Part shown: positions 1 to 64,000 of the stretch, one piece after another | Layout: each line of letters starts with the position of its first letter | Position numbering within the stretch: position 1 is the first letter of the stretch | Source of the DNA: Penicillus capitatus | Taxonomy: Eukaryota > Plantae > Chlorophyta | Reading direction: 5' to 3' | Length of the DNA: 64,000 bases | Assembly (NCBI GenBank): GCA_965649825.1 | Contig: OZ287709.1 | Span: 310,001 to 374,000, forward strand | Translations under genes and position numbers: made by a program | The notes under the pieces: generated by a model | The model's database searches: none | Seen by the model: only the letters and a program-made list of their open reading frames with translations | What the model was told of the DNA's origin: nothing

Positions 1-554
1 ATATGGTATGCTTTAAAAACACAGACCAATCGATGGTTGAATCTTTAAAAGAGATGTTTCTCGAAAAGGCGTCAACGCATCTATGTGTAAACAAACAGGA
101 AGGCGATCGATGATATGCAGAGACAGGTGACCCGCGATAGAAGCTGCGTGCGTCGTCATTCTCGTGCCTGAATCCCACATGCATCATCAGTATCCAGGGT
201 GGCAGATCGACAGAGGGAGGCCACCGCGCCTTGGTCATTGACTCAAAGACCCTTGCCTGGCCACCGAATAGAGGCAGAACTGGAAGCGTTGTGTTTTGAG
301 CAACGTCTCGTGGAGTGTTGAGTGTGGAGTGTGTGATGCTCTCTAACGATCAGACGTGACCCAGAGGCCGACATTGCATGTTGTGATTTGGGAGATGGTT
401 GGGAGAAATCAATGCTGATAGGAAGGCTGCTGTGCGATGTGGGATACGTTGATCGTCACACTCAGCATAAAAAACGAAGACGGAGCTTGAGCGTCGGGCA
501 TGTGATCCGCAGGTATGCCTTAGCTATCTGAGTGCTTTTGACGCAAGGGTCCTT

Positions 555-950
555 TTGTCGGTATGGGTCTTGGATGAACGACCGAAGAACGAGCAAGAGG
601 AGGGACTGTCGATGTTGCCATGTCGCATTTTAGACACAGAACAGTTTTGTGTCGTTTTCCTAGATGCGCGGGTGTCGCAGGTGAGCTCCAGAGACCGCAG
701 AAACGATCGTGATCTGATCGCGAAGGAATTCTGTGCCGAATATGATCATCGGTACTGCGTAGGCAGATGCCGCAATTCTGTCATCAATAGATTCGAATCC
801 GGTTTTCAGGTATGCAAATCGAAAGGCGACGAGAGGACCTGCATGCGGCAAGATGCGGTGCTGTTGAATGGAACGGAGTTTCAGGCGACGGAATATGTGC
901 AATTGACCACAAGTCAAGGTACTGAGCAAATTGCGATGGTCGTTACGTAA
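555..950 (+). other. Unassigned open reading frame, possibly an exon of an unidentified or decayed gene
   Basis: 131 codons without a stop, TTG start, and several strong splice-like sites (CAG|GTATGC, CAG|GTGAGC). No recognisable domain. Confidence 0.2.
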
Positions 951-2851
951 CCGGACACGTGCCACTCAATACTCAGAGGCTAGATGCCAATTGGTTCCTT
1001 TGGAGACGCTGAAGGAATAGTCTGTTGCATCCACTGTTGTGTTATTTTTACAAATGATGTGAGCTGTGGTCCTTAAGAACATGAAAACATTAGAGCCATT
1101 GCCATTATTACGAACTTCTGAAGTGTTTAAGTCTGTTTCGGGTCATGCGGTGCACTACTTACTCTCTCACAAATTTCTAGAAACGTGAATGGGCCAAAAC
1201 AAGAGAGAGTTGTAATATTGATTTGACAGTTCACTCAAAAACGCTGTTTGCGGGATCAGTTGTCTATTCTTATGAGTAACCGTGTCTGTTTGCTATGCGA
1301 TTTCTTGATTCGATGGAAGAGTGTTCGTCTGACCGCTTTGGAGCTTTCACCCCTTGCGACAGTGCCATCACACATGTCGTTCTTGAACCGATCCGAACGA
1401 TAGTGTCGAAGACAAAACAGCAGTCCTGCACGACGGACATAGAAAGCGATCGATATCGCTGACCGGAGCCAACAGTATCTTGCAGCACACTCACTCGACC
1501 CGTGAGCCAGCAGGAAATGAAGCCAGGCTTTGAAGACGTCTGGTTGCCGCAGAAGTCTGGCCGATCGGAAAAAGAAAAAGTGTGGGCGTTGAAACGACCA
1601 ACGCCCGTTTTTGTTTCATCGCCTTGGCGACTTCGCAGTTCAAGCAAGGATCGACAGAGGAACAAAGCAGAGTTTGATGAAAGGCAAACACATGCAAGAA
1701 CAGTGTGAAATCAGGGAGGCTGCAGCCGCAAAGACGTCGAGCGCTAAGCTTGCAAGAACGCTTGTTCGATAGCTCAGATGGCGGCAGCGGACTTCGGTTT
1801 TTTATGCGTTTGGTGGGATAACTGACGATAAATGATGACTCTATGCAATTCACAATCAAAGCACTCGGTATTGTTGGAAATGTAGCATCTAACGCGTTGT
1901 TCGTAGCCGTCGGAGGCGGTTCGATTCTTGGTAACCACCCTGGCGCGCTGACCATCAGACGCGACGGGTGCTAGCTTCCGAGCCAACTTCTTCATAACAA
2001 TAGGGCGATGGTTGTCGAACAAGCCCTGAAGTTCTTGACTGTTAGATATTATGGTTAGGAAACTTACAACCACCGTGGGTATTTAAGACCGACATTAGCG
2101 TTATAAACAATCTCGAGTTCCGGTGCTGTCGTTTGTGCGTTCATTTATGTCGTCGTTCGTGCGTTTCTCGACTCAGACTTTTGCAAGTCGTTTACACGAT
2201 CCCAACAGTATAGAACAATGCTTGTTGCGTAAGTCATCTATCCTACGGACTCATCTACGCAAAGATCTCTAGAGAACGGAGATTCGAATGAAATGTGGCC
2301 GCAAAGAGTCTTCCCTCGTCGAGTATATATTACAGTGTTAGATTTACATGCTCGCTCTGGGTATATGCCGCGCTCCAGACAATCGCTACGCAAAAACCAT
2401 GAAACTCATTTTGCCCGAAATTACAAAGTAAAAATGCAATGCATAAAACTTTTAAGTTCACAACGCACTCTGGCGAATGACTGGAGTGGCATTCATCGAA
2501 GAAGATCCATCCATTTCGATAAGGCCTTCTCAATGATTTTGTCTTGTTTTGGGATCTATCCTGTTCGTTAGTCTCTCTCGAAGAAAAATCAAGCAAGCAT
2601 CCGCTGAATAGAAGATTTCGGGCCGCGTCGATGTCGTCGCGTTTTTCACAACGTCAAGCACGGTAAGGATAACATAGACTCATCGTTTCACAACCATAAC
2701 CATGCATTAAGGCTTTAGTATGGTTCATAAACGCTGCGAACTTCAGAAAACTACAAAATTCGATCAAATCGACTGAATCGCCATAGATTAGACAGAATCT
2801 CCTAAAAAGCTCGGAGCAAAAAACAGGGAATGGAAACTGAATGGAAAAGAT

Positions 2852-5010
2852 CTAGAGCCAAGAAGAGTTCTCCAGAGGCATCATTACCGTTTTGACCTAA
2901 ACACAAAAACAATTAATCAACGGAATTGTCCTCTTACTGAGAACCTCTGTGTAGTGCTCCAATGCGTATTTCGACTTGTCGCGTCCGATGCCACTCATTT
3001 TGTAACCGCCGAAGGGCACGGCGTCATCAGGTATATGGTAAGTATTGACCCACACCGTTCCTGTAGAATGTAAAAAACTCATCTATGCATGCTTGAGTGT
3101 ACAAGACTGGCTCACCGGCACGAAGAGAACGGGAGACGCGGTTCACTGTGTTGATGTCGTTGCACAGAATGCCGGCGGCCAATCCATAGGGCGAGTCATT
3201 CGCCCGACGAATCACCTGAAACGACATTCGCCATTCGACAGCGATAGAAACGACTGGAACGAAGACATCATCTGTGTCGCGGAATTTCAAGATGGACTGG
3301 ACCGGGCCGAAGATCTCTTCGCGCGCGATCTTCATTTCGTCTCGAACATTCGCAAAGACAGTTGGCTCGATGTAGTATCCTTTGTCGCCCAGACGATTCC
3401 CACCGCATACCAAGTCCGCACCTAGACGACGAAAGCTAACATCCACCATCAGACAGTGACGGCACGAAACCCTGTTCTTTGCCGCTGTCAATGTATCCCA
3501 GAATCTTCTTGAACTGGTCGGCATCGATCTGAGGACCCTGGTCGACATCCGTGAACGGATCTCCCACGACTCTGACCGAGGACGAGGTTAGACAGGCTTC
3601 TTCGATGTGATGGTGCAAGCATCTCGCCTGTTGGTCGCTGCCTCTTTCATTTTTTCGACGAAGGTGTCGAAGATGTCTTCGTGGACGTATATACGGCTTC
3701 CGGCGTTGCAGACCTGGCCTTGGTTCCAGAACGTAGAAAAATGTGCCGTTGCTGCTGCCTAGAACAGGGAGATGGAAAAAGATGGAAGCGAAAAGGCAGC
3801 TCGAACTGCATCCAAGTCGACATCTGGGAAGACAATGACAGGAGATTTGCCTCCCAATTCCAGAGATATGTTCTTGACGTTTCCGCTGGCCAGTGTCATG
3901 ATTTTCTGGCCGACCTCAGTGCTGCCAGTAAAGGCAATCTTGTCGACGTCTTTGTGCGAGGCCAGCGTGGCACCGGCCGTCGGACCATAACCTGGAAGAA
4001 CATTGAAAACGCCTTTTGGGATTCCTGCCTCCAATGCCAGCTCTGCTGCCCTCAAGACGGTGAGCGGCGTCTGTTCGGCACATTTCAGCACGACCGCGTT
4101 GCCGGCTGCCAAAGCTGGGGCAAACTTCCAAGTCGCTATCGCCAAGGGAAAGTTCCATGGAACGATCTGCCGAACTGATATCGTCTCTCAAGTGAAACGA
4201 AAAGCCGCGTCACCTGTCCGATGACGCCCATCGGCTCATGAAGCGTGTAGGCGAAGAAATTGCCATCCACCGGGATCGTTTGTCCGTGGATCTTGTCCGC
4301 CCAACTACACAGCACGATCACATGCGGGAAAAGACTGAAAAAGGGTGATACCTTGCAAAGTAACGGACGTGACTAATGACGGCTGGAACGTCGTCGTTGC
4401 GAGACATCGTCAGTGGCTTCCCATTGTCCTACGCACGCAGCACATCACGTTTGCGAACTGGACCAACTCGCAGACCAGTGTTTCCAAACGGCTGAGTTCT
4501 TCTTGGTGCTGTTCGAGGAGATTTGCGAATCTGTTCATGATACGTCCGCGTTCCTAGAAGAGTGATGCTGAGTGAGAGAATGCGATCATCGACGTGACGC
4601 ACTCTTCCAGACAGACGAGGCCATGGGCCTTCGTCAAAGGCGACGCGTGCAGCTTTGACAGCACGATTGACATCTTCAGCATCTGCCTCGGCGATATTCG
4701 CGATGACTTCTTCCGTTCGCGGATCGACAATTGGAAACGTCTTTCCCGACGCGGCATCCACGAAGTCGCCGTTGATCACGAGCTAGAGAACATCATCGTC
4801 GGTTGACGGCACGTCGACGTGCTGCGCCTACTTTTAGTTTGACGTTTTTGAGAATGTCCGGGATGTTTGGGTCAATGACCTTCGGTGCCCTTCAGAAAGA
4901 GAATGCAAAGGGAGGTAGCAGAAGTCGACAAACGTTTGGGGCCTGGCTGCGACACCGGCACGGACGATGTGTAAATATCTTGCTAGGCGCGAGAAATGCG
5001 CGAAACGCAT
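2852..5010 (-). CDS. ALDH2: Mitochondrial-type aldehyde dehydrogenase, family 2 (multi-exon)
   Basis: Spliced model gives [49 protein letters not shown] (catalytic Cys), EEIFGPV and [13 protein letters not shown]-terminal [11 protein letters not shown] looks like a presequence (alternative ATG at 5043). TAG stop at 2852. Confidence 0.95.
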
Positions 5011-6599
5011 CTGTTTTGCCAAGTTCTGTACAAAGAGCCTCATGTCCTCGCGATGGACACGGCAGCAGAATGCGTTTGAAAGGTCTGTGCAACTGGCTGT
5101 ACGTTCTATGCTGATTTCCAAATGAGAACAACATGATGCGGGAAATCGAATTAACGCATCATCCTGATCTATTCGGGATGGTGGTGTACGAAGCGGGTTT
5201 GTTGTCCGAGAATGCGATGCGGATGACAAGAGAACCGAGATGTCGATTTCTCTTTGCGTGTGGCATCTTCAATGATCTTCTGCCGAATCTGTGTGTGATC
5301 AGATCTGGACGATGTAGAAATGAACTGAATCTTGTCTTATCGTGCCTCTAGTCGTTTCTCTATCAAGTGTGTCTACCGCCATGTAACTTTCAAAACTTGC
5401 CATTCTTCGCGCAGCCGACAAAAGAGAGGCGGAGCACAGTGTTAGTTCGTTCGATGGGACATGTATGTTTGTTTGTCGTCTGTCTAACCAGAGTCGCGGC
5501 CGCAAAAAGCAGTCCATGGTATCAATAAGCCTTCATCGTCGTTCGCGTTTCTGCGCGTTCGTGCGGTCGGGCCGCGCCACACAAAAAATGGAATCTGTTG
5601 CATGACCCTGACAGGATTGTATCAGTAAGTGTGGGATGGACCCCCTTTTCTTTCTTGGTAATGGTTCAAGCATCCAGGTCAATGAGACGCTAGTTATCCT
5701 CAAAGAAAGGGATGCCCAAGAAAAAGCCTTTTCTTATGAAACACAGTTACTTTTAGGCGATCGAGGAGGTATTTGAGATATCCATGGACATCGTCATCGA
5801 GCGAAAGACATTGACAGCTTTGCACGGGCCATTCAACTCGGAGAGAATCTTTCATCAAATGACAGCAATGATGAAGGAGCACTTTAAGACGCCAGTGCTG
5901 CTAATTGAATTGGATGGGAGGCAGATTCCGTCATAACGGCGGCAGCTTTTAAATGTTCGTTAACAGAGAACAGTTGAATGCAAAGCGATCGGTTCGAATT
6001 ACAGATCATTAGATCAATCTAGATTGTTCAATGTTTTCGGAGTCGACAGATTCACCTGCTAAGTGATGATGCGATTTCCCCAGCCGATCGCATCGAAGGA
6101 CATCATTTCTCGCAACTTCTCCTCTTGCATCATTCTCCTACATTTAGGGTACTCGACGATGATGCTTGTTGCAAAACCAAACAATGTTTTTTGGTTCTGT
6201 GGGTCGATGTGGTCGTCATCTCCGCAGGCAACCTGTCATATCATTGGAAATCCGAAAGAGAACTGTGCCGAGCTGGATGTCGAAGAGATCGCAGGCCGAT
6301 GTCAAGACAGAAACAGATGGGGTGGAAAGCTAAAGACATTACCAGGTGTGCTTTTTTCTGTTTACTATCGTGGTCGATCACCGTTCGGTGTTTAACACGA
6401 GTTTAAAGAAGTGCCTCGAGTGACGGAAACAATTCGCAAAAATGATAGAATGTGCTGTTACATTCAGCGACTCCTCTGAACAATCACTTGTACAGTTTTT
6501 AGATTGCAATAGAATACACCGGAGGTGTGAGAACACAGAGGGTCTGGCTGTCGCGACAGTTCTGCGACGAAAGCGTTGTTTTAAAGTGGAGAATGGCTG

Positions 6600-6948
6600 G
6601 GTGACTGGCTCGCTGCCGTATAGCTGGCCGGCTTCTTGCACGCGTGCGATCGAATGGAAGGACGTCGACTGCAGACATCCCCGCAACACCGGCAGCCTTT
6701 GTGGGCGCATCCTCTCCGTGTAATGCACACCCTCGAGGGAAAAGTCGTGGACGAGGTCGTGGTGTGCGTGGATCCATGATCCGACGATGGAAACGCGAGG
6801 GAACGTCCGCCAGGTAGCGCCTGTACACTTCTCGCCCCATTCCTGGCTTCCGCAAGTGAAGCGTCTCGAGGCCGCGATCGAACATCTCGCAGAGGCGGTC
6901 GCACTCGCGCGCCGCGTTTTCGGGCGGGGAAAGCAGAACGAGTTGCAT
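6600..6948 (-). pseudogene. Thiamine-phosphate synthase (ThiE/TenI)-like gene, Bacteroidetes type; frameshifted and 3'-truncated
   Basis: MQLVLLSPP...MFDRGLETLHLRKP...RFHRRIM continues in another frame as IHAHHDLVHDFSLEGVHYTER...STSFHS, with one extra G at ~6775. The expected C-terminal FLSPIF/ALGG part is not found downstream. Confidence 0.7.
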
Positions 6949-6972
6949 GGAAGGAGAGAGACAAACGTCACA

Positions 6973-8752
6973 TCATGCGGCAGGCGACGACCGAGCCTTC
7001 TCGAATCCCCTCTTGGCCAACAGAGCCGCGCCGTACGAAGCCTCTCCTGCACCAGGGGGAACAAGACTCGAGTGCGTGGACACGGACCGAGAGACAGACC
7101 GAAGGGAGCGGCTTCGACAGGCACGCCCAGAGATCGCCTGCGCATCTCCGTCCACTTCAGATTCGCCGCTCCGCCTCCGGCCGTCCACACCCGTCTGACC
7201 GCCCCTGCCCCGAGCGTCTGCAGCCGACGATAGCACTCAGCTTCGATGGACGCCATTCCTTCCAGCATGCCTGCACCGATGTCGATCAGCGCAGCACCCA
7301 CTCGATGGCCTGCCTGCCTTGGAGAAAGAGACCGTCGTCTGCCGGGCGTGGTTCCAGACGCGGTTGGTACAGCGGATCGTTGAACGGGAATCTCTCTCCC
7401 GGCGACGCGAGCGGATAGTAGTTCAACTGCGACGGCGCTTCGTGCTGCATCCTGTCGGTGAGTGTCCGGATCTCCTCGTCCGTAAAGTACTGCCTCAGCA
7501 CAGCCCCTCCCGTGTTCGACGCTCCGCCCACCAGCCACATGTCGCCCAGTCGATGCGAGTAGACGCCGTGCTCGACGGCATCAACGCGTTTGCTGCTCAG
7601 CATCTTGATGGCGAGCGTCGATCCCAGGCTGGTGACAGCCTCTCCCTCTTCCTGCGCGCCGGATGCCAGAAATGCGGCGATGCTGTCCGTGGTCCCGGCG
7701 CAGACGACACAGTCGGTGTGCAGACAGTACTTCTGCCGAACCGCGTCTCGAACGCGGCCCGCGACCGTACCCGGTGGCACGATCGCCGAAGGCAGAAGCG
7801 GAAAGAACTCCTAGCTCCGCAGGAGAATGCGTCAGAAGGCGAAGTCGTTGCAAAACGGTGTGCGACCTGAGACTGAAGCCAGGACGGGTATGCCGCTGTC
7901 TCTGGATCGTATCCCAGTTTCAACGCGTTGGTGTCGTCCGACTGGCGGCAGTTTCCTGCTCGGAACCCATCGTCGAAACCGGCAAGGCGCGCAGAGGGAG
8001 AGAGACACCGTGCATGAGATAGGACAGCCAGTCTGCTTGATGCATCACTCTGGGACGCCTTCCCCGTTCTTGATGCCGCTGCCAGGTGTTGTCCAGGTGC
8101 CACTGGAGCACCTTGCACAGCGTCGAGGTGGAGGCCCTTCCCGGATGGCGCTCTGGTGCAATGGCCTGTCTCGAATGCGGGACCAGTTCAAGTCAGCACG
8201 CGTCGACTTGTCCGGTACTCTGGCGCGGTGGACCGCCGCTGAGCTCTGTGATGCGTTGTACCATTGAGGCGGCTCCAGAGACTCTGCTGTCCCCTCGTCG
8301 ACAAGCATGGTGGTAGAGGATGTCCCGTCAAAGGCCAACGACACAATCCGCGTCGTCAGCTCTTCCGGTATGCGTCCGAACAGCTCATCCAATGCCCTGC
8401 AGTGAATGTCGCGCAATTGACAGATACTATCCTGGTCGCGGAATCCTGCATACCGCTGCCATGCAACATCCCACTCTTCCTCCGGTCGACGGTCGTACGG
8501 CACTCTCCCTTCGTGCAAGGCAGACGAACTCCCTGAGTTGCAGGCTCTTCACATCAACAGGCCGTCGACGATCGGACGGGTTCTTGCCGTCGATCACCTC
8601 GCCCTCGCTCCGGACGTGCCGAAATCGATTCCCAGGTAGACCGGTCCTTCGACGTACGCCGCCATCGCGTCTCCCCTCCGCGGGACGCGTGCAGGGCCTC
8701 TCCTCCTCGTCGAACTCTGAGGAAAGGCACGCGGCTGCAGGAGGATCGCCAT
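6973..8752 (-). CDS. XK1: Plastid D-ribulose kinase / xylulose kinase 1 (FGGY family), multi-exon, with a 1-nt deletion at ~8598
   Basis: YLGIDFGTSG, FDGTSST, HQADWL, NALKLGYDP, GTTDSIAAFLA, TSLGSTLAIK, GGASNTGG, WTAGGGAAN and EASYGAALLA match plant XK-1. Transit-peptide-like N terminus. Confidence 0.92.
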
Positions 8753-8815
8753 TCGCCAGATGAGCAGAACAATAATCGCCTCATTCCCGTCGAGATTTCC
8801 CTGCGGCACTTTTCC

Positions 8816-10576
8816 ATGCGCACACGCAGCGGACATCGCGAATCCTGGTCCAAAAGGGGCGTCGGCGTCGCCATCTGTTCGTTCGTCACGCTCTCCTTCT
8901 TTCTATCGTGGTGGGAGCTCTCCTACCGCGATACCGTTTCCCGCGAAAGCCGTTGGCGTCCAAATATCCAAATCAATGTCGTCGATAAGGACGGTGTCGC
9001 CCTGCGCGGCGGCGCGGGATTTCAGGGCGCCTCGCGGAACGGCAATCTTGCCGGACGGAGCCCGAGGAGAGGCGTCGTGGACGAGGAAGACGTGCCGGTG
9101 TTGGACGGGGGGACCCGGGACGCGCCTCCCGATGCGCCCTATCGTTTGATCCAGCTGCCGAAGGCAGTCAATGCAGCCGCCGCTGCGTGCGAAGAGCAGC
9201 CAGCGGATTGCCGACGGTTCAACGACTTCGTCCAGAGCATGATTCAGGGAGCCACATCGGAAGACCGAGCCCGCCTGTACATCGTTCCGGTCGATCCTCT
9301 GGCCATGATCCGCGAGGTGAATCCCAATCTCTACGCGAAACTCCTGCGGACGCTCATCGACGAGCTCAACTCCTCGAGGCCGTACATCCGATTCAAAGGA
9401 TCCGACCACGTCTTCGTGTGCCTGGCGGCGGCTTGCCAATCGTTTGGGGAGGAACTTGCCGAGAAGCTGGCAGACGATCGCGGAACGAGGGCAATCTTCG
9501 CGGGCGTCGATCTCGACGTCGAGCGTCTGACGTGGCCGTGTCCGCTCAGAACGCTGAACATCGATCGGCAAGCGGTCCGGGATCTCGGTTCCCTGCCCGG
9601 AAAGATCACGAGAGAGGCTGCTTTCATGATCGACCGCCACAACCGCTGGGTGTGCGCGGACGAGTTCCACGCCGCCAACCACTTCGGCAGCTACGAGTCC
9701 TCGATGGACGTCGGCGGCATCTACATGGACGAGTGAGTGGGACGTCCGCAGAGTGGGAGGACGGAGCGAGCAGAGTGCGTGCGGATGCTGTTTAGGTACC
9801 AGTTCACGATGTGCCTCAATCCCAAGAGCGGCAGCACGATGATGATGTTTCTGCTCAGAAGAATGAAGCACAGGAAGGACTGGAGGTCGAGAAAGAACGG
9901 CCTTCCCCACAATCCCGAGCTTTCCGGACTGGACTACGTGTCGAGCATCAAGAGGAAGGACCCCAATGTCGTCAAGGCAGTGCTCTCTGAACCGGACGGC
10001 GTCGCGTCTGAGACGACTGTTGTCTAGGCGATCTACGACAGTCCCTTCATTCTGAAGGCCGTTCTGGTGCGTCACCCGATCCCGCGTCTGCTCTCGGCCT
10101 ACCTCGACAAGATCGAGGTGCTGAAGGAGTACAACAGAGTGGAGGGCTTGGAAGCATACGTGAAGGCGCGCGGAGTGCCGTCCTTCGCGGAGTTCGTCGA
10201 GTACCTCATCGCCACCTTTCCCGATCCAGACGTTCTGGAGGAGCACTTCCAGATCCAGTCCGCCAGGTGCGGAGCACGCTACCACAGGTTCGACTTCGTG
10301 GGACATCTCAGCGATGTCGGCACAGAGTTCAAGGAGTTCGCACAGTCCTTGAAGTTCTACGACGAGTACGTTGCGACCGGATGGGGAGAGGACGAGAAAC
10401 AGCAGTTCGGTGTGCGCTCCTACCAAGTGGACCAGCGCTACGCAGGAATGCAGATCTGGAAGTACTACACGGACGAGCTGATGACAAAGGTCTACCGGTA
10501 CTACAAAGAGGATTTCGATCGATTCGGATTCACCATGGACGAGATTCTGGTTACGAAACCATTGACACGTCATTGA
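8816..10576 (+). CDS. Type II membrane protein: exostosin (GT47)-like N-terminal segment fused to a Sulfotransfer_2 carbohydrate sulfotransferase
   Basis: N-terminal TM helix, then LYIVP and RPYIRFKGSDHVFV. An intron (GTGAGT...TTTAG) joins it in frame to PKSGST (5'-PSB), RHPIPRLLSAYLDK (3'-PB), HFQIQSARC, FDFVG and YKEDFDRFGF. Confidence 0.8.
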
Positions 10577-10934
10577 AGCTAGGGATAGCGCCAACCAGCT
10601 TCACGAACACTGTCTGCTAGCCTTTTTTGTGGATCCCGTACGGAGGAACGCAGAGGGATAGATAAGTGAATGATTAGTTAAGAGACTTGCGTAATCGTTC
10701 GTTCGTTTGGTTCGGGTGCTCGAGATGCCCAGAGTCCGTTTGGCTATTTACGAGGACATGGGTGAGTACGGGTCATGGCTTTCGAAAAGGACAGCGCGGA
10801 TAACACGGACAGCACGGCAGTTTCTTACGTAAGATGCAGATTTTAAGCATAAAAGGCAATTAACCTCGTAGACATTTTGCAAGCTCCGCCAAGGCAGATT
10901 CACAGCTTTTCCTTTTAGACTGTCACCAAATCAC

Positions 10935-12594
10935 ATGCCAGTCCGACTCGACATAGCCGTGGCCCTTCTGGGTCCTTTCAACTTCGGTAAGTGCAGAAAG
11001 ACCACCCCCGTTGTTATCCGAGTGTTTCGTCGACAGGTTTGGCTATGTCCGTCATGAATACGATGCTGGAAGCAATCTCAGAAGACTCAGGATTCGAAGA
11101 GAATGTTGGCGGTGCCGTGGCTTCTGCCGCCCTTTACGCCGGTGCAGTTATAGGCGGCTTCTTCGTCGGTCCCTTCGAGAAGTGCTGCGGACGATTCGCA
11201 CAGTTCTGGATCGCCTTTCTGTTTCTACTGGCGAGTCTTCTCTGTGGCCTGACGAACGAACACAAGATATGTTGGAATGGGCCGTTTGAGGGATGCGTGC
11301 CTTACATGCTGCTTTCTGGGCGAGTGATGGCCGGCTTCGCGTTTGGGTTTACCATCGTCATCTCGCCAAAGTAGACCGCGAAGAGACTTGAAGCGCATTA
11401 ACGATGTGCGCTTAGATTTTTAGTCGCTGCGTCCACTCCAGCGCAACGCGGCTGTCTTATGGCAGTTGTGCAGGTCTGGCATCCGTTGAGGCTCCTGTCC
11501 CCTCGTGGAATGCGTGCTGCAGGTCGTCGTGGCTACGAGTCAGTTTCTTGGATTGATTATTGGCCTCCCATACGAATTCGACGGCTCGTTTGAGCTCGGC
11601 TATGGATGGTGGAGGATCATGTTTCTCCTCACATGTCTACCAGCCATTCTCCAGGTCCGGTTTCGTTCGCAGCCTTAAGTGCATTTCATTGGTTCTGCAG
11701 GGCTCACTAGCACTCCTGACGCTGTACCGTCCATCAACGGTCGGTGAAGAACGTGGCCCGATATGCGAATCTGTTGTCGTTCAGATGGCAGAGTCCAAAG
11801 AGAAGAGTCAAGACATGGGTCACCGTGCTTCCACGTCGGCCAATGAAGCGCATGCAGACGACAAAGAAGACGATTCAGAAATGGTAGGTGGCGAAAAGGC
11901 CTCTCCACCACAGCCCCAACTGGACAAGAGCTCTCGTCCGAACCTCGATTCCATGCAGCAATTCCGATCCATCTTCGCAAAACGATATCGCCCGTGTGTC
12001 ATTCTCGCCATCGGCATCCCCGTCTTCTGCCAAATGAGTGGCGTCAATGTGTTGGTCTCGTACTCGACCAAACTCTTCGAAGATGCTGGAATGGATGCAG
12101 CTATCGTTGGCACCACGATCTTCGGCCTGGCAAACATCATTGGAAGCTTCATCAGCATTTGCACCTATGAGAAGTTCGGTCGGATCAAAACCACTAGTGT
12201 AAGCGTCACAATTTTGATTCTTTGTTGCCTATTCATTGCTTTGATCGATTTGGCATCTTCGACGGTTTCTGGCATTGTGTCGACTGTGTGTGTCACTGTG
12301 TTTATCATGGCGTTCGCCTCCTCCTGTGGACCCATGAATCACACTTATGCTGCCGAAGTCGTCCCTCCCGAGATCGCATCTGTTGTTCTGGGATTGGGCC
12401 AGTCACTGTCGCTGATCGTCAATCTTATTCTAGTCCTCGTCTTTCCTGGCATTCTCGACGCCATTGGCGTGCTGCTTTCTTTCTTGTTTTTCTGTGTTGT
12501 TTGTGTGTGTTTCTTATTTTTTCTCAAGCTGTATATGATCGAAACGAAAGGAAAAGATCCCGAAGAGATCTGGAAAGAATCGACAAAATGCTAA
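10935..12594 (+). CDS. MFS sugar porter family transporter (4 introns)
   Basis: 12-TM pattern with GRVMAG, CQMSGVN, YAAEVVP and IETKGK motifs. Canonical introns reconstructed. Confidence 0.9.
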
Positions 12595-13032
12595 ACGCAG
12601 GATGTCGCGCTTACTGAATGAGAAAAGTATGTTTTTTCATACTTAACACGGCAGAATCCAAATAAATCGGCACTGCAGTAAACAGAGCCGACAAAATGCA
12701 TGGAACGTTTCTGGGTGGGGTTTCAGTAAGACAGGAATCAGTAGTTGTTGCGTTTTTTATTGACTCATGAACCAGAAAAAAAACTCTGCATCAACTGCAG
12801 AATCTTTCGCTGAGTTTCATAAAATCGTCTCTCTGTCATGTATCATAACACTGTTCCTGAAATCCCAGTTTCTGTAGAATCTGGGATTCCGGTATTGAAT
12901 TTCGTAAAATCCGTTACACCTGCAGCAGTGAACGAACTCATGGCCCAGTAATGAACGCATTGTCTGGCAACGCACTAGTAATCAGCATGGGAAAGAACAC
13001 AGCTGGCATGCTGATAACGTTTAAAAAATCCA

Positions 13033-13900
13033 ATGTATGATGACTGTGTCGTAACAAATCCTCCTAATGACGATAAAAAGATACTCCGCGGTAGCGACGA
13101 TATAAGCGAAAGTCGACTCGGTCTTGGACACCATCACGGCAGTGGACCTCAAATACGAACAACGTATCTGTCTGAGCTGAGAAGAATGTGGCGTGTCTAC
13201 ACGGCAATCTACGTTGCCCTTCTGAGTCCTTTTAACTTCGGTAGGGACTTCGCCAAAGATCTTTTGTTCTGGGTTTCGTGTGGCTGCGTTCGCAGACGTC
13301 GCACTCGCCATCGTCGACTCGATGCTCGAAAAGATGCGAGAGGGTTTGATGTCCGAGAAAACGTTCGTCGTGCTGCGGGGTCACCTGTCTTATGCGTCGG
13401 TGCCGCGCTCGGCGGACACGTAGCTGGGCCATTCTAAAAAGTGAGGGCAAATTCGCTCTTCATCTTATCCGGCTTGCCGTGTGCGTTTGGCAACATTCTC
13501 GACGGCTTTACAGCAGACAGCAAGTTCTGGTGAGGATGACCGTTCGATGGCTAAGTTGCTGGCATGCTGTCCATTTAACGCGTCTTGACGGGATTTGTTT
13601 CGGGCCACATGCTGGTCGAGTCGCCAAAGTACGGCGTCGCAGAAGACACTCTTTGTTTTTTGTATTTTCGTGGCTAGGTAGCTAGGCTGTCTCGCCTCTA
13701 GACATATGAGGAAGGATCGAAGCTTTCTCTGGGGGTACGCCTTCTCTCATTTTATCTCACTCTTCTCATCTATCGTTACAGTTGGCCCAGACTATTGGCG
13801 CTTTCATGGGGGTTTTGCTGTTAGGCATTCCGTACGAGTTCGAATTTCGGTGAACCTTCACCACTGCAACACTTTGATATAAGTGTCGCCAAGATTTACT
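13033..13900 (+). pseudogene. Decayed tandem duplicate of the upstream sugar transporter
   Basis: VALLSPFNFG| (vs VALLGPFNFG|), GAALGGHVAGPF* (vs GAVIGGFFVGPFE), PFDG*VAGMLSI*RVLTGFVSGHMLVESPK| and LLGIPYEFEF. Intron positions match the intact copy. Frameshifts and at least five in-frame stops. Confidence 0.85.
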
Positions 13901-14199
13901 ATGGCGATGTGACTGTCTCGTTGTTGAAGGGGCGCGTTTGTGTTGAGACGCTTGTTGTCACGTCAGAGGCGTTTCTGTTCTGTGAAGGGGTCTATTTCTC
14001 TGGTTCTGCAACGCGCTGACTCATTTGCCTAGAAATTCTTTTCATCATGCGCAGAATTATTCAGCGATTCGAACCATTCCAGACCTTGCTCCGATCATTT
14101 GTAAGAAGTCTTCCGCTGTTCTACGTTTTCTGCTCGGCCGACCGGCGACAGTTTTTTTAACAGCGGAAGACTTCCTTACAGTAATCGAAGCAAGGTCTT

Positions 14200-16350
14200 G
14201 GGCGGTTCAACTTGTCCATTATATATTCGCGCGGTGACGCGACTTCCAAGACAGATGACTCAGCGCCCCCTCAGAACCAGAGAAAAAGGACCCCTAGTGG
14301 GTCAACATGCCAATTGACAAGACAGTCAGTGTCCCAAAACAAGGTGCACCCTTCCTGCACAAGACAGTCACATCGCCATGGAAATCTTAGCGACAATAAG
14401 TTTCTGACAGATGCTATTATCTGTTGATCACGACGCAGCAGTCGACATCTGAACTGTTCATGAAGAAACCCCCGAGATCTGCACAACATCCGACGAAGGT
14501 CTGCCAATAGAAATTACTATTCCTTGGATCCGTTTTGATTTTTTTCTATACTAGGAACCTCATTCAAAAAGGATGACAAAGCTCAAACAAGTGACACTAG
14601 GCTGCCGTTATATTTGAGGATACGTACAATCTAAAAAACACAAACAACAGTGGAGTGAATACAACACTATTCGGTGAGTTTGTTTTTTATTATCACTGAG
14701 ATGTATTTGTCGCACTAAAGAGGCACCAACTGCCACGATGCGACCGGTGTGCCTTGGATTCAATCACCGAACATACGGGCATGTTTCCGAAGAACTAACC
14801 TTTAAAATTTACTCTGCGACATCAAAGAATGAGGGAAAACGCAAAATTCGTAAGATCGCTTGCATTCCCGTAGATACTGTATAATTCATCTTTCTTTACT
14901 GCAGAACTTTCCTCTCAGTATGTTAACGTTTCCGTTGAACGTTGAAGCGCTGTACAAAGCCGACAGCATCATATGCGAGAACCAGGGTACGGAAAACAAA
15001 ACCATTGTCATGCGACAGTGCGAGTGGAACGTAAGGTATCATACAAAATCGAGCGTTATTCTGATTTTTGTTTGTAAGATAATCATTCATGCGGAAGACG
15101 GTTCTTCGGGGAGCTCAAATAGCTTACGACGACGACGATCATCGCAGCTGTTACGCCCCTCGCCGCGCTTTAGAGATCAACAGCGGAACACTTTTGAATC
15201 TTGCAGAGCAGATTTGTTTCAAGGTTCAGAAACACTGATTTTTATTATCAGTTTGATGGAAGTTTAAGACAAGTGACTCATCGGGCTTTCAAAGCCAGAG
15301 AAATACGCCTCTTAAAAGTCGCGAACCCTTACTAAGCGCTTCTTGGAAGACAGGACCCCTGGAAAACAAGACAGTCCGCAAGCAAATACGATCTGACAGG
15401 CCAGATTAAAGAGAGTGATCAAAGCGAGAGCGTAACAGCAGCTTTGGTTAGTGTCAACATTGCCCATCGCTTCTGCGCGTTTCAAGACGGATTAACGACC
15501 CGAGGACAAAACCTTTACAAAGGGTCTGGAAACTTCGAGGTTCGAAAACGACGATCGAATAGCATAGTCCAACCCATCAACTTCAATTTAATCATGATAT
15601 CGAAGGTTCTGGATGGTTCTGGCCCCCATCGATCCCATCTGTCTCATCTACGCCGCTCACAGTTGGATTCATCCATCTAGCGTTTGTTCCAGCCTTGTCA
15701 CGGAACGTGCTGAAACGCGCACGACGGCGAAGGCACATCGTTTACAAAGTCTGTATGTTCATTTGAGGTCTGGAATGCAGACATGGGAGAACGAACTAAC
15801 CATCCACATTGAGCGTTCTCGGCCATTCCTTGGACAGCTGCACGAAGGTGGACATCTGCGACAGTGACAGTGACAGCGTTGATGAGGCGAGCCATTACTG
15901 TACGTTGTGTCCTGTTTGTTGGGCGAGGGGATGCCCCTGTCGCTCGGGCGACTCACGAGGCGCCTTGGTGGGATTTGAACCACTCCTTTTGGGAAGATCC
16001 CAAGCGTGCTAACCACTATACCGCGAGGGCAATGCTGTGACAGATACACCACTTCTTCATGCCAAGCCCATCTTCTTGAAAAATACGAAGAAAAGACAGA
16101 GGGGGAGCTGAGAAGTGCCATGAATGATACAGCGATGAATGAAACACTCAACTTAGTCGTAGCACAGCATAGCTCCGGACACCATCACCAATCCTGATTG
16201 CACTGGGATTGTCTCGCAACTCTCTAAGCAACTCGGTGTCAAACATCCAAGGGCGAGGAAGGTCGTTGACAACCTTGATGAGAAGGAAGCTGGCGCATTG
16301 AGGCATAAACAAGAAGAAAGCAAGCAAGCAAGCATCACAAGCACTTGACG
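14200..16350 (+). pseudogene. Possible degenerate HORMA-domain meiotic axis gene (HOP1/ASY1-like)
   Basis: Collinear short fragments SIIYSRG, ICTTSDEGLPIE, ENKTIVMR, AYDDDD..CYAP, KVQKH*FLLSV and LSKQLGVKHPRARKVVDNL resemble successive ASY1/HOP1 segments, broken by stops and frameshifts. Confidence 0.4.
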
Positions 16351-16581
16351 GACTTGCACGAAGGAAGGGTCAACACCATATGACCTGTACGCACGAATGA
16401 TGTTTTTGGCCAAACTCGGTACGCGAACGATGCAAAGCGGCACAGATGTTAGCAAGAGCATGAGGTTGCTGAGCGACGTCGGTGCAAACAATGCCGAAGC
16501 ATTATCAAGTGCGCAGCTCCAGCGGCCGTTAAAAAGATTGCGTTCACATGTTGCCTTTCTCTTTTGGGAATTACATACAGT

Positions 16582-17351
16582 TCAAAATTTAGGAGTTTCT
16601 GAGAAGATATCGGCCACGTGGAGTGGCATCACCTCGATGGCATCGTCGCACATTTCCTCGTACTTTCGAAACCTCTCGATCATCCCGGCAACGATAAAAT
16701 TCACAACCACCATGTCAGGACTGTCCTTTCGAGACCCAAAGAATGCTCGAAATCTCCGTACCATCTTATCCTGCTCTGCATACCTCACACATGGCAAAAA
16801 TCTCGGACGCACTTTCGAGATGGGCAAATCATAGTTGATCACAATCTCCGTTTCGATGGGCCGATCCAAATCCGCCAATGCAGCATCCGTCGTGATCAGA
16901 ACAACACCTCCGGGCTGATCTACGTACACGCCAGCAATGGGCATACTCGAATGACACCACACAGTGCAGATCGCACTCTCATTGCCACGCTCATCCTCCA
17001 TCGCCACACTCTGTTTCCTGAATCGCTCTACCGCCCTTTGCTTTTCTTCCGATGTCATATCGGAGAACTGTCGGACAGAGATATCTCCGAAGGGTGATGG
17101 ACTGGAGGACACCCACCAGTGTGACCGTATGGTGTTGCTGCCCTGTCGCGACAGCACAGATGATATCATCTAAGGTGTCTCGTGTCTGACAGCACACGGC
17201 GAGTTGGCGTTTCTTGTTGGTACAGAACGCCTGAAGCAAATCGGTCAGTGTCGCCTACGGTGTCACACAATCGTTCATCTTTGGCGCCTATCGCGCACAG
17301 ACGTGCCAATTTGACGTCGACACTGCCCATTGCGACGTAGTACTGACGCAT
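16582..17351 (-). CDS. eIF4A-like protein retaining only the helicase C-terminal (RecA2) domain, resembling Arabidopsis At4g37020
   Basis: QYYVAM..VKL, AVCCQTRDTLDDI, VERFR, VLITTD, VINYDLP and VVNFIV...EVMPLHVADIF. No Walker A or DEAD motif. Confidence 0.75.
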
Positions 17352-17375
17352 CTCGAATGCCAAGACTGCAACGCC

Positions 17376-17887
17376 ATGTCTGACCTCCTTACCGCTCTGC
17401 AACAGCAGGTGACACTCTCCCGATCTCAAAAACCTCGAACACGTGCGTCTGGACAGATTGAAGCACTCTCTGGAGCATTGTGTCAGATTCCTGGCAGTCT
17501 GTACATGAAATCCCAGACGGTGAGTGGGGACAGACTACAGAAATGCTGTCAGGACAGCGGGTGTGCGTCTAGGACGCAGAGAGTGGAGAGATTGATGTGC
17601 AGCGTGATGTGCCCGACATGGAGCCCATTTCTCGCAGACTCACTGTCCTCGTCGATGCCCTCCCAGATCTTGACCCTGCTTTTCTCAAAGAGCAGGAAGG
17701 TCACATCGTCGAGCTCTGGAAAAAGCGTGAGCAACTCGATGCCGAGATCCAATCCTCTCTAGCAGAGCTTCGGACGCTCCAGGCGCGACTGACAGAAGTT
17801 CACGAAGCGTTCGTCATCGGAGAGAAACGGGCACAGGAGACGGCGTCTTTAAAAAATGGAAACAGAGGAGACAGGGCGAGTCCCTAG
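17376..17887 (+). CDS. MED21: Mediator subunit 21-like (3 exons)
   Basis: [11 protein letters not shown]|IEAL...|...[10 protein letters not shown] followed by a coiled coil. Matches the MED21 pattern (D.LTQLQ; DVLIDSLP). Confidence 0.7.
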
Positions 17888-18818
17888 AGTTCTGCCATGA
17901 TATCGTCGGCACTGCTCAGTGTAAAGGCGCCGCCTTCCTCCAATCGAAGGACCTTGACTTCGCGATCCTCCACCAACATCGCGTAACGTCTCGATCGGAT
18001 GCCCAGTCCCCGATCCGTCAGATCCAGATCCACGCCGATGCTCTACAGCGTATTCTCTAGGAGAAGGAAATAAAAAGAGTGATGTCCAAAGTGTGACCTT
18101 CGTGAACAAGGCGCTTCCGTCGGCCAGCATCATGACTTTGCCTTCTGCGCCAACGGACTTCCCCCAGGCGTCCATAACGAAGGCGTCGTTCACGGAGATG
18201 CAGGCAATGGAATCGACTCCTGCTGCCTTGAGCTCATCAGCTTTTTCGATAAATCCCGGTAGATGCTTTAAACTGCACGTCGGTGTGAACGCTCCCGGAA
18301 CCGCAAAGAGAATGACCTGCCAGAAATATCCAGTCCGTCTGTCAACACACAGCAATGGCTGTCGCACCTTCTTTCCATCAAACAGTTTCTCCGTGGTGAT
18401 CTCCTTCATGTTTCCGTCCGCATCGAAAAAATTAAACTTGGCATCAGGGAGCTACATCTCACGACAAGGCACGTCGTCTCTCCGTGTGTGGAACAGAGAT
18501 CGCTCGCTGCACTTTGTCGCCCACAGCGATTGGCGTTGTCGCTTCTGCTCGGACAGCAGATGTCATCATATACCGCGTCTCTCGCGTTTTGGCACGTGTC
18601 GAGAGATTCAGTCGCGTCCCCACTGTCCAAACCTATCACGCCGTCGACAGGTCATTCCTTCACACATGGCAGGCAGGTATCACCGGAGGAGATGCGGGAA
18701 ACGCGTTTGATCCGACGGCGTTCGATGTCCGACAACCTGACGACACAGGGATTCGTGTCGAACCACGTGCAATGTGAGTTGCCGTCCGAGTTAAACAACG
18801 CGACAAGGAGGGCATCAT
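17884..18818 (-). CDS. Type II peroxiredoxin (PrxIIE/PRX5-like) with a predicted transit peptide
   Basis: [41 protein letters not shown] and [11 protein letters not shown]. The start at 18818 is inferred. Confidence 0.9.
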
Positions 18819-18907
18819 CTGCAAGCAATCTGATCTCACGTGTTCGTTATTCGCAATTATGTCGTCACAATCGAAGTCTGCCCTTACGCTCGTCCATATC
18901 ATCCCAT

Positions 18908-20398
18908 TCAAGCTCCCGTCACACAGCCACCGCGATTATGGAAGGTTGCCGTGTCAAGGACATTGCCAGTCATGGCTTCAATGAAAGAGAATTCCATTTT
19001 GCTGTGATCGCGCACAACAAATTTACCAAATCCCCATACCGACTCCAACGCCATGTCATCGAAATCGAAATCTTCGCGCTCGACCGGATCAATCTCGTGA
19101 CCTGCTGTTCCTATCACCATCGATACCAGTCCTTCACCCGGCGGTACACAACGTCCGTTTCTGGCCTCGCAGAGACGATAGTAGAGATGCACGTGACCCG
19201 CAATATAAGTATCAACGTGATGTCGAATGAGAATGTCTTCCAGGTGGTCGCGCAGACCTAGACCGGTGATGAAATCTTTGGTGTCTCTCTTTGGAGCGTA
19301 GAGCGGCCGATGACCCGTTGCCACGATGAAGGGCGTTACGCATCGATCCACCGCGGCGAGATCTGCCTCCAACCAAGCGATCTGAGCGGAACCTGCTTCG
19401 ACGCTGTGTTCCGTCGAAAGCGTCACAAAATGAACGAGTCCTTGATCAAAGGCATGGTAGAACGGAGGAAATGCTTCGCCGTGCGGTGGAACGGGGAGAT
19501 GGGCATTTGGTGAATGCACGTTGACGGGGGTAAAGGTCTGACCGAACGGAAATCGCCAGTAGACGTGCAATCCGCACTCTCCGTGCGCATCGCCCTCCTG
19601 CATCGTGCCCCAGCTGGGCTGATAGGGCGGCAGTCCCCATGGATCGACCCGTGCCGTTTCATCCAGATCGTATTCGTGGTTGCCAACTCCGGCCACCCAC
19701 AAAAACTGACTCGTGAATGGCTCGATGACGTTCATGAACGCCTCCCAGATGTAGGGATTACCATTGGCGTAAGAGATGTCTCCTACGTCCAACATGACGT
19801 CGGGTACTCCCTTCTTTATCTCATCCAACATGGCCGACTGGACAATCTGCGCCCCCACATACTTGGCACTGTTGCCCAGCGTGACCCCCATGTCTCCCGC
19901 AACGAAAAAGACAAAGGGCGTCGTGTCTCCCTTCGGTTTGGATGCCGTGAAAGTGAATCGCCGAGGATCGTTGGGCAATTGGTAAGAATGCTGTACGTTT
20001 GGGACGAGACCCGTTAACACAGCCGTGTGCAAATGCAGGTCTAGTTTATGCTTTGCTGCCCTGTCGCCGCACAGCATATCGAAATCGCCATGGTATCCGA
20101 TGCCCGGCGTCTCACGGTCCAACATAGGTTCTTCGGCCAAACCGTAGAGCACGGAGGTCGGACAGTCCTTTCCTTGCGTTCTCCACGTTACACGCATCGT
20201 CGTGGGATCCTCTGTCACACCCAAATGCACTTCCTGAGGGACACAAGGACTGGCACGGAATGCCGGCATCATGATAGCCATGGGTGGCCATAGCAGCAAC
20301 AAAGTTCCGAAGAGGAAAAACGCAATGCGAACAAAGACCGCTCTCGTCCAGGTGCCGCTCTCGGCCTTGCGACTTTCCAATTTCGTCTTGGAAGACAT
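18908..20398 (-). CDS. Purple acid phosphatase / metallophosphoesterase (intronless)
   Basis: All five metal-ligand motifs present (GDMG, GDISY, GNHE, TGH, GHVH), plus an N-terminal hydrophobic anchor and an FN3-like domain. Confidence 0.93.
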   Translation of the reverse strand: MSSKTKLESRKAESGTWTRAVFVRIAFFLFGTLLLLWPPMAIMMPAFRASPCVPQEVHLGVTEDPTTMRVTWRTQGKDCPTSVLYGLAEEPMLDRETPGIGYHGDFDMLCGDRAAKHKLDLHLHTAVLTGLVPNVQHSYQLPNDPRRFTFTASKPKGDTTPFVFFVAGDMGVTLGNSAKYVGAQIVQSAMLDEIKKGVPDVMLDVGDISYANGNPYIWEAFMNVIEPFTSQFLWVAGVGNHEYDLDETARVDPWGLPPYQPSWGTMQEGDAHGECGLHVYWRFPFGQTFTPVNVHSPNAHLPVPPHGEAFPPFYHAFDQGLVHFVTLSTEHSVEAGSAQIAWLEADLAAVDRCVTPFIVATGHRPLYAPKRDTKDFITGLGLRDHLEDILIRHHVDTYIAGHVHLYYRLCEARNGRCVPPGEGLVSMVIGTAGHEIDPVEREDFDFDDMALESVWGFGKFVVRDHSKMEFSFIEAMTGNVLDTATFHNRGGCVTGA

Positions 20399-20517
20399 CG
20401 AATTGGAAAAGAAAAGTGAATTCGTGGTACAGTGTCGTGCGCGAATAGTGGATCAGAAAGAATATGCTCTGTCTATCGTGTCCGCATCTGCGCGCTTCGA
20501 TCTTCAACAACCGTGAC

Positions 20518-21171
20518 ATGACGTTGAAGGGAGTGCCTCTTGCCGGTGGCGTCTCTGATTCCATCGGCGATGCGGCTTCATTTGGAGTCGTGACTGTCAG
20601 TGACCGTGCCCACGATGGCGTCTACGAAGACGCCAGTGGCCCCGCTATCGTGCACTTCTTTCAGGAAGCAATCGAATCACCCTGGACGGTGCATTACCGC
20701 CTGGTACCCGATATTCAGCCGGAAATCGAGTCCGCCCTGAAATCCCTGGTCGTTATTGTGTCTTACACCAAAAGTGATGTGACGTGAGATGTCTAGGTTG
20801 ACGAGATTGGATGTTGTTTTGTGGTCACGACGGGTGGGACGGGTCCTGCTCCGAGAGATGTCACTCCTGAAGCGACGGTTGCCGTGTGTGACCGTCTGAT
20901 TCCGGGATTCGGTGAACAGATGCGTGCGATCAGTCTTCGGTACGTCCCAACGGCCATTCTCTCACGCCAGACGGCAGGGAGTCGCGCTCAATCCCTCATT
21001 CTCAATCTCCCTGGACGTCCCCGTTCCATTCGAGAAACGCTCGACGAGATTTTCAAAGCAGTGCCTTACTGTATCGATCTCTTAGGCGGTCCTTATATCC
21101 AAACCATCTCTGCTGTCCTGGACGCTTACCGTCCACCAAACGCACGACGATCTTCTTCTGTCCAACCGTAA
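20518..21171 (+). CDS. CNX1G: Molybdopterin adenylyltransferase, stand-alone MogA-like G domain (1 intron)
   Basis: VTVSDRA...YEDASGP, TTGGTGPAPRDVTPEAT, GFGEQMR, LSRQTAG and ILNLPG. Confidence 0.92.
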
Positions 21172-21267
21172 TTTTGAGAATGCTTATTTTACAGCGAGAA
21201 TGCTTGATGTTCACATACAACAACGGATTTTTCTACAACGCATCGAGCTTTGTACAGCGCATCACAT

Positions 21268-21786
21268 CTACACGACAGACATGCGTGGGAAAGCACAGGT
21301 ATGGATGGTGGGCAGTACGTGTAGAAAGAGCTGAAGACCATTAGGGAGGTGCAAGGCTCTACCGAACCGCTGAGCGAAAATAACGCCATACAGATACTGA
21401 TGATTTAGTCTATCACCACACCACGTCCTGTCATGTACCACGGCAAGCGCGATCGTTATGTATAGCACCCACTTGTAGAGTTCTTTCCAACTGGGCGGTT
21501 GTGCCCAAAGAGGAGCCCCAAATTTATCGCAGCATAGTTTTTTCCAGACAGCATCGTCGGAGCTGACGATTCTGAAAGATTTCTCTTAAGTACAGAGTCA
21601 AGAGTGATAAGTGACATACCGGCAGAATCGATTCACCGCTTCTAGACTGCAGAGGTCTCGCGCCGAGTCGAGTTTCAACGCAATGAGGAAGAGCAATGCC
21701 TCAGGTAGTGCTTCGAACGTCGCCCTGTCGTGCGCTGTCGTTGTCGGAAGCGGCACGATCGCTCGTTGCAACGCAGTCTGCGCCAT
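21268..21786 (-). CDS. Small F-box protein (3 exons)
   Basis: FEALPEALLFLIALKLDSARDLCSLEAVNRFCR|IVSSDDAVWKKLC...SWKELYK. Confidence 0.75.
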
Positions 21787-21885
21787 GAGGGTCAATCGAG
21801 GTCGGGACGCTTTGGGGGCAAGACGAGGGAAGCCGTTTATGTGATGCCAGTCGTTACGACCAACGCACTCGAAAATTGATGATAC

Positions 21886-22445
21886 ATGCCGATTGGCGGT
21901 AAACTCACGCTGAAGGGCACGTCTCGAACGCCATCGCATAGAACCCTCCATTCTCACACGTGTGACAACAGGTGGCGCTTCGTTGAAAGGAGTGACGAAG
22001 CGCAAGAAGAAAAAGAAGAAATCGAAGGACAGCGAAAACACAGATACCATTGAGAAAACAACAGGTGAAGGATAGATGCCAGGTAGAAATGTGTGATAAG
22101 TGTGAGATTCTTAGTAAAGGGGATCAATCCCACGTCCGTTTCAGTCCAGAGCGGCAAGACATACGAAGAGGAATTCGACATCGAGACTCGACGCGCTCAG
22201 GTTATCATGGATCACACTTGTCACTCAATGGCGTCATGTGATGATGGTGTAGATAGGCAAAGGGAGAAGCACACCATGGGGGACGTCCTTCACCAAGCCG
22301 CCCAAGATTCTACACGGTCTGGCCGTCACATCATTTCCTTGAGTCCACGTTCGCTACAGGGTACGATCGAGAGATCGAAGGCGATACGGCCGAGAAGCGA
22401 TTGGACATCCGCTGTGCACAGCGAACCGATAAGTTCTGTAAATAA
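21886..22445 (+). CDS. Small basic, probably nuclear, protein (4 exons; first intron GC-AG)
   Basis: Spliced product MPIGGKLTLKGGASLKGVTKRKKKKKK...GKTYEEEF...STPWG...ILHGYDREIEGDTAEKRLDIRCAQRTDKFCK. Phases are consistent across three introns. Confidence 0.75.
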
Positions 22446-22638
22446 TCACCAACAGATGTCTCCATCAACAACATCGTGACACCACCGACCAAGTGCATTC
22501 TTGCCGCGGCTTTGCGCCAACGCCAGTACAAATTGGATTGTTTCTCAGTCTTGCGTTCGAGTGGTTGTTTGTTCGGTTACATTGTTATCGTTACCGTGTT
22601 GTTTTGCCTCGTGCTCGAACGTCGTTTGTGTCACGACG

Positions 22639-25013
22639 ATGGTGACGGAACCGAAAGATGTGCTGACGCAACTTGCGTCGAGTGACGCCGAAGTGCAGTG
22701 CCACGCCGTGCGTTGCTTAAAGAACGAAATCATTGGCAATCTCAGCCGAAAGCAGTGTTTTATTGGATTGGGGGCTGTCCCGCGAATTGTCCGTATTCTT
22801 GCGTACCCTCAGGAGCAACGCCTCGCTGTTCAAGCAGCGGCGGCTTTAGGAAGCTTTGCTTATCAGAACGAAGAGGGTGTGGTTGCCATCGTCGAAAGGT
22901 ACGACCGGGTTTGCAGTCGATGACGCATCAAATACAGCGGTGTCTGCTTCTAGTGGCGGCGTGGCGCATTTACTGAAAGCACTGGCCAGTTCAGACAAAA
23001 AACTCGTGGAAGCAAGTGTGCGGTCACTCAAAATGATCTTCCAGGTATGGAGCATGCATGACATCACTCATCTTGCGTGCATGCATTCTATCCATGTGCG
23101 TGTTTGTATGTCCAGTCATCTATTTCGCCAAGGGATGTGATCTTCGTCCATCCGGCCTTTGATCGATTGGTAGAGTTTTTGGATATCAACGAAAAATCCT
23201 TTGCAGAAGATACGCTCATAATTTTTGCCAAATGCTGCCAGACCAAACAACACGTACGTCCATCGATCCGTCGCTGTTCCCACGGTCCTGACGAAGGGCC
23301 ATCCCTTGTGAACAGCAAGAGCTTCTGCTGAAATCGGGCGCTCTGCCAAAAATGATCAAACTTCTCTTTTCACCTGTCACGAGTATTCATGTAAGAAATC
23401 CATGCAGTATTAGATACGGCGAGATCTGAATGTGGGATGGCGATGGCAGTTAGCAGCCATGGAAGCATTGGACAAGTTTACGGCCCATCATATCGAAGTA
23501 TGCCAGAGTTTAGTGAAGCGAGATGACGTTGTGAAGACTCTGATGCGATTTCTCCGCGGCAGAAATATCCGTGTGCAGTACGCTGCCTGTTGTCTGCTGA
23601 GCAATCTCAGCGTCTCCGTCGATACGGGAGTACGTCGATCTCTTCTCTGCCTCCATCTTCAATAGCTGATGTGACAGTGTTGGTTCTCGAGTGAAGTGAC
23701 AGATGTGCTGGTGCGACTGTTGGAAGAGCCATCGCTGGTCTCGCGTGTTCCGGCAACACTTGCCAGTATTACCTGCCATCGATTGGAGCTCCAGGAGCTT
23801 GTCCACAAAGCAAACGGTTTCCGAAAACTCTGGACCTTTCTCACAATGGATGACGCTGAGAAAGACACGACTCTGTTGACCGGTATCGTCCAGGCGGTCG
23901 GGACCATGTGCCAATACCTGAAAGTCTGTCGTCGCGAGGTTTGTGCGTGCAGCTGCATCATAGATGTGTGAGAAATGACTGAGAGATGCTGTAGTTTGTG
24001 ACATCGCGTACCATCTGGCGGGTGTTATCGTTCATGGAATCGGAATCGCTCGAGCTACGACTGGCAACATCGCTGTGCTTCGAGACCATCGTGATGGAAA
24101 CGAACGAGGGCGCACGTTCCGTTCCTGTCACCCATTACTCGCAGGATCCCTCCATACGCCTAAAGGAATACGCATCCGTTGCCCTGACGATTCTTGTTTC
24201 CGAGCAAGAAGATCCGGAAGCTTATCTCCAAGAAACCTTGCAATTTCTCGTTCCCTATGCGCTGAGTCCGGAACCCAGTATCCGTTACAAGGCGATCTGG
24301 GGATTAGGTGATGTCATTCGGATGTGCTCCAATGAAAAGTGCAATCGATGGCTGCCCATTCTCAACGAACTCTTATGGAACTTCGTCCGCGAAATGGTGC
24401 AAGATGCATCGACCGAAGTTCAGGAAGAGGGATTGAGATTCCTCGAAGCGATGGTGCGTTGCAACATCGGCATCCAGGCAGCGATCGATTGGAGCAACGG
24501 AGAACTGCTCCCCCTCATCGCACAGAAAATCGACACGCCAAAGTCACATCACCGCCGCCGCCATCATCCACACTCCATCAAGCGTTGTGTGACGCAGGCC
24601 CAATCTCATGACGGTGACAACACTGGCTTTGAACATCGCCTCTTCTGTGGCGCATTCCGAAGTAGAGCATCAGACAGCAGTGATGGGATCGGGTGTGCCG
24701 CCCCGTCTGCTGGCATGTTTGGAGGAGCACTGTCCGGAGGCTGTCAAGAAAGCGGCCATCCACTGCGTTATTAACCTCACTTACAGAGACGTTCTCCCCT
24801 GGGGAGACGAAGACTACAGATCTGCGGATTGCAGAGCCAAGGTCTGTATGGCATGGCTCCTTAGCCTCCCTCTCCATTCCTCTCTCCTGTTCCCAGGCTC
24901 TCCTCGAATTGGGCATCGAAGAATCTTTGATGAAGTTAGAGAAAATAGGTGGATCGGAGTCACTGATGAAGCTCGTGAAAGATGCCAATGGCTTTCTTGG
25001 TCAGTTAGAGTAA
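22639..25013 (+). CDS. ARMC8: Armadillo-repeat protein ARMC8/GID5-like, copy 1
   Basis: LKNEIIGNLSRKQCFIGLGAVPRIVRIL, AAAALGSFAY, ARM repeats, and AAIHCVINL. The reconstructed exons stay in frame. Confidence 0.8.
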
Positions 25014-25471
25014 AACTGTTTCATATACTGTCGTCGTCGTCGTCGTCGTCGCTATCGTCTTCATTTTTTGATACCTACCTATCTACATAGAGACGCCTCA
25101 TATCATGCATTCTTCTCGTTGTTGTCAATTGCTTGTGCATTTAATCTGTTGTTGTTTCCGATCATTATCATCCTTGATCCCTATCCTCATCTCCTGCTTT
25201 GGCACTAACCGACGTGTGGGTGCTTTAGTCGGGACGGTGTGGCGCGGAGATGTGACGGAGCCTTGGAAGAATAATAGAGGGTGAGATGCATGAGCGTCAA
25301 TGCAGATGGACAGACAGACAGACACACATACCTACAGACACTGTTTAATCTTGGCTCACTTTGATCGACGACATGAATCATAGCATCGATCATTACCATC
25401 GACGTCATGATCATGCAGAACGCACGAACGCACACGAACGCACGCACATACGTCTGTATTGCATTTCTGAT

Positions 25472-27787
25472 ATGGCTCCCCAAAGTCGAGACCTTATTCG
25501 GCAGCTCAGCGCATCGGCGACGAACGACGCTGATTCGAAACTCCGTGCCGTTCGCAATTTGAAAAACGAGATTATCGGCAGTCAGAACAAGAAACAATGT
25601 TATTTGGAACTCGGCGCCGTGCCGAAGATCGTTCAGTTACTCGCGTCACAACAGGAAAAGAAATTGACGGTTCAAGCGGCGGCGACACTCGGAAGCTTTG
25701 CATACGGAAACGACGCTGGTGTGACGGCGGTCGTCGAGAGGTCGATTACTTCATCGAATCTTCACACTCCCTATAACATTTCTCACTCTCTAGCGGCGGT
25801 ATCGCCCATTTACTGAAAACGTTATCCAACGATGACGAAAAAGTGGTGGAAGCGGGTGTCCGGTCACTGAAGATGATTTTTCAGGTTGTTGTTCCGGAGG
25901 CTATCAAAACGTGTGAGATATGTGTGACCTGTAGTCCGCATTGTCGCCGCGAGACGTGATTTTTGTCCATCCTGCATTTGATCGTCTCGTCGCATTGCTC
26001 TTCAATCCAAAGAAGTCCTTTGCCGAAGACGCAGCAATGATTTTTGCAAAGTGCTGTCGAACAAAACAGCATGTAAGCAAACAGCATCTCACTCTTTCTC
26101 ACTCTCAGCTGCTGTGCTAGCAAGAGAAATTGATGATCTCAGGAGCACTAACCGGAATGGCTCGCCTCCTTGTCGCGCAATCACCCAATCGCCAAGCAAG
26201 ACATCACACTCTCACACTTTTTTGAGCGCCATCTCATTGGAGTGTTGTAGGCAGCAGCCTTGGAGGCCCTTGTGTCAATGTCACATCAAAATGCTGATGT
26301 GTGTGGAGCCCTTTTGAACATAGCAGGCGTTAAGAATGCACTCCTGAGCTTTACCAGAGATCCCAATTCGCGATTGCGTCTCATGGCCTGTTCCGTCCTG
26401 ACCAACATCAACAGGATGCTCTCGACCGACACGGACTGTCTCCTGACCTTCCGAGAACAGAAGCAGATACTGCAAGTTCTCGTCAAGCTTCTGCATGACT
26501 CAATCATCCAAGAAGGCGTGCCAGATATCCTGGCAACACTGACAGAAGACAGGTATTCATGACAACGCTCCAAAACGTGGGCGATATGTCGCACTGCTTT
26601 TCTGCAGAAAAGATCTCCAACAGGCAGCTTTTGAAGTGGATGCTGCTAAAAAGCTCTGTGGATTTTTGACCGATACAACGAAAGAGACCTCCGGGACGTT
26701 CAAAGTCGGCGTCTTGAGAGCACTGGCTACTATTTCGCGGCATCTCCCTGACTGTCGGCAACAGGTCAGCCATACACACCATCTCAAAGAGCACATACTC
26801 ACGTCTCGCATAGATTGTCAACTGTCAAGCCGTCCATGCCATCATCTCCTGTTTGAATGCCCCTCTGAGCGATGTTCGTGCCGCAGCTGCCTTCTGCATT
26901 CAGAAGATGACTGCCACGGTCCAAGACCTGCAGTATGATTGGGTTGTCGCATCCATCCACCCTCTCATCACACTCTTGGAGGACGATATGGTCGCTGTCA
27001 AGGTTGGCCCTTCCTTTTGCGTACTTCCTAAAACGGCCAGCTGTTGTGCCGTGCTTAGACCGAAGCGTGTGCCGCTCTCTGCAATCTTTTGTTCGAAATC
27101 AACCAGGCCAAGATGGCATGCGTTGAAAATTGCTTGCACTTGTTCGTGGATTTCACTCAAAGCGAGGAGCCACAGTTGGTCTCCCATGCCGCCTGGGCAT
27201 TCAAGAATCTCACACACGATCTTCCGGGAGATCACCGTTGTCGAGTTCTCAAAGAATTTCATTGGTCGATCGTCAAGAATCTTATGTATCATGACGATGC
27301 AGCCGTACAGACATCCGTTCTCTGCTTTATCCAAAACGTCTGCTCCTCCGATCCCGAAAGCATTCAGAGTGTCTTCGATTGGAGTCAAAAAGAATTGCTC
27401 CCTGTCGTCTCATCCAAGCTCGCCCAGAGTGAGACCACTCCAGCCGAAATCGTCACAGCTGCTCTGAGAGTGGTCAGCAATGTCGCGACCGGATCCCAGG
27501 AGCATCAGACGGCAGTGATGGATTCCGATATTCCTAGACTGTTGTTGACATGTCTGAGAGATCAGAGATCGGAGAGTATACGTGGCTTTGCTGCATGGTG
27601 TGTGATCAATTTGATCTGGCGTGATGAATTGCCATGCGCGAACAATGGAGGAGGAGAGGGGGCACGTCAGCGCGCGGCAGCGCTGAGGGAGATTGGTATC
27701 GAGGCACAAATGCGTCAGATGCAGGGCGATGCTTCATTAGATGTTCGCGAACGTGTGCAAACCGCAATTGGGTTCTTTTCCGTTTAA
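25472..27787 (+). CDS. ARMC8: Armadillo-repeat protein ARMC8/GID5-like, copy 2
   Basis: LKNEIIGSQNKKQCYLELGAVPKIVQLL, AAATLGSFAYG, AWAFKNL, AWCVINLIW and DASLDVRERVQTA. Confidence 0.88.
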
Positions 27788-27819
27788 ATAGTCGCATTTG
27801 ATAACGACTTATTGCGGAG

Positions 27820-28392
27820 ATGATGACGCGTCGTGCATTGACGCTGCTATGGACGCAGCGGCGCTTAAGTTCAGTGGAAACGTCGTCTATCGTGGGTGCG
27901 TTCGTTCGCAACTTCGCGGCGGCTGCCACGTCGAAAGGATCTGTTAAGAAAGAAACGAAAAAGGCGAAGAAGGCGGAGAATACAAGCGAGAAAAAGCCTC
28001 GCCGACTGTCGTCGTACGCTCTTTTTTTGAAAGAATTCCACACGAAGCAACGCAACATGGGCATCCCGTTACCAGAGCTTTCACGACAGGCATCGAAACA
28101 ATGGACCGAGATGTCGAAGGATCGCCAACAGAAGTATGTTGACGAAGCGAATCGATTGAATGTGATCGTGGACGTTGAGAAACCGAAAGTGAAGGATGCG
28201 GCAACGAAACGCTCGGCGAATCCATACATAGTGTTCTTCAAATCCGTCTGGCCGACCGTCACTCGACAGCATCCTGAAAAGACAGCTGCCGAGCGCGTTC
28301 GGATTGTGGCTGAAATGTGGAGAAATCTGTCTCCGGAGGAGAAGGCACGTCGCAAAGAGGCCTGCCTTGCTGTTAATGCTGCTGCTACGTGA
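27820..28392 (+). CDS. Twin HMG-box protein with a predicted mitochondrial presequence (TFAM/Abf2-like), intronless
   Basis: Arg/Ser-rich N terminus without acidic residues ending RNFAAAA. Two HMG boxes: KPRRLSSYALFLKE...WTEMS and KRSANPYIVFFK...WRNLSPEEK. Confidence 0.85.
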   Translation: MMTRRALTLLWTQRRLSSVETSSIVGAFVRNFAAAATSKGSVKKETKKAKKAENTSEKKPRRLSSYALFLKEFHTKQRNMGIPLPELSRQASKQWTEMSKDRQQKYVDEANRLNVIVDVEKPKVKDAATKRSANPYIVFFKSVWPTVTRQHPEKTAAERVRIVAEMWRNLSPEEKARRKEACLAVNAAAT

Positions 28393-28689
28393 TGTGACGT
28401 TTGTGTGAGATGATGTGACTGTCGGCTGGCTGGTCGGTTATGTACTGCCGGATAGGATTCCCTGTAAAAATGCGGACGGACGTTCGAGACACGCACGACG
28501 TTCGCACGATCTATTCACTATGGAGTGGATACGCTCACAGAATTAAAACTTTTCACGATCCTAGGATTCCCTTCATGACTTCGGTCTTCTCTGCCTTCCC
28601 GCAGAAGGTTGTACGGATGGTTACTCTTTTTTTCTTTTTTCTTGTTCTTTCTTCTTATCGAAGATGATAAACACCAAGATCATCAACGG

Positions 28690-28720
28690 GGCACAACCAC
28701 AACGACAACAACGAACAACA
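28690..28720 (+). repeat. AAC-rich simple repeat
   Basis: acaaccacaacgacaacaacgaacaacaa. Confidence 0.6.
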
Positions 28721-29398
28721 ATTCTCAATCTCCTGCGTTAAACGGGTCACCAAACATCAAGATCAAAGACGACGGACGACGTTCCATACACAAAAAGTGT
28801 CTAAGTTGATCACTCCGTCGTCCGATAGGAGAAATCAAATCATTAATCTGAACTTGGAAATAATGACGACCGAAGATGGCGTCGGAGGTCAGTGTGTTTC
28901 TGTGATCTCAACTCCTTTATTCAAATCCGCTGTGTCGATTTGGAATGGGGGAGGACTCAAACAAAGGCTGAAGCGAGTGAGCAAGCAAACAAGGTATGAC
29001 AAAACGGTGTCTCATAAATCAATCAATTGATCAAGTGTGGTCTGACAACATCACCACCACTACCACCCAGTTAAACAGTTATGCAAAGGACAACGTGTTT
29101 CGTTGTGTGGTGTGGTCGCTTGGTACTGCTGCATCGAGTATAAAACCGACGACTTGAAAAGAACAAAGTGAGAATCTCAATCAATCAATCACAACACGTC
29201 TGTCTTCCTACAAGGACCTTCCTTAGAAACACCTCATGTAACTGGGTTTATATGGGCAGTTAGTTGTCTCAGTTGTTGTTTCTTATTCACGATGCGAGAA
29301 CGGCAGGAAAAGGCATCGACCAGTTCATGGAAGAATCACCGGCTATAAGATGCAAGCTTCACTTGAGAGAAACACTCCCACACTGGCTGGTTTGAACA

Positions 29399-29432
29399 CC
29401 GAACGAACGAACAAACAAACGAACAAACAAAC
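29399..29432 (+). repeat. Mixed (GAAC)n/(AAAC)n microsatellite
   Basis: cgaacgaacgaacaaacaaacgaacaaacaaacg. A similar tract lies in reverse orientation at ~58620-58652. Confidence 0.7.
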
Positions 29433-29499
29433 GTCTGTATACAGAACACCCAAGCATCCCCCAAAATAGCACTGTTGCATGCATTATTCTCTGCGGATA

Positions 29500-32400
29500 T
29501 CGAAAGGGAGCTAAGACGCATGAATGGTCTGACTACCATCATGGTTACTGCGTCCACTACCGCCACTCTCCAGTGTCACGGAGTTCATAAAGCTCACGAG
29601 TTTACGGACCAGTTGTGTCTCCCCTACTCTTTGCAGCGCTGTGATGATCGTGTTATAAGATACCATGTCTGGTTGGACGGCATTACTCGAGACCATATGC
29701 TGGAAGACGTCCCAAGCAGATTGAGCAATGGTTGGCTTTGATACCACGTCTGCATTGAGAGCGCCTTCACTCAGAGCCGCCAGAACTTGATTGAATGTTG
29801 CCAGAGTTGGTTGAACATTCGAGTCATTTGTAATGAGGTGTTTCAGAACGTCCAGGGCCTTCTGCCAGTCACCCATTTGGCCATAGGCACAAATCAAAGT
29901 ATTGTACGTCACGATCGATGGTTCCACACCGGCTGCAAACATATCCTCAAACACATAGACGACCTAAACAGCAGCATCTCACACAAGTGTCACATCATCA
30001 AAGTGTGAGATACCTTGTCAGGTTGGGAACGTTTTTGATAGCTGGACATGATGATGTTAAAGGTCACGGCGTTGGGTTTCACTCTGGAATTCGACGAGAG
30101 AAGTGAATTGAAGAACTGCAAGGCATCGTTCCATCTACCCTCTTTCTCAAGGGCGGACAAGAATGCATTGGCACATGTTATATTTAACTCCATTCCCGAC
30201 TGCTGAAGCCATTCCCATACTTCAATCACTTTGTCATACCTCTGGGCATCACTGGCGACAGTAATCAGGGTTCCAAAGGTTGCAATGGAGGGCTCCAATC
30301 CACGCATACGCATGTTATGGTACACCTGGATATCACACATATTAACGATGTTGTCAGGGATGGAAATGTGTGAGATGACTTTGAATGCCATGTCCAATTG
30401 CTGTCCATTTCCACAGGCCTTCATCACCGTGTTGTACGAGACGATATCAGGACAGACTTCGCCGCCGCATTCCCACATCAGCTCAATGAGTTTCAATGCC
30501 TTTAACCACTGAGGCGGGTGCGCGCGGGCGTACGCCGCAAGCAGTGCATTGCAGCACACACGGTTGGGTGCCGTCTTTCTGTTGCTGATGCTCCTCGTAC
30601 GGAACATGACAGTGGCGGATGGAGCCGGGGCAGAACTTGCACGCGTCATGGGACATGTATTGTACAGAAAAGGACCTCCTCGTTGATGGGTGGGCGCACC
30701 GTATTGACCAGAAGACTCTTGTCCTGGTAACGACAAGCCATCTGCATTGACAGACAAGGTGCGCACGGGATCCACCTGCAGACAGACACCCATAGCGATC
30801 GAAAAATCGACGAAGGAGGGGGAGGAGGACATACCTGTTGTGGAACGAACGTGGATTCAGGAATCTCCGTCAAAGCTCTTTGCATGGAAAAGGATCCTGC
30901 ACGTGTGGTGGGTGTTCCGAAAAGATGGTCATTGGATGCCATGGCCGAAAAGGGTGTTGCCAGATGATTCAAGCTGCTTGTCGCATTGCTCTGGCGACCT
31001 GGGCTCAGAGGAGGAGGATGTGAACCTAATGCCGCGAAGGGAGTCGGTCCAGCAGATGCCGGTAAATTCATTGGGGTTGCTGGTGATGACGTCGGGGGTT
31101 GAGAGCGTTGCTGTTGGTGCTGTGTATCGACGGCGCTCTGCTCTGCCGATCGGTCACCTGCTACTGGCGTCGGTGGCGAATCTGCACGTGGCGGCGCCGC
31201 CTTGTGTGACGTCGTTGTCCGTGTTGGTGTCGTTGCTGTCATCAATGATGTACTGTTCTTTTCGGTCTCTGCCTGTTTTTCCGCTTCGGCAATGGTATCA
31301 TCAATGGAGAGTGCAGCCAGGACATCTGCAACTTCCTTCTCCGCAGTTGGCTGCGGTTTATCCGTATTGGCAAACAATGCGCGACTCTCTTCGGTAGCCA
31401 CATGATCAATCTGTGCTTGAATGGCGCCACTCGATTGCATGCTGACAGCGCGGCGTTCCATGAAGGGCATCGGAGGACTTCTACTCCAAGATCTCGGAGG
31501 AGGCGTCATCGGTTGACTGCTCTGAGGACTACTAACATTCCTGACAGAACTTGCACGGCCAAAACCTGGTGGACCAGAACGATGGGACCCACTAAACACA
31601 GGCATGCTATGCATACGACTCATATCCAAACCACCGCGCCTAGAATGCCATTCCTTAACACCTATCCCTCCATCCTCAGCAAAAGGCAGCGATGACTCAC
31701 GGTGTGGCGCTCTGCTGAGCTAAGACCATCTTCTCTCTCGTCTGGGGATCCAATGCATCGTCCATGCTCATCAACAGAACTTGAAACTGAGGATGCTCGG
31801 CATACATCGAGATAAACACCTGCTCCGCAATCTGCCACATGCCACCTATACATAAACATTTCTCACACTTTCTCACTCTTCCCCCACTGAATAGACCTTT
31901 GTCCAATGCGGATATCAGACTGCAGCAGGTAACGGCATCCGGATGGACATTGGCATTCATCATGTGATTGAACACATCGATTGCCAAACTGCATTGTCTT
32001 CCCTTAGAGAGGGCACTGATGACGGAAGAGTAAGTAATGGTGTCTCGGCAGAGTCCATGATTATCCATGTTGTAGAAAATCTGTAGCGCCTTTTCCCACT
32101 GGCCTCCGCGATCACAGGCAGAAATGGCGGCGTTTGTGATCGTGGTATCCGGTGTCAGGCCCATTTCTGGCAGCGATTCAAAAACCTCCAAGCCCTTCTG
32201 CCAATGTCCTTCGCGACTCAATCGGCTCACCAGTTTGGTTAATCCTACAGATACCGCAGATGCATGCACAAACATACATCGACGATTCGGGGTACCTGGC
32301 AACCGGGGACGAAACTGCGATGACGTCAAGATGCGCCGGATTTCGCCACAACCTGGACGCGCGGCATTCAGCGCCGCCGTTAAACTAAAACGAACAAACA

Positions 32401-32515
32401 TAGAGAGTCCCTAAAGTTATCGCGTATCTTTGCGTTTTTACCTGCGCATGTCATAAACGCGCGAAAAACCCCGTCCCCTCGGCGGAGCAGGCATACCCGT
32501 CGCGTATGGGTCCAT
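29500..32515 (-). CDS. P-class PPR protein with two PPR tracts separated by a long Ser/Pro/Thr-rich disordered region (multi-exon)
   Basis: PDTTITNAAISAC, DTITYSSVISAL, PNRVCCNALLAAYAR, PDIVSYNTVMKAC and PSIVTYNTLICAY. Start and 3' end are approximate. Confidence 0.9.
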
Positions 32516-33267
32516 CTCCTGCGCGTCTCTGCGGCCACAGCAACACGTTCTCTTCACGTCTCTGTGCGCGGCGACCTGGGTCTCACCGTCGTCTTCGATA
32601 GCTCGGGTCTTGGTGTACGAGCGCGCCACGGTTTTGGTTGATGGTTGGAACGTAGTGCGACAAAAACAGCGTGTCAACCGCAAAGTTCCCTTTCGCATCA
32701 CCCATCATTAAAGGAGCAAACGCACGTCTCTCGTTGCTCTGCCGCGACGAACGTAGATGACCGACTGACTAGCAGAAGAGATTTAAGGAGAGGACCGTGA
32801 CAGGACTGTCTGAAAGAACGTTGAGGACAGCGGACGATTTCCGACGCGTAAGACGCGGCAGTCAAAGGCGGTTTAGTGACAACGAGGCACGGACACCAGG
32901 TTATAGACACCGCGGCCGATATCGTGATTCATATGCGTCCTCCACAAGTTCGCAGTTGAATTCCTGATAACTTCGTGCTGCCACGTGGATAAGGACGATC
33001 GCTTGATCGATAAGGCATCGCGTTCACAGTGGAAGTTATTACTCAAAGTGAGACCAAAGAGCATAGTTGATCCACTTGTCGATATCCAAACATATTCTCC
33101 ATTTTCTCTCATATTCCTCAGCATGCATATAAACACAGAACAAAGAAAAGAAAAGATCGACGGCGTCTTGGACGCTCAAGAGTTTCAGACAGGCAGACAG
33201 AAAGAAGGTGCAGAGATACGATGTGATATGATATGACTGGGTGTATGTTTGGGCAATGGTTTAGTGA

Positions 33268-34951
33268 TTAGGCTTCGGGTTTGGCCGTTTCCGTCATGTT
33301 CACTTCCATCTCTTCGGCCTTGAGTCGCTTATTACCACGTTGAGATTTGCTCTCCGCTGCAAACTTTACGGAAGCCGAGGCTAATCCCGCTGCGATCTCT
33401 TCAGGCGTATACTCGCCAAGATAGTAATCCTCTTCAGTGACGTCAGGTTTGGCAGAGCAGAACATTCCGCCCCACATGGGGAACCAGATCAAGGCGATGG
33501 TGATGGTGATGCCAATAATCATAAAGCCCATATAACGGATGCCTTCGTATGTTTCCAAGTTATCGGGCTTGAAGAAGATCGCTTGGGTGACAGCCGAGCC
33601 AGCATTGCCACCAGCTCCGACGAAGCCGGACACGATACCCAACGCTCTTTTGGACACGAAAGGCACCACACCATACGAGGCGCCCTCAGAGGCCTGAACG
33701 AGAAGACTGAAGCACATCATGGCAATGATGGTGCCGGCGAGAGTATCTTGCAGAAGACCCATGACAATGCACAGCACACCTGGTGGCCAGTCACACATTG
33801 GTCATTCTTTTGGTGTCCACAAGAACAGAGGTCGTGACCTTCAGCTGTTTGCAATAGGTAAAGTGCCCATAGACGTCCACGCATGCCCCAGATCTTTGCT
33901 GTTTGATCGGAGATTGCGCCGCCGATGGAACGCGCAACGATGTTCATCAGACCAAAGAGTGCACCCAACACGCCAGCTGTTGTCAGCGGAACATCGAACT
34001 GATCAAAAAAGTATTGCACAACGATGTTGTTCATCGTCAGTTCAACGCCGAAGCAGTAACCGTATGTCAGCGTCAGCACCCACATGCGATAGTTTTTCAC
34101 GCCGATCATAAAGACGCCGGATCCTTTTGCTTTCTGCATTTGACCCGACTTGTGCAGCTCTCCATAAGTACCGTCCGGCAGATCTTGGGTAAAAAACAGG
34201 ACGATCAGTCCGACCATGATGTGCATGCAGCCAGGGACGAAGAAGGCATAACGCCATGCGAAAAATGGTTCTTGCGTTCGTTTGATACCTAAACAGCACC
34301 AAGGCCTGTATACTGAGCTAACGTGTGATGTGACAGGTACCGGTGAAGACAAGGGGAAGGAGTAATTGGGTGACCCCACCTCCGAGATTCCCCCATCCAG
34401 CTCCCGTCGCGTTTGCTATCCCCACGATTTTCACATTGAACATCACGGAGCTCCAGAATTGACAGGCGACGAACGTCGCCAGAGAGAAGCCGATCAGAAA
34501 ACGACAGGCGATGAAACCACCAGCAGAGTTGACGAGACTCATTCCAAAAACAGCAGGTGCCGAGAGAAGCATCAAGACTGCATGGCCGAAACGTGGCCCG
34601 ACCAGGTCGCAGACGCTCCCCATGGCCACACGTGCAGCGATCGTCCCAGTCACTGCCGCGATACCAGCATCCGCCAAGTTGCCTTTGTCAAGGTCGACGG
34701 CATCACGTATGATAGGAATCAAAGCCGCAGGGCCAAACGTCGAAACGAACGACGTAAAGAAAGAAAACCACGACGCGTGAAAGGCGCGCATATGGACGCC
34801 GCGAAATATCCATGGCCTAAACAGCGTCGCCTTGTGCTCGCTGTCGACGGGCAACAGAAAGTTGCTCTCGGCATTGCCGGTGTCTTCCTTCGCTGCGATA
34901 ACATGAAACCGACGTCGGGCAACGTCTCGTAGCGAACAGTGTGTTACCCAT
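33268..34951 (-). CDS. NRT2: High-affinity nitrate transporter (NNP family)
   Basis: [17 protein letters not shown] signature, [21 protein letters not shown] and GAGGNAG. Exon 1 is just ATGG. Confidence 0.96.
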
Positions 34952-35196
34952 AGTCTGCGGAGAGGGATGCCAAGACGAGACCGATGTTGGTAACAGCGGA
35001 GTGGTAGAATGGATCTCAGGAGGTGCTTTATAGCCAGGACGCACCGAAAGAGCCGTCGACCTACAAGGGGTGCGTTTATCCGTCTGTTTAGCAATGTGCC
35101 TGCCTCAGAACGGAGATGTCTTTTCAGCGCTACTGCTTATGGGTCGATGCATGATGACCTTTCAAGAAGTGGACTCTGAATCGACTGCGTCGCGTC

Positions 35197-36828
35197 ATGG
35201 TTTTTGACGATGCACAACGCACAGCGACGACGAAGGAGCAGCAGGAACTTGAGAAGAAACTGATTCCAGCGTTACAGACGTTTATCGAGACGGATTCAGA
35301 AAAACGGTTGGAAGGACTCGAATTGAAGCGCGATGCACATGTGGTCTTCTTGCACCGTCACATCGGCAAGCAACTCCCTGAAGCGTTTTCGACCTTGGAT
35401 GCCAGTCAGACATGGGTGGTCTATTGGACATTGCATTCTTTGGCCCTGCTCAACGCACCATTACCGGACAACATTACCTCGCATGACATCGTGGAATTCT
35501 TGAAGTCCTGTCAGCATGAGACGGGAGGATTTGGAGGAGGGCCACAGCAGCTGCCTCATCTGGCGGCGACGTACGCCGCGGTGATGTCGCTCATCACGCT
35601 TGGCACACAAGAAGCGCTGGATGCCGTTGATCGACCGCGACTAGAAGTGAGCAACGATGCATGGCGGCGGACCGTGATGTGACAGCACACTGTCTAGGCA
35701 TTCTTGCTGAGCATGTGTGTGGCGCCAGAGAAGGGAGGCGGATTGACTGTGCATACAGACGGCGAAATCGACATCCGTGGTTGCTACACGGCCATGGCTT
35801 TGGCTCACGTGCTCAACCTTGACATGCACCACATTGCCGAAAGGTGTGGAATGGTTGAATTTATCAAGAAGTGTGTCACGTCCTCTGCTCTTGTGCTATG
35901 ATGACGCGATATGTCTCGTGACAGTTGTCAGTCGTTTGATGGTGGTTTGGGCGGAGAACCAGGAAACGAGGCACACGGTGGTTATACGTACTGTGGATTA
36001 GCCGCATTGGCTCTGCTGGATCGCGTCGATGTGCTCAACGTACCGGCGCTGGTACGATGGGTGGTACATATGCAAGGCTCGATGGAGGGTGGATTCAAGG
36101 GCCGTACACATAAACTCGTGGACGGCTGCTATTCCTTTTGGCAAGGGGCCACGTTCTCTTTGATCAAGGACTACTTTGCCGCGAATAGAGATCCGTGGCC
36201 ACAACTCGTTCGCCCTCTGTCAGACAACACTGAAGATTTGGACGATCTGCCGATGTACGATGCAGCGATCGTTCCGTACTCGCCGCATCTCGAAGCCATG
36301 AACCAAGGCGAGAAGAAGCTAAGGAAAAGGGCAGAAGAATTGGCGCTCAATTTGGAAGAGGCACTAAAGTTCCTCGTCCGAAGAACCGAGTGTGGCGATA
36401 TACCGTTCGAGCGACGTCTCCGTCTCGATCTCTTTCAGTCGACTTTCGAAGAATGCCAAGCAACGATGCATGCCATCGATGTCGCATTCTCCGTCGCTTT
36501 TCCGATCGGATCCGAAGAGCGACGTCAGTTGCCCGTCACACGTATGGAGAACAGTCACGAACACGAGCAGCTCTTTGACAATGTGGGGCTTCAGTTTTGG
36601 ATCCTGGTGCATTGCCAGATGGAGATGGGCGGACTGAGAGATAAACCAAACAAAGCGGCCGATCCCTATCACACCTGTTACTGCCTCAGTGGTCTATCTG
36701 TCGCCCAGCATTACGCTGGCAACGTGCTGGGGCCACAACAGAACACATTGATCGATACAGATCCCCTCTTGAATGTCATTACAGAAAAGGCCAGGGCTGC
36801 TGTGCGGTACTACAAATCCTTGGAATAG
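35197..36828 (+). CDS. ERA1: Protein farnesyltransferase beta subunit
   Basis: LDASQTWVVYW, GGFGGGPQQLPHLAATYAAV, GEIDIRGCY, EAHGGYTYCG, LVDGCYSFWQ and DPYHTCYCLSGLS. Has a plant-type internal insertion. Confidence 0.95.
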
Positions 36829-36915
36829 ATTGTGACAAGCGCGTCAAAGCAGACTGATGCCTCCGTTGCGAATCTCGCGCCCACGTCCTTCACGCCGACG
36901 TCGTTGGGCTGGCGA

Positions 36916-37650
36916 TTAGAGCTTGCCCGCACTCGATGTTGCACGAAATGGCTCAGATGATGCCGTGGATGAAGGCGATCTGCAAAAGCCTTTCATTCGG
37001 AGGTGGGAAGTGGGAAATGGCACCGTCGATTGGAATGCGCCTGTCGTCGCCAGTTCCAGCGAAGCGCTGTCAACTTCCCAAGTCTCTGTCCCTTTCTGCC
37101 ACCACTGCAGCATCGTCGAATACGACAAGCCACATTGGCACCAAACACCTTCGGCAGATGTGGCGGCCGCTCGTCCTCATCGCTCTCGGACACGATCTGA
37201 ACACGAGAGAGGCGTTCATGGTATGAAAGGGGCAAAGAGAGGAACCGCAGGGCTGTCGTCGTTCCCAGAATAGCTGCCGAGTATGATCGTTTCTTCCGTG
37301 CTTCCGCGGGACGCGGGTGACGGAGACGAAGAGCATGATGAGATGTCTCGCATAACGATCGTGCTGATGTTTCGCCTCATTGCTGCGGACACGTGGCAGA
37401 AGTCACTGCTGGCTGTTCTGACTCGCGTTATGTGTGCATACCTCGTTTGCACGTCTTCTTTCTGCCGACGCGTCGTCTGCGACGACAACAGGACCCGTCG
37501 CCACGGAATGGTTGGCGCTCTTCTGCCATCTCCTCTTCCACCGAGACATAACGTCGTCTGCAACGTCCACTTGTGCAAGGCGCTGTTGATGGAGCGATAG
37601 GTAGGTAAGTACTCTTGTCGAGATCGTCTCTTGAGCAACGCTATCAGTTT
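36916..37650 (-). CDS. Hypothetical low-complexity protein; 5' end unresolved
   Basis: Three phase-consistent GT-AG introns join Ser-rich and acidic exons ending WWQKGTETW...AGKL*. No domain recognised. Confidence 0.35.
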
Positions 37651-38312
37651 TCGTGTCAACGACGGACGCGATGAAGTCCCTTCTTGGCAAACGGGCGTTC
37701 GCATGCTGCCCGTGACCGTTTGCGAGGGATGGCGGTGGCAACAGGGGAAGTCAATAGTCGCAAACGCTGTCGTTGACGTGTTCCTCGGCATCGTTGACCT
37801 CTTGTGCAGTGACGCGGCGTTTTGTCGAAACGCTGGAGATATTCCTCACAAGTCGTCTGCCGCGAACGACCGACCTTCTCCTCATCGCATTCGTCGAATC
37901 GCGTCGATCCGGCAAGCCGGAGCAGAAGGGATCAATCGTTTACGGCTTTAACAAGAGAAGCCAACATTTTTATGCACTATGGGCGACACTGAGTAGGAAA
38001 AGTAGACCAGAAAGGCGCGATAAGCTCTTTCCAACTTTCATGTACGGAATCCATGTTCACTCCGAAGACAGTGACTCTGTTTAAGGAACATGCGTCAGGC
38101 GAATCGTAGAATTCAGCAGGCGATGTCCGGCTGCCAGAACAATCGCCAGCAGACGGAGACCTATCGCGACACAAACATGGATCCTCTTAAGCGTGTACCA
38201 GAGAGAGGGTTTCTTTCGCACGTGGCTAAGTGCCACGGATAGCTCGTTGACATGACGAGGACACGACTGAGAGACGTCGTATGCGATGGGCGTGCGATGT
38301 GATTACGCAGAC

Positions 38313-39677
38313 ATGGACGAAGTTTACGCGACAGTGGACGCGTTCGCCGTTCGCTTCATCGAAAAGTGCGTTCACATTATATTGAGAGCACGTTTGTCGC
38401 ACCCAGCTGTCGACCACGATCCGGAGATTGACAAATGGGTATGGCGCATTCGACGTGCCGAAGGACTTTTGACTCCATGCATGGTGCAGTTCAATTTTCC
38501 GGTGGGGGAGGTTGCGACGGCGAAGGAATCGCTCAGGCAATGGAGTCGAACACCACACGCGCCTCTGCTTTTGAATGTCCCCGTCCAGATCTTCTCACTC
38601 TTTCTCACTTTTTTATTCTGGCGCAGATTCTTTGCCAGGAAAAGAACACGACTGAGCAAGAGAAAAGTGAGCGTCGTGCTTAAGTGAGAAAAGTGAGAAA
38701 GTGTGAGATATTTTCTAGAGTTGCTCGAAGTGTGGAAACTGCAGTACAACGAGATTCCTTCGCCTGAAATTCGCTCCCCGAGATCCTATCGCGACGATTC
38801 CTGTTCCATCTACAAGAACATGGTATCGCTGCAGCGTTGGTTCAAACGAGAAGCCACCATCACTGTGGATGCCACTAGATTGTGCTCACCAGGGCACTCT
38901 ACTCTTACGTCCGCCTGATGCCAGCACACACCATCCTCACACACAACGACGATGCTGCTGTTGAGCACGCTTTCTATGGCCGTCCAATGGCGAGGCGTTT
39001 GGTTGGCAGGCGAAAGGAGAGGCGCTTATGGATGTTACGTTCGAGATCACATCGGCCTTGTCAGATGATGAGGGCTCTTGGCGGGAGGTGGTTTCGATGG
39101 GAACCACAGGCGGTCGTCTGAGCATCCATGTCTCCATCCAGGACATCCCTGCTGTCACACAACCATCCCACAGGTCTCTTCGCCGTTCTCCTTCTTTATC
39201 CAACGCAAACGACATCAGGACATCGGCTACTGGAATGGACGCGGCAGAGGATTGGGTGCATTTCGTTCCTAATCACAGAGACGGTGCCACGCGATTTCGG
39301 AACCCCGTGACGGAGCATTTGAAGACGTCTTATGAAAGTATGAAGGCGGCTGTAGTGACCTTTGCTGCGAATCGTGTTCTCAAAAAAGCGTCATCCTTTC
39401 CGCGCAGTCGTCAGACGACACAAACAGACCTGCCGCCCACAGGTGCGCCCCCATTCTGTACGTCAAGGAAACGGCAGATGGTATGGACTGCTGTACAGAG
39501 GAGGCCCGGATTTATGAGTTCCTGCATTTGCTAAAGAGTCAGTCTTCTGATCTGTGTATAGAAGATGACGTCGATGTGGATGTGACATCGAAGCAAAGAC
39601 ACCTATCCCATGAGCTGCAGAGCTTTGACGACATCTGTGCCGCAAACTATGGAGACCCTGCATCGCACGACAACTGA
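38313..39677 (+). CDS. ATG13: Autophagy protein ATG13 (HORMA domain plus disordered tail)
   Basis: FIEKCVHIILRAR, DKW|FNF, LLEVWKLQY, IYKNM|IVLTRALYSYVRLMPAH and GGRLSIHV. Confidence 0.8.
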
Positions 39678-40040
39678 CACTGCTGCCATCCTCGAAGAGA
39701 AGACACGTGCGCATCGCAAAACATCGCCACAAAAAAAGAGATTCAGACGTGACTGAAATCTATCCATGACGCCATTGCAATGCCTTAACAGACTGTTCGC
39801 GTGACCCATCCGTTTTAACAGCAGTGATCCGAATGGTTGACCTGTTCGAGTGGGTCGGGTTGTGCAGATGAATGAACAGGATGTCCAAAATTCGGTATGT
39901 TGTTTGTTGGATGTCTGTTTTGGATGGTGGGTAAATGTCTGACGAATGCAGCACGGTCGCCTCCTCGAACATTCACTCTGATCGAGAAGACACACGTGGC
40001 GGCCATCGCGCGAAGGGTAACTTTCTACGGGCCATCTTTT

Positions 40041-40373
40041 ATTTTCGACCGATGCAGAGGATGTGACTGTTGCCTCGAGACCGTGCTGCGCTACGGCGTT
40101 AGACATGGCGAGCAGAAGCTGCGCCACCGAGATCAGTCACATCACGAAATGTCTTCGTTGACTTGACCGTTTCTGGAGAGAATATTTCGGAACAATGGAC
40201 ATGGCGGACGAAAGTCGTCACCGATGACCATCCTTACATACCGTTGCATCATGCCGGTATCCCATGATGTGACTTGACTTGGCTGACGCATCCTCTGGTG
40301 GCGCTGATGTGACTGCTCGTCGCTTATCATCGTTGTTCAGGCAGCAGTCACATCCTCGACACCGCTCAAGAAT
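40041..40373. repeat. Imperfect 35-bp inverted repeat (28/35; core 18/19) enclosing a cluster of the TGATGTGAC motif
   Basis: Left arm 40041-40075 versus the reverse complement of 40339-40373. Core is gaggatgtgactg(t/c)tgcct. Confidence 0.75.
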
Positions 40374-40818
40374 CAACGCTGTCCGGACAGAATTCCTGAA
40401 AAGCGACTCTGCACTGCACAGACGCTTCATCTTAGATACAGGTTCTGACGGCCGTCACCACACGTCCTGTTTTCGAAATAAAACAGTTCAGCCTGACATG
40501 TGTCCCGAAGAGGACTGCCAAAAACGTTTTGAGTAAGCACGATAGGAATCTGAACCTCAATTACAAATAAATGTCGCGTTTACGATCCGTCTGTTGATTC
40601 CATCAGACGTACCCACATCTGTCCCATCCCCATGCCTGATCAAAACGGAATACTCTTCTGGCGAACTCCAAAGCGAGAAAAACAACATTGCCAGTAGACA
40701 ACACTTCAGCTGCGGCAGAAATACGTTCGAACAGATATCGACAAGCGTTCTTCTCCTGTTCTCTGCGAGACCAACAGGTCATCGAGTACCTATCTCATCC
40801 TTCTCTTCTCACACTTTT

Positions 40819-43326
40819 TCACTCTTGTGCAAGAACATCATTCTTTTCGTAAAACCTGACCAAACGTCTGTAGACATCGGGACGCAGTCGCACGCCCATC
40901 GCTTTCATCTTCTCAAGGTACACCGTCATGTTGTTCAAATCGCCTGTCGTGGTACAGGCATTGATGAGAGAAGCAAAGACAGCTCTACTGCGAGGCATTC
41001 TTTCCCGATTCATGAAACTCCACAGTCGATCGATCGACGATGCAATGAGCTCTTTCGAGATGTGCGTTGGCCGCGAGAGTTCGTCAATAAACGTCGTGTA
41101 GGTAATGGGTGTGGGCCACACTTCATTCTCTTTCATCTCGTCCAGCATCGCAAACGCCTCCTCTACGTTTCTGGCACGTATGAGGATAAGGATGACGACA
41201 TTGTACACGGCAGGGGTCATCGGAACGGCATCCCTCTGCATCTCGCGCAGCAGCTTTCGGGTTTGCTGTACACATTCTTCTCTGTTCGTCTCCCTTATCA
41301 GATTTGCGTAAAGAAGGAGGAGCATGTGGTATGTATGGAAGCTCGGTGGCACGCCTTTCGCCTTCATCTCCTCCAGCACCTCAACTGCTTTCTCCACCAT
41401 TTTCGCACGGTTGCAGATCTTAATGATCGCATTGTACACGACGCCGTTGGCAGGAATGCCGGTTTTCTCCATCTCATCAAGCATCTCTCTGGCGAGCTGC
41501 AAACGCTCTGCGCCATTCTGCTTACATGTCGTCTCGGCATAGAGTTCCATCATCAGCGAATAGGAGCAGACGTCAGGAACGATGCCGTTCTCCTTCATCT
41601 CATCAAACAGTTTGTTTGCCTCCTCTGTCATCCTCGCCCGTACACAGAGCTTCATCGGAAAGCCGTACAGCCAGCTGGACATCGGCAAACCTTTGCTTCG
41701 CATCTCGGCAAGAATTTCCTTGCATTTTGCCAGATGCTCTTCGCTGTTTTCGAAATCGGCGGTTTCGGAGTAGAGACAGAGAAGCGAGTTGTAGACGTGA
41801 ACGGACGATTCTTCTCCGTTCGCCTTGATCTCATCCAACACTCTAAATGCCTCGTCTTTCATTTTGGCCCGGGCGCAGAGCTTGAAGAGGGAGCTGCGTG
41901 TGGACGTCTTGTCCGATATGCCCTCCATCTCCATTTCGCTGATCAATCTCTTGCACAGCCTTAGGTATTTTTCACCGTTTGCCGGTTTCGCCATTTCCGC
42001 ATAGTACTCGATCAGCAGGTTGTACAGTTTGGTATCGAACTCCACTTCATCCAGCTTCATATCTTTCAGAACGGCAGATATGTTCACGACCTTCCCATCG
42101 ATGCACGTCCTCATGAGGGGCTTGTATGTTCGGAACGATGGCTGAATGTTTGCTCTCCGCATCTCGTCCAGCAGCGCTGTGGATTTCCTCAAACGTTCTT
42201 CGCCGTTGTCAGGGTTTGTGTCTTTTGCATACAGCGAAATGATCATGTTGTATGTATGTGTCGTCGGCGGCACGCCTTTCGCCTTCATCTCCTCCAGCAC
42301 CTCAACCGCCTTCTCCGCCATTTTCGCACGGTTACAGACCTTGACGATCGCGTTGTATACCATGCTGCAGGCAGGAACACCTGTTGTCTCCATCTCACGC
42401 ATCAGCTCGTCGCACACCTCCAGATACTCGGCGCCGTTTTCTTCGCCTACTGTTCCGGCGTAGCTTTCCATCAGCATCGTGTAGGCATGAACACTCGCCT
42501 TCACTCCATTTCTCTTCATCTCATCAAAGACATTGCGCGCCTCCTGTGTCATCCCTGCTCGTACACAGAGTTTGATGAGGGTGTTGTATGTCCAGCTGCT
42601 CGGTTGAAATCCATTCTGTCGCATTTGAGTCAAGAGTTTTTTGCTCTCCTTCAGATACCGTGCTCCATTGTGTTTATCGGCGGCGGAAGCATAGACCGCA
42701 ACGAGGGTGCTATACACGGTCGCGGTTTTTTCAATTCCCCGTTCGATCATCCCTTCCACGATTTGCTTCGTCTTCTCCACGTCGCCCGATTTCAGACACA
42801 CTTTCAGTAGAGCGTAATACACGTGCATATCTGGCTTGATGTTGTAGGTCTCTTCCATTTCTGAAAGCAATCGTTCGGCTCGACGCAGGTTCGCTGTCAT
42901 GTGGCAGGTCTCGATCAGTATCATAAAAATGTATCTGTTTGGCATCACTCTTGCACGCTTCATCTCGTTGTACAACTCAAAAACCCTGGAGAAACGTTTT
43001 CGCGTCTTGCTGAATCCGTGCATCAAAGTGGCGAATGTCGACACATCTGGCTGGTATCCATCGCTCTTGAGCTTCTCGAATACAAACTCTGCCTTGCGGA
43101 TTTCTCTCTTTTTCACCAAGTGCACCAAGAGCTTGTTGAATTTCTGCCGCTTCATCATCGATTTGACGGGTTTCTGATCTTTGACTGGATAACAAGGGCG
43201 CATCTGATCGCCTTTCTTAGGCTCAGGGCGAAAATCGTAGAACAAGAAAACGTCGCTTTCGGGTGGCGTTGCTGGCGGCGTCGGCGGCGTCAATCGAAGT
43301 CCCCTCGGTCTCGAAGGCCTGGCCAC
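40819..43326 (-). CDS. Intronless PPR protein (835 aa) with alternating 42-aa and 35-aa motifs
   Basis: About 20 PPR-like motifs (e.g. TYNTLIKLCVRAG, VYNAIVKVCNRAK). Internal DNA duplication with a 921-bp period. Confidence 0.95.
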   Translation of the reverse strand: MARPSRPRGLRLTPPTPPATPPESDVFLFYDFRPEPKKGDQMRPCYPVKDQKPVKSMMKRQKFNKLLVHLVKKREIRKAEFVFEKLKSDGYQPDVSTFATLMHGFSKTRKRFSRVFELYNEMKRARVMPNRYIFMILIETCHMTANLRRAERLLSEMEETYNIKPDMHVYYALLKVCLKSGDVEKTKQIVEGMIERGIEKTATVYSTLVAVYASAADKHNGARYLKESKKLLTQMRQNGFQPSSWTYNTLIKLCVRAGMTQEARNVFDEMKRNGVKASVHAYTMLMESYAGTVGEENGAEYLEVCDELMREMETTGVPACSMVYNAIVKVCNRAKMAEKAVEVLEEMKAKGVPPTTHTYNMIISLYAKDTNPDNGEERLRKSTALLDEMRRANIQPSFRTYKPLMRTCIDGKVVNISAVLKDMKLDEVEFDTKLYNLLIEYYAEMAKPANGEKYLRLCKRLISEMEMEGISDKTSTRSSLFKLCARAKMKDEAFRVLDEIKANGEESSVHVYNSLLCLYSETADFENSEEHLAKCKEILAEMRSKGLPMSSWLYGFPMKLCVRARMTEEANKLFDEMKENGIVPDVCSYSLMMELYAETTCKQNGAERLQLAREMLDEMEKTGIPANGVVYNAIIKICNRAKMVEKAVEVLEEMKAKGVPPSFHTYHMLLLLYANLIRETNREECVQQTRKLLREMQRDAVPMTPAVYNVVILILIRARNVEEAFAMLDEMKENEVWPTPITYTTFIDELSRPTHISKELIASSIDRLWSFMNRERMPRSRAVFASLINACTTTGDLNNMTVYLEKMKAMGVRLRPDVYRRLVRFYEKNDVLAQE

Positions 43327-43688
43327 CGTGCTCCTGTCGATTGTCCCCTAGCGTGATCACCACACCCACAAGTGATGTGACGTTTCACTTTCTCCCTCAT
43401 GCCTCACTTCGTCTTCATGAGCTTCTATACGGGTCATCCGACGCCTCGACTGCCACGTGACTCGGTTCGACCCACACTTCGAATCATCCACCTCCATTAG
43501 TCCCTGTCGCCTCACGATCTCCTCGAGAAAGCGCGACCAGTCGTGTCCTTACCACGAAAAGCTTACTGTTCGGCAGCGCAGCTCTCTGTGTACAAGGCAG
43601 ACTTATTCGAGGGACGAGTTTTGCCGTGGACATCTCGAAAGATCCCGTCCAAGCCGACGGCGACTATGTTGAACGCAGCGAAGATACG

Positions 43689-44885
43689 ATGCGCTGGGCG
43701 AGATGGCCACGAGACGGGATGACGCTCAGATGGCCCGTCGATCTTGCAACGATTTGCCAACGACGGATAATCAAAACGGTCGGAGACAAACCGAGATGCA
43801 TTTGCCAAGATGCGATTCCAATCATGACGCGGATCACGTTGTCGACGATACCTTCGCCACAAATCCCCGCCGCGACACGCCATCGATCGGAGAAAGGAGC
43901 CGTTCAGGGGAGAAAGGAGACGTCGTGTTCTGCACCCGCTACCGAGAACACCCAAGTGCGACGAAGGGATCTGTTGGCAACGGCGGCGCGTGCTTTGCTC
44001 GTCGTGCCTTTTTTGGAGACGCGTTTTTCGGCAGCCTGGGCTGGTCTTCCTGAACAAGTCGGTGATTACCTACCGGCTGCCTCACTTCCGGAGTTCTCTC
44101 TCTTTATCCCCGACGCCAGAAAAACACCAGTACCTATTCTGCGTGGATGCTTTGCCGTCTGCATGTCATCTAGGCACTTCGTGCAGGGACAGTAGATCCG
44201 CAACAGCCCTATCGTTTTGAGCTGCCCGTTACTTTCCGAGAAAGCAAGGTCGCGAATATTCTCAGCGGAAATTACTGCCAGGTTCCGCCCTCCAATGCAC
44301 CTGTGTCTTTCTGTATCCTATCGTTTTTCTAGCCCAGATGTGATGAGCCATGGACAGAAGTGATATTCGAGGATCCAGATTTGGGTCGTATCGCTTTGCT
44401 GGCGTCTCCCTTGAAGAAACTGACAAGCAAAGCGAATGCGAGGATTGAAGACATCGGTCCGCCAGAAGGCATCATTGAATCCATCGGATCCTACGTCACC
44501 GGTCGGCACCTGTCATTCAGTATGTCTGCTATCTCACAAACGGTTTATCTCAGGGACGTTTCTGGATGAAGAGAGTGTGCTGTCCATGGAACAGCGTCAA
44601 CAAGACGACGGCCGTTCGGTCCTGTCACATCATTTTGATCCACAGCCGTCATGCCTTGTGTTTTAGTATTACTACTATGAAGTGGATTCGCCTTATGGAC
44701 TACAGGGGCGGCACTCCTTTACAGCATGCACCACCAAAGTGCCGATCACTAATTATTAAGTGAAACACATGTGTGTGCGGTTTTAGGGTGAAGTTGCTCT
44801 GTTACTGGTGGCGAGTGCCAATGAGAAGCAATGGAGTCGATCGAAAGAGCGACTGAAGCATGTCATGGAATCTTTCAGAGCGTAA
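43689..44885 (+). CDS. PPD4: Thylakoid-lumen PsbP-domain protein, PPD4-like
   Basis: Twin-arginine RRDLL signal. KTPALRAG, KVANILSGNYCQPRCDEPWTEV, IGSYVTG and VASANEKQW. Confidence 0.85.
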
Positions 44886-45941
44886 AGTGTCCTCGCCATG
44901 TAGCTGACACTTTTGTTCAACAGATGTTTTGACTCCATACCTTCTCCTACCCAATCATCGCACATATCGTTACAGACGCGCTCCCGATTTCGGAACGGGA
45001 ATGCCTACCGTATGCACAAGCGTGTGCTACATTCATGTCGCTTCAAACAGAATGCCATGCGTTTGCAGTTTAGATACTAAAAACGGCGGCCGTTCCGGTG
45101 ATGAGATCTTCGCCTCTCTCTTTTTAGGCGCTCTGAGATCGACACGCGTTCACTTCTGTTGACAAGATGCTTTTCTTCGCGATCAAGATCGCCACGCATA
45201 CACGAAGGACCCTCATCTGCCGCCTTTTCCTTAACTACTACGAAAAGGTCATCAACTGGACGCTCGTGTTCTTGTTGACGGAGCTGGCTTCCCATCTGTG
45301 GCCGTTTTATCGGATTCCACCGTATGAAATACACACGCCATAATCAGACATGTCTCTGTCGGCACCCTTGCATAGGACGCCGTCGAGATCGGCGTTGTTC
45401 GTTCTCGAGATATCTCCGAAGACGTATTCTTAACAGAATAAAGTATGAATGACACGGACGTCTCGACGCGTCACACTTTTCTAAAGTAAGGATAGCAACA
45501 ATGGCAACACATGTGGGTAATTGTCAAATCGTTCCTTGACTAACAATGCCGCCATTCAGAAAGGTCACTCACTCACTGTTTATATTGTGCCTGCCCATCG
45601 ACATGAGAACACTGAATTTGTTTTTGTCCCGAAGGACGCAAACGGACTTGAATGCAAACTCAAGAAAGACTACACTATGAACAAGTGTCAAAATGCCATG
45701 TCGGTCATGTCTTGTCAGCGTCTCCACAAAACCGCCATCTCATGTAAACACCTGTGGATACGGTCACATTCATGAATCGATGGCAACTGGGGAGATTTGT
45801 ATTGGTTTAAGAAAACAACCGCATGATCTGAATGGCCGATTGGCGAAAAGCTTTCCATGAAATGTCATTCTCTAAAACGGGATATCGCAGAACATATACT
45901 TTATGTCAACATGACCTAGTGTCACGAACACAATGGGGGTA

Positions 45942-48900
45942 TTACGTGAAAGCGCTATCATTCGAAGCACGTCGCTTCTTGCATCCAATATCTGTCTCTT
46001 CTTCACTCGGTTTGCACTTTCGTGTGGTGAATGTCAAGTTCACGCGGAGAGACTCCTGACGCGAATCTGGATGCATAAACTCGACAACAGATTCTCTGCC
46101 GATCCCAACGCCCTTCGTCGCGTTCACATTCACGACGCCCTTGTTCGCTCGATACGATTGCTTCCCAAGAATGTCCGTCGATACAGCAAGCACGGTGAGA
46201 TCTGCACAACAGACACGTATCACGATAGCGGCATTCATTGTTCGAGTACGGAACGGGCATCGGGGATGCCACCAGTGATGGTTTGGTCGAAGGCGTCTCG
46301 GACTTCGATCTTGATGCCGTCCTCTCGATCGTCCTTGCAGGTTTCGAGCTTCGAGCATGAAGGCAATAGTCTCTCGCCACCTCGATGTTCAGCGATATGT
46401 CCAGATGGCGGGTCAGTTATCACAAGAGCATAGGCACGACTGGCGATGTCCTGCTCGCGCTTCTCAGTCGACGTCTGCGCATAGGAAAGAACCCTAGATT
46501 GAGGGCATGAGGATGGGAGATGGACGTGCCTGGACGAAGTTTTTCTTGAAACGGAAGCAGTCTCTTAGTGGTGGGCTTCTTTTCGTCGCTTGACTGAGGG
46601 GTATCCAGCGTTTCATTTTTGATCGTTCCTGGCCGCAGCCGACGATCACCATTTCTGGATTGGTTATGAACAGTCCGCCGCCCCAGAAGCGAGCCTCGTT
46701 CCCCACGAACGTCATTTTCATTAGATGAAAGAGACGGCAGGGCTGGACGACAAGGCCAGAAGATATACAGTCGGATTTCTTCTCGTTGCTCCACGTGCCA
46801 GAGATACTGGCGAAGAGGCCACCTGTACCAGACCATCAGAAAATGCTTGTCGAGAACGGGCATCTTACCACCAACCAATGCACGGTTCTGTTTAAACGCC
46901 ACTCCAAAGAAGCGCACATCGGCCATGGCCTTCTCCGGAATATCATCCAGCGCCAAACACATCCCGCCGCCGCCGCCATTGCCGCAAAGGGATGACGAAG
47001 TTGCGTTCGAATTCATCTTCCCGACAGCCAAAAGCGATCGCGAGGCACTCCCGGCATAGAGCACTGCCCAGATCTGCTCAGCATCGACCGCTTGGTTTTG
47101 AGTAAAGCGAGAATGTTTCATCTAACACGCAGGCAGGACAGTTGTGAAGGAAAGGGGCAAAGGGCGTGTTTGAGCATACTTGGAAACTGTTTTCTTTCTG
47201 TCGATTGGCATCGACGAAGACGCCGCCGCCGGACACTGCTGTATTGTTCACAAATTCATTCCACCAGTTTTCTTTGGCCGATGCAAATCGCACTTGAGCT
47301 GCTGCTCTGAAAGCAGCTCCGCCTCCATGTACGGCAGCATTGTCTCGGAAAGAACACTGTTCGATGTCGACGTCGTAAAAAGAGTCCAGGACAAAGAGGC
47401 CGCCGCCGGCTTCCGTTGCTTGATTGTTCGTGAAATAAACGTTCCTCAGTAACAGAATTCCGCATCCGGCGCAGATCAGAGCGCCGCCGTCCTTGGCTGA
47501 ATTCCTGGCGAACAGATTTTGCTCGCCAGGTGCTTCTTCTCCGGCTGCGTCTAATACCGGTGCTGCCGTGAACTGTGCTCCGTTCGTCAACAGCAGAGCT
47601 CCACCAAGATCCACTGCCGAATTCTCTGTCCATGTGGTTCGCAACGCACGAATGTCACCGGTGTTCCGGAAAACGGCGGCTCCTCCAGCTTCACCTGCCC
47701 AGTTGTTCTCAAAGGTGCAGCCATCCAACGCGATCGGATTCTGAAAAAGAGTGACCATGTGGAGGGCGCCGCCACTCGACCGCGCACGATTGTCAGTAAA
47801 GATCGATGTCAAGATATCGAACTTTGCCAGTGTGGTCGCAGAGGAAGCGAAGTAAACGGCCCCTCCCAGATGGTCTCCTACATTATCGTACCTACTCTTC
47901 TTAGCAGCCGCCGCCACGTTGTCTCGAAAAAGGCATTGTGCAATGACGACAGAGATACTGTTCTTCAGTCCAATGAGCTCTGTGGCGTCCAGGCTTGCGT
48001 ATATGGCGCCGCCGCTTGTGGCACGGTTGGATTTAAACTCGGAATGGGTCACCGTAAGATTCCCAGCCGATATCGCTGCAATAGCGCCGCCTCCGTTTGC
48101 AGGAGATTGAAAGACAAAGTAACGGCTGCGTTCAATCAGGAGGCCGCTTTCCTGGTAGATCAATCTCTGGAATCCCTCTTCCACCACTGTGTTCTTGACA
48201 AACCGGCAATTCGAGACATTCAGCTCCGTTCTCGCACCAGCAACGTAGATCGCGCCGCCATTTGAAAGGGCACGATTGTCTGTGAAGTTCGTTCCCATGA
48301 CTGTCAGTGCACACTGCTCGCCAAAGATAGCGCCACCCATGGGCGATGCGTTCTCTCTGAACACGCTGTCTCTGATCGTCACATCGACGTCAGCCGCATC
48401 ACACTCTTTGTCAAAACACCCTCCAACATAGAGAGCTCCACCCGGCGTGTAGCTGTCTTTGTTTGTATTGTCCTCGAAAATCACGTCCTCGAAGACAATG
48501 CCTGCAACGAGGGAATCGCTGCGGCCATGGTTAACGACGACAGCTGGATAGCCACGGCATCCCTTCAGTGTCATGGACGATACTGTGATGTTTCGTGCCC
48601 TGGAGGAAACGACATCGAGAAGGACAAGGCGCTGTAGTCGTCGAACTTGATCGTGAGAATGGGATCATCCTCTGGACAGCTGAGGATTGTTTTGGCCGAT
48701 GTACCAACGAGATGTATGTTAGGTGTGTCCATCAACAGGCTCTTGGACAGCTTGAACGTGCCATCGGCCAGAATGACAGTGTTTCCCGTTTTCACATTGC
48801 CCAGTGCCGTCTCCAATTCTTTGACGGTGGACAGACGGTTCTCGCTGCTTCGCCGGAGAGAAATACGTCGATCTACAATCAGAGATGCGTTTGGACAGAC

Positions 48901-49105
48901 CGGTGAAGTTTCATGCGTTTGCGCGAACAGATAGTGTGCGATAGCGCGAATACCGGTGAATCGTTTTAGCAATGTCCGTCAAATAGCCGTACGCGTGATA
49001 CGCACTTGCGGGGGGCGGTACAAGACTCGCTCTTTCGTCGCCGAAGATGAGGCGCCATTCACTCAGCAGTACGACGACAAAGACAAACAGATGACGGAAA
49101 CGCAT
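45942..49105 (-). CDS. Large secreted right-handed beta-helix protein with Pmp-like GGA(I/L)/FxxN repeats
   Basis: Signal peptide MRFRHLFVFVVVLLSEW and more than ten GGAI/GGAL plus FxxN.A repeats. C-terminal IEVRDAFDQ. The 3' end is uncertain. Confidence 0.85.
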
Positions 49106-49784
49106 GCTTAACAATTTTCAGGGATTCGAAAAGGAACGGAACAGGTCTGATGACGCTTAGAATGGCATGTGCCCAATGGGCGACGCTTAAATCCACCGCG
49201 GGGAGTTGATGTACTGAATCCAGCACAGGCTCTTGGCTGCTTCTGAAACACGTGTCAGTTTTTGGAAACCCGTGGCGGCGTTGGTGCCAATGACGCCAAA
49301 GACGTTCTATCAATGTCCATAGACAGCAGAGCATAACCGTCTCCCTTTGTCCCACGCGTCTTTCCCCGAGATTCTGCTTTTACAAGCAACGAACAACGAC
49401 ATCCCGCGCAAAGAAATATGACCATCTGTGAGACATCTATAGAAAAAGTATGGTCCGTACGACAGCGTCCAATAATGTGGTGTTTCTCTCGTAAAATGAA
49501 CGCGGCCTGCACACGGATGAAATTCTCGACGAAACGTTTTTCCACTTCGCTGACAGAGAGCGTTTTCGAACGAGAGACCGAAGAGCCCACTAGCGTCTCC
49601 GTTCACTATGGATCACCGATCATCGTTTTCGGCAGGATGGTCTGTTCCGGTTGCTTATCTTTTCGGACACCTCGGTCCGCGGAGAGCGAGGGATGTCTGG
49701 ATTGTACGACATTTTCGCAGGCTATCAGTTAAATTGCGCCTTTTAACATCTCTAGCCTCACTTAACCGTAGTCGACCTTCATTC

Positions 49785-51112
49785 ATGTTGCCCCGTCTTC
49801 TGCGGCATCTCCGTTTTGTAAAAGACCTCACGACGCAACATCGTCTGCTCGGACGACACAGTTTCCAAACGCATGCCGTGTCTCGCGCTCAGATCGATCT
49901 CTACCACGATGTGACGCCCTTTGACGGCGGCGTCCCTCGAGAAGTGATCTCTTTTCCACCACCGCGCCAGACGCAACACGAAGATCCCTCCACTCCATTC
50001 CCCTCCTTATTGCTACCGACCCGCAAACGTCTCAGTCAATCCAACATCTCCGTCTCATTCTTCCTGATCGATAAGAGACCGGGAGAACTCACCGATCGGA
50101 TGGCGCTGTTACTGTCAAAGACATTCTCCTACAAAGCCTTCCTCATTGCCAGCAGCGGAAGTCTGGATATCATGGCATCTGGTCTGGTTCTGTTCACCTG
50201 TGGCTATGGACTGGGTTTTTTGGATGCATTCGATCGTCTACCGTGCACGTACAGAGGTGTGCTGAAACTCGGTCAAACCAGCGAGTCCTATGATCTAAAG
50301 ATGCCGATCGACCGACACCGTCCATGGAAACACGTAACAGGTGAGGGCCCGCCCAATGCGTTTGATCGAAAACGAAGTGCCCTCTGTCAGAGGCGCAAGT
50401 CCAGAAGGCAGCCAAAGAGTTTGTTGGCGATATTCTACTGCCACCAGCACCGATCCATGCTTTTAGAAGCAAAGATCCCCAAATGCTCTTCAAACTGAAG
50501 GAAACGGAAGACATGTGTGTTCGTCCTCTGCCTTCACTCGCTGCTCTGAGTGATGCTGTGGCTAGGTCGGCGAAACCGGCCACGGTGTATGCCTTTGATA
50601 TGCACTATCCGTCAACCCCAAGTCAAGAGATCCCGTTCGAGCTTGTCTGCGATTGCGTGGTGGAACCCGCGTCTCTGATCCATGCCTTCGGGGAGAAACT
50701 GGGCTGCGATGCGTTACTGTGTGATCTTCAGAGAGTGGCCATTGGAGAGTACACCACGGAGCAGGCTTGGAGTTTCGCACGGATTTTCAGTGCCTTCGGC
50801 AGAGCCTCGCGTGGATCTATCTTCCAACCAGACAAGCTGCGTCGGTTTCGGCTGATGCACAGCGGTGTGCGGTATACGAAACGTGTTTTCGGATGCAATT
50901 GGCATCGGGAATTCACTCCGGTAAAGAAAAAGAAGATATTGCCTTATGAGAAACGAAGGAGAAAGAGGGAAAGAGAGTTCATGGAACGCGAAGGACTTAT
51001 CTCTGAAGAAGATATCATGAAACGACGTCTGAAGAAGAAGGCTGTCAAGTTGGTCGCCAATATGAACGTGACGACTGTCGAAGAAGTCTATCAACGCATT
51101 TTGGAAGAGTAG
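49785..51112 (+). CDS. TruB-family pseudouridine synthase-like protein, probably organellar (1 intron)
   Basis: SGSLDIMASGLV (catalytic Asp retained), YRGVLKLGQTSESYD and LCDLQRVAIGEY. Presequence-like N terminus. Confidence 0.8.
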
Positions 51113-51577
51113 ATGGCGACAACGTAGACAGATGTTCATAGAGAGAACCTGTTTTGTCGAAAACAGCCCCTCTCTGTACCATTCTTCCTTGTTCGACCCG
51201 CACGACTGCTGCGCTGCAGACGTACACTCGAACTCGACACGCGTTGCCAGTTGGATCGGCGATAGAGCTGGAATGTCAACATTTCTCAAACGGCGAACAC
51301 AGATTTGGAGATGCGGGATGTAAACAGTCAAGCGCTCTGCGCCAGTCTTTGTTCTGACCTCCCATCCAGGTGATCTTTTTGATCTGTCAAGAATCGTTGT
51401 GTTTCGAAACATCGATCCGTTTTGCTTTGCCAGTGTTCATGTATCAAGTCTGAAGTCGGCGGTATTGACGGTCTGCGTGTTGTAGTCCATTCTTTAGCTA
51501 TGCATTTTCTTATCGGACATTCGGTCCTCGTTCGCGTCTTATCCTCGGCGCTGTCGGACGCGACATTGCCAGAAAGA

Positions 51578-52750
51578 ATGCGTCACGAATGGATGTCGAC
51601 GACGGGACGTTCGTGCGTTACCGTAACGCAATCTCGTAGCGGAATCGACAACGATATGCGAAACACCGGCGCCGAGATGGATTTTGCGCGTGACGTCTCG
51701 CACTCCACGCGTTTTGACTCCCGGACCTCCTCTCTCAGAAAACACAACACCGTGCAGTGCGGCAGTGACCCACCCGATCACACGAAGCCGGACCGTCGCT
51801 CAGTGCGCTACACCAAAGACGCACTGCTCTCTGTGTATCGCGATCTCCGAAACGACACATCCACACTTTCCGTTCCTTCGAATGCTCAGATTCCCATCCC
51901 TTTCCGAAAGGGATCGAGAGTCGCACTCGAAGACTCTCGTTGCGCGTCGTGGATTTGGATCACCCCTGGAGGCGCGCCGTTCTTTACGTTGACATATGAG
52001 GAAGTACGGGAACGGTTGAACAAGGGCGTCATTCAGCCGAGCGATTATCTCCTCCCCACAAGCGTCGTCCGGCAGTGCGGAATTCGAGCATCCGATTTTG
52101 ATAAAGTCGACATCAAGAGGGACAATGGAGTCGGTTCGCTGAAGCCATCCATCCCTTCGCCGATCAGGAAATGGCGGGACATACATTGGCAAGAGCTCTG
52201 TAAAGTACTGGACAGCAACGAGGTGTGTTATCTGGACACTTCCAATCAACTTCAGGGTCCGTTCGAGAAGAAGCAGATTCTACAGTGGTGGGCACGTGGT
52301 TACTTTCCCAAGAATCTCCACGTTCGATCCAGCCACGCACAACATTTCGTCGATCTTCGCGTTCTTTTGGCCAAGTGGTTTTCGAGTGAAGCCCTCTGGC
52401 ACGCATCGACCGTCTCGCACTCGAGCTGTACACAAGAATTCCTTGTCCAGCAGTTTTGCAAGGGAAAGTTGGACAGTCAGGCTCCCATCATACCATCTGC
52501 ATTGGGAGGCACCGAACAGACATTGCCGGCTCTCTATCTCATGGTCCACTGGCTTCCTTTCTGCGAGACGTGGTCCGTGAAGGAGGAATCCTATGGCGTG
52601 ACGTCTCTATCGATTCCAGGCGCTTTTGATTTGTGGCTGCATCGCTACCGAACTCAGAACGGTCGTCTGTTGGCCAGACCTGTGACCTGGGGAGGAAATG
52701 GTTACATGGCAATGGAACACATGATGGAAAGCTACAGCTTCATTGAATAA
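51578..52750 (+). CDS. GYF-domain protein (intronless)
   Basis: YLDTSNQLQGPFEKKQILQWWARGYFPKNLHVR, and the RYTKDALL motif seen in GIGYF/EXA1-like proteins. Confidence 0.75.
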   Translation: MRHEWMSTTGRSCVTVTQSRSGIDNDMRNTGAEMDFARDVSHSTRFDSRTSSLRKHNTVQCGSDPPDHTKPDRRSVRYTKDALLSVYRDLRNDTSTLSVPSNAQIPIPFRKGSRVALEDSRCASWIWITPGGAPFFTLTYEEVRERLNKGVIQPSDYLLPTSVVRQCGIRASDFDKVDIKRDNGVGSLKPSIPSPIRKWRDIHWQELCKVLDSNEVCYLDTSNQLQGPFEKKQILQWWARGYFPKNLHVRSSHAQHFVDLRVLLAKWFSSEALWHASTVSHSSCTQEFLVQQFCKGKLDSQAPIIPSALGGTEQTLPALYLMVHWLPFCETWSVKEESYGVTSLSIPGAFDLWLHRYRTQNGRLLARPVTWGGNGYMAMEHMMESYSFIE

Positions 52751-52776
52751 AAACAACAAACCCATGGAACGCGTTT

Positions 52777-54183
52777 TCATTTTTCTTGCTTGTGCTGCAG
52801 TCCTTCTGTAAGAATGTTGCGAACCCGGATGACCAGTTCGGAGGTCAGTGGCCGCGTTTGGGGGTTGGTATCCAGACACGACACCACAAGAGCATGAATT
52901 TCGGCAGGGTAATGTCGAATGGGTGGCTTTGGCCACTGAATGCGTCCATTGGCAACGGCTAATGCCAAACTGCCACCGCTTTCGGACATCACTCTCTCAA
53001 AAGGCGAAACGCCATACATCAAGAAATACCTGTCACATCACACGCGGATTAACGTCTGTGCCACAACAGAAGCGGCACCATACAAGGTACATCCCAGTGA
53101 CCAGGTATCGATCTTTTCATCGATGACTGTTGGGGAAGGGACGTCATAGAGTTCGGGGGCACGGTAAGGCATAGAGGAAAGGACTTCGATCTCTTCCTGC
53201 AGCTGCAAACTCTGTTGTCTGTTTTCGATGATGATCTGCGACGGCCCCACGCTTCCGAAATCGGACAGGACCGCATTGTATGACGCATCCTCCACCTAAG
53301 GACCCAGCCAATCGCTCGGTACGTGACAGACAGGCGGTGTCTTAGGCGCCTACCCATTCAACAGAGTCCATGTCTTCGTCACTGACTTCGGGAATACAGG
53401 AGAGCATGAGTCCTTGGGGGTCATCTGGATCCTGATCACAGCCGTTACGGTTACGATGCTCGATGAGGATGTTATGTGGCTTGATATCCCGATGACAGTA
53501 ACCAGCAGCATGGAGGAATTGCACTGCCTCGCAGATCTGCCGGAAGATATCGAGCACTGAGAAAGGCGACAATCGACAGCCTGATTCGTACAGACGTCCC
53601 ACCAGCTCCGCAGCCGAGCCTTCCTGCATTCCATCCTCCAATGACGCTGAAGACGTGTGATGCAAAGAGTGTGTGCGTGTGACCTGGTAGTATGAAAAGA
53701 GCATGAATCCACGATAGGCACCATCAGCAGGTGTGTTCTGCACGACGGCGCTGGAGTGGAGACGGACGATGTGTGGATGACGCAGTTCATTGAGAATCTC
53801 AATCTCTGCCTCTGCCAATCGAATCTGCTCCTCCGATCCCAAATTCATCTGCAATGCTGCATGGGCAGAGGTGTGGGAAGAAGGTGTGATAGGGGGACCA
53901 TCTTAATGGCGTAGCATCGCTCTGCTACAAAAGGGTGCTCCGTTGTGGCGAGTTCCTTCACCAAGTAGATGAAGCTATAGCCACCCTCTCCCAACTGCAC
54001 GAACAAACAGGGCGCTGTGTCTCACGACGCTGTGCTTACGAGTTTCAGGATTTTGAAGCGTCTGTTGTGAAAGTAGATCTCTGGCGATGGAAAACAGGCA
54101 CTCGGGAGCAGATACAGTGTCGTCCAGCACGAGGCCAGGTATTCGAGGACGCTATCGACCATCCGCATTGCTTTGTCCGTCAT
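52777..54183 (-). CDS. STK16: Ser/Thr kinase, STK16/NAK family (multi-exon)
   Basis: RRFKILKL|LGEGGYSFIYLV, AIK, HRDIKPHNIL, SDFGS, YRAPEL, DTWSLGCTLY and SPFE. Confidence 0.9.
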
Positions 54184-54206
54184 TTCACGTTTTGACCGTT
54201 TGGAAG

Positions 54207-55481
54207 ATGGACACCGAATTACCTCGACCTTCGTCAACATCGCCACGACTGCAAGGACCGTTGCTGGCGTTGTGGAATGGCCTATGTCTCTGCGTTGTGC
54301 TCAGAACGTGGAGATGGGCATCGGAGGCCGACCACAGACGATTTGTTCTCTACTTTCAACCCTTCCTACCATTCTGCGTCATGTTGTGGTTATGGGGTGT
54401 CAATGTTCGTGTCTTTGAACGCCTCCGTGTGCCATACGAGAAGCTCTTTGGAAGCGAAGATTCGAAGTTTTTACTCAAAGGAGAGCAACTCCATCAACTA
54501 GGTCTCATCCTTCTAACCGTTCTCTTCACTACATGTGCCAGTTTCTTAGCAGCGACTGTCTCAGGAGTGAGAAATTTGAGTGACTTGGAAAGTGAGATCG
54601 ACCGGCATCTGTGTCGTACGTAGGCAGAGGCCATCGCCAAAAGCGTGCCATGGGTTTTGATGACTGGCGTCGTTCTCCTTCTGATCTGTCCGTTTCCGGC
54701 ATCCCTTCGATCGAGCCATGCCTTTTTCGTCAGGACCTTCCGACGTGTGATGCTGCCCATCCAATCAGTGACCTTCGCCGATTTCTTAATGGCAGATGTG
54801 ATGACATCGCTCGCACGGTCCCTAGCCGATATGGAACTCGCTGCCTGTCATCTCATCGTGCATTCACGGCAACCCCTTTCTGCCGTCGACCCTGCCCAAG
54901 ATCCCATCTGCTATCGAGGTGTCTGGCATGCCAACATCTTTCTGGCGTTGCCCTATCTCATTCGCATGATCCAATGCTTCTGGCTCTACTCCTCCGAAAG
55001 CGATCCGCTGCAGCTATTCAATGCGCTTAAGTACATAACCGCTTTTCCGGTGATTTTCTCTTCTATGATGAAACACTATGCAGTGGATGCACCGTCCGTG
55101 GGATTCTGGATTCAGATCTGGTTTCTGGCGTCCGTTGTGAACACAGCCTTTTCTTTTTACTGGGACATAGAGCTGGATTGGGACATGCTATGGTTCAGGA
55201 AAGACCGATCGGGCACAGCGGGTTGGTGGCCTCGGCTTCAGCCAGACCCATTGTATTCTCCACCCGCACTCTATTACTGTGCCATCCTGACCAATTTCGC
55301 CATCCGCATCGCCTGGATTTACAAACTCTCTGTCCATTTGCATTACTCGCTGACAGGCCATCTAGTCGTTGCGCTGTTAGAAGTCCTCCGTCGCTGTCAA
55401 TGGATTTTTATCCGCATCGAATGCGGTCTAAGAAAACAGTCAAAGGCTCAAGGCCTCAAGCAACTGCATACCAAAGTGTAA
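54207..55481 (+). CDS. EXS-family membrane protein (ERD1/PHO1-like EXS domain, no SPX)
   Basis: LWLWGVN, VTFADFLMADVMTSL, PYLIRMIQC, NALKY, FYWDIELDW and EVLRRCQWIFIRIE. Confidence 0.92.
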
Positions 55482-55975
55482 ATAAACCGCACGCAGTTCA
55501 CTTCTGCACAGCTGATCTGCCACGCGATCAAGAGTGAGGCGACGGCGACGTGCCTGTCGGGCATGAGATGTCAGTCGATGGCATGTGTGTTCCTCATAAC
55601 TGCTCCTCAGAACTGAACGCGAATTTCCGCGTCAGGCCATTCATCGACGCGACGGACCAACCGCATCTCCAAACGTCCCAGCATTTCCCACCGTGCCTTC
55701 GCCTTTTTCCGCCTGTCCATTCAACCAACCACACTAACAAACGTCCCGACAGTCGGTCAACTATTCAACGGAACGAAAAAAACAACGGAGTCGCAGTCAG
55801 AGCTCGGCAGCCGCTACCAAACACGCGTCTCAAAGACTTAGCCTCTCCACGTAAGCCGTCGCCGTCTCCTATCGCCCGCAACACAGTAAACCGTCTAGAG
55901 ATATCCTGTTGACGCGTTTCTGTGTGGTAGAGCGTTCTCGGCGTTTTGGTTTTCTTTTTGCTAGTATCTCAGGAT

Positions 55976-58322
55976 ATGTCTACAGCCTTTGTGGCGACAC
56001 GTAGACCTAGCTCCCTGTCCGATGGTTCGAGTTCATCGAGGAGGCCCACAGATAACGTGCTGGATTCAGAAGAGGAAGAGGAACAGCAGTTTCACGACTG
56101 TACAGAAATTGTAGATACCCTGTATCTCAGTTTTGACTCTCAGGATTTACCACCACCGTCACCTCTCACCAAACACGCCCCCGCTGAACATTCAGAATTG
56201 ATGGAGTTTCGCGACGTTTCTAAAAAAGGGCCAAACAGTCGGTCCGAATCGGAGGCCTTTTATTCATGCGACGGAGGACGTCTTGCAACGGAGAGCGAAG
56301 AGGAAGCCGTTACGTCCGATCCGGACACCATTGACCAACCGAGTCCCGTCGTCGAAGGTGGTCCCTCAGCTAAAATGCTGGAAGAGAACGAGGATACAAG
56401 AGTATCTGGCGATGCAAGGATAATGTCATCTATGGATCGGGATGTGGAGATGCGACGCCGATTGGCGTTTGCTCCACAGTGCTTGGAGAGCTTTCGGACC
56501 GAGATGCTCCCAGACAGAACGTCTTCGACAGAAGAACCTTCTGATGTACAGAGCTCTGGGACATCGCCTCCACACCCTTGCAGTATTGCTGATAATTTTG
56601 GAAAAGAAGATGAAAAATCGAGCAGTGCGCTCGATCAAACGTCCACGCCCGACGTGCTCGTGACCTTGACCTCGACAGATATGGGGATTTCTGCCAAGAG
56701 AGAAGACTCTCTGGATCCACCCGCTCTGTATTCCAGAAACATGGATTCCATTCCAGACAATACCATTTTTGATAAAGCGCAACTCGTGGAGGAGGCTCTG
56801 GACACGGCTGAGATCAATAAGTGCATGGATACGAGGCGAGCTGCACGCCTCAATGCACTTCCCAGTCTTAGAATTCAAGAACAGTACTCGGATGAACTCA
56901 GATCTATCACCAAGAACCATCGCCACCAGTCGAGCAGCTCAAGCGTGACACATGTTTGTCCACCTCTGCCTACTTACCGCATGGAGACGGTCCCATCCCA
57001 ACAAAGCACATTGACTCGGGCAAACAGTGCACCAAGTGATATAAAGGAAGAGAATTTCATGGCAGAGGATGTAGAGATATCATCGATATTGGGTCATGCC
57101 ATGTGTTTTAGTGCTGCTGCAGAGGATCGACCATTGAGTTCCTTAAGCGCACCTTTTGAAGAAGTGATTCAAACATCGCAGCACGGCTGCAAGAAATGTC
57201 TGAGCTCCTGGGTCCAGAGAAAGATGCATTTCGTTTCTTTTGACACAGAATCTGATGCGGCCTCCGTCACTCGATCCGAGTATATTATGGATTTGAAACG
57301 GGGGAAAGAAAGACAGGACGATGATGGACTGCTCTGTCCATATCATCAGCATCAGTATCACCGTCACTCTCACCACTATCACCATCGATCCCGTCCAAGT
57401 TCACGGTTCGGCTACGTTAACGGATTTGCGATTGGTCCCAGCGTCAGTCCCGTGCCTCCCGGAGGCATTCGAGATTTCAGCAAAGAAGATGCGATATCGC
57501 TAAACGCTGCACTGCGGAACAACCCTCAGCTGACAAATGTCGCTATGGGAGAATGGACAAGGTACGTGTACGCTTTCTCCTTCATCGTGATACCGTGATG
57601 CTGTGAGGACAGTAAACTGATCGGCTTCGCGACCCCTGCTGATTACTATGTGCACATGATCCATGAGCTCTCGGCTCAGAAGATCAATGTTCTGGCTTTG
57701 ATCAAGGCAAGACTCGGAGAGCATCATCCTCTCGTCACAGACATCATCGAAAAACTGCGAAACTACACAACGGAAGTGCCAAGTTTCATTTTGAGCTCCA
57801 TGTCCAAAGGACACAAACGCACGCCGCCTCTTGCATCTCATCAGCGATTACCACTCTTTTCGAGAGGGACGACGACGACGGATTTTCATCAAAGTGTGGA
57901 GGCAGCTTTGATTCGCTGTGGCGTGAATATGGCATTCTTTGACAAGTCTGCATCCCTCCCTCCATCCCTCCGTCACCGTGACATCGTCCATTGGCAGGTC
58001 GCGTTGCATGTTTGCCACGGAGCAGGAGTATTACGAGTATATTTCTTGTCAAATAAAATCGGCAGGTTTTGAGGTTTCTCTCAAAAAACTGAAAGAACTG
58101 CTCGGAGCTGCACATCCCTTTATTAACACCTTTAGATCAAGTGTTGCGATGGACTGCGAAAGCAGCAGTCGAACAGGTACCCTGCTGTATCCGTCCACAA
58201 CAAGCGTGAGTATCATGGAGATTTCTGTCATGCTATGTAGGTTCCTTGACAGATTCTGCGAGGAGTATTCAGTCAGGAACATCAAAATCGTCTCCGAGAC
58301 TCCCACCGCCAACCAAACCTAG
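55976..58322 (+). CDS. Unknown protein: long acidic/Ser-rich disordered N terminus with a His tract, and a helical C-terminal region
   Basis: A ~530-codon exon spliced in phase to exons containing KARLGEHHPLV and KELLGAAHPFI. Confidence 0.65.
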
Positions 58323-58619
58323 AGACATAGCGTCAACAACAACATCACAAGTCTGTGCATCCATCCATCGATCGATCGATCATCGTGCATCAAATGTGTG
58401 TGTGACGACAGGAGGAGTCCGTTCGGCACGAAAATGATATGGAGAGGGAAGAAGCATGGACAGGAGGACCCTGTTTGTTGTACTGTTTCGCTGGTCTGCG
58501 GAAAACTTTACAAGGCAAGAGATCAAAACATCGGAAGAACCACACCTTCGCATAAGGACTGTGAATAAAAAATGGAAATCGACCTCCTCTCATAGTTACT
58601 CTGAGACGGAAAACTGTGT

Positions 58620-58652
58620 GTTCGTTCGTTCGTCTGTTTGTTTGTTTGTTTG
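58620..58652 (+). repeat. (TTCG)n/(TTTG)n microsatellite
   Basis: gttcgttcgttcgtctgtttgtttgtttgttt. Nearby (TGT)n at ~58847 and (ATCC)n at ~58963. Confidence 0.7.
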
Positions 58653-59148
58653 TACTCTTCAACATCAACAGCAGCTCATCTCACAGACGGTCACTGTATG
58701 GGTACAAAATGACAAGCACATCTCTGTCATCTTTTTTGCTCAGTTGAAGTTATCTCATCTGCCGGTTCCGTTTGTGGATTCTCTGTTAGTTGTCTGTCTG
58801 ACCTATTAGAGATAGATAGAGTTCCTTTGTCTTTCTTTTCATTTTTGTGTTGTTGTTGGTGTTGTTGTTCTCCACTCTGGAATAAGACGGTGCTTGTGTT
58901 GGTTCTTCATGAACGATTGGGGTGATTATACATGAGGTTGTGTTCTGCCTGACCACAGTCCACCATCCATCCATCCATCCGATCAAGCATCTGCACGATA
59001 TTTGATTTCATGCATTGCTCTTCTTTTCCCGTTCCTTTCTGTCCAAAACGAGGCAGAGAGTCAGAGTCTCCTTTGAAAGGAACAATCCAATATTAATAAG
59101 GACCCCTTTTCAAGGATAAACCCCGCCCCTGGACCCACTCTCAAGTCC

Positions 59149-60468
59149 TTATGAGCAGAGTTGCTGGTTATAGAGTTTTGCCACGTCTTCGTACTCGTAC
59201 CATTCTTTATGACCCTTCTCTGAACCGTTCAGCAGTCTCACTTCGACGCTAAATCTCTCAATGTCTATGCCAGTGAGCTCTGCAATGCAATCTTCATTGG
59301 GACCCTTCAAAATAAGAAGCTTTCCGCCAACGGCCGGGAGAACCGTTTCCAATTCTGCCTGATCCACACGGACGATGTCTCCTGAGCCGATCATTTCAAT
59401 CTCTGCAATGTATGCATCGATTAATTTCTTGATGACACCTTTCTGCTTGTAATATCCATGGATTCGCAATCCGGGTGACATGACTTTGACGACAATTCCT
59501 GGCTTGATCCATCCATCCAAAGTCAGTTTCTTATGCTTCTCCCTGATCCCAGCGTGAATCTTCTCCAAATGTGTCAATCCTTTGCTGCGACGTTCTGGGA
59601 CCTGCGGATAGCCTAAACGCATCAGACCCCTGGATAGTCCATCGGACTCCATGCGATAAATCACTTTGTGATGTGACGGGAGGATCTTCTGCGAAAACTT
59701 CCAGCTTCTGTTTCTTACTAGCCTCCTTTTCATCGCACTCTTTCTGAACGGAGAAAGAGATGGGGCCATCTGTTTCTGTTCTGTTCAATTCTGTTATCGT
59801 TGTTGCCGGTTCATCGGTCGCTGTCGTTGATATCTCTGTTTCATCGATCTGCCTCGCTGCTGCTTTTTCGATCTGCCTTTGTATCTCCTTCATCTGTCGC
59901 ACATCATCTTGTTTCTCTGCCACGTCCCGTTCCTTCCTCTTGCTACGTCGCACATCCGCCTCATTCTCTTTAGGGACCAACTGCAAGACCACAGCAACGA
60001 ACACACACTTCAATATATGACACTGTCTGAGGGGTGGGTGCATTTCACTTGAATAAACCATCCCTTGGGCGTTTGCTCAATCTTGCAAAGTCCTTTCTTT
60101 CCTAAGTACTGTACGAATCCCGAAAGGGAGAGCCATCGGGTTGAGTTCATGTGGATGTGGTCCTTGTCTTTAATGAATTCGTTGTAGACACGGTTGGCCG
60201 AGACACGTGAATTGGGATGGCAGACACGCATATGTGCCATGAAATCGGATTCGAACTGATGTGAATACTGTGACACGACTTGACCGGGATTCTGCCCGAA
60301 GAGTTCCATCTGACGACGATGACTGGCACTTGTCTGATGACACTTGAATCCGTTCTCATCGCGACACTGCTTCTGACAGAGCTGACAATACCATCGCAGT
60401 TTCTGCAGACCGCGAGCTTTGATGCGATTCGATATCGCTTTTGGCGTCAAGAAATCATGCTTCGGCAT
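59149..60468 (-). CDS. KIN17: DNA/RNA-binding protein KIN17
   Basis: TPKAISNRIKARGLQKLRWYCQLCQKQCRDENGFKCH zinc finger, HIHMNSTRW winged helix, and C-terminal KOW/SH3 domains with LETVLP. Confidence 0.96.
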
Positions 60469-60590
60469 TCTGTGCGTCCAGGAAGAAGGTGTGATACGAC
60501 ACCGACGGTGTTGCCCTCGAGTTCGGTCGGATCCGGTGAAGGTCGGATGATGTGACGTGAGATGAGGACCGGCCGACAGGCATTGAACGA

Positions 60591-61823
60591 AATGGACGAC
60601 GCATCGAAAGCGCGACTCCGTTGGGAGTTGGAGAACAGTATCCCGTCATCGGAAGACAGCGACGCCCTCTTTCGTTACGATGCGGCGGAGGAACAGACCA
60701 TCCGCCGCCAACGTCCCTGGAGCAACGACCCGCATTACTTTAAACAGTACCCCTTCTCCGAATCGACATCGCCCCCCTCACTCTCTTGTCGTGTGATAGT
60801 GTGAAGATTTCTGCTCTGGCGTTACTGAAGATGGCAATGCATGCCAAATCTGGTGGTACCCTTGAGGTGAGGCACGACGAAACGGCTTGAGATCGTGAGT
60901 ACATAAGGGCATGGAGATTTGAAGGTGATGGGACTGATGCAAGGGAAGATCCAGCACCACACGTTCGTCGTTCTGGACAGCTTTGCCCTTCCCGTCGAAG
61001 GAACGGAGACGCGAGTCAATGCCATGGACTCGGCCAATGTCTTTATGTGCGAATACATCAGCCTCTATGGAGTGCGCACCATTCTTCCACCTGTCACATC
61101 GTTCGTTGATGTCGGGTGTTGGTGGTTCAGGAGTTGGGTCACGGGGAAAATGTCATTGGCTGGTATCACAGTCATCCAGGCTATGGATGTTGGCTGTCAG
61201 GAATCGACGTGTCCACGCAGATGACCAATCAACAGGGACAGGATCCTTTTCTCGCCGTCGTCATCGACCCTGTCCGCACCATGTCTTCAGGAAAAGTCGA
61301 GATCGGCGCCTTCCGTACCTTTCCCGAAGGATTCAAGCCAGAAGATGAAGGGCCGTCTGAATACCAGACGATTCCCCTCGACAAGATCGAAGACTTTGGT
61401 GTCCATGCCAAGCAGTACTACGCACTGGACATTGCCTTTTTCAAATCTGCCCTCAATGCACGTCTGTTGGATCTGCTGTGGAAGGACTATTGGGTGAAGA
61501 CACTGTCTGCCTCACCGTTGCTCTTGAATCGTGGATTTGTCCGTCGTCAGTTGTCAGATATCGGTGAGAAGATGCAGGCGGCGGAATGTCAGTTGAGCCA
61601 TCGCATCAATCGGTATGCAGTTTCGTCAGATGAACGAAAAAAGGAAGAGGGCGTCTTGGTTAAATTGCACAGAGATACGTGCAAGATGGCATTGGAACAA
61701 GTCAAGGGTCTATCCAGTCAGATCATTAAATGCATGTTGTTTCATCAGCACAGTAATGACATGGCGGCGGCTTTCGATAGTCAGATGGATGCTGAAGATG
61801 TCGTTGTTTCGGAAGAACACTAG
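60591..61823 (+). CDS. CSN5: COP9 signalosome subunit 5 (JAMM protease)
   Basis: [39 protein letters not shown] and [10 protein letters not shown]. Confidence 0.97.
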
Positions 61824-62438
61824 GATTTAAATGAGGTTCGCAATCGATGAGCAACGCAACTCCCATATCCATTTGGATTTTTCTCTTTCGTCATTCTGCT
61901 TCCGATTTTAGAGAATTGAGCAGAACGGCTGGTGGTCACATCAAACAATGTCAAACATGCATGCATACATTCATGGAAAACAAAACCGCATTAGATGTAC
62001 GTTTGTAGGAAGAACAGAATTATTGCGAGCTTCATGATTCACAGACTATATTCATCATACCATGTTTTCCGTCGGCAATGTCCTCGCGAGACGTCGGTCT
62101 GCTAGAGAATTGTCTTATTTCACATCAGCTGCTTTCAAACCAATCGTATAAAAAACTGTGACTCAAGTGGACAGACCACAAGCTTCATGTAGACAAAAAC
62201 ATCAGATGAAGTTGAAATATCGCCACGAGAAAGAAGAAAGTTAACCCCATCAAAGAGTACCTTATCCCTGACTTTAACCAGCTTGCTTTCCACTTTGACA
62301 GAAATGCTTTACGGCAAAAACCTACGATGTCAAAGAAGGAGAAGAAAGCTCAAGAAATCCCACATATGATGGTAAAATAAAAACGGATCGTGCAGTTGTT
62401 GATGTTGTGGTGAAAGAATATGGAAATCGGAAGAGCCA

Positions 62439-63668
62439 CTATTTCTGCTCTGTCTTTTTGTTGCCGCTGCCAATTTGTTTCTTCAACAATGCATCCACTT
62501 CTTCCTGCTTGGCAAAGCGGCCTTTGATGCGTGGACGATTCTCGGCATAGGCTTTACGCGATGCGTAACGGATCCTGTGTCCCCACGTCCGTCTCTTACG
62601 TTTTTCTAGATATCTATCACACAAAGAGGCAGCTTCGCATCAGCTCCCTTTCAGACATCGGATGCAGATCAGACCTTGCTACTTTTGCCTTTCGAATGAG
62701 GTTCTGTTCAGCAGTGAGCTTTCGAGGAGGGATTGGAACAGTGTTGCTGGGTTGTGCCACTTCGACGGCGGGAGTCATGTCGGGGTGCACATTCACTCGA
62801 TAATGTTGCACAGCTGTCGCAGGAGCAAACGTGCCCGATGGACAACATGACGAGGCGGCAAACACACAGCAACCATTCATCCAAGGCCTTTCTATCCCTA
62901 AACCATACATACTCCATCACTTACAGGTATTATGCAAAAACGAACAAACATTACCTGCATAGTGGCTTGTTATTGTCGGGCACATTGGATGCTCCTCTTT
63001 GACATATCTCACTTCCTCTCTCTCCTGTTCCTCTTCTTTCATCCAGCCAACATTCGATTTTGCATCCTGCAACGGGAAAACGATCTTTGTGATGTGACCG
63101 ACGGTATGAGGGCGCACATGGAGTGAGCAAACAAGAGTATCATCGTAGTTGGTCGGGTCATCCAAGCAACCCAATACATTATCAGAAAAAAGACAAACAT
63201 CCGGCAGTGTCGTGCAGATGTCATGGTTCGTATGCAAACTACGCCGCGGAAAGAGCGCAGATGAAGGCATTGCTGCCTCGTTCTCCCCCATCTCGGAGCA
63301 TCTCTCAGACGTATTGTCCAGAGGACTCACGCTACTGTCGGTACCGCTTGAATCCTGCGCGACATGTCTGCCTTTTTCAATCATCCGGTGCTTCGTTCTA
63401 CCTGACGGCAATACGTTGCACTGCTGTTTGTCTTGGACAGACAGGCGCCACGCGCATAGAACTCGTTTTCCGTTGCAGGCGCTACTGAAACGATGTCACC
63501 ATTATCGTAGCTTCCGTTCTGAAGCGACGCATGAAACTCATCAGGCGGCCACTTCAGGCGCTGCTGCATGAACGTCGGTTGAAACGCAGAAGCGCTATCT
63601 TCGAGTCCCACACACTCATACGACGAAAGCAGACCGTATCCAGTGTCTAATTCAGTATTTAGCCACAT
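62439..63668 (-). CDS. CCT-domain protein (CONSTANS-like C terminus, no B-box seen)
   Basis: RKAKVAR|[35 protein letters not shown]. The start at 63668 is inferred. Confidence 0.85.
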
Positions 63669-64000
63669 CGATGCCGTCTGTAGGTCAAACAGGAGATCCC
63701 ACGATCCAGAGCGACAGACGCAAAAGATGGAATGCGCAGGAGTTCTCTTTCGATGTTTTGATGTGACAGTTCCAACCTTCGACGGATTCTTTCGATGGCG
63801 TCGGTTGCGCGCGCGTCTCGAGCAAGATGTCCTGACAGCCACAGTCACGCGGCCTCGCGTCTTGTGCCCGCGGCGTTGTTTCCAGTACATGTCTCTCCGC
63901 CGCATCGGAAACGACCAATCGCGTTGCGCTATGGCATTGACCGTTACGATGCAAGCGATTCGAGACACCTATCGCCTCGGGGTCGCGAGGTCGTGATCTC

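Follow-up and report, generated by a model that had tools for sequence, protein, structure and literature searches.

The binding sites of TALE homeodomain proteins are composite. The animal PBX-MEIS site is TGATTGACAG, the plant KNOX site is TGACAG(G/C)T and the BEL-KNOX site is a tandem TGAC-N-TGAC, and intronic KNOX sites are known in plants. The introns of Trichomonas and Giardia carry a fused branch-point/acceptor motif, ACTAACACACAG, which is sharply conserved, holds the branch A and runs into the AG. Introners and MITE-derived introns (Micromonas, Aureococcus, dinoflagellates) show whole-intron similarity, are usually longer and represent recent lineage-specific gains. Bacterial DNA uptake sequences (DUS/USS) and Chi-type words belong to prokaryotic mechanisms (competence, RecBCD). 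In Arabidopsis, the intron-mediated-enhancement motif TTNGATYTG is short and over-represented in introns; its action is believed to be on DNA, small changes in its sequence affect it, and it is active outside introns too (bioRxiv 10.1101/269852).

The word described here, TGATGTGAC/GTCACATCA, recurs in a 64,000-nt stretch of Penicillus capitatus DNA (the window) and resembles each of these in part. The alga is an ulvophyte, and its closest catalogued relative is Caulerpa lentillifera. Like TALE composite sites it has two head-to-tail TGAY half-sites, with some copies continuing TGACAG. However, the half-sites are 5 bp apart, against 4 bp in PBX-MEIS, no position varies, not even the spacer, and at ~1 per 3 kb the word is far denser than the sites of a developmental regulator; it is a candidate TALE site. 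With TTNGATYTG it shares shortness, over-representation in introns within transcription units and the green lineage, but that motif (GATYTG) is degenerate and is limited to the ~1 kb that follows the transcription start, whereas the window word (GATGTG) is sharp and is also found before genes, at their 3' ends and, in a long gene, beyond the first 1 kb. The layout of the Trichomonas/Giardia motif recurs in TGATGTGACAG at 23667 and 53032, where a branch-like A precedes the 3' end by 8 nt; yet virtually all Trichomonas and Giardia introns carry their motif, at one fixed distance and in sense orientation only, whereas the window word is present in ~15% of introns, the majority being without it, at variable distance, half antisense, and also outside introns. 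Introners offer a likeness in the aquatic algal host, the inverted-repeat symmetry at intron edges and the GT and AG in the terminal word, but the window introns share 9-18 nt, form no family in the 64 kb, and the one datable intron is older than the word. DUS/USS and Chi words are also lineage-specific exact 9-12-mers that occur every 1-3 kb or so on either strand, mainly in non-coding DNA and sometimes in inverted pairs; a green-algal counterpart would be hypothetical.

Enrichment, sharpness and conservation of the word

An exact search of the window found 22 copies on both strands, one at each position that the earlier note had counted by eye (Table 1). Dinucleotide shuffles of the window gave a chance count of 1.1 (sd 1.15, maximum 5), and Markov models of the whole window expected 0.99 (order 3) or 3.06 (order 5) copies. 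The excess is ~20-fold, the word ranks first for enrichment among the window's 9-mers, and its core GATGTGAC is the top 8-mer, with 33 copies against 4.3 expected. The claims that most copies are non-coding and that they exceed a Markov background held up. DNA called non-coding (26.7 kb) contains 17 of the 22, against 0.5-2.4 expected from order 1-5 models trained on the same 26.7 kb in which the copies were counted, and against 0.4 when the copies were masked before training (P<=1e-9), which is a 7-40-fold excess.

The word is also sharp. Positions 2-9 are invariant, and every one-mismatch variant there is at background level. Within the window, neither the sub-words GTGAC, GTGACAG and GTGAC/GTCAC nor tandem TGAY-N-TGAY combinations other than the exact word showed enrichment of their own. 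The C-variant CGATGTGAC has 7 copies, partly coding (xxC GAT GTG ACx = Asp-Val-Thr). Six copies extend as TGACAG and three as TGACAGGT. The longer identities pointed out earlier are real, TGATGTGACGTGAGATG being common to 20775 and 60548 and TGATGTGACGTTTGT to 6967 and 28390, and 18 bp are common to 34326 and 53032 in opposite orientation of use. Past 9-18 nt the flanks are unrelated, and no dispersed repeat family carries the word in the 64 kb.

In a sister species with 69% non-coding identity to the window DNA, the density of the word is the same (8 copies in 22.4 kb against 0.33 expected). Five of 7 sites are kept exactly there, compared with 10.9% for non-coding 9-mers (P=2.7e-4); all 9 letters are kept at 34326, 35675 and 43373, and the copy at 44624 is conserved together with its 3' flank. 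The excess was seen again in a second, independent assembly of the window's own species. A more distant relative, L003, has zero copies in 20.6 kb. The enrichment is a real signal, because the sister species keeps the word at matching positions.

The gene-free palindrome (z scores -5.6 and -4.9) forms a homotypic cluster, with five copies of the core inside 300 bp. Three of them are full copies, 40136(-), 40265(+) and 40305(+), and two are 8-mers, 40060(+) and 40347(-). The arm-to-arm pairs 40060/40347 and 40136/40265 both stay intact; since the arms are paralogous parts of one palindrome, 40136 and 40265 are not independent. A 293-nt indel (about 39906-40198) takes in the left arm; it is missing from the sister species, and its ends are not formed by copies of the word. 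The hairpin has no extended complementarity to the other word sites. Site 40265 and its orthologue continue as TGATG-TGACT-TGAC and TGATG-TGACG-TGACT-TGACA, respectively.

Placement of the copies in and around genes

Nearly all copies lie in tiny introns, UTRs or promoters. About half of the sites are in 48-59-nt introns, and the others are in two divergent promoters (43373 and 60548, of ~5 in the window), at ORF ends or in 3'UTRs, and in the palindrome. As a rough density, ~11 copies fall in roughly 3.6 kb of intron and ~11 in roughly 20 kb of other non-coding DNA. Spacing is very uneven: the 7-20.7 kb interval is empty and the 44.6-59.7 kb interval has a single copy.

Relative to transcription, the two orientations are almost equally common (~10 sense, 7 antisense). 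Within introns, sense copies lie toward the 3' splice site and antisense copies toward the 5' splice site (P ~0.03, small n; Mann-Whitney P=0.032 for 5 vs 4 copies and 0.009 for 5 vs 6). The polarity described in the earlier note is right once each copy is read on the strand of its host gene, 34326 and 53032 being in minus-strand genes. Copies sit at intron edges, and 10 of the 11 intronic ones have their GAC end toward the nearer exon.

Table 1. Copies of the word and associated features in the window. Among full copies, plus marks those that read TGATGTGAC on the forward strand and minus those that read GTCACATCA.
Feature	Coordinates	Strand	Context
ORF-end copy, TGATGTGACGTTTGT form	6967-6975	-	convergent intergenic gap, end of minus-strand ORF
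MoCF-biosynthesis gene copy	20775-20783	+	sense, 48-nt intron 20749-20796, acceptor (TCTAG/G) 13 nt on
ARM/HEAT gene copy	22325-22333	-	unclassified; probably antisense, 5' part of long plus-strand gene
ARM/HEAT gene copy	23667-23675	+	sense, 3' end of modelled 48-nt intron 23630-23677, which ends in TGATGTGACAG
Donor-forming copy	24543-24551	-	antisense, GTCACATCA is the donor of modelled 55-nt intron 24543-24597
Copy before HEAT exon	26280-26288	-	antisense, 5' end of short modelled intron, GTCACATCAAAATGCTGATGTGTGTGGAG
HMG-box ORF (27805-28389) copy, TGATGTGACGTTTGT form	28390-28398	+	its TGA is the stop codon
HMG gene 3' flank copy	28411-28419	+	second copy, 21 nt downstream of 28390
PPR gene copy	29989-29997	-	sense, middle of 50-nt intron 29964-30013 between two PPR-coding exons
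Minus-strand gene copy	34326-34334	+	antisense, +6 of 52-nt intron 34289-34340, which begins GTACCTGTCACATCA
Prenyltransferase-beta copy	35675-35683	+	sense, 51-nt intron 1 (35647-35697), acceptor 14 nt on
Gene-free palindrome, 355 nt	40030-40384		arms 40030-40144 and 40265-40384, 70% inverted identity
Divergent promoter/5'UTR copy	43373-43381	+	between 794-aa PPR gene (-) and plus-strand gene starting ~43536
Plus-strand gene copy	44624-44632	-	antisense, probably intronic, GTCCTGTCACATCA..., weak intron model
Protein kinase gene (-) copy	53032-53040	-	sense, TGATGTGACAG abuts acceptor, 54-nt intron 53030-53083
KIN17 gene (-) copy	59669-59677	+	antisense, middle of modelled 52-nt intron 59647-59698
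CSN5/KIN17 divergent promoter/5'UTR (~130 bp) copy	60548-60556	+	45 nt upstream of CSN5 ATG (60593)
CSN5 intron 3, 8-mer form CGATGTGAC	61093-61100	-	antisense; intron about 61072-61130
CSN5 downstream copy	61935-61943	-	112 nt past CSN5 stop codon; antisense to CSN5
Unclassified copy	63090-63098	+	local ORFs without domain evidence
Unclassified copy	63759-63767	+	local ORFs without domain evidence

Several of the host introns are backed by protein homology. Intron 20749-20796 splits a Pfam domain, and its joined exons translate as ALKSL followed by VDEIGCCFVVTTGGTGPAPRDVTPEAT; splicing out 53030-53083 gives DTWSLGCTLY/FLMYGVSPFE. The copy at 29989 is intronic and sits at no true stop codon: the exon downstream of its intron encodes PPR (E=2e-20), and the copy lies in the loop of a hairpin, ATCTCACAC/GTGTGAGAT. 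Intron 24543-24597 ends in TTGTGTGACGCAG; its model leaves frames open over 182 and 163 codons and scores 13.2. Introns 23630-23677 and 59647-59698 are modelled from coding statistics only. No good intron model was obtained around 22325 and no frame-consistent one at 44624, and the minus-strand ORF ending at 6967 has no Pfam match.

Of 25 supported introns, 14 have a TGAT within their final 38 nt (~11% expected by chance). TGAT lies ~19-21 nt from the acceptor in many introns, and it coincides with the word in the prenyltransferase and MoCF introns. It is the probable local branch-point core. The earlier note had taken the two orientations as an argument against a branch point, which is half right: both occur, but the sense strand of the word does start with TGAT, and this start probably shapes where copies can sit. 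CSN5 intron 3, which carries the 8-mer form, was the only datable intron with the motif, and it is older than the word because its position is common to the motif-free L003.

Competing readings of the word

We tentatively favor, at somewhat less than even odds, the reading of TGATGTGAC as a word bound by protein on double-stranded DNA, with splice signals limiting where it can sit in tiny introns. A sequence-specific factor would read it in and around transcription units, the putative site being laid out as TGAT-G-TGAC. A putative protein-binding or chromatin element, as proposed in the earlier note, fits most of the points tested: the orientation balance, the promoter and palindrome copies, the sharpness, the conservation and the homotypic cluster. 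Copies would be almost only non-coding because the genome is compact and the sense strand has two TGA stops, and within genes the surviving copies would be confined to ~50-nt introns. There, sense copies would be tolerated only between branch point and acceptor because their strand starts with TGAT, and antisense copies would fill the sole other free stretch, just past the donor.

This packing argument accounts for the sense positions better than for the antisense ones. Further observations count against reading on double-stranded DNA: an invariance, spacer G included, that is sharper than in most transcription-factor sites and resembles base pairing; an intron density several-fold above that of other non-coding DNA; the edge position with the exon-facing GAC end; and the unenriched tandem TGAY variants together with a copy in just 2 of ~5 divergent promoters.

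A role in RNA splicing is a serious rival, although we consider it unlikely. The sense word UGAUGUGAC would be an extended branch-point/3' splice-site signal with UGAU as the branch-point core, and UGAUGUGACAG directly before the exon its fused branch-acceptor form. Antisense GUCACAUCA near the donor would act as an 'anti-branch-point': by pairing with UGAUGU in the branch region of its own intron, it would draw the ends of the tiny intron together or regulate its retention, and copies outside known introns would be in unannotated UTR introns. The intron concentration, edge position and polarity argue for such a role, as do the overlap of the probable branch core with the word in the two introns named above and the two introns (homology- or model-supported) that end in TGATGTGACAG. 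The antisense word is complementary to downstream TGATGT, GTGAT or TGTGAC in three or four introns (26280, where the TGATGTG branch region is matched, 59669, 61093 and 24543), an all-or-none 8-9-nt word resembles base pairing, and a 38-nt 5'UTR intron around 60548 is plausible as a model. However, only ~15% of introns have the word, its distance to the acceptor ranges over 2-25 nt, and both introns ending in TGATGTGACAG have a better-placed upstream branch point (TTAAT or TCAAT). Each intron has only one of the two forms, branch-region pairing extends over just 5-7 bp, and the antisense copies are conserved as exact 9-mers though just part of each could pair. There is no overall orientation bias, and the divergent promoters, the HMG stop and 3' flank, and the palindrome have no demonstrable intron.

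Relics of terminal inverted repeats from an intron-generating, Introner-like DNA transposon, as the earlier note had also suggested, are improbable. Such an element would have had the form 5'-(CT)GTCACATCA ... TGATGTGAC(AG)-3', its splice sites supplied by the GT and AG within the termini. The exon-facing GAC ends give the geometry of terminal repeats; GTCACATCA serves as the donor in two introns (24543, 26280) and TGATGTGACAG as the acceptor in two others (23667, 53032). Introns 26280, 24543 and prenyltransferase intron 2 (GTGTGTCACG...CGTGACAG) have a weak form of both arms, and the 18 bp common to 34326 and 53032 and the palindrome with its five copies are in keeping with the idea. Against it stand the missing dispersed family in the 64 kb, the flanks without similarity past 9-18 nt and the lack of any cloud of decayed copies. 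Neutral relics would not persist as exact orthologous copies despite ~31% non-coding divergence, and CSN5 intron 3 predates the word. The 293-nt indel is not bounded by copies, GTGAC/GTCAC is unenriched, and copies occur in promoters and 3' flanks.

Equally doubtful is a chromosome-level signature word apart from gene expression, kept by selection or drive, for example a recombination/repair signal, a replication-related site or the seed target of a small RNA from the hairpin at 40.0-40.4 kb. The word is lineage-specific, very sharp, dense, non-coding and on both strands, like bacterial uptake or Chi-type words, and the long hairpin carries it on both arms. Yet the spacing is very uneven, the hairpin and the other sites lack extended complementarity, and the sister species keeps the word genome-wide without the left arm; we know of no eukaryotic precedent. 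An artefact of composition or chance (through codon usage, simple repeats or assembly error), for which the partly coding C-variant might speak, has a negligible chance of being right and is refuted by the shuffles, the Markov models, the non-coding-only test and the excess in the independent assembly and the sister species.

For a word read on double-stranded DNA, one candidate reader of the head-to-tail TGAY pair would be a TALE-homeodomain heterodimer, and a three-finger zinc-finger protein would be an equally good fit to the sharp 9-bp word. Caulerpa, the closest sequenced relative, has an expanded TALE family, and its genome shows lineage-specific KNOX/BEL duplications and altered BEL DNA-recognition residues (PMC6476727). 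The equal density of the word in the sister species and its absence from L003 would fit a fast-evolving pair of factor and site.

Abundance and sharpness of the word

We found exact TGATGTGAC or its reverse complement at every one of the 22 coordinates that the earlier note had listed by eye, whereas dinucleotide-preserving shuffles gave an expectation of 1.1 copies (maximum 5), and Markov models of order 3 and order 5 predicted 0.99 and 3.06 copies in the whole window. It is the top-enriched 9-mer of the window, and its core, GATGTGAC, is the top-enriched 8-mer (33 copies against 4.3 expected). When the copies were counted and the background was trained on the same 26.7 kb of non-coding-called DNA, 17 copies were observed against 0.5-2.4 expected under models of order 1-5 (P<=1e-9), and the expectation fell to 0.4 with the copies masked before model training. 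Because the non-coding excess stays at orders 1-5, the claimed enrichment survives comparison with a high-order non-coding Markov model (17 against 0.4-2.4), and we give next to no credence to a compositional or chance artefact as the source of the word.

The 30-nt flanks of the 22 copies showed no relatedness, and a whole-window repeat search returned no family containing the word, similarity reaching 18-26 nt at most, indicating that it is a short word and not a dispersed repeat. The long identity said to link 20775 and 60548 was confirmed, TGATGTGACGTGAGATG being common to both. A longer form, TGATGTGACGTTTGT, occurs in a sub-family of non-intronic copies (6967 and 28390), and the copies at 43373 and 29989 are close to it. 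One-mismatch variants at positions 2-9 were each at background (15 observed in total, about 18 expected); position 1 alone admits C (T 22, C 7), and several of these C variants are just coding sequence for Asp-Val-Thr. G precedes ATGTGAC in 33 of 34 cases. A generic 'GTSAC at intron ends' signal was ruled out, as GTGAC, GTGACAG and TGATGTG are not enriched in the window outside the full core. A literature search found no earlier description of the word or its core, and matches were to primers and unrelated items only.

Other words are also over-represented. A second family, (A)AAGTGTGAGAT, occurs at 28405, 29976(-), 30005, 38703, 31855(-), 22102, 25913, 30370 and other sites, with GTGTGAGAT in 8 copies (0.7 expected) and AAGTGTGAGA in 6 (0.16 expected), and often adjoins the main word. 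At 29976/30005, inside a PPR intron, two inverted copies of this family form a hairpin stem (z -3.1) whose loop contains the main word. GTGAGAT resembles a common donor sequence. GTTCGTTCG/CGAACGAAC is present in 9 copies against 1 expected (10688-10712 and 58615-58639 in the window; also on the near-identical contig locus L004), and runs of GTTTGTTTG recur in intergenic DNA; these may be 3'-end or terminator-region words.

Placement of the copies in genes and introns

The window is eukaryotic, with short GT-AG introns. Exon maps were drawn from synonymous and non-synonymous patterns in the alignment to a sister-species locus (L001), extended with a 3-periodic Markov coding model trained on the alignment-derived exons, and further backed by Pfam domains and protein homology; for about half of the intron models the support comes from coding statistics. 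Three other approaches were dropped: a map of codon usage built on six ORFs had too little discriminating power; at 51% GC, open frames by themselves let through too many introns; and an automated motif-blind predictor placed false introns inside a single-exon PPR gene and was kept out of the statistics. Introns are typically 44-61 nt with very variable donors. About 15% of them carry the word and about 85% do not, densities in introns and other non-coding DNA being rough estimates and not full-annotation counts. About half of the intronic copies are antisense to the host gene. All 7 copies of the L001-aligned region are non-coding, in a region that is itself just 31% non-coding.

Copies of the word and the palindrome in the window (/ marks an exon junction)
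Position	Class	Feature	Detail or support
20775	sense	MoCF gene, 48-nt intron	junction ALKSL/VDEIGCCFVVTTGGTG
35675	sense	prenyltransferase-beta, 51-nt intron	
53032	sense	protein kinase, 54-nt intron ending TGATGTGACAG	junction DTWSLGCTLY/FLMYGVSPFE
29989	sense	50-nt intron between two PPR exons	downstream exon PPR, E=2e-20
23667	sense	modelled intron	coding statistics only
34326	antisense	52-nt intron	conservation
24543	antisense	word itself is the intron donor	
26280, 59669, 44624	antisense	modelled introns	weaker support
	antisense 8-mer	CSN5 intron 3	homology
43373	divergent promoter or 5'UTR		
60548	divergent promoter or 5'UTR	45 nt upstream of CSN5 ATG	
28390	stop codon	HMG-box stop codon supplied by the copy	
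28411		21 nt after 28390	
6967	ORF end		
61935		112 nt past CSN5 stop	
	palindrome copies	gene-free	three copies
22325, 63090, 63759	unclassified		
40030-40384	palindrome	355 nt; arms 40030-40144 and 40265-40384 (115-120 nt)	70% inverted identity

The copies at 43373, 60548, 28390, 28411, 6967 and 61935 and the three in the palindrome have no intron that could be demonstrated around them. The earlier note had also set copies on stop codons. At 29989 the stop is only apparent and lies in an intron, because the downstream exon scores as PPR; the copy at the HMG stop stands, since no continuation of the HMG box is visible downstream. No Pfam domains were found for ORFs around 62-64 kb, near 61935, 63090 and 63759. 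Local hairpins are no general property of the sites.

Sense copies lie at relative positions 0.41-0.88 along the intron on the host strand and antisense copies at 0.08-0.49. This agrees with the polarity read earlier by eye, sense toward the 3' end and antisense toward the 5' end (one-sided Mann-Whitney, P 0.032 for 5 vs 4 copies; 0.009 with two weaker introns added), in a small, post hoc sample with several intron models from coding statistics. The GAC end points toward the nearer exon in 10 of 11 intronic copies. We regard the word as a non-coding cis element, notable for being unusually sharp and for its polarity at intron edges.

Several features of the host genes were recorded alongside. 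Direct repeats with 74% identity occur in an ARM/HEAT gene (22949-23046 and 25789-25886; a 98-nt unit starting at an acceptor-like TCTAG) and within the single-exon PPR gene (41303-41564 and 42224-42485; a 262-nt unit), both of which indicate intragenic duplication of repeat units. At least three PPR-repeat genes in 64 kb (among them 29559-32410 and 40822-43302) suggest a PPR-rich genome. A 498-aa ORF at 47078-48574 (-), kept in the sister species, encodes Chlamydia polymorphic-membrane-protein repeats and a right-handed beta-helix, a domain unusual for a green alga that may have been acquired horizontally. The start codons of purple acid phosphatase (-) and MoCF (+) are about 66 bp apart (20398-20464), a very short divergent promoter without the word, the first copy lying in MoCF intron 1.

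Conservation, turnover and the palindrome

An identical PPR protein occurs on an ENA metagenome contig (loci L002 and L004) that is 99.6% identical to the window. Over 22.4 kb this contig, ERZ25074695 ctg340026, has 93 differences from the window; the window begins about 11.5 kb before its first base (window 1-11500) and therefore derives from a different assembly, strain or haplotype of that species. Between the two assemblies 0 SNPs fall in copies against about 0.3 expected, too few to inform. Among catalogued proteomes, that of Caulerpa lentillifera comes closest (71% for CSN5, 57% for purple acid phosphatase) and Bryopsis second, which places the source among the ulvophytes, probably in or near the Bryopsidales.

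L001 (ENA ERZ26696514) is syntenic with window 30.5-52.9 kb, with 85% identity in coding and 69% in non-coding DNA. Its density of the word equals that of the window (8 copies in 22.4 kb against 0.33 expected), and the word is its top 9-mer too. Of 7 window copies in the aligned region, 5 are identical, 1 has a single change and 1 falls in an indel, against a perfect-conservation rate of just 10.9% for non-coding 9-mers (binomial P 2.7e-4). Each species holds private copies, so sites turn over. In L003, a more distant relative with CSN5 77% identical and GC of 45.5%, we found zero copies in 20.6 kb, where about 7 would be expected at the density of the window; the 7-mer core is also absent, and no private word of comparable strength was seen. 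Since L001 conserves copies and L003 lacks the word, these comparisons point to a word that is limited to a narrow clade and constrained within it. The comparative support covers 22 kb of the window; a homolog search with purple acid phosphatase did not return the L001-species orthologue, leaving window 1-30 kb without such support, and a JGI metagenome scan with the spliced prenyltransferase returned only contigs 41-45% identical, all motif-free. No Rfam families or tRNAs were found in the window or related loci.

The palindrome holds five core copies, spanning no more than 300 bp, in DNA free of genes. It folds into a single long hairpin (plus strand z = -5.6, minus strand z = -4.9) and pairs 40060 with 40347 and 40136 with 40265. 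Its left arm lies inside a 293-nt indel (about 39906-40198); L001 lacks this segment, and word copies do not mark its ends. The arms are thus paralogous, so the independent copies are reduced by one, and both paired copies are intact though the arms have diverged by 30%. An inverted duplication, a hairpin-RNA locus and a decayed MITE are all candidate identities for the palindrome. The word as a dispersed repeat or MITE was rejected: only one palindrome exists, and neither the window nor the loci contain another copy of it.

Readings of the word

No single reading covers all observations. We tentatively rank first, at somewhat less than even confidence, the word as the site of a putative double-stranded-DNA-binding factor, because its orientation is near balanced, copies lie in promoters and gene-free DNA, and it is conserved, clade-specific and clustered. 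Orientation, clustering and conservation thus fit the protein-binding element proposed in the earlier note, its protein being putative. As at sites of transcription factors or architectural proteins generally, copies occur in either orientation, in non-coding DNA and in homotypic clusters, with above-neutral conservation. By inspection, TGAT-G-TGAC also has the architecture of a TALE site, a TGAC core with an adjacent half-site head to tail, and tandem TGAY extensions occur at 40265 and at its L001 orthologue (TGATG-TGACG-TGACT-TGACA, four TGAY units in a 5-nt register). The putative reader of the word might be a TALE-homeodomain heterodimer on two TGAY half-sites 5 bp apart or, equally possibly, a three-finger zinc-finger protein. 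Caulerpa has an expanded TALE family in which BEL recognition residues are altered (PMC6476727); that genome paper makes no mention of such a motif, and no gene for a TALE factor lies within the window. The intron bias would arise from genome compaction, because the sense strand carries TGA in two frames, and the polarity from fitting a 9-mer into ~50-nt introns where its sense strand mimics a branch point.

An RNA-level splicing element is possible, although we think it unlikely. It would explain the intron-edge geometry, the all-or-none sharpness, the overlap of the word with the branch point, and the complementarity of antisense copies to the branch region of their own intron. Of 25 supported introns, 14 have TGAT in their final 38 nt, where chance predicts about 11%; these include motif-free introns and 4 of 5 introns of the motif-free relatives L003 and L009. 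With high probability, TGAT therefore serves this group as its branch-point core, the A usually lying 18-23 nt from the intron 3' end. The sense strand of the word starts with TGAT, at canonical distance in the prenyltransferase (20 nt) and MoCF (19 nt) introns; in the kinase and 23667 introns it is off that distance, with a better-placed TTAAT or TCAAT upstream. However, the RNA reading does not account for copies outside introns, for the absence of the word from ~85% of introns, or for strands that balance overall. The word as a branch-point or fused 3' splice-site signal was rejected: it is present in ~15% of introns, about half antisense, with a variable gap to the acceptor (2-25 nt from the motif end). 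Minor-spliceosome (U12-type) signals were likewise rejected, there being one word per intron and the two forms being mutual reverse complements, not two signals. Unrelated introns of two species (L009 22-62 and 205-247; window 26280-26308) end with nearly the same 12-14 nt, TGATGTGTGTGG(T)AG, a hint that part of the clade uses TGATGTG as an extended branch-to-acceptor consensus.

Less probable still is a symmetric auxiliary intron-edge signal, with the GAC end facing the exon at 5' and 3' splice sites. It would be read as RNA, through lineage-specific branch/anti-branch pairing that helps to define or regulate introns of ~50 nt whose donors are very weak; alternatively, a domesticated transposase-like protein would read it and mark intron DNA.

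Within the green lineage, the nearest functional counterpart is the Arabidopsis intron-mediated enhancement (IME) motif TTNGATYTG, which is intragenic, intron-enriched and probably DNA-acting. That motif is degenerate, different in sequence and restricted near the transcription start, and the word is unlike it in all three: it has G at the Y of TTNGATYTG, and it is also found 5' of ATGs, at 3' ends, and in the ARM/HEAT gene at a depth of 1.5-4 kb. With this mismatch and copies beyond the IME limit of <1 kb downstream of the transcription start, identity with the plant motif was rejected.

Terminal-inverted-repeat relics of an intron-generating transposon, the second reading of the earlier note, are improbable. 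Partial second arms do occur at 26280, 24543 and prenyltransferase intron 2. However, no multi-copy family similar along its length exists in the window, introns carry one arm each, and no target-site duplication was seen. Motif-free L003 has all three CSN5 introns at the same positions, and L009 shares introns 2 and 3, so CSN5 intron 3, which holds the antisense 8-mer form, is older than the word. This old intron, with the lack of a repeat family, the lack of decayed copies and the exact retention across ~31% non-coding divergence, argues against neutral terminal-repeat relics, the dating being that of CSN5 intron 3, in its 8-mer form, only. A literature search found no introners described in ulvophytes. 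At CSN5 intron 2 of L003 (~9743-9784) we observed an apparently GC-AG intron (GCAAGC...TTTTCAG), the window having GT-AG at the same position. A chromosome-level signature word has a similarly small chance.

If the word is protein-binding, it would be a near-binary cis-code, present or absent with no degenerate forms, marking a large share of genes in a siphonous-alga lineage, and would offer a route to its factor and to how a factor-site pair arises and spreads through a genome between close relatives. A symmetric intron-edge signal, if true, would be a clade-specific layer of intron definition undescribed in green algae. If RNA-acting, the word would illustrate how lineage-specific intron-defining information is added in organisms whose introns are ~50 nt long and whose donors are very variable. 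For intron-borne motifs it offers a clean test of DNA-level against RNA-level action, a question still open for plant intron-mediated enhancement.

Follow-up and report, generated by a model that had tools for sequence, protein, structure and literature searches.

The gene at positions 27820..28392 on the + strand of the 64-kb window (the whole stretch of DNA analysed, G+C ~50%) encodes a tandem HMG-box (2xHMG) protein that joins the green-algal organelle-type kind including HBD1 and HBD2, to which it is likened by description, and does not descend from TFAM or Abf2. Its best explanation is a nuclear-encoded basic protein that is imported via a cleavable presequence and packages organelle DNA, with the mitochondrion as the likelier destination, either alone or with the plastid; we give this reading a probability of roughly 55%. 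Taken separately, a role as an organellar nucleoid protein of whichever compartment appears highly probable, while the balance tips only slightly towards a location that is at least partly mitochondrial. The features on which the analysis draws are as follows.

27089..27787, + strand: last exon of the upstream ARM/HEAT-repeat gene (Pfam Arm, E 1e-8), with its stop 32 nt ahead of the HMG start
27820..28392, + strand: tandem HMG-box CDS, complete and single-exon (ORF list, Pfam, colinearity with contig L003, dN/dS)
27820..27915, + strand: putative cleavable presequence, aa 1-32, ending R30-N-F↓A33 (composition, conserved motif and predicted helix; cleavage and destination presumed)
27916..27990, + strand: Lys-rich disordered arm, aa 33-57, sequence AAAATSKGSVKKETKKAKKAENTSE (pLDDT < 50)
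27991..28167, + strand: HMG box 1, aa 58-116 (PF09011; helices 65-80, 84-97 and 100-119, pLDDT ~90-95)
28168..28203, + strand: short flexible linker, aa 117-128 (residues 121-129 at pLDDT < 50)
28204..28362, + strand: HMG box 2, aa 129-181 (PF00505 over aa 129-177; confident helices 135-150, 156-168 and 172-189)
28363..28392, + strand: nine-residue C-terminus and stop, ending LAVNAAAT-stop, with neither a TFAM-like nor an acidic tail
28463..28467, + strand: TGTAA, candidate poly(A) signal, 71 nt past the HMG stop and kept in contig L001, where it lies 67 nt past the stop

The HMG ORF is not a chance reading frame but a real gene. According to the ORF list its 190 codons run uninterrupted from two adjacent start codons (ATG ATG) to a TGA stop, and the coordinates that the sequence-only reading had assigned to a 190-aa ORF with two HMG boxes proved exact, with Pfam and AlphaFold2 in agreement on the boxes. 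The predicted mass of the precursor is 21.7 kDa, and no second copy of the HMG gene was found within the 64-kb window. The CDS is colinear with an uninterrupted HMG ORF on a contig (L003) from a metagenome scan, whose product is a relative with 51% identity. Short GT-AG introns (47-64 nt) interrupt the PPR gene that lies downstream in the window, and all of them are absent from L003, which is most simply read, from its sequence, as a probable cDNA-derived contig. That the HMG ORF is unspliced in this cDNA-like contig supports both the expression of the gene and its single-exon model. An antisense ORF of 296 aa (27606..28496) was also considered as a gene and rejected, as Pfam gives no match to it and L001 does not keep it intact.

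Comparison with L001, the contig that carries relative P0002, adds a record of selection. Window positions 23665-34371 align to it with 88% DNA identity, and the least conserved stretch of this alignment is the HMG gene with its immediate 3' flank (69-79%, against mostly 85-99% in the flanking genes). The HMG gene gave a dN of 0.20, a dS of 0.57 and a dN/dS of 0.36, compared with 0.025, 0.39 and 0.06 for the ARM exon and 0.003, 0.32 and 0.01 for the PPR exon. Within the HMG gene, dN/dS was lowest in the two boxes (0.29 and 0.20), and the linker was free to vary. With an overall ratio of 0.36 and the boxes as its most constrained parts, the gene is therefore under purifying selection, yet fast-evolving. 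Fast evolution has also been described for mitochondrial HMG proteins (review PMC7463775), and a ratio of 0.36 against 0.01-0.06 in the neighbouring genes would fit the behaviour documented for them.

The genomic context of the gene is shared by its relatives. At all four loci compared (the window, L001, L002 and L003) an ARM/HEAT-repeat gene on the same strand is followed by the HMG gene and then by a convergent PPR gene. The spacing between the ARM stop and the HMG start, 32 nt in the window, is 34 nt in L001, 68 nt in L002 and 19 nt in L003. Stop-codon readthrough or an ARM-HMG fusion was rejected, since the two frames differ and the four spacers keep no common frame. UGUAA is the poly(A) signal of chlorophytes, and from 27000 to 29000 the + strand has no TGTAA other than the one at 28463. 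L003, the cDNA-like contig, runs across the junction of the ARM and HMG genes. The tight spacing, the lone downstream TGTAA and the span of L003 together point to a transcript that is shared or overlapping. For green algae, bicistronic mRNAs have been documented (PMC7896298), although the upstream ORFs there are short, with medians of 444-600 nt, whereas the ARM gene here is long. The region between the HMG and PPR genes (~28525-29510) is 87-97% identical between the window and L001, above the HMG CDS itself, and it contains islands that are kept even in L003 and L002, such as ATTAAAAC(T/A)TTCACGATC at 28542-28560. Neither an Rfam scan of the window at gathering thresholds nor one of 28380-29520 at E <= 1 gave a match, and the window holds no tRNAs.

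Relatives of the protein came from searches of different depth. A word-indexed search with the single protein as query returned only two, P0002 (64% identity) and P0003 (44%), whereas an exhaustive HMMER search over 1.84 billion representatives gave 412 matches at E <= 1e-3. Most of the close relatives are metagenome or Logan contigs, and the named cluster members comprise only Caulerpa, Bryopsis, Chromochloris, Volvox, Coccomyxa, cryptophyte and insect proteins; among the matches listed by the profile version of the word-indexed search there was no named Chlamydomonas protein. Closest to the window protein are short green-algal 2xHMG proteins with a presequence, namely g8726 of Caulerpa lentillifera (g8726.t1, the closest named relative), BSKO_11622 of Bryopsis and Cz09g19260 of Chromochloris, which share a type of box 2. 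A CSN5 fragment encoded at 61116-61820 points the same way: the named proteins that it matches best come from Bryopsis sp. KO-2023 (67%), from Chlamydomonas species and from land plants, which places the host in Viridiplantae near the Bryopsidales. Both results bear out the earlier assignment of this DNA to a green alga. The G+C of the window (~50%) lies near the value of 52.4% published for the nuclear genome of Ostreobium quekettii, and the host is probably a bryopsidalean ulvophyte, Ostreobium-like in kind. The second-best library match, P0124 (868 aa), was rejected as a close relative because its score adds up over repeats; it is a Gln-rich protein with several 2xHMG modules of the cryptophyte type.

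We placed the protein among 45 two-box proteins in a neighbour-joining tree, which is rough, being a distance method applied to a short alignment. In this tree the window protein falls in a clade (A) with P0002, P0003, P0125, P0126, P0131 and the Caulerpa protein. A second clade (B), which includes Bryopsis BSKO_11622, adjoins it, the Chromochloris protein sits in a looser group, and the fungal proteins of the Abf2 type, with Abf2 (P0270) among them, cluster apart from the window protein. Cross-scoring of box-wise profiles indicated that clades A and B share one type of box 2, with scores of 54-65 bits between them. All other groups outside clade C scored 22-44 bits; within clade C, P0167 reached 59 and P0144 reached 45, and the remaining members scored 28-38 bits, as did the fungal proteins. 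Abf2 itself lies at 28-38 bits, although a score in the low 40s is reached by several proteins that are unrelated. Clades A and B also have in common the signature EEKxRRK in box 2, at a position where most HMG boxes have Tyr, and R178 is nearly invariant across the green-algal set. The window clade has a divergent box 1, with an SGYxLFLK motif and without the canonical N-P turn. By descent, as judged from the tree and the box profiles, the window protein groups with the green-algal tandem-HMG proteins.

The layout of the protein is supported by domain profiles and by structure prediction. Pfam places HMG boxes over about aa 58-116 and 129-177, with PF00505 matching in two stretches (E 3e-17; 63.3 bits, where the curated cutoff is 25.4) and PF09011 reaching E 7.9e-15. 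An AlphaFold2 model built from a 15-row alignment contains two three-helix boxes (block pLDDT 89-96) behind a low-confidence N-terminus with helices at residues 4-16 and 24-35, and the Foldseek matches of the model are all HMG boxes. By Pfam and AlphaFold2 alike there are two boxes, not three as in the plant 3xHMG-box proteins. Together with composition, these results uphold the order given in the sequence-only reading, in which a presequence-like N-terminal stretch is followed by a box, a short linker and a second box. The linker is the most variable part among the relatives and differs in length as well, and the C-terminus is just as short in them. Box 1 can be aligned to box 1 of Abf2 and to box A of HMGB1. 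In the alignments the primary-wedge position is Ala67 in box 1, as in HMGB1 box A, and Ile137 in box 2, opposite an Ile in Abf2 and a Phe in HMGB1 box B; the residue varies within the window clade. The protein carries a net charge of +21 and no acidic C-terminal tail, and the putative mature form has a pI of 10.2 and a net charge of +17.

The sequence-only reading had called the protein TFAM/Abf2-like, and this description stands only in part. With the single sequence as query, the best solved structure was Abf2 (5jgh, E 8.7e-10, in one alignment over both boxes), ahead of the HMGB1 A-B tandem (3.8e-7) and of TFAM, which was reached via box 2 only (~2e-3). With a family profile of 20 green-algal-type relatives, Abf2 (7.8e-27) and HMGB1 A-B (2.7e-26) were each matched in one alignment, and TFAM followed below both (2.6e-22) in two separate stretches. 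Foldseek likewise ranked tandem HMGB1 and Abf2 together (E ~1e-4), with TFAM at ~4e-2; its TM-scores are low, since the model sets the two boxes in an arbitrary orientation to each other. Abf2 and nuclear HMGB1 are thus indistinguishable by sequence profile and by fold search. The layout does resemble that of Abf2 more than that of TFAM. However, given the equal scores of Abf2 and HMGB1, the separate cluster of Abf2 in the tree and the affinity of box 2 to green-algal proteins, the resemblance to Abf2 is therefore architectural and not specific.

A published precedent for such a protein exists in green algae. In Chlamydomonas, HBD1 (Cre16.g672300), a protein of ~22 kDa that has a pair of HMG boxes, acts as a 'DNA clip' of the plastid nucleoid; it compacts plastid nucleoids and rescues yeast abf2 (PMC8157925), in agreement with the earlier description of HBD1 as a tandem-HMG nucleoid protein of the plastid. 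HBD2 (Cre17.g702650), expressed in N. benthamiana, was found mostly in mitochondria and partly in plastids, and HBD3, another 2xHMG protein of Chlamydomonas, is nuclear (PMC8157925). Proteins of this type are widespread among green algae, including Volvox, Coccomyxa, Micromonas and Ostreococcus, and their two-box layout probably arose by independent duplications (PMC8157925). The proposal that the window encodes an organelle DNA-packaging protein of the green lineage therefore holds up as the best reading of its role, but the kind of protein is not new: with HBD1 and HBD2 already published (PMC8157925), a mitochondrial packaging protein falls within a known kind.

Evidence on the compartment comes from the N-terminus. 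Residues 1-32 contain 5 Arg, no Lys and 1 Glu. R30 is invariant in clade A, and R-x-F/L followed by A, T, V or G is present in 10 of 10 clade-A sequences and in L003, in the variants RNF↓A, RSF↓V, RGF↓A, RAF↓T, RSF↓T, RAL↓A, RFL↓G and RAF↓A (the last being that of L003; arrows mark the putative cleavage site). A mitochondrial -3R motif, RX(F/Y/L)↓(A/S), processed by MPP and ICP55, is conserved in yeast, Arabidopsis and Acanthamoeba, whereas plastid processing sites resemble (V/I)X(A/C/M/S)↓(A/S/V) (PMC4986872). The R-x-F↓A site at residues 30-33 would fit the mitochondrial motif. The same RX(F/L)↓(S/A) motif occurs in dual-targeted plant proteins (PMC4986872). Plastid transit peptides of Chlamydomonas have an unstructured stretch ahead of the helix and average 49 aa, compared with 37 aa for mitochondrial presequences (PMC10363480). 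Here the helix predicted in the low-confidence N-terminus of the AlphaFold2 model begins at residue 4, with no unstructured stretch before it, and the presequence is ~32 aa long; the hydrophobic moment of this helix is only moderate. Taken together, the R-x-F↓A site and the helix from residue 4 favour mitochondrial or dual import.

These same features bear on the possibility that the protein is confined to the plastid, as a functional equivalent or orthologue of HBD1 that is imported by a short transit peptide and clips the DNA of the plastid to form globular nucleoids. In size (~22 kDa) and two-box layout HBD1 is the same, and its presequence likewise looks mitochondrial: its TargetP mitochondrial score is 0.996, yet HBD1:YFP is exclusively plastidic (PMC8157925). 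Presequence features in algae are therefore weak evidence. Short algal transit peptides can moreover depend on unstructured sequence beyond the cleavage site (PMC10363480), and the disordered residues 33-57 of the model could serve as such a downstream element. A V-G-A↓F string at residues 25-28 fits the plastid motif (V/I)X(A/C)↓A loosely, but unlike the R-x-F↓A site it is not kept in the relatives. The shortness of the presequence and the lack of an unstructured stretch ahead of the first predicted helix also speak against a plastid-only protein, and so may the position of Volvox Vafri_9529, the sole volvocine protein among the relatives retrieved, whose N-terminus is of the VCA↓A type and which lies outside the window clade in the rough tree. 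On this evidence we regard a plastid-only protein as unlikely.

A nuclear destination was also weighed, in which the protein would be an architectural component of chromatin of the HMGB1 A-B or HBD3 type and its N-terminal extension would have no targeting role. The tandem boxes of HMGB1 match as well as Abf2 by family profile and Foldseek, the wedge residues follow the HMGB1 pattern (Ala in box 1 as in box A, hydrophobic in box 2 as in box B), and HBD3 provides a nuclear 2xHMG protein in Chlamydomonas. However, the protein has no acidic C-terminal tail, and its N-terminus is hydrophobic, Arg-rich and nearly free of acidic residues, carries a processing-type motif in every clade-A relative and is unlike that of the nuclear HMG proteins among the matches, whose starts are rich in Lys and Pro. 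The dN/dS of 0.36 likewise points away from the nucleus, rapid evolution being typical of organellar HMG proteins. We accordingly judge a nuclear protein to be quite improbable. Least probable is that the protein descends from the eukaryotic ancestor as a true orthologue of animal TFAM or fungal Abf2 and serves as a mitochondrial transcription factor: among PDB sequences Abf2 is the single best match, in one alignment across both boxes, and shares the presequence-box-box order, but HMGB1 scores equally within error and TFAM lower and box by box, the fungal Abf2-like proteins cluster separately, box 2 is closest to green-algal proteins (clade B, P0167 and P0144), the helical linker and C-terminal tail of TFAM are absent, and the published analysis prefers independent box duplications (PMC8157925). 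A reading as the kinetoplastid protein KAP6 was dropped, as the window contains GT-AG introns and a plant-like CSN5.

Returning to the preferred reading of an imported packaging protein, we infer import, cleavage site, destination and DNA compaction along the following lines. The Arg-rich N-terminal presequence would direct the protein into a DNA-containing organelle, the mitochondrion being the likelier one, alone or together with the plastid, and cleavage at R30-N-F↓A33 would leave a mature protein of ~18 kDa. Each HMG box would bind the minor groove without sequence specificity and bend the DNA. The two boxes, joined by a short flexible linker and assisted by the Lys-rich arm (aa 33-57), which probably contributes to DNA affinity, would then produce U-turns and bridge duplexes, thereby compacting the nucleoid by a mechanism such as yeast Abf2 and HBD1 of Chlamydomonas have been shown to use. 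Neither a long helical linker nor a C-terminal tail, the activator features of TFAM, is present, and packaging is therefore likelier than promoter activation.

As it stands, the protein is an expected family member and leaves the field's picture unchanged. A 2020 review states that plants have no identified mitochondrial packaging protein of the HMG type (PMC7463775). Among the green-algal proteins, HBD1, which is plastidic, is the only one to have been characterised, and HBD2 is a mitochondrial candidate on the basis of a heterologous test. Mitochondrial genomes of the Bryopsidales are unusually inflated (PMC6944098), and the 2xHMG proteins with presequences that form a bryopsidalean clade are further candidates from this group. 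A cell-biological toolbox has been reported for Bryopsis, itself a bryopsidalean alga. A mitochondrial destination of the window protein is plausible; it would support the repeated recruitment of tandem HMG boxes for organelle DNA packaging and give a handle on the organisation of mitochondrial nucleoids in the green lineage. A wider proposal, which we put forward tentatively and think more doubtful than the preferred reading, is that clade A, including Caulerpa g8726, is a dedicated mitochondrial DNA packager of siphonous green algae and an independent counterpart of TFAM and Abf2, with clade B as its plastid paralogue and a conserved bicistronic or overlapping ARM-HMG transcript.

Known systems resemble the window protein to different degrees. 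Glom of Physarum and KAP6 of Trypanosoma are tandem-HMG proteins that were independently recruited for the packaging of mitochondrial DNA. Glom also has a Lys-rich N-terminal region (PMC7463775), but it is much larger and contains a Pro-rich domain. The A-B tandem of HMGB1 has the same profile score and fold match as Abf2 and the same succession of an A-box-like and a B-box-like wedge position; it differs in having no presequence, in contrast to the presequence-like N-terminus of the window protein, and in its longer inter-box linker and acidic C-terminal tail. TFAM is likewise a mitochondrial tandem-HMG protein, one that forces DNA into a U-turn. Its linker is long (~30 aa) and helical, whereas that of the window protein is ~12 aa long and disordered (residues 121-129), and its matches are weaker and box by box. 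Its transcription-activating C-terminal tail measures ~25-29 aa (PMC7463775), where only 9 aa follow box 2 here; adding this tail to Abf2 suffices to turn Abf2 into a transcription activator (review PMC7463775).

Abf2 (PDB 5jgh/5jh0) shares with the window protein a presequence (putative here), two boxes, a short linker and the absence of a C-terminal activation tail, and it is a fast-evolving packaging protein, a role that the window protein would share. The window protein differs in its Lys-rich N-terminal arm and in helix 3 of box 2, which has an R instead of the Y found in Abf2 and in most HMG boxes; the distance tree puts Abf2 in a cluster apart from it, and its similarity to Abf2 does not exceed that to nuclear HMGB1. 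HBD1 and HBD2, compared here by their published description, are likewise green-algal, ~20-22 kDa, very basic proteins with two HMG boxes, no long tail and an N-terminal extension of the targeting type, which is putative in the window protein. The window protein differs from them in coming from another class of green algae (Ulvophyceae, Bryopsidales-like).

In the window, the HMG gene begins 32 nt beyond the end of the upstream ARM/HEAT-repeat gene, on the same strand and in a different reading frame, and this close spacing is common to three contigs from relatives (L001, L002 and the cDNA-like L003).

ARM/HEAT-HMG junctions and their spacing
Window 27785-27822, + strand, 32 nt
L001 5964-6003, 34 nt
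L002 1585-1658, 68 nt
L003 155-179, 19 nt

The junction is contained within L003, and the ARM/HEAT and HMG ORFs may share a bicistronic or overlapping transcript. On the + strand between 27000 and 29000, TGTAA occurs once, at 28463, downstream of the HMG stop. In the window, the convergent PPR gene (29400-32586, - strand) is split by very short introns of 47-64 nt, eight or nine in number; most have readable GT-AG ends, and two are in frame. The same PPR protein is encoded at L003 1342-4035 as a single 897-aa ORF from which all of these introns are absent, suggesting that L003 is RNA-derived.

Other features of the neighbourhood (window coordinates)
29511-32700, - strand, convergent PPR gene
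40819-43326, - strand, PPR gene, uninterrupted 835-aa ORF
47078-48574, - strand, 498-aa ORF
27606-28496, - strand, 296-aa antisense ORF covering the entire HMG gene

Two large PPR genes lie near the HMG gene (29511-32700 and 40819-43326, both on the - strand). The translation of the 498-aa ORF is, by eye, apparently repeat-rich and rich in Gly, Ala and Asn. The antisense ORF is almost certainly spurious as a gene, since it has no match in Pfam and in L001 it is broken up, leaving fragments 62-82 aa long. Upstream of the ARM/HEAT gene, a 42-nt unit present in roughly one and a half copies in the window (23665-23723) forms about a dozen tandem copies in L001 (1338-1848), a minisatellite expansion.

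Within the 10.7 kb common to the window and L001, the HMG gene (27820-28550) evolves fastest relative to its flanks, with a dN/dS of 0.36 and a dS of 0.57, compared with 0.01-0.06 and 0.32-0.39, respectively, for the neighbouring exons. Its coding sequence is only 70-79% identical to that of L001, below the 87-97% observed across the HMG-PPR intergenic region (28525-29510), for which Rfam returned no match. Short islands in this region, for example at 28542-28560, 28846-28860, ~28915-28930 and ~29108-29127, and including ATTAAAAC(T/A)TTCACGATC and ATCTGAACTTGGAA, persist even in L003 and L002, both of them distant contigs.

Follow-up and report, generated by a model that had tools for sequence, protein, structure and literature searches.

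Does the Penicillus capitatus genome encode a PPR protein built on motifs outside the accepted catalogue? Sequence-specific RNA binding in plastids and mitochondria is chiefly the work of PPR proteins, which also underlie designer RNA-binding tools, and the motif catalogue in general use (P, L, S, E) is land-plant derived. An open reading frame at positions 40819-43326 (minus strand) of a 64,000-nt stretch of P. capitatus DNA, here called the window, was originally predicted to encode a lineage-specific PPR subclass, in which 42-aa and 35-aa motifs alternate and the superhelix geometry or recognition code is altered.

We compared the window protein with the PPR family models PF01535, PF13041 and PF13812 (Pfam clan TPR). 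It matched PPR_2 at 8.6e-93 (304.8 bits, cut-off 30), PPR_3 at 7.3e-87 (285.9 bits) and PPR at 1.1e-43 (144.9 bits). Its AF2 model, like the other AF2 model described here a single-sequence prediction, had a pLDDT of 81.6 and contained 41 helices. The best Foldseek match was maize PPR10 (4m57, E 6e-18), followed by PAP2 and designer PPRs. By sequence and model, the window gene product is a PPR protein, predicted to form an alpha-solenoid.

Our segmentation reproduced the predicted succession of motif lengths (42, 35, 42, 35, 42, 34, 42, 35, 42, 35, 42, 35, 42, 35), with positions 41107-42720 (-) corresponding to exactly aa 203-740. All seven long motifs contained Tyr10 and Asn18, the Asn standing in the contexts HNG, ENG, DNG, ANG, ENS, QNG and TNR. 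The CxRAxM signature ascribed to the short motifs was complete in five of the seven; motif 3 reads CIDGKV and motif 7 LIRARN. Further motifs flank these dyads on both sides (Table 1), and the whole window protein comprises about 20.5 repeats. The four N-terminal motifs are collinear with the first four of the Caulerpa protein P0003. In the AF2 model, the 41-aa motif of the eighth dyad has a helix A of 11 aa and a helix B of 18 aa.

Table 1. Features of the PPR gene in the window (aa numbering of the open reading frame).
Feature	Position	Strand	Details
Proposed exon 1	43553..43633	-	81 nt, MSTAKLVPRISLPCTQRAALPNSKLFV; carries the likely true start codon
Proposed intron	43348..43552	-	205 nt; GTAAGG donor, YAG acceptor
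Exon 2	40819..43347	-	remaining CDS, 842 codons + stop at 40819-40821; open frame
Pro/Arg/Thr-rich N-terminal part	43204..43347	-	upstream of first in-ORF ATG; conserved in frame with ortholog
Four ordinary N-terminal PPR motifs	42721..43146	-	35, 36, 36, 35 aa; aa 61-202; segmentation, AF2 helices
Seven 42+35-aa dyads, one of them 42+34	41107..42720	-	aa 203-740
Long motif L1	42595..42720	-	aa 203-244
Long motif L2	42364..42489	-	aa 280-321
Long motif L3	42133..42258	-	aa 357-398
Long motif L4	41905..42030	-	aa 433-474
Long motif L5	41674..41799	-	aa 510-551
Long motif L6	41443..41568	-	aa 587-628
Long motif L7	41212..41337	-	aa 664-705
Eighth, degenerate dyad	40879..41106	-	41 + 35 aa; aa 741-816; segmentation
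Terminal half motif	40822..40878	-	aa 817-835; segmentation, AF2
Internal DNA repeat copy, dyad 6	41303..41564	-	74% identical to 42224-42485; 921-bp spacing
Internal DNA repeat copy, dyad 2	42224..42485	-	core (aa 340-354) apparently converted by dyad 6, window lineage

The gene had been described as intronless, with a Pro-rich N terminus that is not an obvious transit peptide. Comparison with the ortholog supported neither description. An upstream exon, the GTAAGG donor and the 205-nt intron are conserved in both species. Exon 1 matches that of the ortholog at 75 of 81 nt, the intron at 79%. The exon 1 model is based on this conservation, and non-coding DNA in the region is 77-83% conserved as well. 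Three of the six differences in exon 1 are synonymous and three non-synonymous, and the ATG is kept. The length, donor and acceptor position of the intron are equal in the window and in L002, and removing it places exon 1 in frame with the large open reading frame, for a full protein model of 869 aa. The first ATG of the window reading frame (Met42) is Ile in the ortholog; protein P0001 matches the window reading frame identically from aa 42 on. These data suggest that the PPR gene probably consists of two exons and that its start codon is supplied by the upstream 81-nt exon. Conserved in frame, the Pro-rich stretch lies within a presequence-like N terminus of ~75 aa, which abounds in Pro, Arg, Thr, Leu and Ser, contains a single acidic residue among its first 50 aa and shares the in-frame blocks GTIDRSTVA..SRPRGLRLTPP..PPESDVF.FYDF with the ortholog. 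It likely resembles an organelle presequence. In the AF2 model of P0003, the 72 N-terminal residues of this Caulerpa homolog are disordered.

We then characterized the long motif itself. The family consensus, taken over 40 long motifs, is Y3, Y10, A11, N18, Y22, L23, C26, L29, E32, M33 and G37. The corresponding ungapped 42-column profile (x2-Y-x6-Y-A-x6-N-x3-Y-L-x2-C-x2-L-L-x-E-M-x3-G) matched the window protein seven times at 45-55 bits each, scores that are partly by construction since its own motifs are in the profile. When motifs were compared singly with Pfam single-repeat models, none of the seven long motifs reached the cut-off; the three short motifs tested in this way scored 44.1, 30.8 and 27.9 bits against the PPR cut-off of 25. 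No individual long motif matched Sel1 at E<=1, and one gave a sub-threshold TPR_8 match (17.6 bits, cut-off 25.7). Pfam alignment of the long motifs showed a shift of +7, with the PPR signature carried by both halves.

The extra residues had been placed as a 7-aa insertion between the two helices. The AF2 models distribute them over a wider A-B turn and an additional helical turn where helix B begins. In the long motifs, a helix A of 13-14 aa and a helix B of 17-20 aa are joined by a turn of 3-6 aa, compared to 13/3/13 (helix A/turn/helix B) in the well-modelled short motifs, and helix B begins at position 19 in five of the seven long motifs. The independent AF2 model of P0003 has the same long-motif anatomy, with a helix B of 16-20 aa. 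The long motif can be pictured as a PPR motif plus 7 residues, in which the A-B turn would grow from 3 to about 5 residues and helix B would gain one N-terminal turn (17 aa versus 13), while helix A would keep its normal length. The invariant Asn18 directly precedes helix B, often as N-x-x-E, and may act as a helix N-cap; Tyr22 and Leu23 may provide packing for the added turn.

Among described motifs, P measures 35, L 35-36, S 31 and E 34 aa, and PLS proteins are composed of P-L-S triplets, usually followed by E1/E2 and sometimes to often by a DYW deaminase (PMC12733224). As predicted, the 77-aa unit and its 42-aa motif match no P, L, S or E length. P-class arrays are essentially all 35 aa, whereas seven 42-aa motifs and one 41-aa motif alternate with 35-aa ones in the window protein. 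It otherwise resembles P-class proteins (maize PPR10; Chlamydomonas MCA1 and MRL1) in its tandem helix-turn-helix PPR motifs, predicted solenoid, lack of a C-terminal catalytic domain, candidate presequence, and N/S/T at position 5 and D/N/S/T at the last position of most motifs. The difference lies in the core, where every second motif is 42 aa long with a predicted, capped one-turn extension of helix B. With the land-plant PLS class it shares a regular mix of canonical and variant-length motifs in which the long variant is more degenerate, but its unit is 42+35: segmentation of the window protein found no 31-32-aa motif, hence none of S length, and no triplet order, and no E or DYW family was among its Pfam matches. 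OPR, HPR, TPR and Sel1-like repeats (38-40, 37, 34 and 36-44 aa, respectively) likewise form helix-turn-helix solenoids, some with repeats longer than 35 aa; the window long motif instead carries the PPR signature. This signature and the lengths of 42 and 35 separate the array from OPR, HPR and Sel1-like proteins, OPR and HPR being set apart by description.

We found the 42-aa motif, as an ungapped profile match, in 27 of the 384 PPR proteins retrieved. The carriers are the window gene, its ortholog, Caulerpa lentillifera paralogs and environmental sequences; no land-plant or fungal PPR protein among the 384 had the motif, and C. lentillifera was the only named species with it among the proteins retrieved. 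The Caulerpa and environmental matches were first obtained with a profile built solely from the window, the ortholog and three motifs of Caulerpa P000292. A search with the family alignment returned mostly generic plant PPRs and one further long-motif Caulerpa paralog, g282.t1. The Caulerpa paralogs (EukProt EP00210 P000292, P003343, P004126 and P004061, and model g282.t1) share the 42-aa motif, with the consensus xTYxxMIKCYEKLGDPxxxxAYLKPCLDLxxECEQxG, and the predicted helix-B extension, and P000292 also shares the four ordinary N-terminal motifs. They differ in being ~25% identical, in having the long motif mostly at every third position (112-aa triads) and in a less strict N18. Across the relatives, one motif in every 2, 3 or 4 is long, with amplified units of 77, 112 and 148 aa. 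Other environmental proteins contain a second 42-aa motif of different signature, with an Asp cap.

Matches of PDB chains to the 42-position profile all required a 7-residue deletion, that of the designer PLS protein PLS9-PPR included. We considered mL104/rPPR9 and mS39 as solved relatives of the long motif and rejected them: the dyad profile had matched 75 residues, and the 42-column profile gave no mL104 match. Our literature search, which had the green-algal survey of Tourasse et al. 2013 outside its reach, found no published description of a 42-aa PPR motif. The proposed lineage specificity is borne out as far as the narrow known distribution goes, namely Caulerpa and environmental relatives with no land-plant or fungal carrier in the retrieved set. 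The 42-aa variant is apparently new, and a modest twist on a very well known family.

The protein of the syntenic ortholog (P0002) shows 71% identity and aligns gap-free over the full set of 14 motifs, the 34-aa one among them. This agreement and the recurrence of the 42-aa motif in Caulerpa and environmental proteins speak against a chance pattern. Together with a dN/dS of 0.25 overall, the gap-free alignment indicates that the layout is conserved and under selection; it has stayed free of indels at a dS of 0.68. By part, dN/dS is 0.12 in helix A of the long motifs, 0.55 at their positions 12-19 and 0.16 in the short motifs.

The original prediction also took near-identical DNA at a 921-bp spacing as a sign of expansion by internal duplication. 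We confirmed the near-identity, with identical 22-mers at 41349 and 42270 inside an internal repeat of 262 nt. It is no sign of a recent expansion, since all motifs are already present in the ortholog. Dyads are 25-45% identical to one another, save for the pair 2/6, and Tandem Repeats Finder detected no DNA-level tandem array in the gene; the array is therefore old. In both species, the reciprocal best dyads are 1 with 5 and 2 with 6. Dyads 1-2 and 5-6 are old block duplicates. In 30-nt windows, the copies within the window reach up to 97% identity, compared to 80-83% for the two copies of the ortholog and 90-93% for the dyad-6 orthologs. To judge from these identities, a tract of ~60 nt is homogenised by apparent gene conversion, in the window lineage only. 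The array may have grown by duplication of multi-motif units, with local gene conversion later.

Next, we examined the positions that read or hold RNA in canonical motifs. Six of the seven short motifs have Arg at the phosphate-binding Lys13 position; in three of the seven long motifs, Glu stands instead of the Lys13 that contacts phosphate in P motifs. Of the 14 dyad motifs, 11 carry N, S or T at position 5 and 12 carry D, N, S or T at the last position. Compared to the ortholog, 14 of 20 motifs keep the residue at position 5, 10 keep that at the last position and 7 keep both; the pair is the same in four of the seven short motifs and one of the seven long motifs. In their single-motif Pfam scores, their Arg at position 13 and their retained code pairs, the short motifs look like canonical readers. 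Overall, code positions are only average or worse in conservation against the 71% identity of the whole protein, which is not easily reconciled with canonical-code reading of a fixed target.

Jointly, these observations are best explained, and in our judgement probably so, by a nuclear two-exon PPR protein of ~869 aa with helix-B-extended long motifs and putative binding to organellar single-stranded RNA. Known PPR structures have helix A facing the RNA. The predicted target would be an organellar single-stranded RNA about 18-20 nt long, lying along the helix-A surface, as in P-class PPR stabilisers. Specificity would come mainly from the short motifs, with the long motifs as looser readers or spacers, a split comparable to that in land-plant PLS arrays. 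On every second repeat, the extended outer helices could create a ridge that might serve for docking. By analogy, the L motif of PLS proteins, the main contact for the partner MORF9 (PMC12733224), suggests such a docking role for the long motif.

The poor retention of code pairs (7 of 20) could also be expected of a scaffold PPR associated with an organellar ribosome or RNA polymerase, which would bind protein or structured rRNA without a code and use its outer helices as contacts. The plant mitoribosomal PPR mL104/rPPR9 (9evs_1v) has the top target-normalised TM-score among natural proteins (0.62 over 390 columns) and matched a whole 75-residue dyad of the profile, and the PEP-associated PAP2 is among the top structural matches. 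We nevertheless regard a scaffold as unlikely: the mL104 match is lost with the 42-position profile, which no PDB chain fits ungapped, the residues at position 5 and the last position are mostly those of RNA-reading P motifs, and no part of the long motif is under stronger constraint than helix A. A broader proposal holds that 42+35 arrays are a separate algal 'long-short' PPR class, independent of land-plant PLS, found in siphonous green algae and, in an Asp-Pro-cap form, in other marine protists. Its periodic helix-B ridge would recruit a partner protein or set the superhelical pitch, with recognition cofactor-dependent or not one motif per base; we consider this doubtful.

Strict alternation over the whole array, conserved in two species, and the amplification in relatives of multi-motif units with one long motif each are what one would expect if the dyad were the recognition unit, the insert altering repeat rotation or rise and leading to another register (e.g. 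skipped bases) or a modified code. The AF2 models argue against this, since the insert falls at the A-B turn and the helix B start, and helix A is unaltered in length. In known PPR-RNA structures, that edge lies opposite the base-contacting position 5 and last position. The variable spacing of the long motif in relatives likewise implies that a fixed dyad register is no property of the motif, and we give this reading little credence. Least of all do we favour the view that the regularity simply reflects recent tandem copying of a 231-bp unit with a meaningless 21-bp insertion. The dyads do resemble each other and the 262-nt repeat exists, but the divergence of all pairs other than 2/6, the lack of a DNA-level array and the indel-free layout speak for an old, maintained structure. 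Moreover, Asn18, Tyr22, Leu23 and Cys26, in or near the insert, are kept in a family only 20-25% identical, and the Asp-capped motif of other environmental proteins has the same 42-aa length. Such an origin is highly improbable.

The conserved, regularly spaced 42-aa variant shows that mixed-length PPR arrays evolved in algae too. Standard PPR annotation will undercount motifs and misplace code positions in proteins with 42-aa motifs. A natural, apparently well-folded (as predicted) lengthening of helix B may also offer a possible handle on designer scaffolds; by itself, the 42-aa variant leaves the accepted view of PPR function unchanged. We also considered and rejected orthology to HCF152, orthologs of which were common among the matches. 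The rice protein P0037 is without the 42-aa motif and has motif spacings of 33-40 aa plus one unresolved interval of 113 aa.

We observed that residues 203-740 of the minus-strand PPR ORF (the window protein) divide into 14 clean motifs of 42, 35, 42, 35, 42, 34, 42, 35, 42, 35, 42, 35, 42 and 35 aa, so that the seven alternating long/short dyads of the original prediction are recovered with its own cuts. The product is unmistakably a PPR protein, with Pfam matches to PPR_2 (8.6e-93), PPR_3 (7.3e-87), PPR_long (1.6e-62) and PPR (1.1e-43). Tyr10 and the invariant Asn18 are present in all seven long motifs, the latter in the contexts HNG, ENG, DNG, ANG, ENS, QNG and TNR. The CxRAxM signature described for the short motifs is entire in five of the seven and incomplete in the other two.

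Features of the PPR gene, its modelled motifs and the surrounding DNA (window positions unless marked aa)
Feature	Position	Strand	Details
PPR ORF	40819..43326	-	835 open codons
Dyad region	41107-42720	-	residues 203-740 of the ORF
Four ordinary motifs, N-terminal to dyads	aa 61-202	-	35, 36, 36, 35 aa
C-terminal to the seven dyads		-	degenerate eighth dyad (41+35 aa), then half motif
Short motif, well modelled (AlphaFold2)			helix A 13 aa, turn 3 aa, helix B 13 aa, loop 6 aa
Long motif (AlphaFold2)			helix A 13-14 aa, turn 3-6 aa (mostly 5), helix B 17 aa in 6/7 and 20 aa in 1/7, loop ~6 aa
ORFs antisense to PPR gene	40594-41964, 42256-42810, 42901-43356	+	up to 456 aa
Second PPR gene	29514-32410	-	PPR_2 4e-24, 4e-20
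GC-rich block	6001-10000		58-61% GC
ORFs of GC-rich block	8816-9736 (+), 8903-10594 (-), 6378-7538 (-)		long, overlapping
Chlam_PMP ORF	47078-48574	-	498 aa
Ordinary eukaryotic nuclear genes around PPR gene	11560-12594 (+), 18908-20398 (-), 33717-35094 (-), 35911-36828 (+), 49608-50498 (+), 51422-52750 (+), 54645-55481 (+), 61116-61823 (+)

AlphaFold2, run without an alignment, modelled the window protein as a confident solenoid (mean pLDDT 81.6, 41 helices), with maize PPR10 as its best Foldseek match (4m57, E 6e-18). Of the seven long motifs, five have a helix B that begins at position 19, right after Asn18, and five carry Glu at position 21. The N-x-x-E pattern is a classical capping box, and Asn18 and Glu21 would form one here. 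Helix B is likewise long (16-20 aa) in a separate model of P0003, a Caulerpa homolog with the same 42-aa motif, whose 72-residue N terminus is disordered. Judged by helix lengths in these models, the 7-aa insert is a predicted capped one-turn extension of the outer helix together with a wider A-B turn, rather than a floppy loop. The edge that would carry this insert lies opposite the base-contacting residues in known PPR-RNA structures.

Accepted motif lengths are 35 aa for P, 35-36 for L, 31 for S and 34 for E1/E2 (PMC12733224). Designer PPRs, PLS9-PPR and CCM1 in the PDB match the 42-column profile end to end over 33-35 residues, and therefore with a deletion of ~7 residues; PPR10 and the remaining chains gave partial matches only, and no PDB chain with an ungapped match was found. 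Nor was a published description of a 42-aa PPR motif found in the literature searched, which did not cover the main green-algal PPR survey. The mitoribosomal proteins mL104/rPPR9 and mS39 were considered as solved relatives on their 75-residue matches to the dyad profile and failed the 42-column profile test. Scanned singly, all three short motifs examined score 27.9-44.1 bits, above the Pfam PPR cut-off of 25, and none of the seven long motifs reaches it (best 20.2 bits; three without a hit). Pfam alignments of long motifs, where they exist, take in either a single half or the full motif displaced by +7, and routine annotation would consequently count too few motifs in such proteins.

A 77-column dyad profile searched against 1.84 billion representative proteins matched 30,702 PPR proteins at E<=0.001. 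We scanned 384 retrieved PPR proteins with a 42-column HMM, and only 27 carry the 42-aa motif as an ungapped full-length match: the window protein, its ortholog, Caulerpa lentillifera proteins (EukProt EP00210 P000292, P003343, P004126 and P004061; model g282.t1) and sequences from JGI, Logan and ENA. None of the land-plant, fungal and amoebozoan PPRs among the 384 gave an ungapped match. The 42-aa motif is a distinct PPR motif variant, and its known distribution is narrow, which bears out part of the original interpretation. The consensus of 40 family long motifs is Y3, Y10, A11, N18, Y22, L23, C26, L29, E32, M33 and G37. Long motifs recur every two, three or four motifs in Caulerpa and environmental relatives (units of 77, 112 and 148 aa), so strict alternation belongs to the window gene and not to the motif. 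Alternating 42/35-aa arrays also occur in the JGI sequences P0149 and P0253. Their signature differs (xTYxALINAHAKRGKETRD(P)xxxxxAExxxxEM) and has Asp or Asp-Pro in place of the Asn-Gly cap; the same structural solution may have arisen there independently, or these arrays may be very distant versions of it.

The database protein P0001 is identical to the window protein from aa 42 on, and the syntenic ortholog P0002 is 71% identical; both are encoded, with the same neighbouring genes, on long contigs from two metagenome assemblies at ENA. Because the alignment with P0002 is gap-free across the entire PPR array, the 34-aa motif included, and dN/dS is 0.25 at dS 0.68, the dyad layout is old, conserved and under purifying selection. 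dN/dS is lower in short than in long motifs (0.16 and 0.31); within the long motif it is lowest in helix A (0.12) and highest at positions 12-19 (0.55) and in the terminal loop (0.60). The window and the syntenic contig L002 are collinear over ~20 kb (window 33000-52895) at 77-83% DNA identity. Non-coding DNA in this interval shows the same 77-83%, similar to the PPR coding sequence (78.5%), and conservation alone is therefore a weak guide to function there.

Comparison with the ortholog also suggests that the gene, which had been read as intronless with a Pro-rich N terminus that is no obvious transit peptide, probably has both an intron and a presequence. The Pro-rich stretch lies upstream of the ORF's first ATG (aa 42) and is kept in frame between the two genes; Met42 is Ile in the ortholog, whose annotated start is a GTG picked by a prokaryotic gene caller. 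Further upstream, an ATG-initiated 81-nt segment conserved in both species, MSTAKLVPR(I/R)(S/G)LPCTQRAALPNSK(L/P)FV, runs up to a GTAAGG donor. The predicted intron behind it measures exactly 205 nt in both, with a YAG acceptor that puts the reading frame back in register. Between species the proposed exon 1 shows 93% identity (three synonymous and three non-synonymous changes) and the intron 79%. The full protein is likely 869 aa long, and its first ~75 aa, rich in Pro, Arg, Thr, Leu and Ser with few acidic residues, fit a putative organelle presequence by composition.

Near-identical DNA at a 921-bp spacing had been taken as expansion by internal duplication. Pairwise identity among dyads is 25-45%, save for the pair 2/6, at 62% in the window and at 53% in its ortholog. 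In either species, dyads 1/5 and 2/6 are each other's best match, which points to an old block duplication offset by four dyads, or 921 bp. Recent expansion fares less well. The ~60-nt tract concerned (aa 340-354) reaches 97% identity between the copies within the window, against 80-83% between those of the ortholog and 90-93% between the dyad-6 copies of the two species. Gene conversion in the window lineage accounts best for this near-identity.

The window protein would most likely bind organellar ssRNA in the manner of P-class stabilisers. Counting for such binding are N, S or T at position 5 in 11/14 dyad motifs, D, N, S or T at the last position in 12/14, and Arg in place of the phosphate-contacting Lys13 in six of seven short motifs. 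Between orthologs, code pairs agree in only 7/20 motifs (short 4/7, long 1/7), and Glu stands at position 13 in three long motifs; both observations count against a fixed target under the canonical code. This pattern would fit a division of labour like that of PLS proteins, with short motifs as the main readers and long motifs as looser readers, spacers or a docking ridge, by analogy with the L motifs that bind MORF9 (PMC12733224).

For the ORFs on the strand opposite the PPR gene, the likeliest reading is stop-poor mirror frames of repeat-coding sequence, not genes. A second PPR gene, ~8.4 kb downstream of the first one's stop and also in L002, probably contains introns, since it is spread over at least three ORFs; it has canonical PPR matches only and no 42-aa motif. 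The GC-rich block (~50% GC elsewhere) has long ORFs on both strands and yielded no Pfam matches or tandem repeats. Another ORF encodes Chlamydia polymorphic-membrane-protein repeats (Chlam_PMP 5e-28) with a beta-helix match, unusual on a eukaryotic nuclear contig, and has a syntenic copy in L002. Neighbours of the PPR gene include a sugar/MFS transporter, a second MFS transporter, a plant-type purple acid phosphatase (N and C domains), a prenyltransferase beta-type subunit (several ORF pieces), TruB-like, GYF-domain and EXS/PHO1-like proteins, and COP9 signalosome subunit 5.
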